DNA of 64,000 bases from Candidatus Bathyarchaeia archaeon (GTDB taxonomy: Archaea > Thermoproteota > Bathyarchaeia > Bathyarchaeales > Bathycorpusculaceae), in assembly GCA_050010755.1 (NCBI GenBank), contig JBEKKK010000001.1, positions 928,001-992,000 on the forward strand, in the 5' to 3' direction. The number at the start of each line of letters is the position of its first letter. Within the stretch, counting starts at the first letter, position 1. Made by a program: the position numbers and the translations under genes. The notes beneath the pieces are model-generated. The model searched no databases. It saw nothing but the letters and a program-made list of their open reading frames with translations, and was not told the DNA's origin. Of this stretch, positions 1-64,000 are shown in pieces.

Positions 1-99
1 GAATACGATACACAAAAAATCATTCTTTCCAAGATCACTGAACGCATTGAAAAACTCGGCTACCAAGTTGAGATATTATCAAGAGAGGAACTTCAATGA
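1..99 (+). CDS. Partial (3' end) heavy-metal-associated (CopZ/HMA) chaperone
   Basis: Frame 1 reads EYDTQKIILSKITERIEKLGYQVEILSREELQ*, resembling an HMA C-terminus (I..LGY). Its TGA overlaps the ATG of the downstream ATPase. Confidence 0.65.
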   Translation, partial: EYDTQKIILSKITERIEKLGYQVEILSREELQ

Positions 100-2048
100 A
101 AAGTCATATCGGGGGCCTTATTTTAGTAATTTTACTTGGGCTATTCGCTTTAGCAGGTGCCCTAATTCCTCGAACTCAAGTAGCTTATGCGCATGAAATT
201 AGCATTATTTTGACTTTGATCGCCGTTGCGCTGGGCTACCGCATCTATTTGCATGGCATTCGATCTCTGCGGCATGGGAACGTTACCGCCCAGTTGTTTG
301 CAACTATCGCCATCTTTATTTCAGTAGTAGCTGGTCTCATGTTACCCTCGGCATCAGCCACTGGCACTGCAGAAGCAGTCGGTTACCTCACAGCATCAGC
401 AATAGTGGCATTCATAATACTCGCAGGTATGACGCTTGAGGACTACATCATCCATAGAACAAGAGGTGCACTTGAGGCTCTCACAAAGATGAGTCCCACT
501 ACAGCTCGCATACGTCGAGACGGTGTAGAAGTTGAAGTACCTATAGACGAGGTCAAGTTAGGCGAAATCGTCTTAGTCAAACCAGGCGACAAAATACCCG
601 TTGACGGAACAGTAATTTCCGGACACAGCACCGTTAACCAAGCAACCATAACGGGTGAATCAATTCCTGCGGAAAAGACGGCGGGGGATCGCACATTTGC
701 TGGTACACTCAATGAACATGGAGCATTGGAAATTAAGGTTGAAAAAATCGCTGAGGACACTACCCTTGCCCACCTCATCCAACTAGTTGAAGAAGCTCAA
801 GAGAAAAAAGCACCGATACAGAACGTTGCAGATCGGTTTACTACTTACTTCTTGCCAATCATGGCAATTTTATCTTCTTCTGTCTTTGCCGTCAGTTACT
901 TCGCGCTCGGTTTTGACGTGGCACTAGCTAGAACCGTAACCGTGCTCTTGGTCGCATGCCCCTGCGCGCTTTCAATAGCTGTTCCAGTCGCTGTTGCCAG
1001 TACTATCGGTAATGCCAGCATGAACGGCATAATAATCAAGGGTGGTACACACATTGAGAAACTGAAGGACGTTAAGCTGGTCGCCTTCGACAAAACTGGC
1101 ACGTTGACCGTCGGCGAACCCAAAGTTGTTGAGATAAAAACCTTCGGTAATTACTCTGAGGCAGACGTAATAAAGTATGCAGCAGTTGCTGAGAAATTCT
1201 CAGAACATCCCCTGTCCAAAGCCATCATCGCCAAGGCAACTGAGATGGGCATGAAAATTCCTGACCCTACAGAATTCAAAACTATTCCGGGACACGGCGT
1301 GGACGCCTATTATGGAAACAAGCATATCCTAATTGGAACTAAGATGATGGAAACGGAGATTTCAGAAGAAGCGAATAAGTTGATGAATCGGGTTGAAAGC
1401 GAGGGGAGGACAGCTATTCCAGTAGCACTTGACAAAAATGTCATTGGTGTCATTGTTGTGGCTGACACAGTCAGGGAGAATTCTTTGGAAGCTATACATA
1501 GGCTCAAGCGGTTGGGAGTCAAGACTGCCATGATAACTGGCGACAATACGCGGACTGCCAAATCTATCGCTGAGCAGACCGGAGTTGATGAGTACCATGC
1601 TGAGCTTTTACCTGAACAGAAAGTTGCGGTCATTCGGGAAATGAAAAAAGGCAATGTTGTTGCGATGGTTGGTGACGGCGTGAATGATGCTCCTGCGTTG
1701 GCTAATGCGGACGTTGGGTTTGCGATGGGTGCCGCTGGTAGCGATGTGGCGGTTGAGACTGCGGACGTGGCTCTGCTTGGAGACGACTTGACAAAGGTTG
1801 AATATGCGATAAGCCTGAGTCGGAAGGCGTTTACCAGAATGAGGGGAAACATAGTTTACGCTTTCATCTGGAACATAGTCGCATTGAGTTTGGCCGCCCT
1901 AGGCATCCTAAATCCAGTCCTAGCCGTTGTTCTTGCAGAAGCCGGATGCATATCAGTGGTAATCAATTCCGCTTTACTGCTGCTGAGTAAGCCAAAGCCT
2001 CTACCGCACGCGATAACCGTTGGTACTGAAGCTCATCCTGTCACGTAA
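96..2048 (+). CDS. Heavy-metal translocating P1B-type ATPase
   Basis: TGES, CPC, DKTGTLT, SEHP and GDGVNDAP motifs. Confidence 0.95.
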   Translation: MKSHIGGLILVILLGLFALAGALIPRTQVAYAHEISIILTLIAVALGYRIYLHGIRSLRHGNVTAQLFATIAIFISVVAGLMLPSASATGTAEAVGYLTASAIVAFIILAGMTLEDYIIHRTRGALEALTKMSPTTARIRRDGVEVEVPIDEVKLGEIVLVKPGDKIPVDGTVISGHSTVNQATITGESIPAEKTAGDRTFAGTLNEHGALEIKVEKIAEDTTLAHLIQLVEEAQEKKAPIQNVADRFTTYFLPIMAILSSSVFAVSYFALGFDVALARTVTVLLVACPCALSIAVPVAVASTIGNASMNGIIIKGGTHIEKLKDVKLVAFDKTGTLTVGEPKVVEIKTFGNYSEADVIKYAAVAEKFSEHPLSKAIIAKATEMGMKIPDPTEFKTIPGHGVDAYYGNKHILIGTKMMETEISEEANKLMNRVESEGRTAIPVALDKNVIGVIVVADTVRENSLEAIHRLKRLGVKTAMITGDNTRTAKSIAEQTGVDEYHAELLPEQKVAVIREMKKGNVVAMVGDGVNDAPALANADVGFAMGAAGSDVAVETADVALLGDDLTKVEYAISLSRKAFTRMRGNIVYAFIWNIVALSLAALGILNPVLAVVLAEAGCISVVINSALLLLSKPKPLPHAITVGTEAHPVT

Positions 2049-2057
2049 ATAGTGCGC

Positions 2058-2624
2058 TCATATCTTTTTTCCGATTGAGAACGTTTTTCCTATGGGTTTC
2101 CCAACTTTATGATATGTCATTTGTGCAGGATTCCACAGGATCGGTTTCACTTTTTCAATGTCTGGAAGGTTCTTTTCATTAAGCACAAGAGAATCAGCTT
2201 TGACATCCATGACTTCACCTATGAACTCCGTGTGTAGCCCAATTTTAACTATCTGAATAACCTTGCACTCTATTATCAGAGGAAATTCTTTCACATAGGG
2301 TGCATCAACAAGATCGCTTTTCACAGGAGTGAGTCCAGTTGCTGAGAATTTATCCACCGTTTTCCCCGAAGTGATGCCAAAATAATCAGCCTCCTTGGCA
2401 TGGGTTTCGGATGGAATCTTCACTGTGAACGATTTCCGTTCCATAATATTTCTATAGGTATACGTAGCTTTTCTCAGAGATACATAGATACACGGCGGCT
2501 GGGAACAACAAATTCCTCCCCAAGCAGCAGTCATAACATTTGGTTTTCCCTCTCGATCATAAGTTCCCACAACCCAGACGGGTGTCGTGGGAACGATAGT
2601 CTCTGCACCCAAAGATATTTTCAT
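2058..2624 (-). CDS. Flavin reductase family protein (flavoredoxin-like)
   Basis: [11 protein letters not shown]...[28 protein letters not shown]. Confidence 0.9.
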
Positions 2625-2704
2625 AAGAAACCTCCTAACGCGCGTTCTTCGAAATCGTCCATATTAAGATGTCTAGTGTATTTGATCTGCTTTCATTGTC
2701 TCTG

Positions 2705-3541
2705 TCAGTTTTTGGGTTTGATGGCTGAGACTTTCACGCTTGCAACAGTGGTGGCGATCTTTCTGATTTCTTGTTGCGGTATCTTCGAAGTTTTAACTAT
2801 TGCTTGTGCGGTGGGGTCGTTTGCCATGTTTTCGACTGGGAACTGGTTTTCTTCGGTTATCTTGACTTCCTTGAAACCAGCATCTTCTATCATCTGCAGA
2901 TATTTGCCTTTCATCTCTGCGCCTGAGATGCATCCGACGTATGCTTGAACGTTCCTTTTTATGATTTCAGGTAGTTTTTTTGACAGCACGATGTCCGAAA
3001 CCATAAGTCTTCCACCTGGTTTCAGTGTTCTGAAGGCTTCTTGGAATACACGTTTCTTGTCTGTTGACAGGTTTATGACGCAGTTCGAGATTAAGACGTC
3101 TACTGTGCTGTCGGCCACTGGCAGGTTTTCTATTTCCCCCAGCCTGAACTCCACGTTATCGTATTTGCCCTTCCTCGCGTTCTCCCTTGCCTTGTCAAGC
3201 ATCTCAGGCGTCATGTCCACGCCAATGATTTTGCCCGTCTTTCCGACCTTGTTTGCCGCCAGGAAACAGTCAAATCCTCCGCCAGAGCCCAAGTCCAGAA
3301 CGGTTTCTCCTTTCTTGAGAGAAGCCAACGCGACAGGGTTGCCGCATCCGAGACCAAGATTCGCGCCTTCTGGAACAGAACTCATTTCCTCTTCACTGTA
3401 GCCTACTCTCCTGCTGATGTCCTTGCTCACACTAGAAGCATTAGAGTCACATGGATTTGAGGTGCCGCAGCAGGATCTGTTGCTTTTGGCAGCCTTCGCG
3501 TATCCCTCGCGGACTACTTTTCTGACATTTTCTTCTTTCAT
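2705..3541 (-). CDS. arsM: Arsenite S-adenosylmethionine methyltransferase
   Basis: N-terminal SCC, GLGCGNP, VLDLGSGGGFD, ISNCVINL, GCISGA. Confidence 0.92.
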   Translation of the reverse strand: MKEENVRKVVREGYAKAAKSNRSCCGTSNPCDSNASSVSKDISRRVGYSEEEMSSVPEGANLGLGCGNPVALASLKKGETVLDLGSGGGFDCFLAANKVGKTGKIIGVDMTPEMLDKARENARKGKYDNVEFRLGEIENLPVADSTVDVLISNCVINLSTDKKRVFQEAFRTLKPGGRLMVSDIVLSKKLPEIIKRNVQAYVGCISGAEMKGKYLQMIEDAGFKEVKITEENQFPVENMANDPTAQAIVKTSKIPQQEIRKIATTVASVKVSAIKPKN

Positions 3542-3573
3542 GTTTTCATGTCCTGTTTGTTAGATCGTAAAGC

Positions 3574-3879
3574 TCAAACCTGGGTGCAACCACATTGGTC
3601 GTCATGATCTACCCATTCTTTGACTTCTTCTTCTGTCGAGCCGAATGGGCATTCATCCGAGTTGTTCGCGATATCTTTTCCAGTAAGGGTTGAGGCGAGT
3701 TTGTCCATTTTGCCGAATGCCCCCTTCCTGACGACTCTTCCTATGGCGAGTGCTTCGAGAATTTCCTTTTTGTCTGCTCCTGCTGACTTGGCTTGTGTGA
3801 GAGCGGTTTTGAGGCAAGGTTGGCAATTGGCGGTTACGGAAGCTCCGACTGCTATCAGCAACTTCGTTTTGTTTTCCAT
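3574..3879 (-). CDS. Carboxymuconolactone decarboxylase/AhpD-like protein
   Basis: LIAVGASVTANCQPCL CxxC motif; lies directly upstream of arsM on the same strand. Confidence 0.8.
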   Translation of the reverse strand: MENKTKLLIAVGASVTANCQPCLKTALTQAKSAGADKKEILEALAIGRVVRKGAFGKMDKLASTLTGKDIANNSDECPFGSTEEEVKEWVDHDDQCGCTQV

Positions 3880-3901
3880 TTTAATCCTCCTGTTTCATTT
3901 A

Positions 3902-3968
3902 ACTACTAAGTGAGAGTAGTAGAAAACTATTTAAGGCTTTTCTGACTCCTACTTACTGGAAGTAGGAG
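3902..3968. promoter_or_regulatory. Two CTACT-N7-AGTAG inverted repeats flanking a TATA box; probable TrmB operators
   Basis: ACTACT-AAGTGAG-AGTAGT (3902-3920) and CTCCTACTT-ACTGG-AAGTAGGAG (3946-3968), with TATTTAAG between them, in the divergent promoter region. Confidence 0.7.
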
Positions 3969-3976
3969 AAAACAGA

Positions 3977-4777
3977 GTGAGCATTAACGAAACAGTCGCT
4001 CGAGACCGGTTAGTTTCGAGGCTTAGAGAATTGGAATTGTCAACACATGAAGCGTTGATTTATCTCGCGCTTCTAGCGCATCCCAGAACAACGGCGAGCG
4101 CCCTGTGCAAGGAAACAGGCATTCCCGACTCAAAAATCTACTACGCACTCGACGGGCTCGCCAAGAAAAACATGCTAATTGTTCAGAAAGGCAACCCAAA
4201 CATCTACGTGCCTGTGTCGCCAAAGGAAGCTGTCGCTAACCTGAAACAGCAATTGACAGAGAGACTCAATGAAAGAATGAAAGAGGCGGACGTTCTGGTC
4301 GACATTTTGATGCCAATGTATGAAAGCACAGGAGAGCGGGAGGAACTAGAATTGGCCTACATCATCCGAGGACAAAAGAACATCATCAACAGAATGAAAG
4401 CACTAATCGAAACAGCACGGAAGGAAATCACAATTTTCATCTCTTACCCAGCAGTTATCAGAGCTGTTAAACAGTCATTGACAGATTCAAAGGAGAAACG
4501 CAGAGTCAAACTGAACATAGCAATGACTCAGGAGGTTTTCGAAAAAGAAAAACCGTCAGACCTCGGCGAAATCCGATTGCTATGTTGCTCGGTCGACTCG
4601 CTTGGATTGATAATCTCGGACATGAAAACGCTCTTAACAGTGTCAGACTGGATGGACGGGGCCGCGTTGCTCACACAAGATCAAAACTTGATTAGGGTCA
4701 CCAAAGACTATTTTGACAGCCCTGCGTGCTGCACAAAGATACGTTCTGAGAAAACGAAAAACCTGTCCCAGGTTTAA
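3977..4777 (+). CDS. TrmB family transcriptional regulator
   Basis: LS.HEA.IYLALL, TGIPDSKIY..L..L..K wHTH; C-terminal TrmB sensor-like region with two CC pairs. Confidence 0.9.
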   Translation: MSINETVARDRLVSRLRELELSTHEALIYLALLAHPRTTASALCKETGIPDSKIYYALDGLAKKNMLIVQKGNPNIYVPVSPKEAVANLKQQLTERLNERMKEADVLVDILMPMYESTGEREELELAYIIRGQKNIINRMKALIETARKEITIFISYPAVIRAVKQSLTDSKEKRRVKLNIAMTQEVFEKEKPSDLGEIRLLCCSVDSLGLIISDMKTLLTVSDWMDGAALLTQDQNLIRVTKDYFDSPACCTKIRSEKTKNLSQV

Positions 4778-4891
4778 CACATTAACAACCTCCATACGGA
4801 CCTGTCCGTCCGCGACTTCACCTCACGCAGGTCTAAACTCTCCGTGTCGCACTCTTCAGAAATTAGCCGATTGCATGCGCTTCGAATGCGT

Positions 4892-5621
4892 TTATAGAGG
4901 TTTGGTCTGTGGTAGCGATCTTTCCTTTCTGCGTCGAGCAGTAGCTCCGGCAACTCCGACTAGAGCCGTCATGATGATCACAATGACCAAGGGCGAAAAC
5001 TCTGGCACCACAGTCGTCCAAGCGTTCGTGGCCACAAGAACGTAGCTCATGTTCAACGTGACACCTTCACCCGTCACATTGTCGACTTCGGAAACGCTAA
5101 CCGGCACGCCCGTCGCTACATCCCAATACGCATTCAAAGTATCGTTCTCCGCTCCTGTCACATTGCTCTGGATAGAGTGATCCGTCGGTCTCCCACCCAT
5201 AGTAACGGTTTCGTTCGCCCACGATCCCGAGTTCGGATAGGTCGGCTCGTCAACACTCAGGTTAGCGGCAACTAAATTCCAATTTATCGCTGTATTCGCC
5301 TTGTTCTCCGCCTCGCCGGTCGATACGTCCACAGACACCGTCGTTTTTTTTATCAGTTCCATTCTGGTACTGTCCCTCCAGCGAGTAAGTGACATTCGAA
5401 CCAGTCACGTCCGTAACAGTCGCCGTAACGTTAGTAACGCCGTACGCCCGCAAACCGACAATTTGAGCCTGAGAGCCAGACAGTGAAACATCATACTCAA
5501 AATAGTTCCCCATCTGAACACCTACACTCGAGTTCTGCGCACTTACCAGAGCCAACTGAGCTGAAAAAGCAAACGTCATCAAGAGAACAAGCATCCCCAT
5601 CAGCACAAATTCCCTTCTCAA
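4892..5621 (-). pseudogene. Secreted PEF-CTERM surface protein split by a +1 frameshift in an A8 tract
   Basis: Signal peptide ORF 5262..5621 and PEF-TM-RRRK ORF 4892..5395 fuse if one A is removed from the A8 run (5344-5351). Confidence 0.75.
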
Positions 5622-5893
5622 AGTCTCAATCCCTAAACAGTTCTCCGGGTTATCGCACTTAATTTGCCTAGACTTATTTAAGCGTTGGTGCCCGCGCTCA
5701 GTTTTCTGAGAATGTTCAGGAAATTCTCAGTTTCTTTCCTCTCCTAGTGCGCGCTATCGATTACGAAGTTACTACTACCAATTTAACGGGCGCCTAGGCG
5801 TGTGTGCTAGTCATTTCTCTTTTTTGACATATTAAGATGGCTGCAACTTCGCTTATATTACATCTTGACTAACTTTTCCTGAGGCTTAGGGAG

Positions 5894-6295
5894 ATGTGGG
5901 GAAGGAGAAGGCCATTACCGGAGAAATCCTTGAACATGACTGAGAAACTGTCGAATGAGGAGTTCTGGAAACTCATGGGCATTCTGAAAAGTTCTGGTGG
6001 GGAGTGGCCTGGGGATAGAACACAGGCACCTGGAGAAGTGGCGAAATCACTGACGTGGAGAAGGAAAGAGTTTTGGAACAAGAAGAACTGTGAACCAAGG
6101 CGCAAGAAAAGCATAGAAGAAGCGATTAATACGAACGTAGCCAGAGAACAAAAGTCGCAAAAGCAACTGCTCACACTATGGAAGGATGGGCCCACGCGGA
6201 CTAAGGAAGAAATACCTGACAAAGTTTTTCAGATATTGCAGAAGCAGCACGGTGTAGGAGAAGACGATAGTCAAGGGGCTGAGGCTAACCGATGA
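5894..6295 (+). CDS. Hypothetical protein
   Basis: Open 133-aa ORF between two GCGCGC sites; no recognisable motif. Confidence 0.45.
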   Translation: MWGRRRPLPEKSLNMTEKLSNEEFWKLMGILKSSGGEWPGDRTQAPGEVAKSLTWRRKEFWNKKNCEPRRKKSIEEAINTNVAREQKSQKQLLTLWKDGPTRTKEEIPDKVFQILQKQHGVGEDDSQGAEANR

Positions 6296-6390
6296 CTAAG
6301 ACTAAAACAAGATTGGTGGTAAGAGCCGTATACAGCAATGGTAGGACAAGGATAGTTAGTCAGTATAAATTCTTAGATAACATGGGTTAG

Positions 6391-6612
6391 AGCGCGCTTC
6401 ATGTTAACCGCAAAGTCTTTGAGCAAACTTCTAAATTCAAGATAATCCCTAACCTACTGCCCCTAACGTAGACATAAAGGATTCTAGGAGAAAGCTTCTC
6501 TCCTTTACAGTTCAATTTTGAACTGCTGAAATGCTTGAGGCATTGTTGAAGAAACCAAGCAATCAAACCCTTATTACCTGACTCTATGGTGCCTTAACGT
6601 CTAGCGCGCACG
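6391..6612. repeat. Non-coding ~220-bp unit, copy 1 (copy 2 at 19629-19858), bounded by GCGCGC sites
   Basis: Colinear similarity from AGCGCGCTTCATG to CTAGCG(C/T)GCACGG; internal hairpin AGGAGA..TCTCCT. Confidence 0.9.
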
Positions 6613-6836
6613 GAAGGATTTTAGTGAACATTCGAGCCAAGCTAGTGAAGAAAGGCATGTTCGGTGCAGCAGGAATAGTGCGCGCGAACCAGGCGAAAAC
6701 ACCCTCAGGCTGCTCAGTTGTTTTTCCACTTTATAAGTAAGTGTGCGTAGTATAGGGCAGTAGCGTTTTGTTGTTGAACGACGATAAGCACGGCAACTTC
6801 ACACGTTACACTCAATAATAAGAAGGATGATGGAAA

Positions 6837-7124
6837 ATGTCGGAAAAATCAGGAATCGTTTTCATAGGAAGCAAAACATCAATGGACTATGTTCTCGCGG
6901 TTATCACCAGACTATCTGCTGGCGATGCAAAGGAAGTAACCTTGAAAGCACGAGGACGAGCAATCGCAACAGCTGTTGACGTAGCTGAAATAACCAGAAG
7001 ACGCTTTCTAAAAGACCTAAAAATAGGCAGAATTGCTATCGGGACAGAGGAGATGCCGGCAAGGGAAGGCGAAAACAGATCACGGATGGTTTCAACGCTG
7101 GAAATAACTCTTGTAAAAGAGTAG
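6837..7124 (+). CDS. albA: DNA/RNA-binding protein Alba
   Basis: VFIGSK..MDYVLAV, LKARGRAI..AVDVAEI, VSTLEI. Confidence 0.92.
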   Translation: MSEKSGIVFIGSKTSMDYVLAVITRLSAGDAKEVTLKARGRAIATAVDVAEITRRRFLKDLKIGRIAIGTEEMPAREGENRSRMVSTLEITLVKE

Positions 7125-7199
7125 GAAAACCTTGCGAAGCAAATGCGCTAACGCAATAAGAGTGAGGGACTATTTAGAAACGGGCACCGATGAAAAACA

Positions 7200-8462
7200 A
7201 TGAAGCTTGCTGTTCTGGTCTACGAGTATCCCCCAAAGATTGTCGGTGGCTTGGGAACTTATTCGGCTGAGATAACTCGTCAATTTGTTCTCATGGGCAA
7301 TGACGTTACAGTTTTCACTATGAATGATGATGCAGGTAGCCTACCGACGCGTGATATTTGGCACGGTATCGAAATTCATCGGCCGCAACACGTCGACATT
7401 TCTCAATCGTTGCCCGATGTGGTTGCAGAAGACATAAAGGGATGGGGCAGTGGGATACAGTGGTTCTCAAGAATTCTTATGTACAATTATCTGAGCGCCG
7501 CAAAACTCGTTAATGAGTTGATAAGAAAAGAAGGCGAGAAGTTTGACATTATCGTTGCTCATGACTGGCTTTCAGCCATAGGAGGAATGACTGTCAAGCA
7601 AGAGGCAGCATTGCCTTTTGCGTTCCACGTTCACTCGACAGAGAAAGGAAGAACGTTTGGAAAAGGCTCAGTTACGGTGAGCAACATTGAACTCCATGCC
7701 GGCAAGGCGGCTGACCTCATCGTGACAGTTTCTCACGCGATGAAGGATGAGCTGGTAGGCCTCGAATTTCCGAAAGAGAAAATCGAAGTCGCCTACAACG
7801 GCGTCGACCCAAAGAAATACGATCCAGCAACAGTGACTTCTGCGCAGATCAAGAATGTTAGAGCTATGTATGGTATCAAAGACGATGACTACATGATTCT
7901 TTTCATAGGCAGACTCGTTAGCGTCAAAGGCGTTGACAAGCTTATCTTGGCGCTGCCCCACATTCTGCAGAAAAATCCAAAGGCGAAGCTTGTGATTGTG
8001 GGTCAGGGCGAATTGCAAGAGTACCTGATGAATTTGGTCAAAACCACGAAAATGAGCGATTTCGTGAAGTTCCGTTTCGAGTTCATCTCAGAAGAGGAAC
8101 GCATTCTCCACTACGCAGCGTGCGACGTCGCAGTTTTCCCAAGCTTCTATGAACCCTTCGGAATAGTGGTTCTCGAGGCAATGAGTATGGAGCGACCGGT
8201 TGTCATCGGCGCAGCCGGCATCAGCGGTATGCGGGAGATAGTCCTTTATCACGGCGAGGAACAGTGCGGTTATCACGTAGATCCAAGCAACCCTTCAGAC
8301 ATAGCCTGGGGCATAAACTGCGTCTTGGAAAACGATGAGAAAAGAAAGTGGCTGGGCAAAAACGGCAGACGCAGAGTCCTGAAAGAGTTCACGTGGGAAA
8401 AAATAGCTGAAAAAACACTGGGGCTCTATGAACACATCATCAAACGCGCGCCCAAAAGCTAA
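7200..8462 (+). CDS. Glycosyltransferase family 4 (glycogen synthase-like)
   Basis: EYPPKIVGGLG, HDW, EPFGIVVLEAM. Confidence 0.92.
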   Translation: MKLAVLVYEYPPKIVGGLGTYSAEITRQFVLMGNDVTVFTMNDDAGSLPTRDIWHGIEIHRPQHVDISQSLPDVVAEDIKGWGSGIQWFSRILMYNYLSAAKLVNELIRKEGEKFDIIVAHDWLSAIGGMTVKQEAALPFAFHVHSTEKGRTFGKGSVTVSNIELHAGKAADLIVTVSHAMKDELVGLEFPKEKIEVAYNGVDPKKYDPATVTSAQIKNVRAMYGIKDDDYMILFIGRLVSVKGVDKLILALPHILQKNPKAKLVIVGQGELQEYLMNLVKTTKMSDFVKFRFEFISEEERILHYAACDVAVFPSFYEPFGIVVLEAMSMERPVVIGAAGISGMREIVLYHGEEQCGYHVDPSNPSDIAWGINCVLENDEKRKWLGKNGRRRVLKEFTWEKIAEKTLGLYEHIIKRAPKS

Positions 8463-8836
8463 AAGCCAAGTGTTCAGAGCGCGCGCAACACTGCTGGTTG
8501 GATTTAGCTTTGCCTATGGAGTGTTCCTGGAAAACCGGTTGAACTAGAGGATGACAAATGGCGTCAAGAGGATACATAGATTTCAACTTAGATTACTGGT
8601 GCGCGTTCTGTGGACGCAGAGTTCCTAAAGGACAGGAAAAACACGACGTTCTAGGCCGACCGATAGACTGGAAATGAAACGCGCGCTAATATGAAAATAT
8701 CATTCTTTTCAGAAAACGCAAATGAAAGACAATCTTTGTAGGGGTGCAGGCTCTCTTTAGCGGCAACCCGCTTGGATTTCGAATTCATAAATTCTTTATC
8801 ACTTTGCGATTATATTTGTTGGATGGAAGTCTTGAA

Positions 8837-9457
8837 ATGGCAAAGATGAAACAGGAAAGCATTGCAGACTTTCTGCATTGTGCTAGCCTTTTAGAAGAAA
8901 GAGCATATTCACTTTACAAGAATCTCGCCGACAAAGTGAATCTTCCATTAGTCAATGCCTTGCTGCTTCATATAGCGTACGATAGTCGCAAACATTCAGT
9001 ACTCCTCAAGGGAATAACCGGAAGCATTGCTAAACCCAAAAAGCAACCAAAAAACTACGAGAAGAAGCTCTTTTTTGGCAAAACATGGACTTTAATCGAG
9101 AATCTCGCAGAAGAGATTGCCAAAGAACAGAGGATACCCAAAAAGAGCTTGGCGTCATTGGTGAAGAAACTGATGCTCCTGGAGAGCACTGTTGGCCAAG
9201 AATATTACATCTTGGTTCAGCTGAAGACGCTTCAATACATGACTAGAGAAATACGTGAGACCTACAATGTGGATATAAAAGACCTGAGGGATATTCTTGC
9301 AACCATAATCAAGGACGAAGAGATCCACAGAAAACTTCTGTCAAAAATGAAGAAAATTCTTTTAGGAAAAGAAAAACAGACAGAAGATGAAGCACCACAG
9401 GTCAAGTACAAGAGCCCCGATTCATGGACAGCACACATACCAGCCGGGATAACATAG
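8837..9457 (+). CDS. Ferritin-like/rubrerythrin-like diiron protein
   Basis: LEERAY.LY, DS.KH, DEEIH motifs; stop TAG is part of TAGCGCGCTA. Confidence 0.7.
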   Translation: MAKMKQESIADFLHCASLLEERAYSLYKNLADKVNLPLVNALLLHIAYDSRKHSVLLKGITGSIAKPKKQPKNYEKKLFFGKTWTLIENLAEEIAKEQRIPKKSLASLVKKLMLLESTVGQEYYILVQLKTLQYMTREIRETYNVDIKDLRDILATIIKDEEIHRKLLSKMKKILLGKEKQTEDEAPQVKYKSPDSWTAHIPAGIT

Positions 9458-9722
9458 CGCGCTAACGTAGTTACAAGTTCAACTTATAAGATGGGCCACT
9501 GACAAAGCACTCCCGCAAGCTCACATCAACATTGGACAAGGATTCACAGTTTTTCTTGGTTTTGGTTTTTCAACATCTCTTGGGTCATTGAGGGTTTTAT
9601 TTTGAAGCCATCCCACAAGCTGATTGTTATTTGTGTAAGGCTGTTTCCATGCTGTTGTTCACGTCTAAAACAGAACCATTTTTAATATTCAGAAAATAAT
9701 CTTATTGTAGGTAGTTAAGAAA

Positions 9723-10079
9723 ATGAACTCAAAGGCTATTCCATTCCAAGTCATAGATTGGAAATCGAAACCAAAAACAGAATATAGGGGGGATAAGGGG
9801 CTTGCTTTTTGGCAAACGCTTCAATTAGAAGGGTTACGAATCAGAATTGTTGAGTATTCTCCCGGTTATCTTGCTGACCATTGGTGCAAGAAAGGCCACA
9901 TCGTTCATTGTTTGGAAGGAGAGTTTGTCAGCGAACTTGAAAATGGAAAGAAATTTCCTATCGAGAAGGGAATGACCTATGTTGTTTCCGATGATGAAAG
10001 TTCACATCGTTCATCAACGAAAAACGGTGCCAAATTGTTGATCATTGATGGTGACTTTTTACATTTGAAATCTGAATGA
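9723..10079 (+). CDS. DHCW-motif cupin fold protein
   Basis: YSPGYLADHWCKKGH. Confidence 0.88.
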   Translation: MNSKAIPFQVIDWKSKPKTEYRGDKGLAFWQTLQLEGLRIRIVEYSPGYLADHWCKKGHIVHCLEGEFVSELENGKKFPIEKGMTYVVSDDESSHRSSTKNGAKLLIIDGDFLHLKSE

Positions 10080-10197
10080 AAAAGATGACACGCGCACTTT
10101 TATTCGAAAAACCCTAGGAAATCGGTTGATGCTGGTGCAACTATTTTGAAAGAATTAATAGGAAAGAACGCGCCTCCTGTGTTCGGAGACCGCTCCT

Positions 10198-10545
10198 ATG
10201 ATCAAGAAACCAGAGTGGAAGCTTAACACTACTGTCACAAAGAAGATTCGGGTCCTAGACAAGGTTGAGGAGGAACGAGAGATCAATGCGTTTGACTCAG
10301 AAATGAATATGCCCTTTATTCTGGATGTTCCAGAAGGAGTTTCAATGGAGGAAATAGAAATCGGCAGATGGTATCGTGCGACATTTAAGGTCTACACGTC
10401 CAAATTGGTCCCCGAAATAGAAGAAGAATGGTCTAAGGTTGCGAAGCCAACTGGAGGTATCCGCGAAGGGATTGAACGAATGAAGCAACCGGGAGGGCAC
10501 GGGACCTTATATCTGTTCGAATTAGTTTCACTAAAATCGACATAG
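10198..10545 (+). CDS. Hypothetical protein
   Basis: 115-aa ORF; stop TAG begins the site variant TAGCGCACGC. Confidence 0.65.
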   Translation: MIKKPEWKLNTTVTKKIRVLDKVEEEREINAFDSEMNMPFILDVPEGVSMEEIEIGRWYRATFKVYTSKLVPEIEEEWSKVAKPTGGIREGIERMKQPGGHGTLYLFELVSLKST

Positions 10546-10735
10546 CGCACGCAGATTCTTCCGTTTGAAACTGATTTCAGACAAATTTCACGCTGGCGCG
10601 CGCTTTTTGAATTTTGAAGTTTCCGATGCTTCTTTTTACGCCTAAGGTGTGAATTCGGCTTGGGTCGAAAAACAGTGGGTTCGCGCAAGGCTTTAATTCA
10701 AACGGGTTCAAACAATAAAGTGGAGGGACGGGCTT

Positions 10736-11554
10736 ATGTGGTGGAGAAAGAAAGAAGCGAAGAAAGAAACGAAGAAAGAAACGAAGAAAGAAACGAAGAA
10801 AGAAACGAAAGAGGAGTTTTTGTTGAAGCAGCTATGCGGCGACGATGCAGAATTGTATGATGTTCTGGGACTTTACTTGTATGAAGACCCTGTTGGGGCT
10901 ATATCAAGACAGGATCTTGATATCCTCATCGGGGAGGCAGAGAAAAGTTTCAAGGATGAAGATTATCGAGAAGCAAGGCAGAGATATATGAGGGCCATGG
11001 ATAAAGCGATTTTCGAGGCCACTCAAAATCCAGGGGAAAAAGGTAGGTACAACGTAGTCATCCAGGACCTCGCGTCGAAGACCGTAAAAGCGACGGAGAA
11101 AGTGAAAGAGATCGCAGAGAAGGAAGGATCCGCTGACTATGCCTCTAGCGCGCGTTCTCTGCTCGAAGGAAGCATTAAGAGATTTGAATTTTTGAGCAAG
11201 AGAAGTGAAGATGTTACAAGAATAGCTTCTCTCTTTTACAACGAGAGATTGGAAGAGTTGGGATCAATGGGAAGGAGAGAAGCCAGGAGACAAGAGAGAA
11301 GAGATGCTGATGTCAGAGAGGAAATAGAGGATAAGGAAGCAAGCAAGAGGCGAGAGGAAAGAGGAGAGGAAAGAAAAGAGATGGGAAGAGGAGAGAGAAG
11401 AGGAGCTCAGAAAGAAGACAAAGAAGAAGAGAAGAAACAAAGGGAGAGGCGGAACGCAAGAAAAAAAGAAGGAACAGAAGCTGAGAAAGAAGAGAAGAGA
11501 ACGGAGGAAGAAGAAAATGAGAGACGAGACGCGAGGAGAAAAGAATTCAGATGA
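10736..11554 (+). CDS. Hypothetical charged/coiled-coil protein with KKET repeats
   Basis: 272-aa ORF with E/R/K-rich tail. Confidence 0.7.
   Translation: MWWRKKEAKKETKKETKKETKKETKEEFLLKQLCGDDAELYDVLGLYLYEDPVGAISRQDLDILIGEAEKSFKDEDYREARQRYMRAMDKAIFEATQNPGEKGRYNVVIQDLASKTVKATEKVKEIAEKEGSADYASSARSLLEGSIKRFEFLSKRSEDVTRIASLFYNERLEELGSMGRREARRQERRDADVREEIEDKEASKRREERGEERKEMGRGERRGAQKEDKEEEKKQRERRNARKKEGTEAEKEEKRTEEEENERRDARRKEFR
10759..10806 (+). repeat. 12-bp tandem repeat GAAGAAAGAAAC x4
   Basis: Four exact copies encoding KKET. Confidence 0.9.
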
Positions 11555-11741
11555 GTCGTGCGGTCGCGCGATTTTTTTATATGTCGGCTTCCAGAGCTAA
11601 AAAGACGTGCTTGATTGGCATTGGTGTGTTGGCATTCATCTAAGACTCGAATTCGGAAATCTCTAGGCCTTTTTATCTGTTTGAAAACGCACGCTCGTCT
11701 AGTTTTGTCAGCGATGATCGAGTGAAGAGGGAGTACGTTTT

Positions 11742-11966
11742 TCAGTAGTTGCCTTGAGCGCGGGCAAGTTTGTATTTTCTATCTGACTCCTCAACCTTTC
11801 GATCGCGATCTACCGATGCTTGCTTGATATAGTTGTGTTCGCTCAGATAGGCTATGACTATCGACCGGACAATCGCGGCGTCTTCTGTTCCAAAACCTTT
11901 CAGCGATCGAATTATTTCTATTTGATCTTTATCAAAAGTGACTAGTAGTTGCTGAACCTCTGTCAT
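11742..11966 (-). CDS. Small ribbon-helix-helix/CopG-like protein
   Basis: LVTFDKDQIEII..L..FG..DA.IVRSIVIAYL pattern. Confidence 0.6.
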   Translation of the reverse strand: MTEVQQLLVTFDKDQIEIIRSLKGFGTEDAAIVRSIVIAYLSEHNYIKQASVDRDRKVEESDRKYKLARAQGNY

Positions 11967-12069
11967 GTTTTATCATGAGTCTATGTATAATTAGAAATAC
12001 TTAAGATTATTTGGCACACGCTTTAGCACATAACGAGCGTAAACGCGTTTTAACGCGCGTTGAGTGTGC

Positions 12070-12590
12070 GCTTATACGCTGAAGCAATTAAGCCGATATC
12101 CTTATAAGCGCGTATGCGCTTTATATCTTATGAGGATAAGCAAAGAGGATGGATGTACATTGATGACAGAAATAGGAACGATGCTTGGTATTTGGCAATT
12201 TGCTTATTGGAAGAACTTCTGACACGTGGGAATCGTGCATTAAAAACTGATAGATATACAAAAGGTTGGTGATTCAAATGGGGCGAATTTGCGTGGAGCT
12301 TCCGGATGAGCTGGAGAAGAAGCTTAGGTTCAAGAGTATCGAGAGATTTGGCGGCAAGAAAGGCGACCTCTCAAAGGCTGTCGCAGAATCTGTGAGAACA
12401 TGGGTTGCCTTAGACAGATAGACGCACGAGCAAACCGCACATCATGAAACGTCCCCCCCAACAAAAAGATCCACGCTTCGAGTTGCATTCACAACCACCA
12501 GAACAACTTTCTTGGGAGAAAGGATTTAGTGGCGAAGGGCTCTTTTTCGGCTTCCTTTCGCCTTAACCACCGGCGAATTCAATGTTCTTT
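12070..12590 (+). repeat. ~520-bp module, copy A (inverted copy B at ~16420-16940)
   Basis: Shared AAGCAATTAAGCCGATATCCTTATAAGCGCGTATGCG, RHH gene and downstream sequence. Confidence 0.9.
12278..12421 (+). CDS. 47-aa ribbon-helix-helix protein (below ORF-track cutoff)
   Basis: MGRICVELPDELEKKLRFKSIERFGGKKGDLSKAVAESVRTWVALDR*; GGTGA RBS. Confidence 0.8.
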   Translation: MGRICVELPDELEKKLRFKSIERFGGKKGDLSKAVAESVRTWVALDR

Positions 12591-12671
12591 GCACCCATCA
12601 CGCAAGCTTTGTATGATTAGCGCGCGCAACTTTGATATCGCATTGTTTATCCATCTAGCGTGCTTTTGTGG

Positions 12672-12953
12672 CTAATCTCTGTGTTCGTGGGATTCCTCTT
12701 CCGATTCTTCTTCCGTTTCTTCTTCTTCCTCGCTAGCTTCTTCTCCTGCGTCGCTTGCTTCTTCCTCAGCTTGTCCCTTTGGGGGGTAAGCCCCGTCTAG
12801 CCAGACCATAAACTGCTCTTTGCTTTCCGAATCGGAAAAAACCCACTCACACAGTTCACTGACGACGATGTTGACATCAATTTCGTGATCGTCGGCCAGA
12901 TGCTTCAGCAACTGCGTCCACTTTTCAGGCAGAGATACTGCTAACCCAACCAT
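12672..12953 (-). CDS. Hypothetical RHH-like protein with acidic tail
   Basis: LAVSLPEKW..LL..LA N-terminus; E-rich C-terminus; sites at 12656 and 13001. Confidence 0.65.
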   Translation of the reverse strand: MVGLAVSLPEKWTQLLKHLADDHEIDVNIVVSELCEWVFSDSESKEQFMVWLDGAYPPKGQAEEEASDAGEEASEEEEETEEESEEESHEHRD

Positions 12954-13080
12954 CTTGCCTTTTCACCATGGTCATGTACCAATCAAACCCGTATTTAAGC
13001 TAGCGCACGCGAGCACTGGGCACACTGGAAAGAAGCGCAGGGTAGCTTCCGAAAGCTGAAAAGAGAGAATGTTGCGGGTT

Positions 13081-13233
13081 TTACCTTTGTTCTTTCGTCA
13101 ATAACAGTCTCTTCGCGATCTCTTTGGAGATCTTTTCGAGGCCTTCAGCAAGTTCTACACGGGTAACCTCATCTATCGGATACGCTTTTCCATTCTTATC
13201 GACGAATGCGAGTTCCAACTTCCTTTTTTCCAT
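13081..13233 (-). CDS. 50-aa hypothetical protein
   Basis: MEKRKLELAFVDKNGKAYPIDEVTRVELAEGLEKISKEIAKRLLLTKEQR*, preceded by GAGGTGA RBS. Confidence 0.6.
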   Translation of the reverse strand: MEKRKLELAFVDKNGKAYPIDEVTRVELAEGLEKISKEIAKRLLLTKEQR

Positions 13234-13348
13234 TCTTTCACCTCTTTCAAATCCTATTGTTCACTCTTAGTCTCTTGCTGGAGCCAGCCTGGCTCGACGG
13301 AGAGAGCATCCTTTTTTTGTCAATTAATCCGCTCTTTCTGTTTCTTGA

Positions 13349-13549
13349 CTAGCGCGTGTGCGCTGACCCTGAATGGAACGTTTGTCCCGAATGTTTGGGT
13401 ATAGTGTGACTTAACCTTCCTTTGCGGTAATATGCCTTGAATGTTTTCTTGCATTTGGAGCAAACAAAAAGCTTGATGTGGAAATCCGCAAATTCCCACT
13501 CCGTCGATGAATCTGAGGCTTCGTTTCCACACCTAGGACACAGCACCAT
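13349..13549 (-). CDS. Small zinc-ribbon protein
   Basis: CPRC...CSKC; stop lies inside a site. Confidence 0.7.
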   Translation of the reverse strand: MVLCPRCGNEASDSSTEWEFADFHIKLFVCSKCKKTFKAYYRKGRLSHTIPKHSGQTFHSGSAHTR

Positions 13550-13719
13550 TGTGTGATCTAGTTTCAGTATCAGCAAAACCGAAGATAAAAGTTTCGAAAG
13601 TGAAGCTCATTGTTATTTTCAGTTGGGTCTGGGCAAGCTTCCATAAATATTTCATAGTTTGCACTAAATGCTAACCTAAGAAAATTCTTGCAACGAAAAA
13701 AGAAGTGGTTCTGTTTGGC

Positions 13720-14028
13720 CTATCTCAGTAATTTCATGCTTTCTTCGAGACTCATTGCTAATTTGATTTCGCTCGTGTTCCAAGCCATCCATTTTACCAT
13801 TTCTGGTTCCATTGAGAATTCTTGCAGAGCATCTGAGCTTGGGGCTTCATAAACCCAGATTAATAGATGTTCCGGGACGACAGTCCAAGCTCCAATCCTT
13901 TTGACTCTATGTTTCTTCTCGAGTCCGACCAATTTGGCCGGTAATTCCAGGGTCATGTTCTTCATTTTCTCATTGTTAAGCGGACAGTTTTCTGCGGAAT
14001 GTCTGGAGATTATCAGGAATATCGGCAC
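13720..14028 (-). CDS. GYD/DUF3303-like small protein, copy 1
   Basis: FLIISRHS.ENCP, EHLL.WVYEAPS; near-identical paralogue at 37300-37608. Confidence 0.8.
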   Translation of the reverse strand: MPIFLIISRHSAENCPLNNEKMKNMTLELPAKLVGLEKKHRVKRIGAWTVVPEHLLIWVYEAPSSDALQEFSMEPEMVKWMAWNTSEIKLAMSLEESMKLLR

Positions 14029-14452
14029 ACAAGCACTCCTAAAAGTAAGAGTCTAGGAAAGTCGGATATAAGCTATTTGTGTGCATAAACTCGAGTCTAA
14101 GCCTTTGAGCGTAGTCTAAAAAGTGTTTACGCTCGTTATGTGCAATACGTGTGGAAACCAATTTAGAGAATATTTCATGGGAAGCACGTTGCGATTTGTT
14201 TTGAGCGCGCACAACGGCGGTTTGGGAAAGATTAGAGTGAGTAAAGAAACGACAGACAGGCATAAAACCTATCAATGACACTTCTCTCTGGCACACGCTT
14301 TTTTCTTTGAGCCCAACCCTTTTCAAGCATCAGAAGGGCCAGAGACCCACATTCTTACTTGCATTAACAAGCGCACCAATTCAAGTCCTAGCTAGCTGCA
14401 CACAGAAAAAATATAAGATAAATCCTGCATATAGGACTGTGGAGGAGTAGCT

Positions 14453-14971
14453 GTGCCTGAAAAAAAAGGAACGCTCGCGATTAAGAAGGCAAAGAAGCCT
14501 GTGCTTGCCGTTAGGAAACCTCAGCCCAGCGAGATTCGGAACTTCAACGAATTGTTGGACACTTTTCGGAATGAGTTTGGAGGTTACTTGTGGGATCCTT
14601 ACAGGGGATTCGAGTGGCCAGTCGAATATGAACTGCCAACGCGAATACCATATGTTGACGTTATCGACTCTGCCCACGAGTACGTCGTGAAAGCGGAGCT
14701 TCCAGGGTTGAAAAAGGAAAACGTGCAGATTGAAGTCTGGACGAACGAGTTGTCAATCACCGCTAGGTCTGACGTGGAGACGGAGGAGAAGGGAAAAACC
14801 TATCTGCACAGGGAACGGGCATTTTCCACGTTCCGCAGACGCATAGGATTTGGGCAAAGCATAGACACAGAAAAAGCGTCAGCAAACATGGCAGAAGGCA
14901 TCCTCGAAATAAAACTTCCCAAACTCGAGCCCAAAACTGAAAAGAAAACCAAAAAGCTAACACCCCAATAA
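14453..14971 (+). CDS. Hsp20/alpha-crystallin small heat-shock protein
   Basis: VKAELPGLKKENV, ERAFSTFRR.I, GILEIKLPK. Confidence 0.93.
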   Translation: MPEKKGTLAIKKAKKPVLAVRKPQPSEIRNFNELLDTFRNEFGGYLWDPYRGFEWPVEYELPTRIPYVDVIDSAHEYVVKAELPGLKKENVQIEVWTNELSITARSDVETEEKGKTYLHRERAFSTFRRRIGFGQSIDTEKASANMAEGILEIKLPKLEPKTEKKTKKLTPQ

Positions 14972-15174
14972 ACCCCTTTTTTTCCATCTAGCGCGCACGC
15001 TACGGCGTGATAGCCTCAACCAAACCCAAAGAAGACTGGGAGAAGACAAGCCACCCAGCGGCGAAATGCCAAAAAAGCGAGGATTAGTATGGTTTCCCGT
15101 TCTTCTTCTTTTCCAACTCTATTTTTGCATACCCAAGAACTCAATGTGATTGAATAGCGATTTAATGCGCGTGC

Positions 15175-15273
15175 GCTTGCTCAAATATAAAAGAAGCACA
15201 AGAATTGATTGAAGCTGGATTTGAATACGTTTGCACTCATGAGAATACAATGCTATTCAGAAAAAGAAAATAG
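15175..15273 (+). pseudogene. Orphan C-terminal fragment of an archaeal tyrosine recombinase/integrase
   Basis: SNIKEAQELIEAGFEYVCTHENTMLFRKRK* matches my recollection of the C-terminal signature of Bathyarchaeia site-specific integrases; no start codon; sites on both sides. Confidence 0.7.
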
Positions 15274-15368
15274 GCGCGTGCTATGTCAGATAGTTGGGAT
15301 GAGATAGACTGATAGAAGAAATTTACATACTTAAGCTGCATTTTTCTAGTTTTGATAACGATAATGTC

Positions 15369-15698
15369 ATGCGTGCTGCTCGAACGTTGAGTGATAAACC
15401 AGTAACTTTCAATGAACACAAACTGGAATATCCTAAGAATAGGGTCTTTCGCGCAGAATATGATGAGAGAACCAATGAAATTCAAGTGGTTTTAATATCA
15501 TCAGAAGCAGAAATAGGCAAGATTTTTGACGAAAATGGGCAGATATATGCTTCGGCTTCTGTTTTGAAGAACTACTTACCGACGTTGTTTTTTTCCGATC
15601 TTGTCCTAAAGATTGAGCCTCTTAAGTCGGGTTGCAAAACAAGTCTGACTCGAGTCCCAGATTTAGAAACAGCTATAAGGCTAATATTTTCCCGGTAG
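15369..15698 (+). CDS. Hypothetical protein
   Basis: 109-aa ORF with globular composition. Confidence 0.55.
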   Translation: MRAARTLSDKPVTFNEHKLEYPKNRVFRAEYDERTNEIQVVLISSEAEIGKIFDENGQIYASASVLKNYLPTLFFSDLVLKIEPLKSGCKTSLTRVPDLETAIRLIFSR

Positions 15699-15899
15699 TT
15701 TCTTTGGGTTTGGGGGTAAAGTTTTGTCTTTCCCCTGATTCTTGTTTCTTACTGTGTAACGGAGCAGGTGTCCGCATTTCCAGTCTATCGGTCGGCCTAG
15801 AACGTCGTGTTTTTCCTGTCCTTTAGGAACTCTGCGTCCACAGAACGCGCACCAAGACGCCTTATATTGAGGGCGTGCTGTGCCAAGAGAAGGAATCAA
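15681..15899 (-). CDS. Hypothetical small Cys-containing protein
   Basis: CAFC...C.H; ATGA overlap with the upstream Zn-finger ORF. Confidence 0.4.
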   Translation of the reverse strand: MIPSLGTARPQYKASWCAFCGRRVPKGQEKHDVLGRPIDWKCGHLLRYTVRNKNQGKDKTLPPNPKKLPGKY

Positions 15900-16075
15900 G
15901 AGCCCCGCACTTCCTTTTTCCTCGTCTCCCAGTATTCTTTTGCTTCCCCATACTCCTTTTCTTTTTCGTCTGCTCCCGATTTTCCCCTACATTCTGGGCA
16001 TAGGCACTTGCCCGCGTATTGCACATACCGGGTGTAGAACATCTTCCCGCAATTCTCGCATCGGTGATCGCCCAT
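15896..16075 (-). CDS. Small zinc-finger protein
   Basis: CENC...CPEC, GGAGG RBS. Confidence 0.6.
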   Translation of the reverse strand: MGDHRCENCGKMFYTRYVQYAGKCLCPECRGKSGADEKEKEYGEAKEYWETRKKEVRGS

Positions 16076-16174
16076 GATTTCGCCCTCCGCATAATAGTTA
16101 TCTTCCAAGCAAGGATTTAACAAGTTCTACATTAGTCAGCCTCAAAGAAATCGGCTAGTTAGCGTGCGCGCTTA

Positions 16175-16243
16175 CTACTCTTCAGCGTCTTCTTCCTCTT
16201 CGAAGTCTTCATCTTCGTCAGACTCTTCCTCCTCTTCAAACAT
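16175..16243 (-). CDS. 22-aa highly acidic peptide
   Basis: MFEEEEESDEDEDFEEEEDAEE*, RBS GGCGGTGA, TATA box TATTTAAG upstream; bounded by sites 16160 and 16305. Confidence 0.55.
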   Translation of the reverse strand: MFEEEEESDEDEDFEEEEDAEE

Positions 16244-16419
16244 CGTTTGGACTCACCGCCTTCGTCCTCAAAATTCAATTCCTCTTCTTTGGGTCTTAAA
16301 TAATTAGCGCGTACAGTTTTTCATTGAACAGTTCAGAAACAGAGTCTTCGAGTCAGTCTGCAGCGTTCATCCTTAGAGAAGACCGGACAAGATAAAAAAC
16401 TTGAAGTACGCTGGAATAA

Positions 16420-16940
16420 AGAGCATAAATATCACTCGTGCTTGAAGCGAAAGAAAGCCGAAAAAGGGTCTTTCGCGGAAACAGCTCTTATCCTCAGAAA
16501 ATTGCGTGTTGGTGGGGGGAAACGCAAATTCGAAGCGTGGAGTTTATGTTGAAAGGCCAATCGTAATTCATGGCTTCGTCCGTGTGTTCCTTGTCATTGG
16601 CAACCCATGTTGGTATGGATTCTTCAACGGCTTTCGATAGGTCGCATGTTATGCCGCCGAATCTTTCGATGGCGTTGAATCTGAGCTTCTTTTCAAGCTC
16701 ATCTGGAGGAGGCTCCACGCAAATTCGCCCCATTTGAATTACCAACTTTTTTGTATGACTTCAAAAGATGTGCACGATTCGCACGTGTCAGATCTTCTTC
16801 CAATAAGCAAATTGCCAAATACCAAGCATCGTTCCTATTTCTCTTATCATTGTACATCAATCCTATTTACTTATCCTCATAGTATATTATACGCATACGC
16901 GCTTATAAGGATATCGGCTTAATTGCTTAAGTGTGTAAGT
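16420..16940 (-). repeat. ~520-bp module, copy B, with a degenerate RHH gene (16494..16745)
   Basis: Reverse-complement similarity to 12070-12590; RHH copy has an extra Pro, substitutions and a read-through C-terminus. Confidence 0.85.
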
Positions 16941-17288
16941 CATCATCATAGCGCGCGTGCTTTAATCGATGGATGGAGAAGAATAGGTCGCAAGACAGAT
17001 ACCATCTACGCGAAGAAAGTATAACAATCACCAAGCCGACATGGAGATTTCCACCACCCTTTTTTATTTAACAGAAGCGCGGGCTAATAGGCGTTGAAGG
17101 TCTGTTTCTGTTCTAACCGGTGCCAGCCGCGGTTCTGATTCGTGAAGCCGAGGTTAGCTTGATTAGCGCGCGTGTAACTCGTTACTTGGGAACGTTTTAT
17201 CTCCTCGGATGGTGGTTGGGTTGGGGTAAAATCTTTGCGCGCGGTAAAGCCATTAGTAACAGTTTGCAATTGGTGGCTTGACCAATAA

Positions 17289-17450
17289 ATGATAATTGGA
17301 TGGTTGCTTATCATCGTAGGAATCTTATTCGCAATTTCTGGCATCGGTGAAACTGCAAGAATTCGAACACGTGGGAGAGGGGATTTCGTTTTTGCCTTGG
17401 CAGGTGCGGCTGGAATTTTGTTGATAGTCGTGGGTGCAATATTAGTTTAA
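17289..17450 (+). CDS. 53-aa two-TM membrane protein
   Basis: MIIGWLLIIVGILFAISGIG...GILLIVVGAILV*. Confidence 0.6.
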   Translation: MIIGWLLIIVGILFAISGIGETARIRTRGRGDFVFALAGAAGILLIVVGAILV

Positions 17451-17581
17451 GTGCCTGTTCCTTAGTGAAACTCAGAGAATCATACGACAGAAATCTTGAT
17501 CGGCACGGCAACACAAGACAAACTAGAGGTTCAAGAAGACTTATAGTCAAAGCCAAACGAAAGGAATAATGAGTCAAGAAT

Positions 17582-17800
17582 ATGGAAGGAAGAAAGAAAG
17601 TATTGATAATTTTCGGAATGATTCTTTTTATAATAGGCGTGGTCGTTTCATTCTATCCGACGGTCGCTCCATATAAAAGTGTAGGCATAGTTCTGGCTTT
17701 GGCTGGAAGCGTGTGTGTGGTATTGGGGTTACTTTACTCGCGCGCGCTACAGAAGATACGACCATCGCGTACTAACCCACAGCAACCTAGTTCAACTTAG
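17582..17800 (+). CDS. Small two-TM membrane protein
   Basis: Two hydrophobic helices; site at 17738-17749 near the C-terminus. Confidence 0.65.
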   Translation: MEGRKKVLIIFGMILFIIGVVVSFYPTVAPYKSVGIVLALAGSVCVVLGLLYSRALQKIRPSRTNPQQPSST

Positions 17801-17955
17801 ACCATTTTTCAAGAAGACAGAAATCTTTAATCTGTACGGCAAGAGAAGACAAACTGGGGATTCAAAATGAGTTGGAAAGCGCGTGCGCTTTTTCTTGATG
17901 TTGTCTGTTGACGTTCTGTGAAGTCTGCTGTTGGCTGTGCTCTTCTGCGGGGTTG

Positions 17956-18219
17956 TTACCTTTGGGTTGATGAATCACTTCTCATACGCGCATGAGGCTC
18001 AGAGGTTTCTCGCTCTAACAAAGCCCAGAATATGATGTCTCTTTCTGAGTTGACAGTTCCGCTATGTCTTACTGTCCATCCATCTCCAGCGTACTTGTTA
18101 AGAGCCTCAGTCCAATCACCTGCTTCTTCTTCTCCGTATGCGCCACCCTTACCACGCGCGCGCTGTCCAGTAAGGCGAGAGAAATCATAGGACATGTAAA
18201 TTACTTTGTATTGCAGCAT
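17956..18219 (-). CDS. DUF4177-like small protein
   Basis: QYKVI...LNKYAGDGW...LLERE. Confidence 0.6.
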   Translation of the reverse strand: MLQYKVIYMSYDFSRLTGQRARGKGGAYGEEEAGDWTEALNKYAGDGWTVRHSGTVNSERDIIFWALLERETSEPHARMRSDSSTQR

Positions 18220-18467
18220 AACCTATGATTACCTCTAGTCGTATTTAATGCTTGACGAACTCTGGTTATGCGTAGCGTGCGCGGGAGCAGCGGTGGGTTA
18301 CCCCTACCGAAAAAGACGATGAGTAAGACGGGCAGGCCCCAAAAGGCTATACTAGTTTAACCCGTTAGGGGTCTTTTATTTTAAAAAAATTACTCCTCGT
18401 GCTAATACGTGGTGTTTGGGGTAAAAAGGTTAAGGAAGTGCCTGTGCAATACGGATGAGTATTGACT

Positions 18468-18572
18468 CTACTTGGGTGCACAATCCTTATGATAGCTTTT
18501 CTTTGCAAAGAACCCTTTCGTCACTTCTTGTCCTGCAGGAATTTCGTTTCCACATTTCGCGCATTTGACCAT
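18468..18572 (-). CDS. 34-aa LIM-like zinc-finger microprotein
   Basis: MVKCAKCGNEIPAGQEVTKGFFAKKSYHKDCAPK*, GAGGAG RBS. Confidence 0.65.
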   Translation of the reverse strand: MVKCAKCGNEIPAGQEVTKGFFAKKSYHKDCAPK

Positions 18573-19082
18573 ACTGAACTCCTCACAGCATATCAGAAGT
18601 CTGCATATTTACGCTTATCGCAAATCCTTCAATTTCAAGGACACGGTTCAACGGGTAGGAGTTTGGGGGCGAAGTTTTTTCAATGTTCTTTTTGTGAGAA
18701 ATTGCCACAATTGCCTATAGCGCAGTCCGTCTTTGGGTGGCGAGCTTTAACTCAACGGTTTCTCATAGACTTAGCTGGTGAAAGTCGAAATTATAATGGC
18801 GTCTATGATGATATCACGTCAGTATGAAGGGATTTAAGTTCGGTTCTTTTTTCCCAGGATGATTTGACATTAAATCGATTCTGAGGCACCACAACACCAT
18901 CTTCTAAAGCAGGCTCACAATGAGCTTGCAGAGCAACTGAAGAAAAGCTGTAACGTGGAGACATGAAGTTGTCATTGTGAAAGGTAGCTCTCAAGACCGA
19001 TACAGAGACCTTAGGACGGGTCGTTTCGTTAGGAAGCCTTAGAAAAAGCGCGCTGGGAGGGGGTTAGAATTCAATGCTTTAC

Positions 19083-19493
19083 TTACTCGTTTCTTTTCTG
19101 CTCCTTCCACTTTGCGTATTCTTCCCGCAATTGACGGTCCATAGCAGGGTCTGCATTCACATTTATTTGAAAGATTGTTTGCCCTGTCAAGTTCTTAACG
19201 TGCCTCAACCACATTTCAAAATCCAAAGTGCCTTTCTTTCTTTCCCTGTCCATATCCTTTTGATAGTCATTTTCCTGCGGCGCGGGCTTGGTTTCAATAA
19301 TGACTAGGTCTTTCCTTGGGTCAACAATTATTATAGCCTCAGTCATCGTGCGGAAAAGCTCTGATGTCTCCTCGTCCGATAAGTGAACTTTTGCCGTGTC
19401 AAGAATCTTCTGTAAAGTGTTATTCAAGTCTTTCATGAGGTTTGGATTGCTCTTCAGAGTCTTCAAAACGACCTCAACATTCTTAGAAACCAT
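19083..19493 (-). CDS. Hypothetical protein
   Basis: 136-aa ORF with upstream TATA-like TTAAATA. Confidence 0.6.
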   Translation of the reverse strand: MVSKNVEVVLKTLKSNPNLMKDLNNTLQKILDTAKVHLSDEETSELFRTMTEAIIIVDPRKDLVIIETKPAPQENDYQKDMDRERKKGTLDFEMWLRHVKNLTGQTIFQINVNADPAMDRQLREEYAKWKEQKRNE

Positions 19494-19628
19494 GCTTCAA
19501 ATCCTACGGGTCGACTCCTGCCATCTACATTCTGGTCCACTAGCTATTTAATTCTTGCTGGCTTGACAAAACGATCAGAAATTCCAATCTGGTTAATGGT
19601 GGTTAAACAAAATCTCCCCCACACACAA

Positions 19629-19858
19629 AGCGCGCGCTTCATGCTAACTACAAAAGTCCTTGAACAAACTTCTAAATTCAAGATAACCCATAAGCTGACT
19701 ATCCGTTCTAACCGTAGACATGAACGATTCTAGGAGAAAGCTTCTCTCCTTTACAGTTCGATTTCAAACTTCTGAAATGTTTGAGGCATTGTTGAAGAAA
19801 CCAGGCAATCAAACCCTTTTTACGTGACTGTATGGTGCATTAACGTCTAGCGTGCACG
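19629..19858. repeat. Non-coding ~220-bp unit, copy 2
   Basis: Direct repeat of 6391-6612; supplies the DinB gene stop codon. Confidence 0.9.
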
Positions 19859-20319
19859 GGGTATCCTATGAGTGGTGGTTCAATACCCATTTGCCAGAAT
19901 AGAGCTATCAGCTCGCCTTGATGATGAACTTCCTCTTCGAAAACATGAACCAAAATGTCCTCGGCAGTCAGCGTTTCGGGTTTGCCATTTCTAGTGTCAT
20001 GATATTTCTTCTTTAGGCCTTCAGGAGACAGCGTTTCAAGGTAGTCGTGCATACGTTTTTCCACTTGTTTCATGTAGGTCTCCATTTCTTTCAGGTTCTT
20101 GTATTCCTCGAATTTCTTCTTTGAACGTTGGTTTTCATTTTGGAGGAAATCTAGCCAGTAGTCTGTTGCGTTTAGTGTGTGGATGAAGATGTTTCTAATC
20201 GAGTGGAAACTGGCTTCTCTATTCTTAATGAATTCACGCCACGACAGTTTGGCGAATGCCCCGAAGAAAGCGTGTCTCTCATTATCATTATATGCAAGAA
20301 GTTCTCTTACGTCAACCAT
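19840..20319 (-). CDS. DinB family protein
   Basis: SIRNIFIH, HVFEEEVHHQGEL...MGIEPP. Confidence 0.88.
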   Translation of the reverse strand: MVDVRELLAYNDNERHAFFGAFAKLSWREFIKNREASFHSIRNIFIHTLNATDYWLDFLQNENQRSKKKFEEYKNLKEMETYMKQVEKRMHDYLETLSPEGLKKKYHDTRNGKPETLTAEDILVHVFEEEVHHQGELIALFWQMGIEPPLIGYPVHARR

Positions 20320-20495
20320 TACAAGCGCCTATTGTATGATAATCTTCGTTCGGCTATAACTTTTCCGTAAAACCAAAAACTTGCCTAAAGGACTGATAGA
20401 GATTACTTCTAGTGATAAGCTAGTCAAACTGGGCACTTGCTGAATATGTGAGAAACGAAAAATAAACATGGATTCCTGGAATAGTCAATTTAGGT

Positions 20496-20507
20496 TAGCG
20501 CGCGCTA
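20496..20507. repeat. Perfect palindromic site TAGCGCGCGCTA (representative of the iterated junction motif)
   Basis: Intergenic 12-bp palindrome; about 30 exact GCGCGCGC cores in the window by hand count. Confidence 0.9.
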
Positions 20508-20631
20508 TTTTTACAGTAGCTTGCTTCAAGCGATTTGAAAATGAGGGTAGCGGGCGGGTTTAAACCAAAGTGGCGTTGACAGAATATAAGCAAAGGTTTA
20601 GGCTTGTCTTTGAGGGCGCGTTTAACCACAC

Positions 20632-20772
20632 TCATTCATGAATGCCGATGAAACTTCCTGGGATGAAAACTGCTTTGCATTTTGGGCAAGTACATTTGCC
20701 GTCTGGGTTTTTGGTCATTTGCGTGCCACACTGAGGACATTTCGGGCATCGTGGGCTAGACTTGTCAGACGT
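20632..20772 (-). CDS. 46-aa zinc-ribbon protein with apparent ACG start (or pseudogene)
   Basis: GGAGGTGA-TAAA-ACG then SDKSSPRCPKCPQCGTQMTKNPDGKCTCPKCKAVF... Confidence 0.55.
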   Translation of the reverse strand, partial: TSDKSSPRCPKCPQCGTQMTKNPDGKCTCPKCKAVFIPGSFIGIHE

Positions 20773-21050
20773 TTTATCACCTCCAGTGCCCCAATGGTTG
20801 TCCCTTACGGTTTCGTAATTTGTTGTATTTAAGGTTGGGCACTCGCGCGCGCTCTGTCTCCGTCTGTGTGTGTTTTTTTGTTTGTGTCAAGGTGTAGAAA
20901 GTAAGAGAGATATCTAATAGTCTGTAGAAGCAGTAGTAGAAGAAGAAAAAGGGTAAAGTTTTATCCCATACACACTTTTTGACAAGATTCTTCTTCGTTA
21001 GAGGAATAATTATATGTGTGAAAAAGAAGTTTTTTCCGAGGAGTTAAGCT

Positions 21051-21503
21051 GTGTTGCATTTGGATCATGTGAGACTGTTGGTTGTCGATTTTGGGGCCTG
21101 CTTTCGCTTCTACAGAGACGCCATGGGCTTGAGGGTAACGTGGGGAGAAGAAAAGGATGCATACGCAAGTTACGTTTCAGAAGGAGGAGCCCAACTTTCT
21201 CTCTTTAAGAGAGAAGTTCAAGCAAAAGCCTTGGGCACGTCCAACCTTCCTGAGAGTGCAGTTGTCCAGGACAGAATGGCTTTGATATTTGCCGTGGATG
21301 ACCTTGACACTACCGTCAAGAGATTGAAAGAAAGGAATATTGGATTCATTACTGAGCCTCAAGAACGTCCAGATTGGGGTATACGAGTGGTTTACCTGAG
21401 AGACCCTGATGGAAACCTTATCGAAATCAACAGTCCGATATCTACTAAGAATTGGACGAAAGAACTTCAGGAAGAGTCAGAGAAATACACGACGAAAAAG
21501 TGA
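21051..21503 (+). CDS. VOC/glyoxalase family protein
   Basis: HVRLLV.D, FYRD.MG, YLRDPDGNLIEI. Confidence 0.9.
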   Translation: MLHLDHVRLLVVDFGACFRFYRDAMGLRVTWGEEKDAYASYVSEGGAQLSLFKREVQAKALGTSNLPESAVVQDRMALIFAVDDLDTTVKRLKERNIGFITEPQERPDWGIRVVYLRDPDGNLIEINSPISTKNWTKELQEESEKYTTKK

Positions 21504-21733
21504 GGAGACGAAGCTTCTATTAAAACCTAGTGCGTTCTCAAAATCATGTTTGTGAAATGTACGTCTTAAGAAGAGCTTAAGGCATACATTTCTTAACGTT
21601 GAAACACACTTTTGTTCCTTCCTTCCTCAATCGTCCGTTCACGGTTTCCGTTGTCCGTCGTGGTCCTCGTTGGTTAAGGTCGTCGTCCGTTTGGTTGGTT
21701 GGGTAAAGTTTTATTGTGTGTGTGGGGATAAAC

Positions 21734-21747
21734 TAGCGCGCGCGCTA
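21734..21747. repeat. Palindromic site TAGCGCGCGCGCTA
   Basis: Intergenic 14-bp perfect palindrome. Confidence 0.9.
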
Positions 21748-21867
21748 ACCGTTCAACGTGAAAAAATGTAGGGAAATGATAAATTCTCTAAGATCTTATG
21801 AGGAGTGGATTGTTTGAAAGGCTACTCTTTTCAATGATTAAGATAACCTGGACAAGAGGTTGAAAAA

Positions 21868-23055
21868 GTGAGTGAGTTGAAGATGCCTGAAAGGATCAAA
21901 TTCTTGGCTTTTGAAGCCAGAGAGATTGGTGGAATGAATGTCAAGAACAGGTTAGTTAGATCTGCTACATATGAGCATATGGCTTCTGAAGGTGGTAGCG
22001 TTACAGACGAACTCATAAACTTGTATAGGACTCTGGCTGAAGGTGGAGTTGGATTGATAATCACAGGTGCTGCTTATGTGCAACTTAGTGGTAAGTCTGT
22101 TCCTTGCCTGACGGGGATATACAGAGACGATCTGATTCCAGGATTGAGAAAAATCGCAGAAACAGTCCATGAACATGGCGATGGTTGCAAAGTTGCGATA
22201 CAGCTGCTTCATTGTGGTCGTCAGTCGTTTGTGTTAGAAAACACTGTAGCCCCTTCTGCCGTTTTTGAACCTGTGGTTAAAAAAATGCCACGAGAAATGA
22301 CGATTGAAGAAATAGAAGAGACAATAGAAGCTTTTGCAAAAGCAGCGAGGAGGGCAAAGGAGGCAGGGTTCGACGCCGTTCAACTCCACGCTGCCCATGG
22401 ATACCTCTTGAGTGAGTTCCTGTCCCCTTACACTAACAGAAGGACAGATGAATACGGGGGCAGCACAGGAAACAGGACCAAAATCGTTGAAGATATTTAC
22501 AAAAGGATCGTGGAAAATGTTGGAACGGATTTTCCCATTTTGATAAAGATTAACGTGGACGATTTTTTGGAAGGCGGAATAGACCTCAGCGAGTCCAAAA
22601 AGGTTGCAGAAAGGCTTTCAAAAACGGGGTTTGCAGCCATTGAAACCAGCGGGTGCATGTGGGAAGTCACGACACGTAGTAAAGAAGAACTTGGCTGGGT
22701 ACCGGCTATGTTACCTGAAAGCCGAATAAACATCAGGTGTAAAGATAAGGAAGCCTACTTTTTACCTTACGCCAGAGAAATCAGGAAAGTGATCGCTGCG
22801 CCATTAATTCTGGTCGGTGGAATCAGATCCCTTGACGTGATTGAAAACATACTGGCTGAAGGAAGCGTGGATTTCGTTGCCCTATGCCGACCCTTGATTC
22901 GACAACCAGACCTTCCGAATAAATGGCTAAAGGAAATTGGAGCATTAACCGCTGACTGCATTTCATGTAACGGCTGTGTTCGCAGCACAATGGTTGGCGG
23001 CATAAGGTGTATCCCAGAGGAAAAAAGAAATAGAATACGAATCGAAGTTTCTTGA
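21868..23055 (+). CDS. NADH:flavin oxidoreductase (old yellow enzyme family)
   Basis: KNRLVRSAT, GFDAVQLHAAHGYLLSEFLSP..N.R.DEYGG, CISCNGC. Confidence 0.93.
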   Translation: MSELKMPERIKFLAFEAREIGGMNVKNRLVRSATYEHMASEGGSVTDELINLYRTLAEGGVGLIITGAAYVQLSGKSVPCLTGIYRDDLIPGLRKIAETVHEHGDGCKVAIQLLHCGRQSFVLENTVAPSAVFEPVVKKMPREMTIEEIEETIEAFAKAARRAKEAGFDAVQLHAAHGYLLSEFLSPYTNRRTDEYGGSTGNRTKIVEDIYKRIVENVGTDFPILIKINVDDFLEGGIDLSESKKVAERLSKTGFAAIETSGCMWEVTTRSKEELGWVPAMLPESRINIRCKDKEAYFLPYAREIRKVIAAPLILVGGIRSLDVIENILAEGSVDFVALCRPLIRQPDLPNKWLKEIGALTADCISCNGCVRSTMVGGIRCIPEEKRNRIRIEVS

Positions 23056-23247
23056 AAATCTTAACAGAGAATGGCTCGAACTTTGCAGATGGAGAATTAG
23101 TGAAAAGAAATTCGTTGTTAGCATATAGATGCTTGAAAGCAACTGTAAACCCTTGTCCTGATATCTGTTCATTTCGGCTATAACTTTTCCCCCAAACCCA
23201 AAATAAGTCGAAAGAATGGAACAAAAAGACTAATAGTTGAAGAGGCT

Positions 23248-23556
23248 ATGTCATTTATTAGAAAAAGACAGGAGAATAATGTGAAAAGAAGCTATTTTCA
23301 TCTAATTGCTATCATAGGAATAATCTTAGGTGTGGCACTCTTAGAAGGCGGAATATACGCAAGCACTTACTCTACACGGTCTGGTTCGCCTCCTGCTATG
23401 GTCAGGCTCGTTTACCCTTATGCCGTATATTCGAGTGTCCTATTTGGTGCAGGGGCTGTCTCGATATTCGTAGGAATAGTCGCTGTCTCGCTTGCCCCCC
23501 CAGAGGAAACAAGCGGTCATAAGAGTTCTGATATTTCTTGCCTTCCTCTTCGCTGA
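23248..23556 (+). CDS. Small membrane protein
   Basis: Two TM segments. Confidence 0.5.
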   Translation: MSFIRKRQENNVKRSYFHLIAIIGIILGVALLEGGIYASTYSTRSGSPPAMVRLVYPYAVYSSVLFGAGAVSIFVGIVAVSLAPPEETSGHKSSDISCLPLR

Positions 23557-23704
23557 AACTGTGGCAGCATTTCTCACAGTTCATAATGGATTCAATTATC
23601 TTGGATTTCTTGCTATTACTCTAATAATTCTGGTGCTCTGCATTTATTCAGTACTCAACTATCCAACAAAGTTAAAAACCAAAAATACCCTTAGCGCGCG
23701 CTGA
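23492..23704 (+). CDS. Small membrane protein (possibly a frameshifted continuation of the previous ORF)
   Basis: Two TM segments; ends SAR* inside site 23692-23704. Confidence 0.45.
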   Translation: MPPQRKQAVIRVLIFLAFLFAETVAAFLTVHNGFNYLGFLAITLIILVLCIYSVLNYPTKLKTKNTLSAR

Positions 23705-23839
23705 GTGTGTGAGTGTAAGTAAGTGAGCGACTGAAGGAGCAAGTAATTGAATGAGTGATTATGTGGTTAAGAACGTATGAGAGAATTTGGGTTTGGGTTT
23801 GGGCTATAACTTTTCCGCAAAACCAAAAACTGTTTCTGT

Positions 23840-24373
23840 TCATGCAGTCTTTGTTAGTATTTTTGGTTCTTTCCATTCTTCTCTGAGGATGCTGTATAAG
23901 GTTATGTCTGTCCATTCTCCTCGAATAAAGCTACGTTTCCGCATTATGCCCTCTCTTCTGAAGCCTATTTTTTCTAGGGCTCTCTGTGACGGGTTCTTGA
24001 TATGAGTTGTTGCTTGAATACAGGGAGCCTCTTTGCTGAGAAACAGGTAGTCTATCATTATTTGTGTGGCTTCGGTGCCGTAGCCTTTTCTCCTCTCGTT
24101 TGGAATTAGGGAAGCGCCTATTTCCAACGTTTTGCCCATCGGGTGTAATACGTGGAAGTGAGTAATCAACCCAATCTTCGTTCCGTCTTTCTTCTCTATT
24201 ATGAAGTCCTTGAACTCGTAGGGACTAGGTTCTGACAATGCTTTTTCCATTTCTGCTTTAGACCTTTGACTCGGCAAGAAATATTCCGAATCCACATTGT
24301 TAGCCCATTTATGCCAGAACGACACGTCTTCCTTCTCCATAGCCCTCAGATTCACGGTCTTACCTTCAAGCAA
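23840..24373 (-). CDS. RimJ/RimL-family GNAT acetyltransferase
   Basis: LEGKTVNLR, RRKGYGTEA, SQRALEKIGF.REG. Confidence 0.9.
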   Translation of the reverse strand: MLEGKTVNLRAMEKEDVSFWHKWANNVDSEYFLPSQRSKAEMEKALSEPSPYEFKDFIIEKKDGTKIGLITHFHVLHPMGKTLEIGASLIPNERRKGYGTEATQIMIDYLFLSKEAPCIQATTHIKNPSQRALEKIGFRREGIMRKRSFIRGEWTDITLYSILREEWKEPKILTKTA

Positions 24374-24408
24374 CTCGATTCACCAGCCCAGCTGTTGCTC
24401 TGGGGTCA

Positions 24409-24480
24409 GCTATAACTTTTCCCATTGACCGACCGCTACGCAGGCCACAACTCCCGATGGTCGGTCGGTAAAGTTTTATC
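24409..24480. promoter_or_regulatory. Back-to-back BRE/TATA promoters separated by a GACCGACC..GGTCGGTC inverted repeat
   Basis: GGAAAAGTTATAGC (minus) and GGTAAAGTTTTAT (plus); both motifs recur elsewhere in 20.3-25.9 kb. Confidence 0.55.
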
Positions 24481-24743
24481 CAATTCAAACTTGCGGCGTG
24501 GCTTGCTGTGGAAAAAGAGAGCTACTGCGGGTGCAGTATACTGGATTCAGAATACACGGCATTCCCATTGTAAAAAGAGCTATTGCTGGAAATCAGGTCG
24601 TAATAGGGTAGGGATGGGTAGTACCGGAATCGAGTATAGGCCCTATCTCTATGTTGCGGGATAGTTGTAGCTGAACCGAAAATCAGTTTAGAGCAGATAG
24701 TGGAGGAATTGTATTATTAAATAGGTGTTCGGCAAGAAGTTTC

Positions 24744-25832
24744 TTGAGTGAAGAGGGACGATCTTTGAGTGATACGGTTTATGAGCGTCTTGCTGATGCT
24801 TTGGATCGGCTACCGAACGGTTTTCCCAGAACACCTTCATATGTTGAGATTCGAATTCTGAAGAAGATATTCTCGCCCGAGGAGGCGAAGCTTGCGTGTC
24901 AGTTGAGCGGATGCTTGGAATCCATCGATGTCATAGGCAATAGGGCCGGTTTTTCCGCTAAGAAGACAGAAACAGGGTTAACGAAATTGGCTAAGCGTGG
25001 ACTCGTTTGGTACGATGATGAAAAGGGAAAACCGTTGTTCAGACTTGCGCCCTTCATAGTTGGCATTTACGAGGCTCAGTTGGAGAGCATGGATCACGAG
25101 TTAGCTCACCTCGTCGAAGATTATTTGATGAATGGGGGCGCGGTTGGCATCATGAAGCCTCAGCCAGCTCTGCACCGTGTTATCCCCGCACAAAAGGCAG
25201 TCAAATCGGAGTTGATACTTCCGTATGACGATGTCAAGGTGATACTTCTGAACTCCAAATCGTTCGGCCTACGCGAGTGCATCTGCAGAGTACAACGGAA
25301 GACGCTCGGCCACAAATGCGACTTTCCAGTCAAAACCTGCCTGTTCTTCTCAGAATACGAACGTCCTCCACACAGATACACAATCTCTCAACAAGAAGCC
25401 CTGGCCTTTCTCGATAAAGCCGAAGAAATAGGCCTAGTCCACACGGTCAGCAACGTCATGAGAGGTGTAGGGTACGTCTGCAACTGCTGCGGCTGCTGCT
25501 GCGGCATACTCAGAGGCATCAACGACTGGGGCATAGAAAATAGCGTCGCCCACGCTAACTACACCGCCACAATCGACCCAGACGCCTGCCTAAACTGCGG
25601 AACCTGCAGAACCAGATGCCAAGTACACGCCATAACCGAACAAAACGGCACATCCGTCGTTGACACAAAAAGATGCATCGGCTGCGGACTCTGCGCCACC
25701 GGCTGCCCAAACAACGCAGCCCAACTCAAACGCAAACCTCCAAGCCAAATCATCAACCCCCCAGAAAACTTCGCAGCATGGGAACACGAACGCCTTCACA
25801 ACCGAGGACTAACCAAACAACAAACAAAGTGA
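24744..25832 (+). CDS. 4Fe-4S dicluster-binding protein
   Basis: CICR, CNCCGCCC and two CxxCxxCxxxC motifs. Confidence 0.9.
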   Translation: MSEEGRSLSDTVYERLADALDRLPNGFPRTPSYVEIRILKKIFSPEEAKLACQLSGCLESIDVIGNRAGFSAKKTETGLTKLAKRGLVWYDDEKGKPLFRLAPFIVGIYEAQLESMDHELAHLVEDYLMNGGAVGIMKPQPALHRVIPAQKAVKSELILPYDDVKVILLNSKSFGLRECICRVQRKTLGHKCDFPVKTCLFFSEYERPPHRYTISQQEALAFLDKAEEIGLVHTVSNVMRGVGYVCNCCGCCCGILRGINDWGIENSVAHANYTATIDPDACLNCGTCRTRCQVHAITEQNGTSVVDTKRCIGCGLCATGCPNNAAQLKRKPPSQIINPPENFAAWEHERLHNRGLTKQQTK

Positions 25833-25941
25833 AGGCGACGTTTGGGTTTGGGATAAAACTTTACCCTTTTCTCTCTCATGCGTTTAAGATGCCGCGATAA
25901 AGCGCGCGCTATCGTTAGATGGGTGGAAGAACACATTAAAC

Positions 25942-27099
25942 TTATTGTGCTATATCAAAACGCATTACACTTAAAATAGCGCGCGCTTTTTTCGATGTCA
26001 ACACAACAACTATTGAAACGGCCAAGAACAACACTAGGATAAGTGCTGCACTGCTGAACTCCGGTATAGGGGATTCTGATATTACCGAGACCGTGCTGTC
26101 GCCAGCATTGGTCACGAATATCTCGCCCTTGCCAGAATCATAAGCTACGGCAAAGGGACCGTTTCCCACGGTCATGTTTGCAACCACAGTATTGTTGGTG
26201 TCCGATATAATCGAGACCGTGCCGTCAACAGTATTGGCCACGAAGATATCGCCCGTGCTGGAATCATAAGCTAATTCTTCTGGAGTGAGTCCCAAGGTTA
26301 TGTTTGCAACCACGGCATTGGTACTGTCCGATATGACCGAGACTGCGTTGACGCCAGCATTGGTCACGAATATCTCGCCCTTGCCAGAATCATAAGCTAC
26401 GCCGTAAGCTACGCCTCGGCCAGCGCCGTTTCCCAAGGTTATGTTTGCAACCACGGCATTGGTGCTGTCCGATATAACTGAGACCGTGTCGGGATTCTGA
26501 TTGGCCACAAATATCTCGCCTTTGCCGGAATCATAAGCTATGCCTTCGGGCTCGGTGTACCCTGTTCCCAAAATTATGGTTGCAACCACAGTATTATTAC
26601 TGTCCGATATGACCGAGACCGTGGGAGGGTTGTCGTCCTGATTTGTTACGAATATCTCGCCTTTGCCGGAATCATAAGCTATGCCATTGGGACTGGCTCC
26701 CACGGTTATGTTTGCAACCACAGCGTTAGTAGTATCCGAGATAGCCTGGACCGTCTTGACGCCGTAAAAATTGGATACGAATATCTCGCCTTTTCCAGAA
26801 TCATAAGCTATAGCGCGGGGAGTGGGTCCTGTGGTTATGTTTGCAACCACGGCATTAGTGCTGTCCGATATAACTGAGACCGTGCTTGGAGCATAATTGG
26901 CGCCCTCATTGGTTACGAATATTTCGCCTTTTCCAGAATCATAAGCTATGCCATAATCATAGGGAGGAGAGGCGGTGGGGTTACCCACTGGTATCGTGGC
27001 AATTACTCCAATTGCATAGACCGAATGGGCAATTGACAAGGCAAAAATCGCAATGAATATTAGACCCAAAAGCTTCCAAACTTTGACTTTCATATGCAT
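25942..27099 (-). CDS. YncE/YVTN beta-propeller surface protein with PEF-CTERM anchor
   Basis: Seven AYDSGKGEIFV.N...TVSVISD repeats, signal peptide, IPEF-TM-KK. Confidence 0.9.
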   Translation of the reverse strand: MHMKVKVWKLLGLIFIAIFALSIAHSVYAIGVIATIPVGNPTASPPYDYGIAYDSGKGEIFVTNEGANYAPSTVSVISDSTNAVVANITTGPTPRAIAYDSGKGEIFVSNFYGVKTVQAISDTTNAVVANITVGASPNGIAYDSGKGEIFVTNQDDNPPTVSVISDSNNTVVATIILGTGYTEPEGIAYDSGKGEIFVANQNPDTVSVISDSTNAVVANITLGNGAGRGVAYGVAYDSGKGEIFVTNAGVNAVSVISDSTNAVVANITLGLTPEELAYDSSTGDIFVANTVDGTVSIISDTNNTVVANMTVGNGPFAVAYDSGKGEIFVTNAGDSTVSVISESPIPEFSSAALILVLFLAVSIVVVLTSKKARAILSVMRFDIAQ

Positions 27100-27387
27100 T
27101 CCCCAACCTTTCCATCTAAAGCGCGAAAGTCGAATCTTCTTCTTGTCTTAAAAGGATTACTCATCAAAGTTTCTGGATGAGACATCATCGCTTGACACAT
27201 GGAAAGCATGGCGAGGTTCCCGTCCGAGGCGAACTTGACAAACGTTTCCGACGCTTTTTTGGGCTTGGTCATTTTCATTCTCACTTGAATCAGCCATACG
27301 TTGCTAATCAATTTCTATTTTGCCGTGCAGGCAAACAGCGCGCGCTTAGTATTTATGGGAGTCGTGGTCTTCCAGAGGTTGAGGATC

Positions 27388-28272
27388 ATGATGACAGGCT
27401 TGGTCTTCTATTTGGTCGACGTGTTTGCTGAAGAAAAATACGCTGGAAATCAGCTTGCGGTGGTCAGGAATGCCGGTGCACTCTCTAGCGCTCAGATGCA
27501 GAGGATCGCAAACGAGATGCACTTTTCTGAAACGACCTTCATACTTTCAGATGAGAAGCGAGATGGTGGATACGATGTTCGCATCTTCACGCCGGCAAGG
27601 GAGATGCCTTTCGCTGGACACCCGACATTAGGCACTGCTTACGTGATAAGACGCTGTTTAGTCAACGAAAACATCGACAAGGTAGTTCTTAACCTGGAAG
27701 TGGGGCAGATCCCCGTTACCTTCGAAAGAGAAGAGGACCAAGAGGTGCTGTGGATGAAACAGATTCAGCCGGTCTTCGGTGAGACCTTTGATGCCGCGGA
27801 CATCGCGCAGATGTTGAACCTTGACCTCGAAGAGATAGACAACAACTATCCTGTTCAGGAAGTGTCCACGGGCGTTCCCTTCGTCATAGTTCCCCTGAAA
27901 ACTCTCCAAGGGGTAAAACGTGTCAGAATAGACAAAGACAAACACCTTGAACTGGTAAAAGAAACACAGGCAGAAACTCTTGTTTTCTCCCCTGAAACTT
28001 ACAACAAAGAAAACAATCTGAACGCACGAGTCTTCGTGGACTTGCACGGGATTCCCGAGGATCCGGCTGCCGGCTCGGCCAACGGCTGTTTGGCAGCTTA
28101 CCTTTCCCGGTACCGCTATTTTGGCGATGGCTCAGTCAGTGCCAGAGTGGAGCAGGGCTACGAAATAGGCAGGCCCTCTTTACTGCGTATCAAAGCGGAA
28201 AAGAGAGAAGGACAAATACTTGTTCACGTAGGAGGAAAGGTAGTGATGGTTGCCAACGGAGAACTCACATGA
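27388..28272 (+). CDS. PhzF family isomerase
   Basis: VDVF..GNQLAV, SETTF, RIFTP.RE.PFAGHPTLG, EDP..GSA. Confidence 0.93.
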   Translation: MMTGLVFYLVDVFAEEKYAGNQLAVVRNAGALSSAQMQRIANEMHFSETTFILSDEKRDGGYDVRIFTPAREMPFAGHPTLGTAYVIRRCLVNENIDKVVLNLEVGQIPVTFEREEDQEVLWMKQIQPVFGETFDAADIAQMLNLDLEEIDNNYPVQEVSTGVPFVIVPLKTLQGVKRVRIDKDKHLELVKETQAETLVFSPETYNKENNLNARVFVDLHGIPEDPAAGSANGCLAAYLSRYRYFGDGSVSARVEQGYEIGRPSLLRIKAEKREGQILVHVGGKVVMVANGELT

Positions 28273-28588
28273 TAACCCGCGCTGAGGATAACCTGTCACA
28301 AGAACCGCGACAGCATGTCTGCATATATTTTGAACCGCAACTCGAGGGCAAAGCATTCTTCGAGAAGTGTGCGCCCTCCATTGGAAACACAACCTAGAAG
28401 GTATTCGAGCGCGCCTTCGCACTTCACGCTGGGACTTATTGTTGCTGCGATCTTTGTGTTCACCCTAAGTCTTTCACAAGAAGTAAAGACCTCAAATCGT
28501 TAGCGCGCGCTTACCATTGCAGACTCGCTTTCTTAGAAAAACTTTTCTAATGCGCGCGATTCGCTTGCGATTAAACACTAAAGATAAG

Positions 28589-30424
28589 CTAGAAAGACCT
28601 AGATTCGCGCAAGTTCTGGAAGTGTTCTTTCAAGTATTCCTCAATCAAGCCATAAACAAAATCCAGCATGGGCGTGTCCTCAAAGATGAAATCTAGTGCA
28701 CATTGACGGGCACTAGTCATAGTGTAGCTTTTTCCCTTAAAGACAACAGTCTTTCCAAAATCACGAAAAGAGATATTCGCAAGCTCTCCAGCCGATTCCT
28801 TCCTACTGAGAAATATTCTCTGTTCGTTATCGGTTGGGCAGGACAAACCAAAGAATTCAACAGTTGGCCTGTCTGTAAATGCTTTTACTTCTTTTTTTGC
28901 ACTAAACAGTACTGCTTCAAGTGTAGCATTATCAAACAAGCTCAAATCTTTAACATTAGGGAAATTCGTGGAAATTATCTGATTGTAGACTGTTGGTAAA
29001 TTATCAAAGAATATTCCTAGATTCCTTTCAAGCGCCTCTGGTGAAAACACGTTCCAGACCCAATTTCCCAATTCTCGCGCTCTAGAAAAGTCTTTTCGCT
29101 CATAAGGCCTAGCGATTTTGCGATTTTCGTTCAATTTTAGCAATGAGAATAACTCATAGAAAATGCGAAAAGACAAAGCCCTGCTTCCGATTGGTATTAC
29201 GGGGATGGGTAAGTTCTTTTGAATCGATTCTTGCGTTTTTGTGGATATGTTTTTCCTCTCCTCTTCCGTCAAAGAATGAGATAGAAAGTCAGGGTCAAAA
29301 TAAGGTCTTCCAAAAAGAGCTTTAGAAAATGAATTGATGCCATTTCTCTTGACATCAATTATAAACTTAATAGTTTCGAAAGTCCACATCGGCAAGTACT
29401 GGAAAAATGCCTTACCGATTTCATCAATCGAATACTCATCTTTTTCGTCCAAACCCATCTGAACGTGAAACTTGTCAATGAAAGCAAAAACGAATTCTTT
29501 GGCAATGAATTCACTGCCCTGATGGTTTAACAATTTATGCTGTACCACTTCATTTACCATTTTTTCAATTTCTTCCATTGCAAATTGGCTGGGCCTTTTT
29601 CGAACAGGGTTTTCTGTGAAGTATCCAAAAGTGCTCAGGCCGTTCTTTTTCAACTCTTCATGAAGTCCTTCATCAACTTCTTTAATCAGAACGTCATTTT
29701 TTCCGTAAGGAATAGGATATAAAGCGTATCGAACGCTGTTTTCTTTATAGGAAAAGTAAGCCAAGCCGAGCTTCCAAGCAGTAGGATAAAATACCTTCTT
29801 GACAATAGAATATCGTCCGTCCAAGTATCTGTTAAGGCAGTCAAGGAAAACTTGAATTTCAGCGAATTCTCTCCTTTCAACGCCGACTACTGGATTGGTT
29901 TTCTCTAACAGTTTGATATAAACTTCATTTGCTCGCATAAGGTTGAAGAAGGATTGAACGATAGCTTTCCACTCTTCTATATACTTTGAATCACTTCCGT
30001 CAATGACATTTGAAGCTGGAAAATGGATAACTACAGATGCTTGTTGAAGCTTATCAAGAGGTTGTGTCAAGAGCTTACTGCTCACATGAACCCAAAACGC
30101 TTTCTTGCTCTCTGTGTCTACACCAACAAGTATGACAGGATTACAAGTGGCTTTCTCGCTGTAAGCAAAAAGTGAAGTAGGACATTGAATCTTGGGCAAT
30201 TTATCAGGTAGCTTCTTGATTTGAACCTCAAGCTTGCCGTAGGGCGAACCGCTATTGTCAACCAACTCCATATAGCCATCAATATTTGGAAATTTATCTC
30301 TCTCTTTGATGTCGAGCTTCACTCTGCTTTGGTCAACTAGCCCTTTGAAAATTGTTACCGACACTACTTCAGTAGTGTCGGTGGGAGAATAGGGGGCAGG
30401 TTTGACTTGTTTTTCCTCAGCCAT
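28589..30424 (-). CDS. DUF4365-type PD-(D/E)xK nuclease domain protein
   Basis: DKFPNIDGY.EL...LEVQIK N-terminal motif. Confidence 0.7.
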   Translation of the reverse strand: MAEEKQVKPAPYSPTDTTEVVSVTIFKGLVDQSRVKLDIKERDKFPNIDGYMELVDNSGSPYGKLEVQIKKLPDKLPKIQCPTSLFAYSEKATCNPVILVGVDTESKKAFWVHVSSKLLTQPLDKLQQASVVIHFPASNVIDGSDSKYIEEWKAIVQSFFNLMRANEVYIKLLEKTNPVVGVERREFAEIQVFLDCLNRYLDGRYSIVKKVFYPTAWKLGLAYFSYKENSVRYALYPIPYGKNDVLIKEVDEGLHEELKKNGLSTFGYFTENPVRKRPSQFAMEEIEKMVNEVVQHKLLNHQGSEFIAKEFVFAFIDKFHVQMGLDEKDEYSIDEIGKAFFQYLPMWTFETIKFIIDVKRNGINSFSKALFGRPYFDPDFLSHSLTEEERKNISTKTQESIQKNLPIPVIPIGSRALSFRIFYELFSLLKLNENRKIARPYERKDFSRARELGNWVWNVFSPEALERNLGIFFDNLPTVYNQIISTNFPNVKDLSLFDNATLEAVLFSAKKEVKAFTDRPTVEFFGLSCPTDNEQRIFLSRKESAGELANISFRDFGKTVVFKGKSYTMTSARQCALDFIFEDTPMLDFVYGLIEEYLKEHFQNLRESRSF

Positions 30425-30508
30425 TTAACATTTCCTTTCAAGCTTAGGCAAACATCTCTGTTTAAATGGATATAGGCTTTGCTGCACTTGACTTGGATTG
30501 ATAAGCAA

Positions 30509-30583
30509 CGGGTGGGGTGGGATTTGAACCCACGACCACTGGCTTAGAAGGCCAGTGCTCTATCCATGCTGAGCTACTCACCC
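30509..30583 (-). tRNA. tRNA-Arg(TCT)
   Basis: GGGTGAGTAGCTCAGCATGGATAGAGCACTGGCCTTCTAAGCCAGTGGTCGTGGGTTCAAATCCCACCCCACCCG cloverleaf; A6-C67 mismatch. Confidence 0.92.
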
Positions 30584-30648
30584 TTTCTAGCTAGGCCAAC
30601 AACGATATAGAAACTATTATAACAGTTTTGCAGAGAAAACTGAAGGAC

Positions 30649-31398
30649 ATGGAATACTCCGAATTTCTCACTCGTATCAGAGAAGTAAAGAAAATGGGCT
30701 ATGTCAAATCGCATCGAGAGGGACCTACAGGTATAGGAAAGACTCTTGAAGACTTGTTGGGGCTGAAAGAAAACAATATCCAAGGTCCAGATTTTTCAAA
30801 CTATGAACTAAAGGCTTCTAGAAAAGGGTCTAACTCAATGATAACTTTATTCACCAAGAAATTAGAACCTGATAGCGGAGAAAAGTTGTGGGAGACTTAC
30901 GGTAACCGAGGAAAAGGAAGTACTTCAAGCAAGTCTAAACAGACACTGCTTGTTGGTTCGGTGGGAGATGATGAGTACATCCCACCAAGTGAAAGGAGAC
31001 TGCATTCGACAGTTATAACTCAAGCTGAAAACCCTGACAGTTTCATTCTTGTGGTTGATGAAAACAGAATTACAATAAAAAACAAGAAGAACGTTGAATG
31101 TTACTATAGTCTTTCTATACTAAAGGAAACTCTGGAAAAGAAGTATGCTAGTCTGATTCATGTCTTAGCCGACCACAAGAAAGACAAAGGACAAGAATAT
31201 TTTTGGTTTAATGAAGCGTACCTCTATAGTGGGTTCGATTTTCCAACTCTTATGAAGGTCGTAAGAGAAGGAAGAATTAAAGTCGATGTCAGAATTGGAC
31301 ATTACCCTGATGGTAGAGTTCACGACCACGGAACTGGATTGAGAATTTCGCCAATCTATCTCCCAGAATGTTTTCAGTCGAAATCAAAGATTCTGTGA
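30649..31398 (+). CDS. MvaI/BcnI family restriction endonuclease
   Basis: G.TGIGKTLEDLLGL.ENN..GPD..YELK, HDHGTG.RI. Confidence 0.88.
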   Translation: MEYSEFLTRIREVKKMGYVKSHREGPTGIGKTLEDLLGLKENNIQGPDFSNYELKASRKGSNSMITLFTKKLEPDSGEKLWETYGNRGKGSTSSKSKQTLLVGSVGDDEYIPPSERRLHSTVITQAENPDSFILVVDENRITIKNKKNVECYYSLSILKETLEKKYASLIHVLADHKKDKGQEYFWFNEAYLYSGFDFPTLMKVVREGRIKVDVRIGHYPDGRVHDHGTGLRISPIYLPECFQSKSKIL

Positions 31399-31431
31399 TT
31401 TCATGCTCCCTATGAGGAACACATATCTCTT

Positions 31432-32352
31432 TTAGTTAGGTGGTTTCCAGAAATCAAGCATAAATTCCATCGTCGCCCCCAAAGAGATAAAATTGTTTGG
31501 CCAGCCAAAAATCCCAACTTTGTTTACGAGGTTACGTTTGTCCCAAATGAAAGTGTTCCTAAACTCGAAACCAGCTTTTTGTAATGCTTCCATTACGTAG
31601 ACATGAGTCGGGATGCGCTTGTTATTTTCCCACACATCATTAACATTTATGACGCAATGAGCTTTTGTTCTCATCAGCGGAAGAATTCCAGAGTAAATCT
31701 CTTCAAGAGCCTTGCCATACTGATCGTGATTCATCGTGCCAAGGTCTCGCGCATCATTAGAATACTGTTGGACCTTTAGATAGTGGCTGTTCTTCCTTAG
31801 GTCTCCCCTGATGCTCTTGTTCAGGCGCTGGTGAGCGAGCATGTTGGCGTAGGGCGGCGAGGTTATACACAAAGAAACCGTATTATTTTCCAAGTATTGA
31901 GGGATTTTGTGCGCGTCGTCAAGGATGGCAATCTGTTGCGTGTTATCGTCTACAATCCTTTTTTGCGCAAGCCTCTTCTTGCTTATCTCTATGTATTCCT
32001 TTTTCAAGTCAAATCCTACAGCATTTCTGCCCAAATCTTGTGCGGCTACGAGGGATGTTCCAATGCCAACAAAGGGGTCCAGAACCAGTTCTCCTTTGTG
32101 GGTTAAAATCCTGATGAAGTGTGCGGGCAGGGCTATAGGAAACACGGCAGGGTGGACATCTTTGTCTCGAATGTCCCTGCTTTCGTAATAGAACTCTTTG
32201 ATTTCATCCTCTGTTATTGGGAATTCTTGAATAATGACCTGGCTCTTGACCCATTCTTTCGCGGTAATACAGCTAATATGGCTCGGTGAACAATCGCATG
32301 TTTTTACATAGTTTATGTCTAATTTCTTCTCTGAATCCGTCGCTTGAACCAT
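31432..32352 (-). CDS. N4/N6 DNA methyltransferase, convergent with the endonuclease
   Basis: HPAVFP, VLDPFVGIGT, ITSPPY. Confidence 0.88.
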   Translation of the reverse strand: MVQATDSEKKLDINYVKTCDCSPSHISCITAKEWVKSQVIIQEFPITEDEIKEFYYESRDIRDKDVHPAVFPIALPAHFIRILTHKGELVLDPFVGIGTSLVAAQDLGRNAVGFDLKKEYIEISKKRLAQKRIVDDNTQQIAILDDAHKIPQYLENNTVSLCITSPPYANMLAHQRLNKSIRGDLRKNSHYLKVQQYSNDARDLGTMNHDQYGKALEEIYSGILPLMRTKAHCVINVNDVWENNKRIPTHVYVMEALQKAGFEFRNTFIWDKRNLVNKVGIFGWPNNFISLGATMEFMLDFWKPPN

Positions 32353-32464
32353 TTCTCTCGATTAATAGTAATAGGCACTAGTATAAAATCCGTTGGTAGC
32401 GCGCGCGCATGACTCGATAGGGCTTTTTAAGAACCATACAAGAGATAGTTTGCAATGTGAAAAA

Positions 32465-32821
32465 ATGGTTACAAACACAACACCCAAAATTGTCTACCTT
32501 GATCAGAAATGTTGGATTGATTTTGCGAGATTTTATTATGGTCAACCGTCTGGAGACGGAAAAGAACTTGTATCGAAAATCCTCGAGTACTCTGAGATAT
32601 CCCTGCTATTGTTTCCTCTTTCTATTTCCCATTTGGAAGAAACGCTACGCATTACAAGTAGCAGACGCAAGAGCCAACTCGCTTCTTTGATGGCAAAACT
32701 ATCAAAGGGCTACTCATTACAGCCACACATTGATGCAGTGGTTGAAGCTGAGATTGAGAACATCGTCTTGAGGAAAGCAGGGGTTCTTCGAGTGAACATA
32801 AAAAATTTGCGCGCGCTATGA
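32465..32821 (+). pseudogene. Probably truncated PIN-like domain protein
   Basis: IVYLDQKCWID...PLSISHLEET; ORF ends at site 32808-32818. Confidence 0.55.
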
Positions 32822-32845
32822 ATAAGCTGAAGCCGAGTGCTGGAG

Positions 32846-33709
32846 CTATTTGCTTAGAAGAATTTTAAGTCGTTCAACCAATGATTCTCTGCTTTGAGGC
32901 TGTTCCCTCCAGACCTTTCCGTAATCTCTATATTCCTCACCAGATATCTTTTCTTTTCTCTGCAATTCGTTAAGCAGCTCTGCGAATTCTCGCGAGTGTA
33001 TTTGTTCATTTTGTGTTTCACTATCTGGTTGGGTCCTTCTGATCGTCTCGTTTGAGTGATCGTTCTTTAGAGGTGGAGGGTAATTATCGTACAAGAATCT
33101 AGAGAAATATGGGAGTTCCCAAGGGTGGGTTTCCGGTAAGCTCTCCTTGACTCCGAGGAGTTCGGACATTAGGAACTCATACGTCTCGCCCAAACTCACG
33201 TATTGCGCTGGAAAGCTAGGTTTGTCCACAATCTCGGTGAGGAAATGCTGCAGATGGTCAGTGCTGAAAATTGGCAATACATCCCCATGTTCATAGTTGA
33301 AACAAAAGATAATCTTCTTCGCGATATGTTTGTCGCGCCCCAAACCCCTTATCTGTTCCCATTGCGCATCCACTTTTTGAGCTAGAGATTTCTTACGGTC
33401 AACTGTGACAGCAAGCAGTTCCTTGAAATCTTCGAATTGATTTCTGATTTGCCCGAAGATATTTGGGTAAGATCTCAAATGCCCAATTGGCTTCAGATAA
33501 TATACTAACCAACGGAAGAATTCTCCAATCTCCTTTGATTGCGGAATGAAGATATCATTTGGGTTAAGAGTCTCTATTGATTCAGGGTTCTCGGCAAAGG
33601 GATATCTCGCTCTAAAATCCTTCAATAATTTCATCGCACTGTCTATTTCGACCTTGATTACTCCGTTCTTGTCAAAAGCCCTCACTTTCTCTAACAGAGA
33701 CTCTTTCAT
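32846..33709 (-). CDS. Hypothetical protein (possibly restriction-associated)
   Basis: 287-aa ORF; LPIFS..HL..FL, FSRFLY resembling McrB-like N-terminal regions. Confidence 0.6.
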   Translation of the reverse strand: MKESLLEKVRAFDKNGVIKVEIDSAMKLLKDFRARYPFAENPESIETLNPNDIFIPQSKEIGEFFRWLVYYLKPIGHLRSYPNIFGQIRNQFEDFKELLAVTVDRKKSLAQKVDAQWEQIRGLGRDKHIAKKIIFCFNYEHGDVLPIFSTDHLQHFLTEIVDKPSFPAQYVSLGETYEFLMSELLGVKESLPETHPWELPYFSRFLYDNYPPPLKNDHSNETIRRTQPDSETQNEQIHSREFAELLNELQRKEKISGEEYRDYGKVWREQPQSRESLVERLKILLSK

Positions 33710-33939
33710 TTGGCAATCACTCTCGATACCGGTTCCATTGAGGTTTTAACAGCGTGTGTCAAGCAGAATTATAGGGTCGAGCAGATATTTGCATAGCGGT
33801 TGTTCACAGTCCCAAATGATCTTATGTTATATGGAACAAAAGGGAAAAAGAGGAAATGCGGAGACTTCGCCACGCACAACTCCCGGAACCCACACCTCTG
33901 CTCTTCATTCTCAAAGACATAGCAAGAAAACGAAGCTTC

Positions 33940-36423
33940 TCAGCGCGCGCTGTGCGGGTTTGGGTTTTGTTTGTAGAGTATTGTTTTTGCGATTTCTCGC
34001 CAGATGATGGCTATTATGGCGAAGCCTAGTATTATGGCGAATTGTTCTGCTGCGACGGGGGCTAGTTTGAGTTGGCTTGTGACTGGTGGAACCGTTTGGG
34101 CGATGATTAGAAACGCAAAGGCGAGAACTGCCCACAGATCCATTATCCTGTTCGATAATGGGCCTATTGCGTATAGTGGTTCTTTTTCGGATCGCATGAC
34201 AAAGGCCAGGATGATGTGGCCCATTATCCACGCTGAGAAAGCGTATGCTTGCACGGTTACGGCAGGTAGCCTCTGTGACCACGCGTAGAAGTATGCGAGC
34301 ATCACGGCTACGAATAGGCTCGTGGCGGATATGGCCATGTCCGTTACCATTTTCGAGTCAGGAAACTTTGCTTTTGGATCTCGGGGTTTTCTGTCGTAGA
34401 TTGTTTTTTCGGCCGGTTCGGTGACGAATCCTGCGGAAGCGGCGATGTCCATGAACAGTTCAAGCACGATAATCTGTATCGGAGCAAACGGCAAGGGCAT
34501 GGCCGGATAGAAATACTCGATGCCCAGCGCAAAAACGAACAGTGAGATAAGTGCAGCTTTGATTGCCAAATAGTACTTTAGACCCTTCCTAAGGTTGTCG
34601 AAGAAAGTGCGGCCTTCGAACACGGCGCGACCGATGGTCACAAAGTTGTCATCGGTCAAAACGACGTCTGCAGCTTCTTTGGCCGCATCTGTGCCCTTAG
34701 TGCCCATGGCGATTCCAACGTCGGCTCCCTTCAAAGCCAGGGTGTCGTTGACCCCGTCGCCCGTGACCGCGACCACTTCACCATTCGCATGCAGCGCCTT
34801 GACGAGCGCGTATTTGTCCTCAGGCGTCGTTCTTGCAAACACGGAGACCTCTTTGACGATGTCCTGAACTTCCTTGTCGGAAATGCCTCGAAGCTGCTCA
34901 CCCGTGAACACCTTTCCCGATGGGATTCCGACGCTTTTCGCGATGTAAGCCGCGGTCTGCGGGTGATCACCCGTGACCATGATGGTTCTGATTCCAGCAT
35001 TGCGAATAGACTGAATCGTTTCTTTGACGCCAGCGCGTGGAGGATCCTCGATTGAGACTAGGCCGATGAAATCCCAGTTTCCCTCTAATTCTGAAAGCGG
35101 CAATTCTGCTTCATCAGCAGAGACTTCTTTTTCTGCGACGCCGATTACCCTTCTTCCCTTTTCAGCTTCACTCTCGAGTTCATCTCTGAAAACATCACCC
35201 TGACCGTCCGCGCCCAAAATTTCCTCAGGTGCCCCCGCAGCTGAGAGCATGAAGACCCCGTTCTTCTCGCGCAGCACGGCTTTGGTCCGCTTGCCTATCT
35301 GGAAGCCCCGTTCGTGAACGACTCTGCCGAAGTCCGTTTGCACCTTTAGCGACTTGGCTTTTTCCAGAATTGCCTTATCAGTCGGGAACAGTGACCCCTC
35401 TGTCAATGCTGCCGTGGCTGCGCTCAGCGTCTTGGCCTCTTCTTGGCGCGGGTAGACTTGAACGACCTGCATCTTATTCTCAGTGATTGTGCCCGTCTTG
35501 TCTGTGAGGATGATGGTTGCATCGCCTAGGGTTTCTGCCGCCTTGAGCTTCTTGACTAGGAAGCCTTCTCGAGAGAGCCTGTATGATCCTAAGCCCAGTA
35601 TCATGGTGATTATGATTGGCAGTTCTTCGGGGATAGCAGCAAATGCCAGTGCCAACCCAGTCAATATCAGCGTTTTGTCCTCAAACAGATCTCGGTATCC
35701 GTAGCGCAAGATGCCCAAAGCAGGGATAACTATGCTGAAGAACATGGCAACGTACGCGAGCGTTATAGAAAGTTTTTTCATGGATAACTGCAAGGGCGTT
35801 TTCGGAGGCTTGATAGCCTGAGCCATGGCGGATATCTTTCCGAACCTGCTGTTCTTGCCCGTTGCATATGCTTCTCCTTGTCCTTCCCCTGAAAGCACGA
35901 GGGTTCCAGCGTAAACATCGTCTCCGACCTTCTTCTCCTGCGGAAGAGACTCGCCCGTTAAAACTGACTCGTCCACTTGAATGTCATATGACACATCGAG
36001 CTTACAGTCCGCTGCAACCCTTGTTCCCTCGACAAAGACCAGCAGGTCTCCGGGAACCACTTTTTCAGTTTCAACCTCGACTATTCTCCCATCCCGCACA
36101 ACCCTTGTCTTGGGAGCCGCAAGCACAGAAAGCGCCGATATAGACTTCTTAGCCCTGAATTCATTCCAGATCTCAACGAAAACCAAGACGAAGATAACGC
36201 TGAAAATCGTAACAGCGTCCTCCACGTTTGGCCACTCGAAAATAGTATAGAGAACGCCTACAACAAGCAAAAGCAGAATCATGGGCTCGACAACTTCTTC
36301 CTTGGCGATGCCCAAGAAACTCACCGTGTAAGGCTTGGCAATCTGATTCGGCCCGACTTCCCGAAGCCTCTCCTCCGCCTTAGCAGTCGAAAGGCCTTCA
36401 GACTTTACGCCAGAACCCTGCAT
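33940..36423 (-). CDS. Cation-transporting P-type (type II) ATPase
   Basis: TGES, IPEELP, DKTGT, TGDGVND; ends SAR* in a site. Confidence 0.95.
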   Translation of the reverse strand: MQGSGVKSEGLSTAKAEERLREVGPNQIAKPYTVSFLGIAKEEVVEPMILLLLVVGVLYTIFEWPNVEDAVTIFSVIFVLVFVEIWNEFRAKKSISALSVLAAPKTRVVRDGRIVEVETEKVVPGDLLVFVEGTRVAADCKLDVSYDIQVDESVLTGESLPQEKKVGDDVYAGTLVLSGEGQGEAYATGKNSRFGKISAMAQAIKPPKTPLQLSMKKLSITLAYVAMFFSIVIPALGILRYGYRDLFEDKTLILTGLALAFAAIPEELPIIITMILGLGSYRLSREGFLVKKLKAAETLGDATIILTDKTGTITENKMQVVQVYPRQEEAKTLSAATAALTEGSLFPTDKAILEKAKSLKVQTDFGRVVHERGFQIGKRTKAVLREKNGVFMLSAAGAPEEILGADGQGDVFRDELESEAEKGRRVIGVAEKEVSADEAELPLSELEGNWDFIGLVSIEDPPRAGVKETIQSIRNAGIRTIMVTGDHPQTAAYIAKSVGIPSGKVFTGEQLRGISDKEVQDIVKEVSVFARTTPEDKYALVKALHANGEVVAVTGDGVNDTLALKGADVGIAMGTKGTDAAKEAADVVLTDDNFVTIGRAVFEGRTFFDNLRKGLKYYLAIKAALISLFVFALGIEYFYPAMPLPFAPIQIIVLELFMDIAASAGFVTEPAEKTIYDRKPRDPKAKFPDSKMVTDMAISATSLFVAVMLAYFYAWSQRLPAVTVQAYAFSAWIMGHIILAFVMRSEKEPLYAIGPLSNRIMDLWAVLAFAFLIIAQTVPPVTSQLKLAPVAAEQFAIILGFAIIAIIWREIAKTILYKQNPNPHSAR

Positions 36424-36596
36424 AACAACGCAGAACTAATTACGACTTTTAAAAGTTTGTCCAAAAGGATACTGTTAACTTAAGTTACCCGCTTTCTTCG
36501 TGATATGGTTCTTCGATTTTTCCTTCTATCAACTCTTTAATGTTCGTTCCAAAATTCACGAAAGCCTTAAACGCACAAATTCAAAGAGAGGAGGAC

Positions 36597-36827
36597 ATGA
36601 GTCAGACGAAAGGGCTAAACACTTTTGAGAAGTTTCTCTTGGTCGTAGTGATTGTTGGCTATGCTTCCATATTCATTCCTACGCCATTCGTTTTTGGGAA
36701 TTGGACAATCTTGGAATTGATCTGTGTCGTCATTCTTGCAGTTGCTGCACCATACGAATACTATAAGTTTTTTAAGAGACGAATAGAACAGCGACGGCAA
36801 GCGAAAGAGGCTAAGAATCTGATCTGA
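36597..36827 (+). CDS. Small two-TM membrane protein
   Basis: GAGGAGG RBS, two hydrophobic helices. Confidence 0.6.
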   Translation: MSQTKGLNTFEKFLLVVVIVGYASIFIPTPFVFGNWTILELICVVILAVAAPYEYYKFFKRRIEQRRQAKEAKNLI

Positions 36828-37076
36828 CGACAGTTAACAGCTAGACGCCATAAGACGAGAAGTTACCAGAAGCGTCCAAAAGGTTCTGTCAAGTCTGCGG
36901 TTGATTCATCCTCCCTTCAAAAATCGGTTGATGATCTGTTGGCAGAACTCCTCCTCTGTTGACAATCGGATGAAAGCTCGTATTTTCGCGTTATTCAAAT
37001 CGAAATTCTTAAGTTGATACAGATTAGATATGCTAGACTGTTAACCTTAGTTCGATACTCTGGGTCGGTGATACGT

Positions 37077-37256
37077 ATGACAAATTGTCCAAAATGTGGA
37101 ACTGAGATGGAAGCTAAAGGGGAGCTGGCCAACGACTCTAGGCAACCAGACTTCGTAACAACCTTTTATCAATGCCCAAATTGCAAGAATATTGAAATGC
37201 AAAAAGTTGTCGTCGAGCGTAGACGCACTTTAGGTGGCAGAACATTTCATAAATAA
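37077..37256 (+). CDS. Small zinc-ribbon protein
   Basis: CPKC...CPNC; stop TAA begins TAAGCGCGCGCTAA. Confidence 0.7.
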   Translation: MTNCPKCGTEMEAKGELANDSRQPDFVTTFYQCPNCKNIEMQKVVVERRRTLGGRTFHK

Positions 37257-37299
37257 GCGCGCGCTAATTTTGGGAATAGAAAAAATAGTCGTTGTTGGC

Positions 37300-37608
37300 T
37301 TATTTCAGTAGTTTCATGCTTTCTTCGAGACTCATTGCCAATTTGATTTCGCTCGTGTTCCAAGCCATCCATTTTACCATTTCTGGTTCCATTGAGAATT
37401 CTTGCAGTGCATCTGAGCTTGGAGCTTCATACACCCATATCAACAGATGCTCCGGAACCACGGTCCATGCTCCAACCCTCTTGACTCCATGTTTCTTCTC
37501 CAATCCGCCCAATTTTGCTGGCAATGCTAAAGTCATGGCCTTCATTTTCTCATTGTTAAGCGGACAATTTTCAACGGAATGTCTAGAAATTATCAGAAAT
37601 ATTGGCAT
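37300..37608 (-). CDS. GYD/DUF3303-like small protein, copy 2
   Basis: Near-identical to 13720..14028, including the upstream promoter. Confidence 0.8.
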   Translation of the reverse strand: MPIFLIISRHSVENCPLNNEKMKAMTLALPAKLGGLEKKHGVKRVGAWTVVPEHLLIWVYEAPSSDALQEFSMEPEMVKWMAWNTSEIKLAMSLEESMKLLK

Positions 37609-37932
37609 ACCAACACTCCTCAAAGTGAGAATTAAGGAAAGTCGGATATAAGCTATTTGCACGTAGGTTCTGTTAACTTCTCATGGAGCTTAAACCCTTG
37701 TTAACTACCGTGGGATAAATCCAGTTTTTTTGTATATTTGATTCAAAAATCGGAGATAAACTTAAAAGTTACACTCGTGTGCATAATCGGAATTGAATGA
37801 GGGAAATGGTGGTAAGTTTCTTTCCCTTCTCTCCTTTCTCCCCTAGTGGAGAAAGCCACCATCTTCCCTCATCTCCTTTTAAAGGAGCTTTTTGGTGGTC
37901 TCCGATTTTTCTTTTAGTGCGCGCCTTCTTGT

Positions 37933-38634
37933 TCACTTGACTCGTTTGTTTCCTATTGGACACACTTTTAGGCATATGCTGCATGTTGGTTGAGTACTTG
38001 TGTATTGGCTGCAGGCAAACTTGTTTATTTCGTAATCGGATTCGTGTCCCGGCTTCTTCAGAGCCTTCGCTGGGCACGAGGACACGCATGGATTTGGGCA
38101 GTTTTTGCAGAAATTCTTGTTTAAGGGCGAATCAGGCTGCATTTTCGCGTCGGTTACTACAGCAACTAATCGCACTCTAGGCCCGTACTGTTGCGTTATG
38201 AGCAGGCTGTTGTAACCTAAAACTCCAAGACCGGCCTGAACAGCCATGTGCTTGAGCGACAATAAACCTGAGAGATAACGTTGGTCTGTTCCTCCGGTTG
38301 AAGCCATTTGATGGTATGCTTTGAACCCTTTCTTCTCAAGAAACCTCGCAACGGAATATCCTACCCTGTCGAGTTCCTGCGAGACGAAAGTATTGTGTCC
38401 TCTGAACATGTCCTGTCGTGGGGATGCTGCAAAATAGTCTTCTTCACTGGGTATGATGTCCGTCTGAGCATCGAGCATCTTCATCCCAAGAACAATGACA
38501 GATTTCGCACTTGGAAGAACATCTCTGGGACGATGCCCCGATGGAGCATCATCAAACGCATTAGCTGAAGCAACTCCAAAAATATCGGCCCCCAAGCGCA
38601 GTGCCATTTTCTCTATCTCTTCCCTCAAATCCAT
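37933..38634 (-). CDS. Epoxyqueuosine reductase (QueG)-like Fe-S protein
   Basis: LSLKH.AV.AGLG..G.NSLLI...YGPRVRL, CxxCxxxCxxxCP; flanked by sites 37915 and 38708. Confidence 0.85.
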   Translation of the reverse strand: MDLREEIEKMALRLGADIFGVASANAFDDAPSGHRPRDVLPSAKSVIVLGMKMLDAQTDIIPSEEDYFAASPRQDMFRGHNTFVSQELDRVGYSVARFLEKKGFKAYHQMASTGGTDQRYLSGLLSLKHMAVQAGLGVLGYNSLLITQQYGPRVRLVAVVTDAKMQPDSPLNKNFCKNCPNPCVSSCPAKALKKPGHESDYEINKFACSQYTSTQPTCSICLKVCPIGNKRVK

Positions 38635-39219
38635 TTAACTTCCCCTCAAGCACTAGGGGCCTCCGAAAAAGATAAACTGTTCCCCTTCCCGACACCTAGG
38701 CTATTATTAGCGCGCGCTCAACTGGAGAATATGGCTAGATTTGGAACAGAATAGGGTACAATTCTGAAAAACCCCTTAATAATTAAAAATCACTGAATCA
38801 ATTCGGAGTTGAGAACAAGTCTGCAACACCATTTCCTCAAGTGGACTCGCAACGGTCCAGAGAAAGTTGAAAGTTAATTTTTCCCTCCTTTCTCCCTTCA
38901 GCCTCTGGACCCTTGCGAGAACTGTAGAGGAAAAGGTTAGGCAGACAACCGTGAGTTGGCGACGATGGAAATGATGAGATGTCAACCTTGGCATTGGCGG
39001 AGAGGAGAAGAAAGCGAGCAAGAAAAGAAGGTGAATAAAGTGTTGGAAATACCTCATTATACCTACATATTTTCTGAAGAATGCAAGAAAGGTGAATATA
39101 AACTCAAAATAGAGAGGACGGTTATAAAGAGCGAGAATAGGAAAAAGCACATTCTATGGTAGTTCAAGTGGAAGCACGCGCGCTTGTCGCCGTTTGTGGT
39201 GCGTGCTTCGCGCGGCCAT

Positions 39220-39591
39220 CTAGCGTCCTGGCGGTGTTGAAATTGACGCTTGGGACCTGTCTATGTTCTCTCTGATGATGCCGTATGCCTTTTCTGCGTC
39301 TGCGTTGGGCAAATCGTTTAGCGTCAGAGGTTCTCCCCCGAACCTCAACGTTAGCTTGAGTGTGGACCGCACTATTCCCTTGTCTAACACCACGTTTGCG
39401 ACATCCCTGTAATTATAATCGGTGTAATCCTTCTTCAACCCAAGCGCATGCGGGTGCCGCAGAATCACCCTCTCATTCGTAATGACCACAGAGTCGATGT
39501 TGATCTTAGGGTGATAGATCTTCTGTTGAATATACACTTCCACCTTTTCATCCGGCCCAAGCAGGCCCTTCAAATCACCAGGAGCAGACAT
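39220..39591 (-). CDS. Bacterial PH-domain protein
   Basis: LLGPDEKV, VVITNERVI. Confidence 0.8.
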   Translation of the reverse strand: MSAPGDLKGLLGPDEKVEVYIQQKIYHPKINIDSVVITNERVILRHPHALGLKKDYTDYNYRDVANVVLDKGIVRSTLKLTLRFGGEPLTLNDLPNADAEKAYGIIRENIDRSQASISTPPGR

Positions 39592-40038
39592 AATCAGTCA
39601 ACCAATCATACGAGAACCCACCAGTCATATTTGCCTTTTGCCCCACCCCGACCCCGTCCTTGGATTGCTTTGGAAAGCGGAAACGAGAATCTTCAAAGAT
39701 ACTCTATTATGCAAGACATTAAGGAAAGTTCAATCTTGAGGATTTCAGCTAAAGGTAAGAAGCCTTTTCCGAAAGTGGTTTTTCGTGATGGCCTTCAAGA
39801 TAAGCAGATTAAGAATTTCCTTGAAACTCGAAAACTAATATTGACTTTTCCTAGAGACCCACGCATAACTGTTTCGCGCGCGCTAAGAATCGGTAATATG
39901 CACCAACCTTAAAAGACGCGAAAACAATGAAGACATAGGAATAGATTTGGCACAAATGGGAAGACATAGGAAAGCTAAACCTCCAAATAAGCGACTGAAG
40001 AAAATCTTGAAAAAGACAGGTCGCTAGCGCGCGCCATA

Positions 40039-40368
40039 TTAGATGACTCTAAGGATTGCCACGATATTGTTGGTAACGACAAAGGCATACATTGCTATCA
40101 TTACAATGATTGTTGCAAAGCCCATCTTGAATGTTGTCTCATGGTTGTACTTCTTTAGCCTTTTCAAGATGAAGTAGAATACATACACCAGTGCTGGAAC
40201 TATGGTCACTTTCAGTAGTAGCATTGGAAGCATTGCATTTGCTACTAATGGATTCAGCTCTATGCCTATTCCTGTTCTTACTGCGAAGACTGTGGTCAGT
40301 GCATCTGCATAGTTGAGCGATATGACTGTGACTAGTCCTATTATTGATAGTCTAAGGTCTTGCTTCAA
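40039..40368 (-). CDS. DUF5658-like membrane protein
   Basis: LNYADALTT...ELNPLV...LLKV...VVTNN; tightly bounded by sites 40025 and 40381. Confidence 0.75.
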   Translation of the reverse strand: MKQDLRLSIIGLVTVISLNYADALTTVFAVRTGIGIELNPLVANAMLPMLLLKVTIVPALVYVFYFILKRLKKYNHETTFKMGFATIIVMIAMYAFVVTNNIVAILRVI

Positions 40369-40569
40369 ATAGCACACCTTCAGCGCGCGCCGAAGTCGTC
40401 GAGAGGCAGACAAAGCACCTTCTATGGCCTTTCTCTATCAGAACAGGTCGTTATGGAGAACTAAAGCAGTTATTTCAGAATCTGCAATATGAAAAAACTG
40501 ATAACATACTCCTGCCCAATTGCAAAACTGCGACCTCTACCCGCATCTTGAACGAGTTTTCAGTTTGGC

Positions 40570-40600
40570 TAGAGCGCGAGCGCGCGCGCACGCGCGCGCC
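40570..40600. repeat. Tandem cluster of GCGC sites / alternating purine-pyrimidine tract
   Basis: TAGAGCGCGAGCGCGCGCGCACGCGCGCGCC. Confidence 0.85.
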
Positions 40601-40709
40601 CGACTGTTCGTCCCTACCGCATGCATGCACACACGCGTATGGGCAAGAAAACACTCTGGGCGGCGCGCGTTAAGAAGTATTGGAACTTAACTGATTTCGG
40701 AACTAGGCG

Positions 40710-43700
40710 TTAGTTTTTGCTTGTGGGTTTCTTCCTGCTGCTCGGCTTGGATTTCTTTCCAAAAATCATTAATGTCAAGAGCGTGAGTATTGAACCTGCG
40801 CCGACTACAATGATTATAATGATTGCCCAAACTGGAAAGCCCCCGTTAGATCCTGTTTGGGTAGGTTGGCTGGGTTGAGATGGATCGTTCGCGGCCGTGA
40901 CGTTTTGGTTCCATGAGAACAAGGTTTTCCACCACGGCGTGCTCGGCTTTGGTCCCCAAGTTATGATCATGGGATCTAAGCTGTCGTCGATTTTAGTCAG
41001 GTTATGTACGTAATCCTCCACGCCTACGATCTGGAAGGTTCGCGTTCCTGCAGTCGAGTAGCTGAAATCTGCTCGCCACATTTCTTTGTCGTCAGACGAC
41101 CAATCCATTGCGTAGTTCTTTGTTCCGTCGCTCAAGATTAGGCTGCCGTTTTCCCCTCTGAACAGCGTGTTTTCCAGCTCGTAGACAGCTATATACCACA
41201 CATATTCCGTTTGATTAATGGATGCTTGTGAACTGGAAACTCCTGCTGCGATTATCTTTATCTCGTCCCAGACAACATCGATGCTGTTGCTCTCGAAGGC
41301 CGTCAGATTATACTTAGGATCAATTATCGAAGAGGTGCCTATCCACGCCGTCTCTGGGTGGTCACGGATCAGACTGTCATTGAAGACCACGCTGCCAGCG
41401 AACGGCACTGTGTTAAACCCTAAGATCCTGTCAAGCTCATAGTAACTGTTGTTCCACGATATGTTGGCCGCAGAATCGACGTTCACGTAGTTATCGTTGC
41501 TCATCGAGAGAACCACTTTCACCCTATCCCACGCTACAACCGGGCTCGGGGCCGTTTGCGTGAAGGATGTCACATAGGCAAACTTGACCCCTGTTACTGA
41601 GAAAGTTGTTTCCGCTGGTGTTGAGCTGTTGACCATAAACGTCGCCCAGCCGGTTCCGTTCACCGTTTCTGTGCTGCTACTGTTGATAGTTATGGTGCCG
41701 CCCGTAGCGTCAGAGCAGTTGAGAGCCCATTCCGCGTGAAAAGTGACAAGTTGGAAGGCTCCCACGTTGACGCGATTCGGCCATGCGGAGGAAGCCCAGG
41801 ACTCGTCGATTATTATGTTTGCAACTGTGAAGTTTATGACCACGGCCCACTGGGGAATCGTTCCGTTTGCCTCGATTGAAAGTTCTACGACGTGGAGTCC
41901 AGGATCCGAAGGAGTAACAATGGTGAAGGACACGGTGGCCAATTGGCCTCCGGAAAGGACGCCGCTTGACGGCGATTTCAAAGTGAACCAGGGCCCTGCG
42001 TCAAGAATCGTTATGTTGTAAGCGAGATGGTCGTCAGTGGAACCAACTATGTTGGAGACGTTGAAGCCGTCGCTGATTGTTTGACCCACTGAGAACTCGC
42101 CCTCATCAACTTGGCAGGGGTCATAAGGGATGTTGTTCTCATACTGTACCAAAAGCTGATCAATCTTCTGCACGTATTGAGTGTTAGAAGAAGACGAACC
42201 AATGTTTCCTGCATTGTCAATAGCGGTGAAAGTGTAGTTTAGTGTGGTTCCTCCTGGCTGTTTTGGGATCACTCCGGTGTAGTTGTCATCGCCGATATTT
42301 GTCATCTGGCCAGTCCATACGGTTGAGTTCAGAAGGTAGGAAACGTAAACCTTGTCAACCCCACTCGCGTTCACCGGTTCGGTCGCCGTTGCGAATACGA
42401 TAATGAATTGGCTCGCATCAGGCGTGTTTGCAACGCCCCCGGGTGTGACGGTGGGAGGGGTCATATCGTCCACTAGGTATGGAAATGGAATTGGATAATT
42501 GGTTGTGTTTAACCAGTTTGAACCATCCGCAAGAACTTGTGCAACGTATCTCACCGTCGTGTTGTACCTGAAAGTGGGAATCGTGAATGTGATTACGTTG
42601 CTTTGGATGCTCGGCGAGAGGTTCAGGTTTCCTGTAGTTCCGTTATCAAACGTGTAGTTTACGAGGAGCGCCGCGTTAACGATCTGAACATGCTGCAGCG
42701 TGTCCACCGTGACGGTGACAGTGTCGCTGTACTGAACGCTCTTGTCGTAGACTTTGTTTGCACAATTTGCGTGTGTCAACGCTGGAGTTTGCGTCACGCT
42801 CTGTATCAGATACAGCGGGTAATTGTCCTTGCTGTTGATACCTGTTTCGTAGGGCTGATCACATATTCCGTCTGGAGAAGGTATTGTGCAGTTTGGACCT
42901 ACGTCTTGATATTTTCCAGAGTAAATGTCTGTGCAGTTCGTGAAGTCGCTCCAGTAGTTTCCACCCCCAGTCCCGTTGCTCGGAACGTATGGGTAACCAT
43001 CATCCCACCTGTTTGCCGTTCCCAGATCCTGCGCCTGAACAGGGTTTTTCACGAACCTGTTACCATAAATGAGGCTCTGGGAGCCGCCCTGCTGAACTCG
43101 CAGTCCTATCTGCGTGTTGTTCAGTATGGTGTTGTTCTGAACGAAGGTTCCTTCTCCTGAAACCACATCTATGCCTATCGGGTTATCCTGAATCAGGCTG
43201 TCGGTTATTCTCGTGTTTGAGCCTTCGACGCTTACCCCAGAACCGAGCCCGGCCATTATGATGCAGGCGGACACGCTGTTGTTGTCGCCGGCGATCTCGA
43301 TTTGTGCACCACTATCGTAGGAATCTTTCAGGGTCAAATCAAATATTGTCACGTTGGCGCATCCGTCCAGTGAGATGCAGAAGGGCGCAGTCATGTTGAA
43401 CTCTCCATCGATTATCGTGCTTACAGCGTCCTGCCCCTCAATACTTATGCCACTCTTGGCGGCGGGTATCACAACGTTCTCGAAGTAGATGCGTGACGCA
43501 TTCAGCACTATCGTGTCTCCAGAGCTTGCAGCGTCAACCGCAGCCTGAATCGTGGGAAAATCGTCCGGCACGTTCAGGCCCTGTACGCCCAAAACGTCGT
43601 CGATGTATGCCACTGGCAAGAGACTGCCTGTTTGGGTGGCCCCCATATCGCTTTCCGTAAGGGCCATTCTTCGAATCGAAGTTACGGTTCCGTTGAATCT

Positions 43701-44312
43701 GGCATTTGCTGCTTCAAGGTGATCGTCTATGTGAATATTGTAAACGTTGGCAGGTATGTTCATAATGAATTCTATCCGGTACCATCTGTTTGCCACGTAA
43801 GAGTTTCTCAACGTCACGAGTCCTACGCTGCCGTCGAAATACTGGATTACGGTATCATTGAATATTATGTTTGCACCATCGAAATTCCCGTCGTCAACAC
43901 TGATTTCCAAACCCGTGTGAATGCCCGTGTTGTTGGGCATCATCACCGAGAAACTAACTACAACCGTGTCGTTCTGTTGTGGAAAATAGCTGAAGGCTGA
44001 AAAAACAGCAGTACTTGAGTTGTCCACGAACTTTGCAGAGTTTTGCCCACTGTATGCTGCTTCGTTCGTCACTATGAAGTAGCCTGCACTATTTAGGTTC
44101 GGAGTCCAGCCGGGTGGAGTTTGATTAAGCGGGAGCCCCTCGAAATTGGAGTTCAAGAACACCTCTCGGGTTGGCGCGTCCTCGCCCCGCACCGACATCA
44201 CTGCCACGCCTAATTGCGACGAGTGAATGAGGAGATTGTTGGTCCCCACCAAAATGACGAACACCAAGGCTAGCGTCACAAGTATACGTAGCCTGGATTT
44301 CTTCCCCATCAC
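40710..44312 (-). CDS. Large surface glycoprotein with a NosD/right-handed beta-helix domain
   Basis: Signal/TM, VPDDFPTIQAAVDAA, WDDGYP..GGGNYWSD, C-terminal TM. Confidence 0.88.
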   Translation of the reverse strand: MMGKKSRLRILVTLALVFVILVGTNNLLIHSSQLGVAVMSVRGEDAPTREVFLNSNFEGLPLNQTPPGWTPNLNSAGYFIVTNEAAYSGQNSAKFVDNSSTAVFSAFSYFPQQNDTVVVSFSVMMPNNTGIHTGLEISVDDGNFDGANIIFNDTVIQYFDGSVGLVTLRNSYVANRWYRIEFIMNIPANVYNIHIDDHLEAANARFNGTVTSIRRMALTESDMGATQTGSLLPVAYIDDVLGVQGLNVPDDFPTIQAAVDAASSGDTIVLNASRIYFENVVIPAAKSGISIEGQDAVSTIIDGEFNMTAPFCISLDGCANVTIFDLTLKDSYDSGAQIEIAGDNNSVSACIIMAGLGSGVSVEGSNTRITDSLIQDNPIGIDVVSGEGTFVQNNTILNNTQIGLRVQQGGSQSLIYGNRFVKNPVQAQDLGTANRWDDGYPYVPSNGTGGGNYWSDFTNCTDIYSGKYQDVGPNCTIPSPDGICDQPYETGINSKDNYPLYLIQSVTQTPALTHANCANKVYDKSVQYSDTVTVTVDTLQHVQIVNAALLVNYTFDNGTTGNLNLSPSIQSNVITFTIPTFRYNTTVRYVAQVLADGSNWLNTTNYPIPFPYLVDDMTPPTVTPGGVANTPDASQFIIVFATATEPVNASGVDKVYVSYLLNSTVWTGQMTNIGDDNYTGVIPKQPGGTTLNYTFTAIDNAGNIGSSSSNTQYVQKIDQLLVQYENNIPYDPCQVDEGEFSVGQTISDGFNVSNIVGSTDDHLAYNITILDAGPWFTLKSPSSGVLSGGQLATVSFTIVTPSDPGLHVVELSIEANGTIPQWAVVINFTVANIIIDESWASSAWPNRVNVGAFQLVTFHAEWALNCSDATGGTITINSSSTETVNGTGWATFMVNSSTPAETTFSVTGVKFAYVTSFTQTAPSPVVAWDRVKVVLSMSNDNYVNVDSAANISWNNSYYELDRILGFNTVPFAGSVVFNDSLIRDHPETAWIGTSSIIDPKYNLTAFESNSIDVVWDEIKIIAAGVSSSQASINQTEYVWYIAVYELENTLFRGENGSLILSDGTKNYAMDWSSDDKEMWRADFSYSTAGTRTFQIVGVEDYVHNLTKIDDSLDPMIITWGPKPSTPWWKTLFSWNQNVTAANDPSQPSQPTQTGSNGGFPVWAIIIIIVVGAGSILTLLTLMIFGKKSKPSSRKKPTSKN

Positions 44313-44556
44313 AGATTACTATCCCATTTAGTGTTGAGCCTTATCCTAGGTACGGACAGTTAACGTTTGTGAAGTTTTCTTCTAGAGAAAAGTTCTGGGA
44401 AGTACATCATAATGGCGCGCACATGCTTCTTCCGAAATAAGCCCCGAAACCCATGATGCTTCCTATAACGTTTGCCTCTTCCCCTAAAAGCCAGGTAGCC
44501 GGATGAATTGCCACGGTTATGATAGTTCAAACAGACTCACAAAAGAAAAAAGGGGA

Positions 44557-44859
44557 CTATTTTTTAAGTTCCACAACCAAGAGGTCTACATCGGTTTTTC
44601 CCGTGTTCTCAGCTTCGTGAGATTGGGCTTTAAGGAAGATTGCCTGACCAGTCTTCAGGTCCAACACATCTGTTTTTCCTGAAGATGTCAGTTTCAGCTT
44701 GCCACCCTTGAGAACGTACACCAAATGGTCGGGATGGCTGTGCATTGCTGCCTTGTCGTTCGGTTTAAACAAAACGTCAAGTACACGCACACGCTCGTTT
44801 TCCATTATGAACTTGTAGACGTTCTTGGCCACTTTCAAAGGGTCTTGCCCTTTTTCCGT
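44557..44859 (-). CDS. Cupin domain protein (apparent ACG start)
   Basis: ENERVRVL, MHSHPD, HEAENTG; GGAGGTGA-AATA-ACG. Confidence 0.8.
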   Translation of the reverse strand, partial: TEKGQDPLKVAKNVYKFIMENERVRVLDVLFKPNDKAAMHSHPDHLVYVLKGGKLKLTSSGKTDVLDLKTGQAIFLKAQSHEAENTGKTDVDLLVVELKK

Positions 44860-45033
44860 TATTTCACCTCCAGTTTCCTCATTCCTTCCAATTCTCTTCC
44901 CTCGCATATTTATGAATGTGTGACTGCAACCACACAGCAAAAACGCGCCAACATCCTGAAAACTGGAAAAGCCATGAGCGACAAGTTTGCAGTATCTAAA
45001 GCTTCAAGCATGCCCAGTACAAAGGTCCAACGG

Positions 45034-45275
45034 CTACATGTTCTCTCGGATCATCTTGGCTAAGCGGCGGATTCCCTCGTCTATCTGCTCTTTCGTGGGA
45101 TAGCTGAAGTTGAGGTGCATCGCGTTCTGTCCTTTGCCGTCGCAGTGGAAGGCTGATCCGATCACGTAGGCCACCTTGTTTTCTATGGCTTTGGGCAGCA
45201 GCTCGTTCGCGCTCATCTTCTTGGGCAGTTTCACCCATAGGAACAGGCCGCCCTCCGGATGCGTCCAAGTCACGC
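45034..45275 (-). pseudogene. 3' fragment duplicated from the aminotransferase at 47412..48617
   Basis: Last ~80 codons nearly identical; 5' break at the site GCGCGCGC (45277-45284). Confidence 0.9.
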
Positions 45276-45387
45276 CGCGCGCGCTGAAATCGAAGATTAG
45301 AATCGATTAACTCCATCATAAGGGCACGTGAGTCTAAAAAAAAGAGGGGGATATCACAGCTTCCCCTTTTTGATTCTGCCGTTGGAA

Positions 45388-45822
45388 TCAGACTAAGAGA
45401 GTTACGTCTGCGTTTGCCGCTACGTCTAGGAATGTGGTGGCCCCAGCCATTTGATCAACTTCTGGAATCAGTTGTTCTCTCTTGATTCCGAACATTTCCA
45501 TAGTCGGGGTGCAAGCGTATATCGTCAGAAGTCCAGAGGTCTTCATCCTCTTGAGCAGCTCGTAAGGCGTTGGGTATTTCATCTGTTTCAGTCTTTCTGC
45601 CATGGGCTTTTCCATTTGCTTGTAGTCGCTTGGTAATCCCGCTTTTTCCATTGCTCCTTTGACGAGTGCTTGGAGACCCCAGAAGGTGAAGTAGAGGTGT
45701 GCTTCCCATCCCATTGATGTCGCAGTTGATCCGAGAATAAATGCGCAATAAAGCTTGTCTATTGTTCCGCTGTGGACTATCAAAGCTAATTTCTTCTTTT
45801 CAGTCATGAATTCACTTTCCAT
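45388..45822 (-). CDS. DsrE/DsrF/DrsH-like (DsrE2) sulfur-relay protein
   Basis: YFTFWGL, YAC..TM.MFG, GA.TFL. Confidence 0.88.
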   Translation of the reverse strand: MESEFMTEKKKLALIVHSGTIDKLYCAFILGSTATSMGWEAHLYFTFWGLQALVKGAMEKAGLPSDYKQMEKPMAERLKQMKYPTPYELLKRMKTSGLLTIYACTPTMEMFGIKREQLIPEVDQMAGATTFLDVAANADVTLLV

Positions 45823-45932
45823 TCTGTGAACTACTTAGTAATATTACATACGTCATACTTATGACTTCCGTCAAAAAAAAATATCAATTGAGAATTAGGA
45901 GCAGAGCAGCCTTCTTGCCGTTCGTGCTCGTC

Positions 45933-46139
45933 TTAAGGCGGATTGTCGCTTTTTTCAGGGCGTTCCAACAATACTACGAAAACGGGGTCATCCGTATGAT
46001 GAATGACGAACTGTTTAATCGTCCAATGTTCGCTAAGGTAGCTCTTGAGCATGTTATTCAAATCAGCCAGCTCAATGGGATAATCTTTCATTCGAAGTTC
46101 TCCCCTACCGTACTTGATAGCCACAAACTTATATTCCAT
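45933..46139 (-). CDS. Small hypothetical protein (DUF4177-like)
   Basis: MEYKFV...LN.....W...VLLER. Confidence 0.5.
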   Translation of the reverse strand: MEYKFVAIKYGRGELRMKDYPIELADLNNMLKSYLSEHWTIKQFVIHHTDDPVFVVLLERPEKSDNPP

Positions 46140-46358
46140 AATAACCCAAACCTCTCTCTGTCCTTCTGTTGTTGTGCAGATTTAAGATTTCTGTCTTCTT
46201 TGAACTACATAGCCTAGGCCCAAAAAAAGGTTAGAAGTCTATAACCTAACGTGAACTTCTCTCAACTTGACAGTTCCTTCCATTTAGCCCGCGCTAGATA
46301 AACACAATGTAACCTCACATGCTGTTGCTTTTCACAATCATGCGAAACTCGTGCATTT

Positions 46359-47141
46359 TCAAATGGCGTCTGTTTCAATCTCGTTTTCCTTAAGTGTTTG
46401 AATAAATGGAAGACCTCTGCTCACGATCTCTCCTATGATTTCGGTCGGAGACTCTAAAATCAGGTGCCAAGCGTTATTGCAGTACTCTATTGTCAGATAA
46501 ACATCTCTGGTTTTCTGTGAAGGAAGTGGCAATCGTATCTCTGGTTCTGGATTCTCCAGGGCTTCTTCCTTTGTGGAATTAAGAACCTTGTTTATGAGCC
46601 CCAACATGTTCTTTAGGTCTCTTTTCACCAGTTGTCTATCTTTTTTGGAAAACTTGGTTTTCTTGCACCAACGAATTTGAAGATCTTTGACAGTCACTTC
46701 GGGCAGTGGCTCATGCGTGCTCATCACTGATAGCTTGTTCAATGGAGTGCTGGGGCCAACATACTCGTCTTTCTTCATCAAGAAGCCCTTCAGCGCTTCG
46801 GTAACTCTCTCGAAGTGGTGGTAACCCACAATGTTGCCGATCACTCTTCCCTTATAGAATACTTCCAGCGTGGGAACCGTTCGAACTCCTCTCTGATGGG
46901 CTAGATTCTTGTTCGAGTCATTCAGCATTGCATCTATCCTCACAAACTTTGCTTCCTGTCCAAAAGCCTCGCAGACTTTCTTGTACACCGGATTAAACTT
47001 TACGCAGTGAGGACAGCAGTGGCTGAAAAACTCCACCACAACCGGCTTATTGGCCTCCAGAACTTCTTTTTCGAAAGACTTCGCAGAAATGTCGCTTGCG
47101 TCAGGCATCAAACAATGACTCATACCATATTCTCGCGGCAA
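46359..47141 (-). CDS. Thioredoxin-domain protein with C-terminal extension
   Basis: PVVVEFFSHCCPHC, VPT; flanked by sites 46285 and 47178. Confidence 0.85.
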   Translation of the reverse strand: MPREYGMSHCLMPDASDISAKSFEKEVLEANKPVVVEFFSHCCPHCVKFNPVYKKVCEAFGQEAKFVRIDAMLNDSNKNLAHQRGVRTVPTLEVFYKGRVIGNIVGYHHFERVTEALKGFLMKKDEYVGPSTPLNKLSVMSTHEPLPEVTVKDLQIRWCKKTKFSKKDRQLVKRDLKNMLGLINKVLNSTKEEALENPEPEIRLPLPSQKTRDVYLTIEYCNNAWHLILESPTEIIGEIVSRGLPFIQTLKENEIETDAI

Positions 47142-47411
47142 TAATAGGTATAAGCATTGCCCCTAACGGGTCGCGCCTAGCGCGCCTAAACGTTTTCTTG
47201 TATGAACTGCGCTGGCCAAGAGCCTTCCAGTCCAGTGATATCTTTTTCTAAACCAAGATGGAGAAGTGGCAAACCTAGTCCACGCCCACTTTATCCGCTA
47301 AGGCTTTCGCAAGATCTGCGAGCCATGTTCGGCCATTGCCCCGGAGACGATCATCTCGGCTTCGCTCTCAAGCAGCACCAGCGAGAGGATGAGCGCGCGC
47401 AAGCCCAGCGG

Positions 47412-48617
47412 CTACATGTTCTCTCGGATCATCTTTGCTAAGCGGCGGATTCCCTCGTCTATCTGTTCTTCCGTGGGATAGGAGAAGTTGAGACGCATGG
47501 CGTTCTGTCCTTTGCCGTCGCAGTGGAAGGCTGATCCGATCACGTAGGCCACCTTGTTTTCTATGGCTTTGGGCAGCAGTTCGTTCGCGCTCATCTTCTT
47601 GGGCAGTTTCACCCATAGGAAGAGGCCGCCTTCAGGGTGCGTCCAAGTAACGCCCTTGGGCATATACTTCTCCAAGGCCGCGAGCATGGCCGCGACTTTC
47701 TTGCTGTAAAGCTTCACTATCTTTTCAACCTGCTTCTGCATCAGCCCGCGTCTCATGAACTCGGCCACGATCAACTGATTGTAGGTTGGACAGCACAGAT
47801 CCATGCTCTGCTTGGCAACAACCATCCGATCCATCCACTCGGACGGCGCCATAATCCACGCCAACCTCAGGCCCGGACACAGAATCTTCGAAAACGTGCC
47901 CAGCGCTATGACCTGTTTATTCTTATCCAAGCTGTAAATGGCAGGAATGCTCTCTCCCTTGAACCGCAAGTCCCTGTAGGGGCTGTCCTCGAGAATCGGA
48001 ACCCCATACTCATCCGCCAGCTCCAGAAGTCTCTTCCGCCTGTCCAGCGGTAGAGTAACCCCGGATGGATTTTGAAAGTCGGGAACGACGTAGATGAACT
48101 TCGGCTTCTTCTTCTTTGCCGCAAGCTTTGCCAGCACCTTTTCCAGCAGATCCATCCTCATTCCGTTGTCGTCCTGCGGCACTCCGATCATCCTAGCCAT
48201 GTAGGAGGCAAAGGCCTGCAAGCCGCCTATGTAGCTCGGCAACTCCAGCACCACGATGTCCCTCGGATCCAGAAACACCTTCGAAACAATATCCAAACCC
48301 TGCTGCGAACCCGCCGTAACAAGAATGTTCTCAGGCTTCACCGTCGACTTCTCACGCATCAACCACTTGCTAATCTCCTCACGCAGCGGAGCCTCCCCCT
48401 CGGTAGTGCCATACTGAAGGGCCGTCGCACCCTTCTCCCGCAACGTCTGACAGCAAATATCCTCCAGCTCCTTAACCGGAAAAGTCTCCGTAGCAGGAAG
48501 CCCACCAGCAAAAGAAATCATCCCCGGAACACGGCTCACCTTAAGCAGCTCCCTAATCTCAGAACGCTTCATTCCCCGAGCATTCTTCGAATAAAACGCA
48601 GTCAAATCCTTAATCAT
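47412..48617 (-). CDS. PLP-dependent aminotransferase class I (LysN/ARO8-like)
   Basis: ISFAGGLP, FQNPSG, EDSPY, TFSKILCPGLRL. Confidence 0.95.
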   Translation of the reverse strand: MIKDLTAFYSKNARGMKRSEIRELLKVSRVPGMISFAGGLPATETFPVKELEDICCQTLREKGATALQYGTTEGEAPLREEISKWLMREKSTVKPENILVTAGSQQGLDIVSKVFLDPRDIVVLELPSYIGGLQAFASYMARMIGVPQDDNGMRMDLLEKVLAKLAAKKKKPKFIYVVPDFQNPSGVTLPLDRRKRLLELADEYGVPILEDSPYRDLRFKGESIPAIYSLDKNKQVIALGTFSKILCPGLRLAWIMAPSEWMDRMVVAKQSMDLCCPTYNQLIVAEFMRRGLMQKQVEKIVKLYSKKVAAMLAALEKYMPKGVTWTHPEGGLFLWVKLPKKMSANELLPKAIENKVAYVIGSAFHCDGKGQNAMRLNFSYPTEEQIDEGIRRLAKMIRENM

Positions 48618-49022
48618 TACACCGTCCTCCTCCGCATATTAGAGCGCAGACCCCATTTTCACACTCAAACCGTCAACCTACATAAGGTTATTGCACCCAC
48701 CTGACGGATCACAAACATGAAAACGCCCGAATTCACAAAAAACCAGAACTGACCCTCAGCAACTATTTTCAAAACCGCTGTTCGGCCGCCTCAGATTCCA
48801 TCCAAATAACGGAGAAGAGATTGATGGACGAAATCTCCGAGCGCCTAACCGTCATAGACCTTACGTAATAAGGTTTTTCATCGTGGATTCTGTTACCTTG
48901 TCGTCTGTTTGTTCTCCTTGTTACATTTCGTCTGCTGAGAGGACTTTATGAAAAAGCGAATAGACCTTGCTCTAGTGTTCTTCGTTGTCACAGCGCGCGC
49001 TTTTTCGGTCTTTAAGCGCGTG

Positions 49023-49484
49023 CTAGATTGAAAAATAGGTTTTAACTCTTTTTGTCGAGAAGTACGCGAAGGAGAGAAAGGGGTACAGGACAAGGTACAC
49101 TATTAGCAGGCTCCAATAGACGTTAGCGCTTAGCAGAACGAACCAGTAGCCTAGCCAGATGCCGAAGACGAGCAGCACAATCCAAGAGGCCATCGACAGA
49201 AAATAGCCGACGCGCATACCTCGAAATACGAGAACAGCATCCGCAAAGAGCAAAGCGCCCAACGCTGCAATCAACCCTGCGTACATAAACCATAGTGAAT
49301 TTCCCTCATTTCCTGTCGCAAAACCAAAAAAGAGGAATGCGAAGAACCATGCTCCCAGTGCGGTTAACACGGTGAACAGGCACACCAGAAAGACGCCAAC
49401 TGGCTCTACTCTCTCCACAGCGTCACCAAAAGTTACATTTGTTTCCGAAGATAAAAGCTTAACGTACCAAGGAAACAGACTCAT
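49023..49484 (-). CDS. Four-TM membrane protein
   Basis: Hydrophobic helices; stop lies in site 49013-49026. Confidence 0.7.
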   Translation of the reverse strand: MSLFPWYVKLLSSETNVTFGDAVERVEPVGVFLVCLFTVLTALGAWFFAFLFFGFATGNEGNSLWFMYAGLIAALGALLFADAVLVFRGMRVGYFLSMASWIVLLVFGIWLGYWFVLLSANVYWSLLIVYLVLYPFLSFAYFSTKRVKTYFSI

Positions 49485-49533
49485 CGTGAGGCCTGAAGCC
49501 TCACGAAGCCCGTTCTCAAAAACTCACACGCGG

Positions 49534-50526
49534 TCAGCCTATTGTTATCTGCGTGGGAGCGGTTTCCAGAGTGCTGTTCTGGTCGATGAAGAACGGAGGT
49601 CCAATTCTTCCAACAATGTAATATGTTCCCGGTGAAACTGGAATGCCTTCCGATTCTAGGCTGTGGCTGAATGTCTGCTGCCAAACAAGAGAAGAACTCA
49701 AGCTCTCTCCGGGATTAAGCGTTTCAAGAACGAGATATAACGGAAAAACCCCGCCTAGCCAAATGCTTGTGTACCAGTAGATGTTGCTGTCTGTTTCGTT
49801 GTAAACGTGAAAGTCAAACTGATTGCCACTTGGACCCAACGTAAAGCTTACTGTTTGATTGCTGATGTTGGTGATTGTGAGCAGTATGTTTATGGGCTCG
49901 CCGAGGCTGTAGTTGGTTTTCTGAAGCGTCATGCTGAGCTGCAAGCCAAGCTGTTGATCAACGCCGTCCACTGTGTCATTGTGTAGGCTGCCGTTTATCC
50001 AATTTAGATAGTAGGTCTGTGAGTCACTGTCAAAACTTATTGTTCCGTTTATTGCAACTGTGCCTCCAACCGTCCACGGGTTAATTGGCAACGTTGATGT
50101 TAGCTGGCCGTTGAAAGTCAAGTACATGAAAGAACCAGTTAGATTCGGATAGAAGCTCGGAACGATGCTTGTCACATTTACGCCGAGGATGATCGCGCTC
50201 ACATTAGCGTAGCCTAAGGTGCCGACCACAGTGTAAGTCGTATTCGAGTATGATTGTTTTTGAAGATTCGCAACCTGAGAGGTCAAGGAATTAATCGTCG
50301 AGTTTTCAGAGGCAACCTGGCCCTGAAGACTTGCCACTGTAGAGTTCAATTGAGAAACCTGATTGCTCAAAGACGAAATCGTGTTGCTCTTGTCATTCAT
50401 CATCAACGTATACGCTGCAACCACACCCCCCAAACAGGCTACTAAAATGATACAGATTATTCCAAGCGCAACAATGACGCCCTTACCAACCATTTTCGGC
50501 TCCTTCGTTTCACTCACGCTTGACAC
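49534..50526 (-). CDS. Membrane-anchored coiled-coil protein with a BsuPI-like Ig domain
   Basis: N-terminal TM, heptad region, K.NY.LGEPINI.LTITN...QFDF...TL.PGES..W.Q. Confidence 0.7.
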   Translation of the reverse strand: MSSVSETKEPKMVGKGVIVALGIICIILVACLGGVVAAYTLMMNDKSNTISSLSNQVSQLNSTVASLQGQVASENSTINSLTSQVANLQKQSYSNTTYTVVGTLGYANVSAIILGVNVTSIVPSFYPNLTGSFMYLTFNGQLTSTLPINPWTVGGTVAINGTISFDSDSQTYYLNWINGSLHNDTVDGVDQQLGLQLSMTLQKTNYSLGEPINILLTITNISNQTVSFTLGPSGNQFDFHVYNETDSNIYWYTSIWLGGVFPLYLVLETLNPGESLSSSLVWQQTFSHSLESEGIPVSPGTYYIVGRIGPPFFIDQNSTLETAPTQITIG

Positions 50527-50745
50527 CCATCATAGCACAGGCAAACGTCCGATATAATCCCAAGCCTTAGAACACAGCATCCCAGAACCTAGAACGATTC
50601 TAAGAAACACTTGGCGATATGCAAGAAAAAATTGCAGCCATCAACAGACCCTACCCAATCCAAGAGCCAGCAAGAACTTCTGAGGTAAACATTTTAAGAC
50701 GGAGCCAATTAGATGAGCTGGCCACACTTGGCGCCGGAACAATAC

Positions 50746-50879
50746 GCCGGGATAATGGCCAGACACGTGTCTCACCATCCCGTAGGCAGAGTGGATTAAT
50801 GCGCAGGCCTTGAGGCGCAAACGCGCTTGAGAGCCTGTGGCCCTTCGGGGCCGCGCGGGTTCGAGTCCCACTCCCGGCG
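50746..50879 (+). tRNA. tRNA-Ser(TGA) with two introns (50754-50784 at 8/9; ~50815-50831 in the anticodon loop)
   Basis: GCCGGGA/TCCCGGC acceptor stem, CAGGC-CTTGAGA-GCCTG after splicing, long variable arm GGCCC-TTCG-GGGCC, BHB around intron 1. Confidence 0.85.
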
Positions 50880-51100
50880 CCTCAACAATCACCGACCGTT
50901 CCCACGAAGCCTAAGACGGTGCCCAAAACCTGCCTCTCAAGACAAGAAAACAAGAATCCAGACCATTCTACGCCATTCACACGGCAAAGCAGCTGCGATG
51001 ACACTCTGGGAATGTTGTGAAATGTGAACTGAGTGTTTGTACCCAGACTTCATAAATCTATTAAAACAAAAACTGGCAGATTTCAAGCGGAGAATCAAGA

Positions 51101-51529
51101 ATGAAAGTTCTCCGTAGGCAAAAGTCCGGATTCGCCCTCAGTCTAATTCTATGCGTGATTGGATTGGCCTCGCTCGTCACCATGTTTTGGCTGTGTTGGC
51201 CTCAGCTTTCATCCGCGAAAGATCCATTCTCAACGTTTGTAACGCTTCTCTGGACCAAGAACCTGAATCTTGTGCCAGGCATCGAATTCAAAATTTCATA
51301 TCTCTTCGTCTTGGGCGACGCAATGCTCATAGCCGGAATCTCAGTGTACATCCTGAGCGTGCAAAGGGTCTATCTGCCAGGAAAGATTGTTTGGTACCGA
51401 TGCCCCTTCTGCAAAAAAGAATGGAGGTCAACCGGAACCAAAGCACTCGTGCACTGCCCTCACTGTCGCCAACTGATTCACCCAACACTGGTTGAACGAA
51501 TAGACCCTGCAGTCAAAGCTAACCTCTAG
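51101..51529 (+). CDS. Membrane protein with C-terminal zinc ribbon
   Basis: Two TMs, CPFC...CPHC. Confidence 0.75.
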   Translation: MKVLRRQKSGFALSLILCVIGLASLVTMFWLCWPQLSSAKDPFSTFVTLLWTKNLNLVPGIEFKISYLFVLGDAMLIAGISVYILSVQRVYLPGKIVWYRCPFCKKEWRSTGTKALVHCPHCRQLIHPTLVERIDPAVKANL

Positions 51530-51972
51530 CATTGCAACATCAGAAAAAACGTTTTCGTGAGGAGGACGGAAGAAGAAAAGGAGAAGGGAGATCCGCCATC
51601 CACCTCACTCATCTAATAATACCATGCTTCTTGAAACACTTGGTTCTTTTTTCAGTTGACACGATTGAAAACCAGAAAAACTCCGGCCCGAAAAGACTAA
51701 AACCAAGGCGTTCAACCGTGAGGAAGCCTTATTTTCTTTCAATTGAAGAAATTGAAAACCCTCTTCGACGCTTCCCTAGGGCAAGAGTGCGGAGCTGTGC
51801 ACAGGGCGCTGTCCAGACGATGTTGAAAAGACAATCAGTGAAGGACATGACACGCGTTTATGGTTGGACTTGGCCTTTTTGGTCTGGCTCGCGTTAAGTG
51901 TGCTAATGATTTGTATTGCATATTGCTTATTAAGACTGATTACACAATATATGTTAAAGCCACCAATGTTGG

Positions 51973-53556
51973 ATGGATCAAAGGGTAGTTCTAATGCCCA
52001 AAGAATCAGAGCCAAAAGCCTCTACCGAAGAGAAACCAATCGCAGAAATCACGCTGAAGCAGGAAGCAAAGAGACCCACCGCCTTCAGAGAAGCCTACCC
52101 CATACAGGAACCCTACGTTTACGCGGCCATAATCAAAGACCCAGACACTCAGAAAATCCGCTACGAGGCAATAGAACCGACCCTCAACGCAGAAGAAGAG
52201 CAACAACTAAGAGAAGTCAAGAACTTTCTCATCGAAGAAGTCGACGTAAACCTCAAGGACATAGAGACCAAAGAAAAAGCAGAAAACTACCTGAAGGAAC
52301 AGACGAAGAAAACCATCACAAAACACCGGATAAAAGTGCCTCCGGAAGCCGTTGACAAACTAACATACTACGTGATAAGAGACTTCATAGGCTACGGAAA
52401 AATAGACCCGCTCATGAAAGACCACCTCATCGAAGACATATCCGCCGACGGCGTGAACATACCCATCTACATCTGGCACAGAATGTACGAATCCATGCCC
52501 ACGAACATCATATTCAGAGACGAGCAGGAACTCGACTCCTTCACAATCCGCATGGCATACCTCGCAGGAAAAAACATTTCAATAGCCTCCCCGATGCTAG
52601 ACGCATCGCTCCCGGACGGAAGCCGCATCCAGCTCACCTACGGCAGCGAAATCACCCGCAGAGGCTCAACCTTCACCATTCGACGCTTCAGAGTCGACCC
52701 GTTAACCATCTCCGACCTAATCGCGTTCAAAACCATCTCCTCAGAATTAGCCGCGTACCTCTGGTACGTCGTAGAGAACCGGGCATCCGTCCTAGTCGCC
52801 GGCGGAGTCGCCTCGGGAAAAACGACCATGCTGAACTGCCTGTCCATGTTCATAAAGCCCGAGATGAAGGTGGTCAGCGTGGAAGACACTCAGGAGCTCA
52901 ACCTGCCCCATGAAAACTGGATACCCTCGGTCGTCAGGCTGGGCTTCGGCCATGAAAGCAAGAAGGAGGGAAGCATAACCCTCTTCGACCTGCTGAAAGC
53001 CGCTGTCAGACAGAGGCCCGACTACATCATCGTCGGCGAGGTCCGCGGTGAAGAAGCCTACACGCTCTTCCAGGCAATGGCAACCGGCCACCTGGGAATG
53101 TGCACCATCCACGCAGAATCGGTCGAAGCGGTTGTGAATCGACTGGAATCCGAGCCCATGAACATTCCGAAGCCGCTCATAGCGATGACAAACGTGATAA
53201 TGGTCATGGCGCGAACGGAAATCGACGGCAAACCCGCCAGAAGAATAAACAATGCAACAGAAGTCCAGGGATTCGATCCAAAAACGAGAGACATAACACT
53301 GGGCGAGGTTTTCCATTGGAACCAAAAATTCGACAAATTCTCCGCCTCGAACAAGAGCTTCCTCCTGGAGAAGCAGATGAGAAAACTGGAAATCGACGAG
53401 GGAGCGGTGAGACGCGAGCTTAATCGAAGACAGACGGTTCTGGACTGGATGACGAGCAAGGGCATACGCCGATACACAGAGGTTGCAACCGTCATCCGCG
53501 AATATTACGCGAATCCAGACAGAATTTTCCAGAAGGCCAGGGTCGGACTGAAATGA
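51973..53556 (+). CDS. Type IV pilus/type II secretion ATPase (FlaI/PilB/VirB11 family)
   Basis: GGVASGKTT, SVEDTQEL, RQRPDYIIVGEVRG. Confidence 0.95.
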   Translation: MDQRVVLMPKESEPKASTEEKPIAEITLKQEAKRPTAFREAYPIQEPYVYAAIIKDPDTQKIRYEAIEPTLNAEEEQQLREVKNFLIEEVDVNLKDIETKEKAENYLKEQTKKTITKHRIKVPPEAVDKLTYYVIRDFIGYGKIDPLMKDHLIEDISADGVNIPIYIWHRMYESMPTNIIFRDEQELDSFTIRMAYLAGKNISIASPMLDASLPDGSRIQLTYGSEITRRGSTFTIRRFRVDPLTISDLIAFKTISSELAAYLWYVVENRASVLVAGGVASGKTTMLNCLSMFIKPEMKVVSVEDTQELNLPHENWIPSVVRLGFGHESKKEGSITLFDLLKAAVRQRPDYIIVGEVRGEEAYTLFQAMATGHLGMCTIHAESVEAVVNRLESEPMNIPKPLIAMTNVIMVMARTEIDGKPARRINNATEVQGFDPKTRDITLGEVFHWNQKFDKFSASNKSFLLEKQMRKLEIDEGAVRRELNRRQTVLDWMTSKGIRRYTEVATVIREYYANPDRIFQKARVGLK

Positions 53557-54560
53557 AAAACAATAGACCTCTCGAAAGAATCAGGGCATTCTGCAGCCGT
53601 CTGAGAACAAGGTTTAAACTCTCCTTCGGCAAATCAGCCGAGGCCAAACGCGACGTGGCTCAGGAGAAGCCGGGGTTTTCGCTTGAGAGTCCGCAGTCCA
53701 TAGCTTATGGTCTTCTCGGGAACAGAACGGGATGGGTTCTTCCCCTTTTCAAAGACTTGGACGTCAACTTGCGCAAGTCGGGGTTGAAAGTCAACTTTAA
53801 AGTGTACGTCAGTTTAACGATTTTCGCCACGTTATTGGTCTGCGCTGCCACCTTGGCGCTGATACCTTGCCTGCTGTTTCTAGTTTTCAACCTGCCTTTG
53901 TTACCAGCGGTTTTGTTCGGCGTTGGCGGATGCCTCTTTGCTTATGTGTTTTCGACTCTGATATTCTATTCTTACCCGATTTATCGGGCAGACACTCTCA
54001 GGAGAGGGTTGGAAGACGAGTTGTCGTTCACGACGGGTTACATGGCCATCTTGGCCAGCGCCGGCGTTTCTCCTGAACGGATGTTCTATTCTCTGTCGAG
54101 TCTCAGTGTTCCGTTAGCCGTGACCCCTGAGGCGAAGGATGTTATAAGGGACGTGAACCTCTTCGGTTCAGACATAATCTCCGCTCTTGAGGAAACGTCA
54201 AAGCGAACTCCTTCGCAAACATTTCGCGAAACGATAGAGGGGTTCATCGCCACGATCCATTCGGGAGGCAACTTGGCGGCGTATCTCAGGCAAAAATCCA
54301 AAGAGTACATGAGGTTGAAGAGAATAAGCCTGAAGAAATACTCAGACGACCTGTCGATGCTGTCGGAGGTTTACGTGACTCTGCTGTTGACGGGACCGCT
54401 ATTCTTGGTGATAATGCTGGTCGTTATGGCCATGCTAGGCGGCGGAGGTTTTGGTATACTGAGCCCGGATCTCATGTTAGAACTGCTCACGTACGTGGGA
54501 ATTCCCCTGGGTGCCATAGCCTTCCTGGTTATACTGGATGCGATGTCGCCTAAATGGTGA
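53553..54560 (+). CDS. Type II secretion F (TadC/FlaJ-like) membrane platform protein
   Basis: MAILASAG, DIISALE...TPS, SGG.L..YL. Confidence 0.9.
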   Translation: MKNNRPLERIRAFCSRLRTRFKLSFGKSAEAKRDVAQEKPGFSLESPQSIAYGLLGNRTGWVLPLFKDLDVNLRKSGLKVNFKVYVSLTIFATLLVCAATLALIPCLLFLVFNLPLLPAVLFGVGGCLFAYVFSTLIFYSYPIYRADTLRRGLEDELSFTTGYMAILASAGVSPERMFYSLSSLSVPLAVTPEAKDVIRDVNLFGSDIISALEETSKRTPSQTFRETIEGFIATIHSGGNLAAYLRQKSKEYMRLKRISLKKYSDDLSMLSEVYVTLLLTGPLFLVIMLVVMAMLGGGGFGILSPDLMLELLTYVGIPLGAIAFLVILDAMSPKW

Positions 54561-55381
54561 TGAAAATGCCGAGAATTGATGAAAGACTGAAGAAGCCCAT
54601 CTGGATAGTCTCAATCGCGCTAGCAGCGGCCATACTGTCCTACGGGCTTCTCAGGTTCGGGTCCACAGACACGGTGGACGACTTCGTGTTCTTCTCTGTA
54701 ATACTGGCTGTTTTTCCCTCGGCAACGTTAAACTATCTGGATTACGAGTGGAAAAAAGCCGTTGATGAACACTTACCTGATCTCTTCAGGAGCATTGTGC
54801 AGGCCCAAGAGACGGGAATGACTCTGCCTCAGGCCATGGAAGAAGCGTCCAAGAGGGACTATGGACCTCTCACGGAAGAGCTGAGGAAGATGACGACGCA
54901 GATTTCTTGGGGAATGAGCTTTGAGGAGAGTCTCCTGAGCATGGGGAAAAGAGTGAACACCGTGCTGATGCAGAGGACGGTACCGATGATTATCGAGGCA
55001 AGCCGCTCGGGAGGACGAGTTGAGAAGGTGTTCGACCCGATGGGAAAGTTCATACAAACGACGCTCCTCCTTGAAAAGGAACGGCGAACTCAATCGAGAC
55101 CCTACATCGCCATAATTTACGTGGCGTTCTTCGTCTTTCTCTTCACCATAGTGCTGCTCTTCAGATCGTTCTTTGCAAACATGCAGGGCCTGTCGATGTT
55201 CGCAACGGTGGGGATGCCGCCGACTACGCTCGAGCGAATATTCTCTCACATGACTTCAATTCAGGCTTTCTTCGGGGGCCTCGTGGCGGGGAAAATGGGA
55301 GACGGTTCGATAGGAGCCGGATTGAAGCACAGCCTCATCCTGATGTTGTGCGGCTACGTCGCATTGAAACTCCTCCTCTGA
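54554..55381 (+). CDS. Type II secretion F (TadC/FlaJ-like) membrane platform protein
   Basis: LPDLFR...GMTL.QA...DYG.LT.E, GKMG.GS..AGLKH. Confidence 0.9.
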   Translation: MVMKMPRIDERLKKPIWIVSIALAAAILSYGLLRFGSTDTVDDFVFFSVILAVFPSATLNYLDYEWKKAVDEHLPDLFRSIVQAQETGMTLPQAMEEASKRDYGPLTEELRKMTTQISWGMSFEESLLSMGKRVNTVLMQRTVPMIIEASRSGGRVEKVFDPMGKFIQTTLLLEKERRTQSRPYIAIIYVAFFVFLFTIVLLFRSFFANMQGLSMFATVGMPPTTLERIFSHMTSIQAFFGGLVAGKMGDGSIGAGLKHSLILMLCGYVALKLLL

Positions 55382-55382
55382 G

Positions 55383-55811
55383 GTGACAAAAACGGTCCGA
55401 AAACTCAGAAAATTCCTTCATGACAAGAGGGCCATAACAGCAGTCATCAGCAACCTCCTCCTGACCGTCGTAGCAGTCGCCGCCATGGTGCTCGCCACCA
55501 CTGCCACATACGTAATAACGACCAACCTCAAGGAAACAATAGGCGAGCGAGTCATCATAGAAGATTTGTGGTTCAACAATTCCACCGGAAACATCGATGC
55601 CTACCTCAGAAATGTCGGCCAAGCCGTCATCCAAATCTCAGAGGTATACGTGAACCACACTTCCCAGTATTTTCTAACACCTTCGGCGCTCGAGATAGGG
55701 CAGGGCCAATGGCTCAACATTACAGACGCATGGGTATCAGGCAGCATTTACTACGTAGACATTGTCACGACCAGAGGAACACATGCTGGAGATTACTTCA
55801 CAGCGCCATAA
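55383..55811 (+). CDS. Archaeal type IV pilin
   Basis: Class III signal peptide KRA|ITAVISNLLL; RNVG; IVTTRG. Confidence 0.85.
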   Translation: MTKTVRKLRKFLHDKRAITAVISNLLLTVVAVAAMVLATTATYVITTNLKETIGERVIIEDLWFNNSTGNIDAYLRNVGQAVIQISEVYVNHTSQYFLTPSALEIGQGQWLNITDAWVSGSIYYVDIVTTRGTHAGDYFTAP

Positions 55812-56034
55812 ACACCACAAGCGCGTGCGCCCCCATCACTGAAAGAAAACTCGTGGTATTGTGGTGACAAAGATGCGTCACGCAAAAAACTCGCTCCTAC
55901 AGGACTAGCGAGGCCCAAATTGATTGGTTAAGGCAGTGCATGACGCACCTTGCCATTACTGTACGATGCAAGGTGATATAAAATTTCCGTACTTTTCAGA
56001 AGCTGCCACCCGGGCTTTTGCGGGGATACCCAGT

Positions 56035-56481
56035 CTAGCGCGCTTGTGAATTTCGTTTTAGAAGCTCCACAAATCGTCTTTTGTGCTTTGGGCTGTCAAT
56101 AAATCTAAAGTTGGAAGAATGCATCTCATATTTCGAGCGCTGATGAAGATATTTCTTTCTGAGAAAAACGTAGACTCTGATTTTCCACGACCTTACCCGA
56201 ATCTCGGCGTTTCTGTGTATTGCCCAAGCATCGAATTGTAACTTATTAATTCTTTCTTCCCATCGCTCAGGATGTTTCTGTTTCCATTTTCTGTAATGCT
56301 CTCGTGCGTAGTCCTGTTGTTTTTCGAGGTTTGCCTGCCTCCATTTCTTTTGATAATCCCGCGCGTGCGCGCGCTCTTCTGCAAGGTGTTCTTTCCTCCG
56401 CTTTTTCCGTCGTTCTAGTATCTTTTCTCGATGGGTCAAATAGTATTTCTTAGCATATTCTCGTCTTTCTTTTCCTGTCAA
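56035..56481 (-). CDS. Hypothetical basic protein (mobile-element-like)
   Basis: R/K/Y-rich repeats; stop lies in site 56035-56045; internal site 56360-56374. Confidence 0.55.
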   Translation of the reverse strand: MTGKERREYAKKYYLTHREKILERRKKRRKEHLAEERAHARDYQKKWRQANLEKQQDYAREHYRKWKQKHPERWEERINKLQFDAWAIHRNAEIRVRSWKIRVYVFLRKKYLHQRSKYEMHSSNFRFIDSPKHKRRFVELLKRNSQAR

Positions 56482-56692
56482 GCCATTAGCTCACTTCTTT
56501 CTCCTGTGTCAGACTTCACTTTTGCTCGATGCAGCCTTTTTTTGTTTCGCATTGAGGACTGCTGAAATAACTTCGTCGGACCTTTCGGATTAGCTGAGTA
56601 TGGGCGCTCGTTTCTACATCCAAGCCTAATCCGCTTTTCTTCTCTAAGCACTTATATTTACTGAGAGTGTTTGTTGAAAAAAAGGGATATGC

Positions 56693-56944
56693 ATGAACAA
56701 AACGGAGACCGCTGCCAAAGTTCCAGTTGACATGGAAAAATGTCTGAGGATTTCAAAGAAAATTCTGGAGCTGCTGCAAAAGAAAACCAAAAGCTCTGCG
56801 GAAGCTTATCTTACAGTCCGCCTGCTAGGAATCTTTCTCGAAGAGAAATTCGGGTTCAAATTGACATCGAATCAGGAGGAAGAACTCAGAAAGCTGTGGA
56901 GGAAAGACCAAAATCTTCACGAAAAAAGTGAAGGACCTACTTAG
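56693..56944 (+). CDS. Small hypothetical protein
   Basis: 83-aa ORF with upstream TATA (CTTATATT). Confidence 0.6.
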   Translation: MNKTETAAKVPVDMEKCLRISKKILELLQKKTKSSAEAYLTVRLLGIFLEEKFGFKLTSNQEEELRKLWRKDQNLHEKSEGPT

Positions 56945-56961
56945 ATTCACGAGTGCGCGAA

Positions 56962-57963
56962 TTATTTGGTTTCAACATTGGCACATGCAGTGTTGGATGT
57001 TGCCTGCGTTTTAGCGTTGTCCGTAACTTGCAGGTAAATGCTATAAAGACCTGGTGATTTAGGCGTAAAGGTCCATGTTGATTTTGTGGCGCTCGAGACT
57101 GGAGCACCGTTGAGATACCACTGGTAACTGAACGGCGATTCACCACCCGCGACGCTTGAAGTAAACAGTTGAGAATTGCCAACACGCATATTCACCGAAC
57201 CGGGCGAAATGCATATAGAGAAACGGCTATTCACCGTGACAGTTGCGGTGTTGGAAGTTGCCTGCATTCCATTGTTGTCTGTAACCTTCACGTAGACCGT
57301 GTAAGAACCTGCGGAGGTTGGCGTGAAAGTCCAAGTCGGTTTAGTGGCACCAGAAACCGCGGTACCGTTGAGGTACCACTGGTACTTGTATGGCGAGGTG
57401 CCGCCCGTGACGCTTGAAGTGAACAGTCGACACTGGCCAACGTACAGGGTTGCAGAGCTGGGCGAAATATTTGCGGAAAGCGTGGGGGTGAAATCCACCC
57501 ACATGTTCATTTTGTAAGCGCCTACGGCGGCTGTCGGGTGGAAGGTTAGTGTTAACGTTATGTTGTTCTTGTGTCCGGCTTTGAAAACGGTTTGAGCGCT
57601 GTTCCAGCTTAACGTACCCGTGCCTGAGAACGTTTGGCTGCCCCCTTTTCCGATTATGAAGGTTGCTCCGTCAGTGTCGACCCATTGCAAGCTCAGGTCG
57701 TTGTTGCTGATGCCTTTCGGGCCGTTGACAGTTAGAAAATAGACAACTGCAAAAGTGCCTGTCGAATCCTTGCTTTCCACTGTTACGTTGTAACTTTTTG
57801 GCTCTTCGAAGTATGATATGCCCATGTTGATGTTCCAAGCGCCAGTATTTGACTGATATACTAGGAAACGGCCAGACGTGACAGTGCAGGCGAAAGCAGA
57901 GCCGATGGTTGCAACTATACACAGTGCAGTAAGGGCTATTCTCAACTTGCTCATGTGTAACAT
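56962..57963 (-). CDS. Secreted protein with two PKD/Ig-like repeats
   Basis: Signal peptide; two copies of ISP.S....GQ..LFTSSV.GG.SP..YQWYLNG. Confidence 0.8.
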   Translation of the reverse strand: MLHMSKLRIALTALCIVATIGSAFACTVTSGRFLVYQSNTGAWNINMGISYFEEPKSYNVTVESKDSTGTFAVVYFLTVNGPKGISNNDLSLQWVDTDGATFIIGKGGSQTFSGTGTLSWNSAQTVFKAGHKNNITLTLTFHPTAAVGAYKMNMWVDFTPTLSANISPSSATLYVGQCRLFTSSVTGGTSPYKYQWYLNGTAVSGATKPTWTFTPTSAGSYTVYVKVTDNNGMQATSNTATVTVNSRFSICISPGSVNMRVGNSQLFTSSVAGGESPFSYQWYLNGAPVSSATKSTWTFTPKSPGLYSIYLQVTDNAKTQATSNTACANVETK

Positions 57964-58034
57964 TAGTCAATCCCTTAGACACGAATACTGATAGAAAAGG
58001 GGAAAATTAACAGTTATGGACTACTGCTAAGTAG

Positions 58035-58580
58035 CTAATTTACTGCTACCCAGACATTCGCAGCGAACGTCGTAAGTGGTGCCACATTGTGGAAAGTCAC
58101 AGTGACGTTAGCGTCAGCGCTGAAACTAGCAGGTGCTGTATATGGACCGATAGTTGCCACAAGAGCATTGTTTGCCGTTGCAGATATCGAAGCATCAGAG
58201 TAGAGACTAAAAGTCAAGGTAGTTATCGTATTTGTGTTTATATCACCAACAACTACAGTAACCCATGAAGTATCCATAACTAGACCTCCAGATCGCCAGA
58301 TCTCATAATGGGTTGTTACATTACTGTATGGTGAGGGTGCATTGTTTTTGGTGTTTGTGTATAGAAGAATGGGCTGTTCATAGTATATCGTCGGTGGTAG
58401 ATAAGGCGGACTCAGAATGTTCCTTGTGTTGAAATTATCCAGTATTGTCAGTGTGAATGGGCTGCCAGCTAGAGTTGTACTGAACTGCAATACATTGCTT
58501 GCGAGCCATGCATAAGCCACGGAAGCCGTCATGACTGCCACAAGAGCAATAACTATTGCCAGCTTCACTTTTTTTTGCAT
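58035..58580 (-). CDS. Secreted hypothetical protein
   Basis: Signal peptide ...SVAYAW; beta-rich. Confidence 0.75.
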   Translation of the reverse strand: MQKKVKLAIVIALVAVMTASVAYAWLASNVLQFSTTLAGSPFTLTILDNFNTRNILSPPYLPPTIYYEQPILLYTNTKNNAPSPYSNVTTHYEIWRSGGLVMDTSWVTVVVGDINTNTITTLTFSLYSDASISATANNALVATIGPYTAPASFSADANVTVTFHNVAPLTTFAANVWVAVN

Positions 58581-58906
58581 TTTGTTTTTTCCTCCTTTCT
58601 CCTTTTCGGTTTTTGTTACGGGATTAAGCTTGCCGTTAGCAGCTCTATACCCGCTCAGCCCAACGGACTTTTAACGTGCCTTTGGGCAAGGACACAGTCG
58701 GGAGCATGCCCCCTTGCACGCAAGAGTCGACTCTGCCCGACTGGATGCGCAGTTCGTTGCGGTTTACTTTTAAGCTTTGTGGGACCTTTTATGTATGATT
58801 CTTCTAGCTCTTTTGAGAATGAGAAAGAAGCCACTTACGCATAAGAAATGTTTCACATACAACATTAGCGCGCGCATGACGAACTTTTTATGCGTACTCC
58901 TATTGT

Positions 58907-59074
58907 CTACAACTTTCCATGGACTATCTCTGTAATCAGGCTTATTGATTTGGCATAGTCCATGAAGGCTTCGCGGAGGGCCTCACTTTCGTCGATTCCT
59001 AGGGTCTTACACAGTCTTTCGAGAAGCTTCTTCTGCTCTATTGAGAGATAAACTCTGACAACTTTTCGTGCCGT
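58907..59074 (-). CDS. 55-aa ribbon-helix-helix (CopG-like) protein with apparent ACG start
   Basis: (T)ARKVVRVYLSIEQKKLLERLCKTLGIDESEALREAFMDYAK...; GAGGGGAG RBS; in-frame stop five codons upstream. Confidence 0.65.
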   Translation of the reverse strand, partial: TARKVVRVYLSIEQKKLLERLCKTLGIDESEALREAFMDYAKSISLITEIVHGKL

Positions 59075-59220
59075 TAAACTCCCCTCTTATACTTCACCCA
59101 TGCAGCATAGTTGCCTTTAAATCTTACCGCATCAGTGAAGTACATTAACTGCGTCAGTTCAGCGACCGTTTATGACAATTTTTATATGTTCTTGTCCAAA
59201 CAGTACAGCATGGGTAAAGT

Positions 59221-59604
59221 ATGCCTGGCAAAGGATACCGTGCCATAAGCCTCTCAAAAGAGCTCGTGAAAACAATCGAAGACTACATCGAGGAAAACCC
59301 GCAGGCGAGCTACAAGAGCATTGCAGACTTTGTTGCAGACGCTCTTCGCATAAGGTTTGAACAGCTCGGAGTCTACCCTGGAAACATAGCACTGCTAGAC
59401 ATCAACGCAAACGAGATGGGTCCCCTGCTCTATGACAAAAACCTCAAGAAAACCGTGCAGATCCTCATCAGCCCCAAAGGACTCGAATGCGCCGAATGTA
59501 AACTAAGCAGCTGCCGTCACATCAAATTCGCCCTAGCAAACCCCAAAACCCAAGAACTCATCCAAGAAAGAAAAAAAGAAGGCTGGAAACTTCCAGACAT
59601 CTGA
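59221..59604 (+). CDS. RHH regulator with a C-terminal SWIM-like zinc finger
   Basis: ISLSKELV..IE..I...YKSIADFV.DALR; CAEC...CRH. Confidence 0.8.
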   Translation: MPGKGYRAISLSKELVKTIEDYIEENPQASYKSIADFVADALRIRFEQLGVYPGNIALLDINANEMGPLLYDKNLKKTVQILISPKGLECAECKLSSCRHIKFALANPKTQELIQERKKEGWKLPDI

Positions 59605-59634
59605 GACGCAGCTTTCTTCAGCGATAGGCGCGCG

Positions 59635-60333
59635 CTATTCTATTTTGTCCTTTTTAGCCAGGTTGTGCCTTGCGCATAGTAGTTGGATGTTTTCGGTCAC
59701 TAGTGACGATCCCCCTTTAGAATAGGGAATGATATGGTCAAAGTGCAGGTTGTCGTGGCTTCCACAGATGACGCAGGCCCCCTTATCTCGTTTCCATACT
59801 TCCATTTTTACAGATGCTGGGATGATGCGGTTGTGATCAATCTCCTGGGACGAGACTTGAGGAATTTCATCGGTCAGTTCAAGCTTGAATTTGAAAACAT
59901 TACGACTATTGCTCTTTTCCTGCCATGAATCCACAAGTTTAAAGATGCCATTATAGGTCCAGATGCCTGGTCTGATCTTTTCGTAGACCTTCACAAGCTC
60001 GGCCTTTTTCTTTTGCTGTTTATAGTCGTTCGCGGCCTCGTAGAACAATCCGTTCTGAGTTAGAGAGCCAGTTGGATTGTACATCGGTTGATCCACCGTT
60101 TTGGGATTTCGTCCCCCAGCCAATTTTGGAGCATCATGGCCTTCATAAATTAGTACTCTGCCGTTTTCCTCGATCCTATCGGCGTATGGAGCACCTGTCC
60201 TTATGCTCATCAAAATAACACTGAACCCACCACGCAATCGAAAATTCATTCCCCTTTGAAGATTGACGCCCTCTTCTCTGCACACGTCTAGATAGGAAAG
60301 CAGGTCTCCAACGTTGAGCATTGGATGCCTCAT
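59635..60333 (-). CDS. HNH endonuclease with N-terminal SRA/PUA-like domain
   Basis: CVICG...LHFDHIIPYSKGG...NIQLLCARHN; PYAD...LIYEG; bounded by sites 59625 and 60383. Confidence 0.85.
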   Translation of the reverse strand: MRHPMLNVGDLLSYLDVCREEGVNLQRGMNFRLRGGFSVILMSIRTGAPYADRIEENGRVLIYEGHDAPKLAGGRNPKTVDQPMYNPTGSLTQNGLFYEAANDYKQQKKKAELVKVYEKIRPGIWTYNGIFKLVDSWQEKSNSRNVFKFKLELTDEIPQVSSQEIDHNRIIPASVKMEVWKRDKGACVICGSHDNLHFDHIIPYSKGGSSLVTENIQLLCARHNLAKKDKIE

Positions 60334-60472
60334 AAGAAGGTTGCTGGCCAGAATATAAATTCTAGCTAGCACGGTAACCTTTTCGCGCGCGTCGGCGCGA
60401 ACCAACGAAGTTTATATTTGGTTAGTTCAATACTAAGCTTACTACGACTTCTCACATCGGTGCTTATCAAAA

Positions 60473-61495
60473 ATGCCTCCAAAGAAAATTGTTTATCTGT
60501 TTGGAGCTGGTGCAACGATAGCAGAGACGCAATATGCCGGGGTTCAAGAAAAACCCTCGCTGGAATATATCTCTGAAACAGTGATAAGGAAAGCCAAAGA
60601 AGAAGGTGAATTGGCTGAGGCACTTAGCGAAATCGAACCAGACGACATCACCGATATTGAACTGTACATAAGTCTACTGGAATCTGCCCGCACAAAAAAG
60701 TATCTCGAGCTTGCAGGCAAGCTACGCTCTCTGTTCTCCAAGAGCATACAGGATGCATTGAAGATGGAGGGTAACATTATCGAACCAATGCTTACAAATG
60801 CCTTACTTCAAATGCATGGGACAATAAGAGAAGAAGAGAGATTTGCGGGGGCGATTTCCCTTAATTATGATAATCTTCTCGATCGTGCCTTTAATGGAGT
60901 CTTTGGTGGAGTAAACTATGGAATCGATTGCAGATGTAAAAAAGCAGGATATAGTATTAGAAAACGGGGTCCAGCATTGCTCAAACTACATGGATCCTTT
61001 AACTGGAGTCGGGGCTTTCCGTCAGTTGAAATCGATGAAGAACAGGCACAATTAGGCGAAGAGGAATCGATGCTATGGATTCCTCCAGGTATCGAGAAAG
61101 ATAAGGATGCCTACCCATTCAATATTTTATGGGGAAAAGCCTTTGAGATGCTTGATTGTGATGTTCTTAGAATTGTTGGATGTAAACTTAAACAAAATGA
61201 TTGGGGGTTGTTGTCACTGATTTTTAATACTCAATTGGAAACCGATCAAACATATGAAATACAATTGATTGATTTTCACCGAGAGGGCGAGTTGATAAGG
61301 CAGCGAAACGGTTTCCTTAGAAATGTCAAGATTCTGGGGGAATTGGAGAACTGCCAGGACTTGGTTGATCCTCCACCTTCTAATCCTTTTGAAAGTTGGT
61401 TAAGACTCAAACTCGCCTCGCTTAGGGAAAAAGGTGTTCGTATTGATGAATTGGGGTTAGATCATATTAATGCATTGTTAGGAGCGACCAACTAA
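60473..61495 (+). CDS. SIR2-like domain protein
   Basis: VYLFGAGA, SLNYD, LKLHGS.NW. Confidence 0.85.
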   Translation: MPPKKIVYLFGAGATIAETQYAGVQEKPSLEYISETVIRKAKEEGELAEALSEIEPDDITDIELYISLLESARTKKYLELAGKLRSLFSKSIQDALKMEGNIIEPMLTNALLQMHGTIREEERFAGAISLNYDNLLDRAFNGVFGGVNYGIDCRCKKAGYSIRKRGPALLKLHGSFNWSRGFPSVEIDEEQAQLGEEESMLWIPPGIEKDKDAYPFNILWGKAFEMLDCDVLRIVGCKLKQNDWGLLSLIFNTQLETDQTYEIQLIDFHREGELIRQRNGFLRNVKILGELENCQDLVDPPPSNPFESWLRLKLASLREKGVRIDELGLDHINALLGATN

Positions 61496-62544
61496 TGAAG
61501 CGTAAAATTGAGGAATGGCCGGCCAAAGAACTTTATGCAAAGAGAAACTCGATTCAATACCCTGATTTCCAAAGAGAGCCCACTGTCTGGAACGAAGTAA
61601 AGAGGCAACTATTGATCGACTCGATGTTAATAGGTCTGGACATACCTAAAATCTACTTATACCAACCAGAAGAAGGCCAGGTCAATGTCCTTCGTCCAGG
61701 GAGAAGACAAATTGATAATTATGACTGCATTGATGGCCAACAGAGGATAGTATCCGTTATCGATTTTTTCAGTCAGAGTCTAAAACTCAAAGATGGTCGC
61801 TACTGGCGTAATCTAACTTTTGAAGAACAACAAACTCTTCTCAATTATAAGTTCACAATTGCGCTTGTTACTATAGCCACTGAAGAAGATTTGAGGCTTC
61901 TCTTTCTCAGACTTCAGCTGGGCTCTATTCTCAATGTGGGAGAAAAACTACATGCAATGAAAGGAGGTATGCACGACTTTGTATTTGACGTTGGCAAGAA
62001 TCATCCCTTCTTTGTTAAAGTGACTATACCCGAAAGAAGATTTGCCAGAGAGACGGTGTTTGCTCAGATTTGCATAAACTCCTTCTATCGTTCGCTTCAC
62101 GGCACCTTTTATAGCGCAAGATACGAAGAACTCAAAGCTTTTTTTGCGCAGTATTCGAATTTGGAGGAATACGGGAGTGAAGTGACACGAATTAGGCATA
62201 CTTTGGATCTGTTAGACCAATACTTTGGAGTCGAAGCAACTCAGTTCAGGAACAGAGCAACCATAGTTTCAGGGTACTTGTTCTTTGAACAATTGATTGT
62301 AAAGGATGAAACAGAAAAACTTCCAATATTCGTGAAATTCTATTTAGAATTCTTGCGGAAGCTGTCACAACAATCGTCTAGAGGACTTGACTACGATCCG
62401 CAATACAGAGGATTATTGGATTTCCAAACTAACATCCTCCAAGCAGCAGTTAGCAGGGCAGCGATAGAAGCAAGGAATAGAATATTGGAAGAATATTTTG
62501 ATTATTACTTGGAAACCAAGAAAATAAAGACAACTCCTCTATGA
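61495..62544 (+). CDS. DUF262 (ParB-like) domain protein
   Basis: PDFQRE..W, LIDS, IDGQQR, LF.RLQ.G..LN; start overlaps the Sir2 stop (TAATG). Confidence 0.88.
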   Translation: MKRKIEEWPAKELYAKRNSIQYPDFQREPTVWNEVKRQLLIDSMLIGLDIPKIYLYQPEEGQVNVLRPGRRQIDNYDCIDGQQRIVSVIDFFSQSLKLKDGRYWRNLTFEEQQTLLNYKFTIALVTIATEEDLRLLFLRLQLGSILNVGEKLHAMKGGMHDFVFDVGKNHPFFVKVTIPERRFARETVFAQICINSFYRSLHGTFYSARYEELKAFFAQYSNLEEYGSEVTRIRHTLDLLDQYFGVEATQFRNRATIVSGYLFFEQLIVKDETEKLPIFVKFYLEFLRKLSQQSSRGLDYDPQYRGLLDFQTNILQAAVSRAAIEARNRILEEYFDYYLETKKIKTTPL

Positions 62545-62663
62545 TGTTGTGAATTTCATTCCAATCATATTGCCAGTCTACGCGCTAAAGCTCCTCTTCA
62601 CCACCCTTCGTTTTTATATGCGGTTAGAATATATCATATTCATTACTGTCCGTAGATGACTGA

Positions 62664-63917
62664 ATGGAGAGAGCATCGATCCTTTCGCAACAGAAGAAAA
62701 TTATCGAACAAAATCAAGCCCTCGATTTGCCTGAGACACGAACTGCAAATTGGGATTTTGCCGGAAGCGACACTCAATATTCTACACATGGAATGCATAC
62801 ATGGTTAGCGGCTATGATTCCCGCACTGGCGGGCAAGCTTATTAAGGTCACACGGGCAGCAAGCGTTCTCGATCCGTTCTGCGGTGGTGGAGCGGTACTT
62901 GTTGAGGCTGTGTTGGCCGGAATCCCAACTGCTGGTATCGATATAAACCCACTCGCAACTCTCATTTCACGGGCCAAGACCACTTACATTGAGAAGGAGC
63001 TGCTCGAAAAGAGTTTAGCAGAGATCTTGAAAGCATCGAGCAATTATCCTAGACATGTCATTGCTTTCCCCCAAAAATACAACGTCCATTACTGGTACAA
63101 ACTTTACATGATTCCTGAATTGAGTTCAATTTCCATCGCTATCGGAAATGTGGAAGACCAGAAGATCAGGAATTTTTTTGAATGTGTGTTTTCCGCAACT
63201 GCAAGGGATGTTTCACTGACTCACAGGAATGAAATCAGACTTCGCAAATTAGAGCCGGGGCGATTAGCGAAATTCAATCCCGATGTTACTAGACGATTTG
63301 TTTCAAGAGCACGTGACGCGATTTTACGTGTGAGTAAACTCCCTAAAAACGCAGACGCCACTGTTTTGGATGGACACATTGTGTATACGCCTTTCAAGGA
63401 TGATGCCTTCACTACGATAATCTGTTCACCTCCATATGGCGATGAGCGCAACGGCGTCTGCTATTTTCAATCCGTTAAGAACATGCTGTATTGGCTTGGT
63501 TGGTCAGTAGAGGCATTGAATAGTCGCAAGTCTCGAACATTGGGTTGGGTTAGGGGTAGGAAATCAATAGACTCTCCTCCATCGCGCACTTTGAGAGAGA
63601 CAATCAATACTGTCAAGAACGAGAGGAGTCAATTGGAAGCTCTGGCATTCTATTATGATTACTGCCTCTCATTGAAAGAAATGGCTAGAGTTGTCAATGA
63701 TAAAATAGTAATAGTGATTGGCCAGAGGGTTTTGGATAGGAGGGTTTTTGACAACTCCAAGATAACTGTAGAACTCCTTGATGATGTTGGGGTAAAACTT
63801 GAACAGGAGTTTACCCGGAATTTACCGAGTAAGAGATTGCCAAAGTTGCGTGAATTTGGAGGAGTAATAGACAAAGAACACATATTGATCTTCACAGTCA
63901 AAAACAAAAGAATGTGA
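62664..63917 (+). CDS. DNA methyltransferase (probable N4-cytosine, alpha class)
   Basis: TH..H.W.A.MIP, VLDPFCGGG, ICSPPY. Confidence 0.85.
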   Translation: MERASILSQQKKIIEQNQALDLPETRTANWDFAGSDTQYSTHGMHTWLAAMIPALAGKLIKVTRAASVLDPFCGGGAVLVEAVLAGIPTAGIDINPLATLISRAKTTYIEKELLEKSLAEILKASSNYPRHVIAFPQKYNVHYWYKLYMIPELSSISIAIGNVEDQKIRNFFECVFSATARDVSLTHRNEIRLRKLEPGRLAKFNPDVTRRFVSRARDAILRVSKLPKNADATVLDGHIVYTPFKDDAFTTIICSPPYGDERNGVCYFQSVKNMLYWLGWSVEALNSRKSRTLGWVRGRKSIDSPPSRTLRETINTVKNERSQLEALAFYYDYCLSLKEMARVVNDKIVIVIGQRVLDRRVFDNSKITVELLDDVGVKLEQEFTRNLPSKRLPKLREFGGVIDKEHILIFTVKNKRM

Positions 63918-64000
63918 TTCACTAGGACGTCGGTGATTCTCGGACTATTTGTTCCACATCACTAATGAGATTGCTCATAGATTTAATTTTATTCTTGATT

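What the first reader, a model, noticed from the sequence alone, without database searches (positions are those of the whole stretch)
2050..62587. Candidate undescribed gene-cassette system: an iterated TAGCGCGCGCTA palindrome marks gene and module junctions across the window
Seen: about 30 exact GCGCGCGC cores by hand count, e.g. 8479, 10596, 12620, 19630, 20498, 21736, 23694, 25902, 27338, 28503, 32399, 32809, 33943, 37257, 38710, 40027, 40383, 45277, 47393, 48993, 58868, 59628. Fewer than one is expected at roughly 44% GC. There are also dozens of near variants, usually flanked by TA/AA on the left and TA/TT on the right. Almost all are intergenic or within a few codons of a gene end. Exact cores are absent from the interiors of the long genes and from the whole pilus operon (51973-55811). 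The intervals carry one to a few unrelated accessory genes in either orientation, often with their own promoter. Established: integron cassettes end in long attC hairpins and are usually co-oriented, while cyanobacterial HIP1 palindromes occur freely inside genes; neither fits. Inference: the motif is a minimal symmetric recombination site that lets genes be captured, duplicated, inverted and shuffled. No intact recombinase is in the window.
Basis: partly seen in the sequence, partly recalled or inferred. Interest (0 to 1): 0.92.

Follow-up and report, generated by a model that had tools for sequence, protein, structure and literature searches.

The report
GC-palindrome scars at gene-module junctions
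An eight-base palindrome, GCGCGCGC, that litters the spaces between genes in one genus of peat-soil archaea marks seams where DNA segments were cut, moved or lost, most likely as a by-product of jumping genes that insert at GCGC rather than as a new gene-cassette machine.

Summary
GCGCGCGC occurs 33 times (29 loci) in the window against 0.6 expected, and at 231 loci in the genome. The loci are 77% intergenic and peak 0-40 nt after stop codons. Independent assemblies from four studies carry the same junctions. The enrichment is confined to one genus (29-115 copies of AGCGCGCGCT against 0-9 in 26 relatives).

The motif does sit at seams. Only 8 of 78 mappable intergenic loci keep both flanks collinear in a congener, against 246 of 569 control spacers. 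Homology almost never crosses it. Gene fragments and one 311-bp module are bracketed by it in different contexts.

It is not an attC-like site: there is no arm beyond the 8-mer and the two flanks are independent.

The new clue is an IS5-family transposon and its MITEs, expanded in the same genus. They are flanked by GCGC on both sides, with no other direct repeat in 61 copies. The solo motif is therefore exactly two GCGC target duplications joined. At one boundary G002 has an intact MITE, G003 and G004 a MITE-end remnant, and G000 the solo motif.

The joining step is inferred, not shown. Other Bathyarchaeia carry the IS and Ku but lack the motif.

The parts
8479..8486 (.). (GC)4 locus, 16 nt after the stop of the GT4 glycosyltransferase gene 7200-8462. 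It starts a ~200-bp non-coding module that ends in GCGCGC at 8679-8684.
10596..10603 (.). (GC)4 locus, 50 nt after the stop of gene 10198-10545
12620..12627 (.). (GC)4 locus between convergent genes. In G002 a 166-bp MITE end abuts the same right-hand flank, and the window keeps a decayed CTAGCGTGC about 40 nt away.
17740..17747 (.). (GC)4 locus inside a doubtful 72-aa ORF
18156..18163 (.). (GC)4 locus inside a doubtful 87-aa ORF
19630..19637 (.). (GC)4 locus, intergenic; a paralogous repeat (19629-19859) starts here
20498..20505 (.). (GC)4 locus in a divergent spacer; the only exact TAGCGCGCGCTA in the window
20845..20852 (.). (GC)4 locus in the same divergent spacer
21736..21745 (.). (GC)5 locus, intergenic
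23694..23701 (.). (GC)4 locus between convergent genes
25902..25909 (.). (GC)4 locus, 69 nt after the stop of the ferredoxin-domain gene 24903-25832
25979..25986 (.). (GC)4 locus, 37 nt inside the 3' end of the NHL-repeat gene (25942-27093, minus strand)
27338..27345 (.). (GC)4 locus, 37 nt inside the called 5' end of the PhzF-like gene (start uncertain)
28503..28510 (.). (GC)4 locus, 78 nt after the stop of the DUF4365 gene (28589-30424, minus strand)
32399..32408 (.). (GC)5 locus, 46 nt upstream of the DNA methylase gene (31432-32352, minus strand)
32809..32816 (.). (GC)4 locus, 5 nt from the 3' end of ORF 32465-32821
33943..33950 (.). (GC)4 locus at the stop of the P-type ATPase gene (33940-36423, minus strand)
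37257..37264 (.). (GC)4 locus, 35 nt after the stop of gene 37300-37608 (minus strand)
38710..38717 (.). (GC)4 locus, intergenic
39876..39883 (.). (GC)4 locus, intergenic
40027..40034 (.). (GC)4 locus, 4 nt after the stop of gene 40039-40368 (minus strand)
40383..40390 (.). (GC)4 locus, 14 nt upstream of the same gene; a paralogous repeat (40390-40509) starts here
40580..40599 (.). Compound locus (GC)5-AC-(GC)4, 122 nt after the stop of the beta-helix protein gene
45277..45284 (.). (GC)4 locus that truncates a duplicated gene fragment (see 45027-45276)
45027..45276 (-). 250-bp copy (94% identical) of the 3' end of the aminotransferase gene (47405-47654). The copy is cut off at the motif at 45277, and the parent ends at the motif at 47393.
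47393..47400 (.). (GC)4 locus, 11 nt after the stop of the aminotransferase gene (47412-48617, minus strand)
48993..49000 (.). (GC)4 locus, 22 nt after the stop of gene 49023-49484 (minus strand)
56367..56374 (.). (GC)4 locus in a doubtful 63-aa ORF
58868..58875 (.). (GC)4 locus in a divergent spacer
59628..59635 (.). (GC)4 locus between convergent genes; it abuts the stop of the SRA-HNH nuclease gene
14125..14337 (.). 213-bp stretch that a contig of run X4 (a 95-99% identical strain) replaces with the 9 letters AGCGTGCGC, a one-mismatch form of the motif

Best explanation
GCGCGCGC is not a purpose-built recombination site. It is a scar: two copies of the tetranucleotide GCGC joined head to tail.

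Shown: this genus carries an expanded family of IS5-type transposons (DDE_Tnp_1 + DUF772, about 1.1 kb) and their non-coding MITE derivatives (about 130-500 bp). Each element carries GCGC immediately outside both of its ends, and no other direct repeat flanks them. GCGC is therefore read as their 4-bp target-site duplication. The element itself starts and ends with GC, so occupied sites read GCGCGC.

Inferred: when such an element, or a stretch of DNA lying between two such elements, is cut out or lost, the flanks are filled in and re-joined and both GCGC copies are kept. That gives exactly (GC)4, with independent flanks.

Inferred, with one supporting series: genes lying between two elements travel as cargo. 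When the elements later go, the cargo is left bracketed by (GC)4.

Inferred from the distribution: scars survive only where they do no harm, which is just after stop codons, between convergent genes and in accessory or defence islands such as this window. They then decay by point mutation.

The enzyme and pathway that do the joining are not identified. Something specific to this genus beyond mere presence of the IS is required.
For: (1) Letters. 61 full IS copies from many Bathyarchaeia MAGs have GCGCGC at 112 of about 133 scored ends. No direct repeat of 3 nt or more lies outside these tips (0 of 61), and 2-nt repeats occur in only 11 of 61. The only flanking repeat is therefore GCGC. The solo motif is GCGC+GCGC.

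(2) The IS is real. G000 C2:77969-79081 encodes a 348-aa DDE_Tnp_1/DUF772 protein between 22-nt inverted ends. A second right end at 79864 encloses a cargo gene.

(3) Co-occurrence. IS/MITE ends matching GCGC-N7-TGTYCCTAAATT number 6, 22, 49, 49 and 95 in the five genomes of the genus, against 0-3 in 26 relatives. AGCGCGCGCT numbers 69, 29, 87, 98 and 115 against 0-9.

(4) Occupied ends have 6-nt GC runs (26 of 34 flanks in the TIR cluster). The 8-nt runs are solo: only 5 of 169 have a TIR-like flank.

(5) Flanks. The left and right flanks of the solo motif are independent. TA occurs on the left at 60/213, on the right at 61/213 and on both sides at 10. This is close to the outer flanks of the IS copies, where TA occurs at 16 and 14 of about 66.

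(6) A boundary series. The same 311-bp module abuts an intact MITE end in G002, a 10-nt MITE-end remnant (GCATGCGCGC) in G003 and G004, ACGCGCGC in G001 and the solo (GC)4 in G000. The join falls at the same nucleotide in all of them.

(7) Junction behaviour. See, and the strain-level joints.

(8) Neutral decay. Transition variants number 390 against 158 expected. Only 1 of 4 G000 loci and 1 of 5 G002 loci inside aligned blocks is shared, and it is the same locus.

(9) Ku is found in 3 of 5 genomes of the genus, against 1 of 26 relatives.
Against: (a) Five other Bathyarchaeia genomes have 7-23 such IS ends, and all five have Ku. Yet they carry AGCGCGCGCT only 0-7 times above the control (3, 0, 1, 16 against a control of 14, and 7). 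IS plus Ku is therefore not sufficient.

(b) G000 has the fewest element ends (6) but 69 copies of the motif. Ku was not found in G000 (93% complete) or in G001 (77% complete).

(c) The abundant MITEs are flanked by TA at about 20 of 33 ends (my hand count), against 28% for solo motifs. Most solo sites therefore cannot be simple footprints of those MITEs.

(d) In the eukaryotic PIF/Harbinger superfamily, mPing excision is precise in 109 of 110 events, removing one copy of the target duplication (PMC2836001, passages read). That this superfamily is related to IS5 is recalled, not tested. By analogy, excision here would restore GCGC and not make (GC)4.

(e) In three aligned contexts where one species has the motif, the other has an unrelated 6-8 nt patch and not GCGC.

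(f) Several 'motif versus segment' alleles show neither GCGC nor element ends at the segment borders. Examples are the 992-bp G002 insert (left border) and the 213-bp stretch replaced in X4.

(g) No clean occupied/empty pair with both flanks collinear was found among 12, 12 and 20 elements tried.

(h) No excision event was observed.
Confidence: 0.5

Rival explanations
1. A genus-specific nuclease, restriction-like, cuts at GCGC with a 4-nt 5' stagger. Filled-in ends are joined by end joining, so every re-sealed break and every captured or deleted fragment carries GCGC+GCGC. Transposons are bystanders that share the target.
For: This gives the same letters and the same independent half-sites as the transposon model. 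It explains gene fragments bracketed by two motifs (155 bp and 316 bp) and the 'motif versus segment' alleles without element ends. It explains genus specificity where IS plus Ku does not suffice. The window is a defence island with several nucleases.
Against: GCGC (O/E 1.00) and AGCGCT (O/E 0.95) show no avoidance, although GATC (0.65) and CCGG (0.71) do. No candidate enzyme was identified. Repeated cutting should lengthen runs beyond (GC)4, yet none exceeds 11 nt in G000. Parental borders of the fragments do not show GCGC today.
Confidence: 0.15
2. One reading: A(GC)4T is a minimal symmetric site for a dedicated site-specific recombinase that captures, inverts and shuffles gene cassettes.
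For: The motif sits at junctions and synteny breaks. At G000 C1:323475 the congeners G002 and G004 have 2.4-kb and 4.6-kb inserts. Their shared left and right spacers end at motif-like sequences, and their contents differ from exactly there. One module is found in several contexts with the motif at the join.
Against: An 8-10 bp site with no arms is too short for known tyrosine or serine recombinase synapses (recalled; the absence of arms is). Sites are not conserved and they decay. Filled alleles often lack the motif at both ends. Oriented sites show no pairing: LR, RL, LL and RR number 23, 23, 26 and 27. No recombinase family was hit among the 40 window proteins scanned, 15 of which matched no family at all. 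The letters are fully explained by the GCGC duplication of a resident transposon.
Confidence: 0.1
3. The motif is a functional intergenic signal, such as a binding site for a genus-specific dimeric protein, a transcription roadblock or terminator aid, or a domain boundary. Its place at seams is secondary.
For: It is 77% intergenic, peaks 0-40 nt after stops, is enriched between convergent genes (48 of 178 against 16% of spacer bases) and is a palindrome.
Against: There is no fixed distance to starts, no stem, and no T-tract consensus after it. Orthologous sites are rarely conserved. 90% of mappable intergenic loci lie at synteny discontinuities. It brackets pseudogene fragments. It is concentrated in accessory islands and sparse elsewhere.
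Confidence: 0.12
4. The motif is a HIP1-like mutational drive: a methyltransferase paired with very-short-patch repair converts near-cognate sequences into the palindrome.
For: It is a genus-specific over-represented 8-bp palindrome with many one-mismatch neighbours.
Against: Such a drive should act inside genes as well, but 77% of loci are intergenic. It does not explain the junction position. No C5-methylase or Vsr search was run.
Confidence: 0.04
5. The motif is an assembly or library chimera joined by a GC linker.
For: The motif sits where unrelated DNA meets.
Against: Contigs of four runs from four studies bridge 11 of 12 loci in 12001-32000 without a difference. The intergenic bias is not expected of random chimeras.
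Confidence: 0.01

Closest known systems
IS5-family insertion sequences and their MITEs (short palindromic target duplicated on insertion)
   Same: The transposase has DDE_Tnp_1 and DUF772 domains. The elements have terminal inverted repeats, MITE derivatives and a 4-bp palindromic flanking repeat.
   Different: The target here reads GCGC. Hundreds of element-free doubled targets have accumulated, which is not a described feature of IS5 elements as far as I recall. The 4-bp YTAR target of IS5 itself is recalled, not tested.
Excision footprints of eukaryotic cut-and-paste transposons (Tc1/mariner, P, hAT), repaired by end joining
   Same: A short palindromic scar made of duplicated target or terminal letters is left at an empty donor site. 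It is neutral and decays.
   Different: Footprints are not an established feature of prokaryotic IS biology (recalled). The nearest eukaryotic relatives of IS5, PIF/Harbinger, excise precisely (PMC2836001, passages read). Excision was not observed here.
Integron gene cassettes (attC plus IntI)
   Same: Unrelated accessory genes are separated by a repeated site that lies just after each gene.
   Different: There is no attC-like arm or hairpin, gene orientations are mixed, no integrase family was hit in the window, and the sites decay.
HIP1 highly iterated palindrome of cyanobacteria
   Same: An 8-bp GC-rich palindrome is over-represented about tenfold in a clade.
   Different: HIP1 is common inside genes and widespread across a phylum (recalled). 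This motif is 77% intergenic and confined to one genus.
REP/BIME elements and the IS elements that target them; yeast mitochondrial GC clusters; Neisseria dRS3 and minimal mobile elements
   Same: Short GC-rich intergenic palindromes are associated with insertion, deletion end-points and swapping of genes between conserved flanks (all recalled).
   Different: Those repeats are 20-50 nt and can fold. This one is 8 nt with no arms. No RAYT search was run.

Membership tests
Integron cassette array | attC site: an imperfect inverted repeat of about 50-150 bp with paired R/L boxes | tested here: not met
   Symmetric positions beyond the 8-mer pair at 0.24-0.32, against 0.25-0.37 in shuffled partners. 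A perfect extension of 3 nt or more occurs in 3 of 231 loci.
Integron cassette array | IntI tyrosine recombinase and attI next to a co-oriented array | tested here: not met
   No recombinase family was hit among the 40 window proteins scanned against Pfam. Genes on both strands are interleaved. The whole genome was not searched for IntI.
HIP1-type iterated palindrome | Strong genome-wide over-representation of an 8-bp palindrome | tested here: met
   253 observed against about 21 expected
HIP1-type iterated palindrome | Occurs freely within coding sequence | tested here: not met
   178 of 228 placed loci are intergenic
REP/REPIN | A 20-40 nt imperfect palindrome able to form a stem-loop, with a RAYT transposase | tested here: not met
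   There is no arm beyond the core. RAYT was not searched for.
IS5-family IS/MITE system | DDE transposase of the IS4/IS5 type between terminal inverted repeats | tested here: met
   DDE_Tnp_1 E = 4e-13 and DUF772 E = 2e-9. Inverted ends match at 17-21 of 22-24 nt. 61 two-ended copies were found in other MAGs.
IS5-family IS/MITE system | Short direct target-site duplication flanking each copy | tested here: inconclusive
   GCGC lies outside both ends in nearly all copies, and no other direct repeat exists. Because GCGC is a palindrome, it cannot be told from the outermost letters of the inverted repeat. One outgroup copy reads CCGTGC/GCACGC, which fits the inverted-repeat reading.
Transposon excision footprint | The same site is seen occupied in one genome and carries the doubled target in another, with both flanks shared | tested here: inconclusive
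   One flank was shared in three cases: G002 MITE against G000 C1:1311702, G004 L079 against G002, and the 311-bp module series. No case had both flanks shared among the 44 element rows tested (the sets overlap).
DNA uptake sequence | Dense (about 1 per kb), enriched in core genes, conserved in position | tested here: not met
   About 1 per 9.5 kb, concentrated in variable islands and poorly conserved
Intrinsic terminator | A GC-rich stem followed by a T-run | tested here: not met
   No stem is possible within 8-12 nt. T frequency after the motif is 0.25-0.39, with no run consensus.

The most novel reading that the evidence does not exclude
This genus has a break-and-join pathway that acts at GCGC: a 4-nt staggered cut, then fill-in, then end joining. 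The cut may be made by a domesticated or hyperactive IS5-type transposase acting on MITE pairs, or by a separate nuclease. The pathway routinely deletes, captures and shuffles genes and even gene fragments, and writes (GC)4 at every seam. In effect this is an integron-like cassette economy without attC or integrase, and it builds the accessory and defence islands of these archaea.
Probability: 0.2. Interest if true: 0.85.

Novelty: new variant of a known kind. Interest (0 to 1): 0.55.

Why it matters
If the scar reading holds, the motif is a readable record of where DNA was broken and re-joined in an uncultured archaeal lineage. With hundreds of dated seams per genome, it could be used to measure transposon-driven gene flux, composite-element cargo transfer and end joining in archaea, where all three are poorly known.

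The finding also warns that a striking iterated palindrome at gene ends need not be a regulatory or recombination signal. The unexplained part is why only this genus accumulates the motif although relatives have the same IS and Ku. That is a concrete, testable question.

Tried and rejected
- No RNA holder was listed for the window, so transcript ends could not be examined.
- Rfam found only a tRNA-Arg in the window, and nothing for the 460-bp repeat. That repeat does not fold better than shuffles (z = -0.23).
- I looked for paired left/right motif orientation, with TA on one side. LR, RL, LL and RR numbered 23, 23, 26 and 27, so there are no bounded units.
- I looked for clean empty sites of elements in the other genome, using 12 pairs, 5+7 elements and 20 G004 MITEs. 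None had both flanks collinear within a short gap.
- A 2.6-kb 'element' with perfect 22-nt inverted ends at C5:5063-7658 has no ORF of 100 aa or more. I dropped it as a probable rRNA processing stem. This is my reading and was not tested.
- Upstream-of-start distances are flat, so I rejected a promoter or operator reading.
- 'TA as a 2-bp target duplication with GCGCGC as part of the element' fits the MITEs but not the 61 IS copies, where TA is only 16 and 14 of about 66.
- 'The motif is the preferred insertion target' was rejected because occupied ends show 6-nt and not 8-nt runs, and only 2 of 61 IS copies have GC outside both ends (my reading).
- Literature: four full-text searches listed no paper containing GCGCGCGC together with archaea, Bathyarchaeia, IS or MITE terms. 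Every listed row had 0 occurrences of the string. I saw search listings only, except PMC2836001, where I read passages. Supplements were not consulted.

Full report
**1. The observation**

GCGCGCGC occurs 33 times in the 64-kb window. The 100 dinucleotide-preserving shuffles gave a mean of 0.6 and never more than 4. Merged, these are 29 loci.

The 12-mer TAGCGCGCGCTA is exact once and has one mismatch 13 times, against 0.05 expected.

The window is G000:C1:928001-992000, in a 2.19-Mb, 8-contig genome. Genome-wide there are 253 hits, giving 231 loci. Zero-order and third-order Markov models expect about 21-23. CGCGCGCG occurs only 109 times.

Alternating GC runs peak sharply at exactly 8 nt: 147, against 80 of length 7, 66 of length 9, 19 of length 10 and none above 11. 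A(GC)4T occurs 69 times against 1.4 expected, while A(GC)3T occurs 45 times against 26. The object is therefore a defined (GC)4 and not a microsatellite.

Nothing is conserved beyond a weak T-A before the core and T-A after it. The two flanks do not pair with each other more than shuffled partners do.

**2. Where it lies**

No gene caller was available, so I built a crude one from hexamer log-odds. It called 2223 genes covering 83% of the genome. Its starts and its short ORFs are unreliable.

On these loci are intergenic, 50 genic and 3 at contig ends (p = 5e-93). Convergent spacers are over-represented: 48 of 178 loci against 16% of spacer bases. Divergent spacers are under-represented: 39 loci against 29% of bases (chi-square p = 2e-4).

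Measured from stop codons, the motif peaks at 0-40 nt downstream. Measured from starts, the distribution is flat. No T-run follows the motif.

The window has 4.5 loci per 10 kb against 1.2 for the contig. There is a second hot spot at C1:1.34-1.38 Mb.

The window's genes are a mix of accessory and defence functions. They include P-type ATPases, a TrmB regulator, a GT4 transferase, HSP20, an OYE reductase, PhzF, an MvaI/BcnI-like nuclease with a methylase, DUF4365, SRA-HNH, GmrSD-N, a SIR2-like protein, a pilus ATPase/platform block, Alba, DinB and glyoxalase.

**3. Not an artefact**

Eight public runs from several studies hold most of window 17001-27000. Contigs of four runs from four studies were laid on 12001-32000. 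They cross 11 of the 12 motif loci there with zero differences, mostly in two to four runs each.

**4. It is confined to one genus**

AGCGCGCGCT occurs 69 times in G000 and 29, 87, 98 and 115 times in the four other genomes of the genus. It occurs 0-9 times in 26 genomes of other genera of the family and order. Reversed-pattern controls gave 0-6.

**5. It marks seams**

The first window gene is 88-90% identical and syntenic in G002-G004. After about position 2003 the window matches congeners only as gene-sized pieces scattered over many contigs. The pilus block is kept as a block, but in other contexts.

I fetched 887 kb of G002. Of the intergenic motif loci with any mapped flank, 8 of 78 have both flanks collinear. 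Of control spacers without the motif, 246 of 569 do (odds ratio 0.15, p = 2e-9).

Within G000, paralogue HSPs start at -1 to +50 and end at -50 to 0 relative to the motif. Only 18 of 2620 HSPs of 80 nt or more cross it, and these involve just 3 loci. The same holds against G002.

Three kinds of example show truncation at the motif:
- A 155-bp piece and a 316-bp piece of internal gene sequence are each bracketed by two motifs.
- In the window, a 250-bp copy of the 3' end of the aminotransferase gene is cut off at 45277.
- A contig of run X4, a 95-99% identical strain, replaces 14125-14337 with AGCGTGCGC. Several of its alternative joints carry the motif at the join.

**6. It is not maintained**

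Inside aligned blocks only 1 of 4 G000 loci and 1 of 5 G002 loci is shared, and it is the same, probably genic, locus. Elsewhere the partner shows point variants (GCCCGCGC; GCGCGGAC in G004) or an unrelated 6-8 nt patch.

One-mismatch variants are in excess, above all transitions (390 against 158 expected). They are 58% intergenic. This looks like sites that are born exact and then decay.

**7. The clue to the letters**

A search for inverted repeats next to GC runs found an IS at G000 C2:77969-79081. It encodes a 348-aa protein with DDE_Tnp_1 and DUF772 domains. A further right end at 79864 encloses a cargo gene. The search also found MITEs of about 160-480 bp in G000 and G002 whose ends read GCGCGC-(A/T)(T/A)G..TGTYCCTAAATT.

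A second repeat family, 460 bp long with 11 hits in G000, has ends GCGCGC-RGG-YGAATTAAATAATT. A full IS with those ends exists in G005.

Ends matching GCGC-N7-TGTYCCTAAATT with at most one mismatch number 6, 22, 49, 49 and 95 in the five genomes of the genus. They number 0-3 in the 26 relatives.

The transposase is 85-90% identical in every genome of the genus. Only distant matches (28-38% identity) occur in 4 of 26 relatives.

A scan of one genome per species found 139 relatives.

In 61 copies with both ends found, the tips are GCGCGC at 112 of about 133 ends. The letters outside the tips are diverse. No direct repeat of 3 nt or more exists there, and 2-nt repeats occur in only 11 of 61.

A DDE transposon of this type is expected to duplicate its target (recalled). 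The only candidate duplication is GCGC, with the element itself beginning and ending in GC. Occupied sites therefore show 6-nt runs (26 of 34 flanks in the TIR cluster). The 8-nt runs are element-free: only 5 of 169 have a TIR-like flank. (GC)4 is exactly GCGC+GCGC.

There is a caveat. GCGC is a palindrome, so a target duplication and the outermost part of the inverted repeat cannot be told apart by sequence. One outgroup copy (CCGTGC...GCACGC) favours the inverted-repeat reading.

**8. A boundary series**

G000 C1:1311702 separates two modules that lie at different places in every congener. Both homologies stop at the motif.

The right-hand, 311-bp module carries a small zinc-ribbon ORF (my reading of the sequence). 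It begins at the same nucleotide in all five genomes. To its left stand:
- an intact MITE end in G002 (...GGAACAGCCATGCGCGC-TA)
- GCATGCGCGC-TA in G003 and G004, which matches 9 of the last 10 letters of the G002 MITE end
- ACGCGCGC-TA in G001
- TA-GCGCGCGC-TG in G000

To its right stand (GC)5, GCGCGAGCGC or CCGCGCGT. This is the pattern expected if cargo moves between element ends and the elements are later lost.

**9. What does not fit**

- Five other Bathyarchaeia genomes have 7-23 such ends and all have Ku, yet show no enrichment of the motif.
- G000 has few elements but many motifs, and Ku was not found in G000 or G001.
- MITE flanks are TA-rich: about 20 of 33 by my count. Solo flanks are less so (28%), though they resemble the flanks of the autonomous IS copies.
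- mPing, of the PIF/Harbinger superfamily, excises precisely in 109 of 110 events (PMC2836001, passages read). The superfamily's relation to IS5 is recalled.
- Several segment alleles lack GCGC or element ends at their borders.
- No occupied/empty pair with both flanks shared was found.

The joining step is therefore inferred. Some factor specific to the genus is missing from the account.

**10. Verdict**

The claim of a new recombinase-less cassette system is not supported.

The best reading, at about 0.5, is a scar of GCGC-directed staggered breakage and re-joining, tied to an expanded IS5/MITE family. A separate GCGC nuclease (0.15), a functional signal (0.12) and a dedicated recombination site (0.10) remain open.

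Noticed in passing
window 28589-32352 and 59635-63917: There are two defence clusters. The first holds a DUF4365 protein, tRNA-Arg(TCT) at 30509-30583, an MvaI/BcnI-like nuclease and an N4/N6 methylase. The second holds an SRA-HNH nuclease, a SIR2-like protein, a GmrSD-N protein and a methylase-like protein.
   Followed up: partly
window 12071-12570 and 16438-16939: A 500-bp stretch is present twice in the window in opposite orientation, and is multi-copy in the congeners.
   Followed up: no
window 6837-7124: An Alba-family gene lies inside a ~450-bp stretch (6693-7145) that matches many places in each congener at 72-85% identity.
   Followed up: no
window 17814-17872: A ~60-bp stretch matches dozens of places in G001-G004 at 81-97% identity. 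I did not characterise it.
   Followed up: no
window 51863-55811: The pilus ATPase/platform block is kept as a unit in all four congeners (75-84% identity), but with different neighbours in each. It contains no motif.
   Followed up: partly
G000 C1:1071523-1071990 and 10 further places: A 460-bp non-coding repeat has ~25-nt inverted ends GCGCGC-RGG-YGAATTAAATAATT. It has no Rfam match and no fold signal. A full-length IS with the same ends is in G005 (L099 627-1884).
   Followed up: partly
G000 C2:77969-79864: The IS is followed by a 238-aa gene with no Pfam match (membrane-protein-like by my reading of its sequence), and then by a second right end. This is a possible cargo-carrying composite.
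   Followed up: partly
G000 C5:5063-7658: Perfect 22-nt inverted repeats flanked by GCGC enclose 2.6 kb without long ORFs. This is probably an rRNA gene with its processing stem, but I did not check.
   Followed up: no
G002, G003, G004, G010, G031-G035: Ku (PF02735) is present in these genomes. It was not found in G000, G001 or 25 other relatives, so end-joining genes are patchy in this group.
   Followed up: partly
G002 C1:161353-161953: A tandem array with a 120-bp period has a GCGCGC in each unit. It appeared as two clusters in the flank analysis.
   Followed up: no
genome-wide: GATC (O/E 0.65) and CCGG (O/E 0.71) are the most avoided 4-bp palindromes, which hints at restriction pressure on those sites.
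   Followed up: no

Follow-up and report, generated by a model that had tools for sequence, protein, structure and literature searches.

Bathyarchaeia are an abundant uncultured group, and one stretch of their DNA raises the question of how the last codons of an integrase gene came to lie between two copies of a short GC palindrome, and whether this integrase was the agent that acted there or the victim. The stretch, hereafter the window, comprises 64,000 nucleotides from a Candidatus Bathyarchaeia archaeon (C1:928001-992000 of a 2.19-Mb, 8-contig genome, here G000), and positions are those of the window unless a contig is named. A sequence-only reading had drawn attention to 15164-15283, where a frame lacking a start codon lies between two palindrome copies, and had proposed that its integrase family may be either the enzyme acting on the palindrome or simply cargo cut by it. 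The features on which the argument turns are the following.

14453..14971, plus strand: hsp20 gene, the upstream neighbour block (Pfam HSP20, E 1.5e-20).
14989..15002, no strand: palindrome copy TAGCGCGCACGCTA, 18 nt past the hsp20 stop, at the right junction of the hsp20 block.
15166..15176, no strand: upstream GC-alternating palindrome TGCGCGTGCGC, at the broken 5' side of the integrase remnant.
15181..15270, plus strand: tyrosine integrase remnant, last 30 codons (from its translation, own-genome matches, the tail consensus and alignment with the related genomes G001-G003).
15271..15283, no strand: TAG stop fused to the second site TAGGCGCGTGCTA (from the sequence and from block ends of three genomes).

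The arrangement of a start-less tail frame between two palindrome copies was borne out when the sequence was read directly. The plus frame is open from 15166 to 15270, is preceded by a TAA at 15163-15165, and translates as CACAC-SNIKEAQELIEAGFEYVCTHENTMLFRKRK, the 30 named residues corresponding to 15181-15270; the TAG stop that closes it (15271-15273) supplies the first three bases of the downstream site. As the only in-frame starts are internal (a TTG at 15205 and an ATG at 15250), nothing could initiate the conserved part of the tail. Searching the peptide against its own genome led to five further places, with best matches at E 2.6e-8 and 8e-7, the latter within a 319-codon open frame. This frame, on contig C2, encodes an intact paralogue of 317 aa that carries a PF00589 domain at residues 122-272 (E 3.5e-14); because that domain covers these residues only, the conserved tail lies beyond the catalytic domain. 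For this protein we found 738 homologues at E <=1e-3, which, where the source gives a name, are called site-specific integrase of Bathyarchaeia, and among the best 120 of the 738 a GFEYV-like box is seen in the last 45 residues of 101, and 78 finish in FRK[RK]K. The window peptide fits the family tail consensus (KTVxEAxxLIExGFEYVTExxxxKLFRKRK) and corresponds approximately to residues 286-317 of the intact paralogue, so that the catalytic domain with its active-site residues and tyrosine is absent, and at the DNA level the remnant aligns with longer integrase fragments of G001-G003. The PF00589 paralogue, the conserved tail and the source names thus uphold the earlier recognition of the peptide as the C-terminal signature of a Bathyarchaeia tyrosine integrase family. 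That the peptide is an orphan was likewise confirmed, since a tblastn search of the genome with the full 317-aa protein recovered no N-terminal piece nearby or elsewhere, returning one intact gene, one frameshifted gene and otherwise C-terminal pieces.

The 30-codon frame is therefore a dead relic of the end of an integrase gene and not a gene, and taken alone it is an ordinary pseudogene remnant. It is extremely improbable that the tail has been kept for an independent function, be it that of a small peptide or of regulatory DNA. Four of five orphan tails viewed are free of internal stops and several retain the LFRKRK end; however, open frames mean little in fragments only 30-45 codons long, one own-genome copy contains two stops, the conserved part has no start codon ahead of it, remnant lengths vary widely, and a search of positions 12000-19000 for Rfam families returned no match. 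The 3' boundary deserves separate mention, as the similarity blocks of three other genomes end exactly at position 15274 (query 7275) and a related fragment in G002 carries GCACGTGCTAT at the same position after the stop; the 3' site TAGGCGCGTGCTA may be partly ancestral flank.

How does the parent family behave when it is whole? The C2 integrase gene shares its first codons with a tRNA-Leu(GAG) gene, at the 3' end of the latter, and stays whole in this integrated state. When the best match from each of 30 genomes was taken, 27 were near full length, and 11 of these lie within 56 nt of a tRNA gene. Fragments show the same association: 7 of the 20 retrieved from relatives adjoin a tRNA gene, as do two other tails in the genome itself, and it is the stop codon of the fragment, not its 5' break, that the tRNA gene faces. 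Judged from the genes, members of the family behave like classical archaeal integrases, putatively acting at tRNA genes. The window remnant has no tRNA gene beside it, the sole tRNA gene of the window lying at 30509-30583. Fragments consisting of the C-terminus only are in large excess across relatives (among the matches listed), and we infer that this general excess, for the integrases as for the Cas1 fragments discussed below, is best explained by gene position: a gene that sits at the edge of an element and points with its 3' end to the tRNA gene would keep its tail when internal deletions occur.

An excess of this kind might also be expected if the tail were the int(C) part of a 'suicidal' integrase of the SSV1 type and the palindrome an intragenic att site. 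On integration SSV1-type integrases are split into int(N) and int(C) (PMC7253208; PMC8371274, in the text available of each), and the latter source describes this for the type I archaeal integrases. The sequence-only reading had mentioned that SSV1-type genes are split in this way, yet the comparison did not carry over: the genome has no int(N) partner by tblastn, and the intact paralogue is whole beside its tRNA gene. We regard the split as highly improbable, since the break points move from copy to copy and, moreover, the stop codon rather than the break faces the tRNA gene. The intact gene also lacks a palindrome at the corresponding place.

What, then, is the palindrome? Its form is approximately TAGCGCGCGCTA, and a logo built from 192 TAGCGCGC sites gives TAGCGCGCGC(TA), a motif of about 10-12 bp whose flanks are without conservation. 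In the genome as a whole GCGCGCGC occurs about 11-fold above zero-order expectation, whilst in the window GCGCGTGC is present in 9 copies against 1.15 expected (at least 9 being reached in 0 of 100 shuffles) and the 14-mer of 14989-15002, allowing up to 3 mismatches, has 22 matches against 2.7 expected. Depending on which of two definitions is used the genome contains 467 or 488 sites; the 467 merged sites correspond to 0.21 per kb, as against 49 sites or 0.77 per kb in the window, which together with the region at 1.30-1.38 Mb is the densest part of contig C1. The Pfam content of the window is that of an accessory and defence island, with an MvaI/BcnI-type restriction-modification pair, GmrSD, SRA-HNH and DUF4365, together with Hsp20, P-type ATPases, GNAT, glyoxalase, DinB, small RHH genes and many small ORFs.

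The placement of these sites is far from even. Of the 49 in the window, 39 are in intergenic DNA, 6 fall in predicted ORFs and the other 4 overlap the end of an ORF. Genome-wide only 96 of 488 are inside predicted genes, though 78% of the genome is predicted to be coding, and the 0-39 nt that follow stop codons contain 128 sites, compared with 25 in the same interval ahead of starts. The palindrome overlaps the stop codon of 18 genes, and this stop is often the motif's own TAG. Spacings under 250 bp between palindromes are in excess (76 of 459), and T runs were seen downstream of several copies. The motif is also unevenly distributed among genomes, as a census of the 10-mer TAGCGCGCGC in 41 genomes, with both strands summed, gave these copy numbers.

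Own genome (G000): 129
Four congeners: 48-231
G021: 142
G018: 56
Four further genomes: 7-19
Other 30 genomes: 0-3

Only 7 of the 41 genomes thus hold the palindrome in abundance (at least 48 copies). It is lineage-restricted and usually sits just past stop codons in accessory islands.

A sharp peak at 0-40 nt past stop codons is what one would expect of a mere regulatory or 3'-end signal of accessory genes, whether terminator-like or protein-binding, with no role in rearrangement, and the T runs that follow several copies would suit such a signal. On this reading, however, it would be hard to see why the motif is absent from most genomes having the same gene families, or why it should occur at variable break points within former coding sequences. 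It is the latter observation that ties the palindrome to the integrase relic.

Five of the six orphan tails in the genome have a palindrome 0-50 nt upstream of the point at which homology starts; the sixth has none and is 40 nt from a tRNA gene. Among relatives, where some 30 fragments were examined overall and 20 were retrieved, the 18 that we viewed (10 from motif-rich and 8 from motif-poor genomes) had the palindrome exactly at the 5' edge in 5 of 10 motif-rich cases versus 0 of 8 motif-poor ones. Further breaks marked by the palindrome occur at residue 135 (G003) and residue 228 (G002), and overall the break points vary from residue 135 to about 290. Since the breaks range so widely, and since the intact gene has no palindrome at positions matching them, the palindrome is not a fixed site within the integrase gene. 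Metagenomes add to this picture. A scan with an 18-mer of the tail yielded 68 loci, 43 of them chance matches without integrase homology and 25 integrase loci, and of the latter 9 are short tails, 7 of which have a palindrome within 38 nt upstream; three of these 7 are identical to G000 and two are near-duplicates of each other, leaving three independent cases. In one locus (L076) the order is palindrome, 33-codon tail, stop, about 40 nt and then a convergent tRNA gene, 3' end first, an arrangement repeated by the copy on contig C4 of our genome. Two independent integrase fragments break at the native CCGCGC of NPRL codons. Microhomology at the breaks was considered as a general rule and rejected, a dockerin-type fragment being without such a match.

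These data decide between the two roles that had been proposed for the integrase. With the motif on both sides of the tail and at the 5' edge of most own-genome orphan tails, and with family match counts rising with palindrome counts in the 41-genome set (Spearman 0.59, falling to 0.45 once the genus is left out, both uncorrected for kinship), the family might be taken for the recombinase of the palindrome and the flanking copies for its recombination sites. The counts include fragments, however, so a palindrome process that breaks up integrase genes would predict the correlation just as well. Family matches occur in 39 of the 41 genomes, far beyond the 7 in which the motif is abundant, and nine genomes combine 7-12 family matches with no more than 3 motifs. 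Among the 27 near-full-length homologues only one has a palindrome within 80 nt after its stop, and one has it within 120 nt ahead of the homology start; it was found nowhere in the loci of the 6 near-full-length metagenome copies. The sequence-only reading had suggested testing whether copy number follows motif abundance and whether full-length homologues carry the motif beside their stops: the first association is present, the second is absent. Tyrosine recombinase sites consist of two arms plus a spacer and are far longer than 10-12 bp, so that a site of this size without conserved flanks is too short for such an enzyme. Together with the spread of the breaks, and with the unrelated genes cut in the same manner that are described next, this makes the enzyme role very unlikely and largely refuted, and of the two original proposals it is the one of the integrase as cargo, cut at the palindrome at many different positions, that is supported.

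Several of the segments between closely spaced palindromes are orphan 3' ends of genes unrelated to integrases. One is what remains of a paralogue of C1:212637-213797, its final 129 nt; another consists of the stop codon of a dockerin-type gene and the 30 codons ahead of it, and here a palindrome follows the stop immediately. We therefore compared all intergenic DNA of the genome with its own predicted proteins; after removal of 30 matches to a spurious ORF (a non-coding repeat) 117 gene fragments were left, and the numbers with a palindrome within 40 nt upstream of the 5' edge are as follows.

C-terminal fragments: 8/33
N-terminal fragments: 0/16
Internal fragments: 1/52
Full fragments: 0/16

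For C-terminal fragments this is 8 of 33 versus 1 of 84 in the other classes, with 4.7% for random intergenic positions (binomial p = 1.1e-4), the classes being approximate because genes were called with a home-made codon-usage caller. The eight cases consist of two integrase tails, three dockerin-type fragments, one transposase-like, one NikR-like and the end of a DNA ligase. A plain 3'-end signal would not be expected to favour C-terminal fragments in this way.

Comparison between species leads in the same direction. The 16 kb around the tail have no long synteny with the four congeners and form a mosaic of 100-1500 bp blocks that are scattered, reordered and inverted in other genomes. Clusters of block boundaries fall within 25 nt of a palindrome in 15 of 80 cases against 8.5% expected. 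When the genome was compared with itself, the bin at 0-10 nt from a palindrome formed a peak of block ends (62, the background being 15-25 per bin), with a depletion immediately past it. An intergenic palindrome will inflate such boundary counts, however, the spaces between genes being where similarity blocks tend to stop in any case; this confounding is a point on the side of the signal reading. The hsp20 block allows a closer look. Its homology to G001 and G002 stops at the palindrome copy at 14989-15002, its flanks are unrelated among G000, G001 and G002, making three contexts in three species, and 4 of its 6 junctions have a palindrome where homology ends, with a decayed copy at a fifth. 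The offsets of the palindrome from the block differ by 20-30 nt between species, which again would be odd for a regulatory signal belonging to the gene. In a syntenic core region the palindromes are confined to two non-syntenic inserts, one of which has a palindrome 15-27 nt from its right edge in both G000 and G002.

Strains of the same lineage allow junctions to be seen at shorter range, and here contigs (not reads) of other peat and wetland runs were compared with window positions 12500-18500, some of the joints being short-sided or of low depth. In run X5 AGCGTGCGC is found in place of 213 nt (14125-14337), and 513 nt are absent right after the palindrome copy at 16949-16960. Run X9 has a joint between position 15171, which falls within the palindrome ahead of the integrase tail, and the other strand at 16137. 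In run X3 the blocks that begin at 12668, 14403 and 15709 are each preceded by different DNA ending in a palindrome. Simple target duplication was rejected as an account of the 213 nt, as these are not palindrome-flanked in G000. A palindrome standing in place of 213 nt is more than a mere 3'-end signal would lead one to expect, and taking both sides together we consider a purely regulatory role unlikely.

Our preferred explanation, which we consider probable, is that the tail is the end of a tRNA-targeting integrase, that the palindromes mark points at which DNA has been cut, lost or reshuffled, and that the integrase was a victim of this process and not its enzyme. The tail is read as cut cargo because the same layout is seen at unrelated genes and because palindromes stand where homology ends between species and between strains. 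The rest of the integrase gene, with its element, would have been removed to leave the tail alone between two palindromes. More generally, DNA beside a palindrome would be lost or replaced to a variable extent while the palindrome itself persists; the anatomy of the junctions, at which the whole palindrome is present, suggests that they may arise via breakage or recombination anchored there. Such variable loss would explain the range of lengths of the integrase remnants, the shrinking of non-selected DNA to short segments between palindromes, the stop codons supplied by the motif, and the differing offsets around one block. Two routes can be envisaged: a palindrome-anchored deletion, in which replication could stall at a hairpin- or Z-DNA-prone tract that then realigns via short GC matches, or an enzyme that might capture and exchange DNA at the palindrome. 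Counting against the explanation are the truncated copies that have no palindrome, namely 5 of the 10 motif-rich fragments and 1 of the 6 own-genome tails.

Although speculative, the second route can be taken further, in that some Bathyarchaeia lineages might possess an undescribed system of cassette exchange, with the palindrome as its junction, that would capture, invert, swap and trim single genes or arbitrary pieces of DNA. The integron-like layout, with a minimal site at the stop of each unit, is what suggests it; the enzyme could be of Cas1 type or another non-tyrosine integrase, and the integrase tail would be a worn-down cassette. We regard this as possible but doubtful.

Six candidate agents were examined, namely PF00078, PF01797, PF01867, the integrase family itself, an integrase of 432 aa and a Cas1 class of about 340 aa. 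Reverse transcriptase (PF00078) had no match in any of the 41 genomes, the control search matching 3 of 14 known genomes, and reverse-transcribed mRNA 3' ends were accordingly rejected as the source of the 5'-truncated fragments. The Y1 transposase domain (PF01797), present in 5 of the 41 genomes, had no match in G000, G003, G018 and G021, for which reason an HUH Y1 transposase (RAYT or IS200-type) was dropped. An active multi-copy IS ending in the palindrome was set aside after self-comparison of the genome, which revealed no near-identical long repeats, the best pairs being 80-92% identical. The paralogue families of the genome are ordinary. PF00589 has three matches in the genome and none in the window. 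An integrase of 432 aa heads a second motif-dense island, and was rejected as a motif-specific enzyme since its relatives occur in 30 of the 41 genomes, motif-poor ones included. Of some interest was a class of Cas1 proteins of about 340 aa, which is multi-copy with many fragments in G003, G004, G021 and G008, and whose sole copy in G000 is flanked by palindromes, terminal inverted repeats not being found around it; the class is also in the motif-poor G008, G012 and G030 and is represented only by a fragment in G002, so its distribution does not track the motif. A Pfam search of 194 island proteins (65 from the window and 129 from other dense regions and small contigs) produced no candidate for a nuclease or recombinase tied to the motif.

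It is the wider pattern, a lineage-restricted GC palindrome at rearrangement junctions, that is the point of interest here. As its parent gene is well known, the integrase tail gives the exact position of the cut, and so serves as a marker showing that the cut site carries the short GC palindrome. That palindrome recurs at unrelated genes, at strain indels and where blocks common to different species come to an end, which points to a lineage-specific process by which accessory and defence islands in Bathyarchaeia are built and eroded. With an enzyme behind the palindrome we would have a cassette system of a new kind whose site is very small; without one, the palindrome would be a natural Z-DNA-prone sequence acting as a rearrangement hot spot. 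In the literature on Bathyarchaeia integrases, intergenic palindromes and suicidal integrases we found no description of the palindrome or of the integrase tail, and PMC10848311 and PMC11697101, in the portions available, had no bearing on either.

Among known systems the archaeal integrases are the closest to the tail itself. The pNOB8-type (lambda-like) tyrosine integrases remain intact on integration at tRNA genes, according to the available part of PMC8371274. The parent family resembles them in its PF00589 domain, in having members beside tRNA genes and in an intact copy that is whole when integrated. Unlike that type, the window has the last 30 codons only and no tRNA gene nearby, and the parent family has its own conserved tail past the catalytic tyrosine, for which no description was found in the same available part of PMC8371274. 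With the SSV1 type the likeness is that orphan integrase pieces remain near tRNA genes in archaeal chromosomes, whereas here there is no int(N), the breaks vary and the stop codon is toward the tRNA gene.

In layout only, the islands recall integron arrays: single genes are each followed by a palindrome resembling a recombination site at or over the stop, the arrays lie in accessory islands, blocks are reordered between strains, and the content of GNAT, glyoxalase, DinB and small RHH genes is shared, these being typical of integron cassettes. The sites themselves are very different. Integron attC sites are structured and about 60-140 bp in length, with long inverted repeats and core boxes that are absent here, where the site has 10-12 bp and no extended consensus; nor did the window show an IntI-like gene beside the array, and the offset of the site from the same block varies.

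The nearest parallels to the palindrome are among the short dispersed palindromes of bacteria, which include the dRS3/NIME mosaics of Neisseria and the REP/BIME elements with their RAYT transposases. To our knowledge the marking of truncation points is not a described feature of REP/BIME, dRS3/NIME or HIP1, the last being the short dispersed palindrome of cyanobacteria. HIP1 is documented in PMC5861425. Like all of these, the Bathyarchaeia palindrome is short, lineage-specific, over-represented and mostly extragenic, in mosaic intergenic DNA. It is shorter than REP and has no RAYT-type transposase in G000, G003, G018 and G021, and it avoids coding sequence, in which it differs from HIP1 as presented in the available part of that paper. 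Above all, unlike REP/BIME, dRS3/NIME and HIP1, the Bathyarchaeia palindrome marks the points at which genes have been truncated.

Among 41 Bathyarchaeia genomes, C-terminal-only fragments of the tyrosine integrase family were found to be far commoner than N-terminal ones (loci L037-L056 of related genomes are among those covered). They start at about residue 197-250 and run through to the C-terminus, and in many of them a convergent tRNA gene has its 3' end 25-70 nt from the stop codon. In the genome of the window (G000) a copy of the palindrome overlaps the stop codon of 18 genes. Features of the window to which we refer are:

Window 33940-36423, minus strand: P-type ATPase gene, 827 aa
Window 12071-12416 and 16592-16939: two arms of an inverted repeat, 75-93% complementary
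Window 8597-8676 and 15775-15854: inverted repeat of 80 bp whose two copies share 100% identity and are separated by 7 kb
Window 28589-32352 and 59635-63917: defence-gene clusters

The palindrome at 33940-33950 makes up the final three sense codons of the P-type ATPase gene. Between the arms of the longer inverted repeat lie 4.2-4.5 kb containing hsp20 and the integrase tail; the repeat itself carries small ribbon-helix-helix-like ORFs, and the palindrome at 16949 is positioned 10 nt from the end of one of its arms. As for the 80-bp repeat, the copy at 8597-8676 sits inside a 195-bp block with a palindrome on both flanks. The defence clusters comprise a DUF4365 protein, an MvaI/BcnI-type endonuclease with an N4/N6 methylase, an SRA-HNH nuclease, a SIR2-like protein, GmrSD and another methylase.

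Features elsewhere on the same contig (C1) are:

C1:1348836-1350131 (L138:922-2217): 432-aa tyrosine recombinase
C1:1307350-1307540 (L154:7350-7540), outside the window: non-coding repeat
C1:1251700-1252220, outside the window: example of further copies of this repeat
C1:658436-659461 (L168:3436-4461), minus strand: Cas1 of a class of ~340 aa

The 432-aa recombinase stands at the head of a second palindrome-dense island, and TIR-domain defence genes come after it. The first ~45 codons of its gene have 65-93% matches, with internal stops, in many genomes, which suggests that this part of the gene overlaps a conserved RNA gene or an att site.

The non-coding repeat (~100-170 nt) is dispersed in G000, with at least 27 copies possessing two units, and the 8-mers it is built of rank with the most over-represented in G000; none of its copies lies in the window. 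Its order is TTTTCGGAAC, a GCGCACGC-like box, CAACATGGAAA, 2-3 GCAACATTACA units and then TCTGATGTAAAGAAAAAAAGGGGAGGGG.

Palindrome copies also enclose the ~340-aa Cas1 gene of G000 together with a neighbouring gene. This Cas1 class scores below the CRISPR-type Cas1 of relatives. Four related Bathyarchaeia genomes (G003, G004, G021 and G008) have multiple copies of it, along with many C-terminal fragments, so it may be a casposase.
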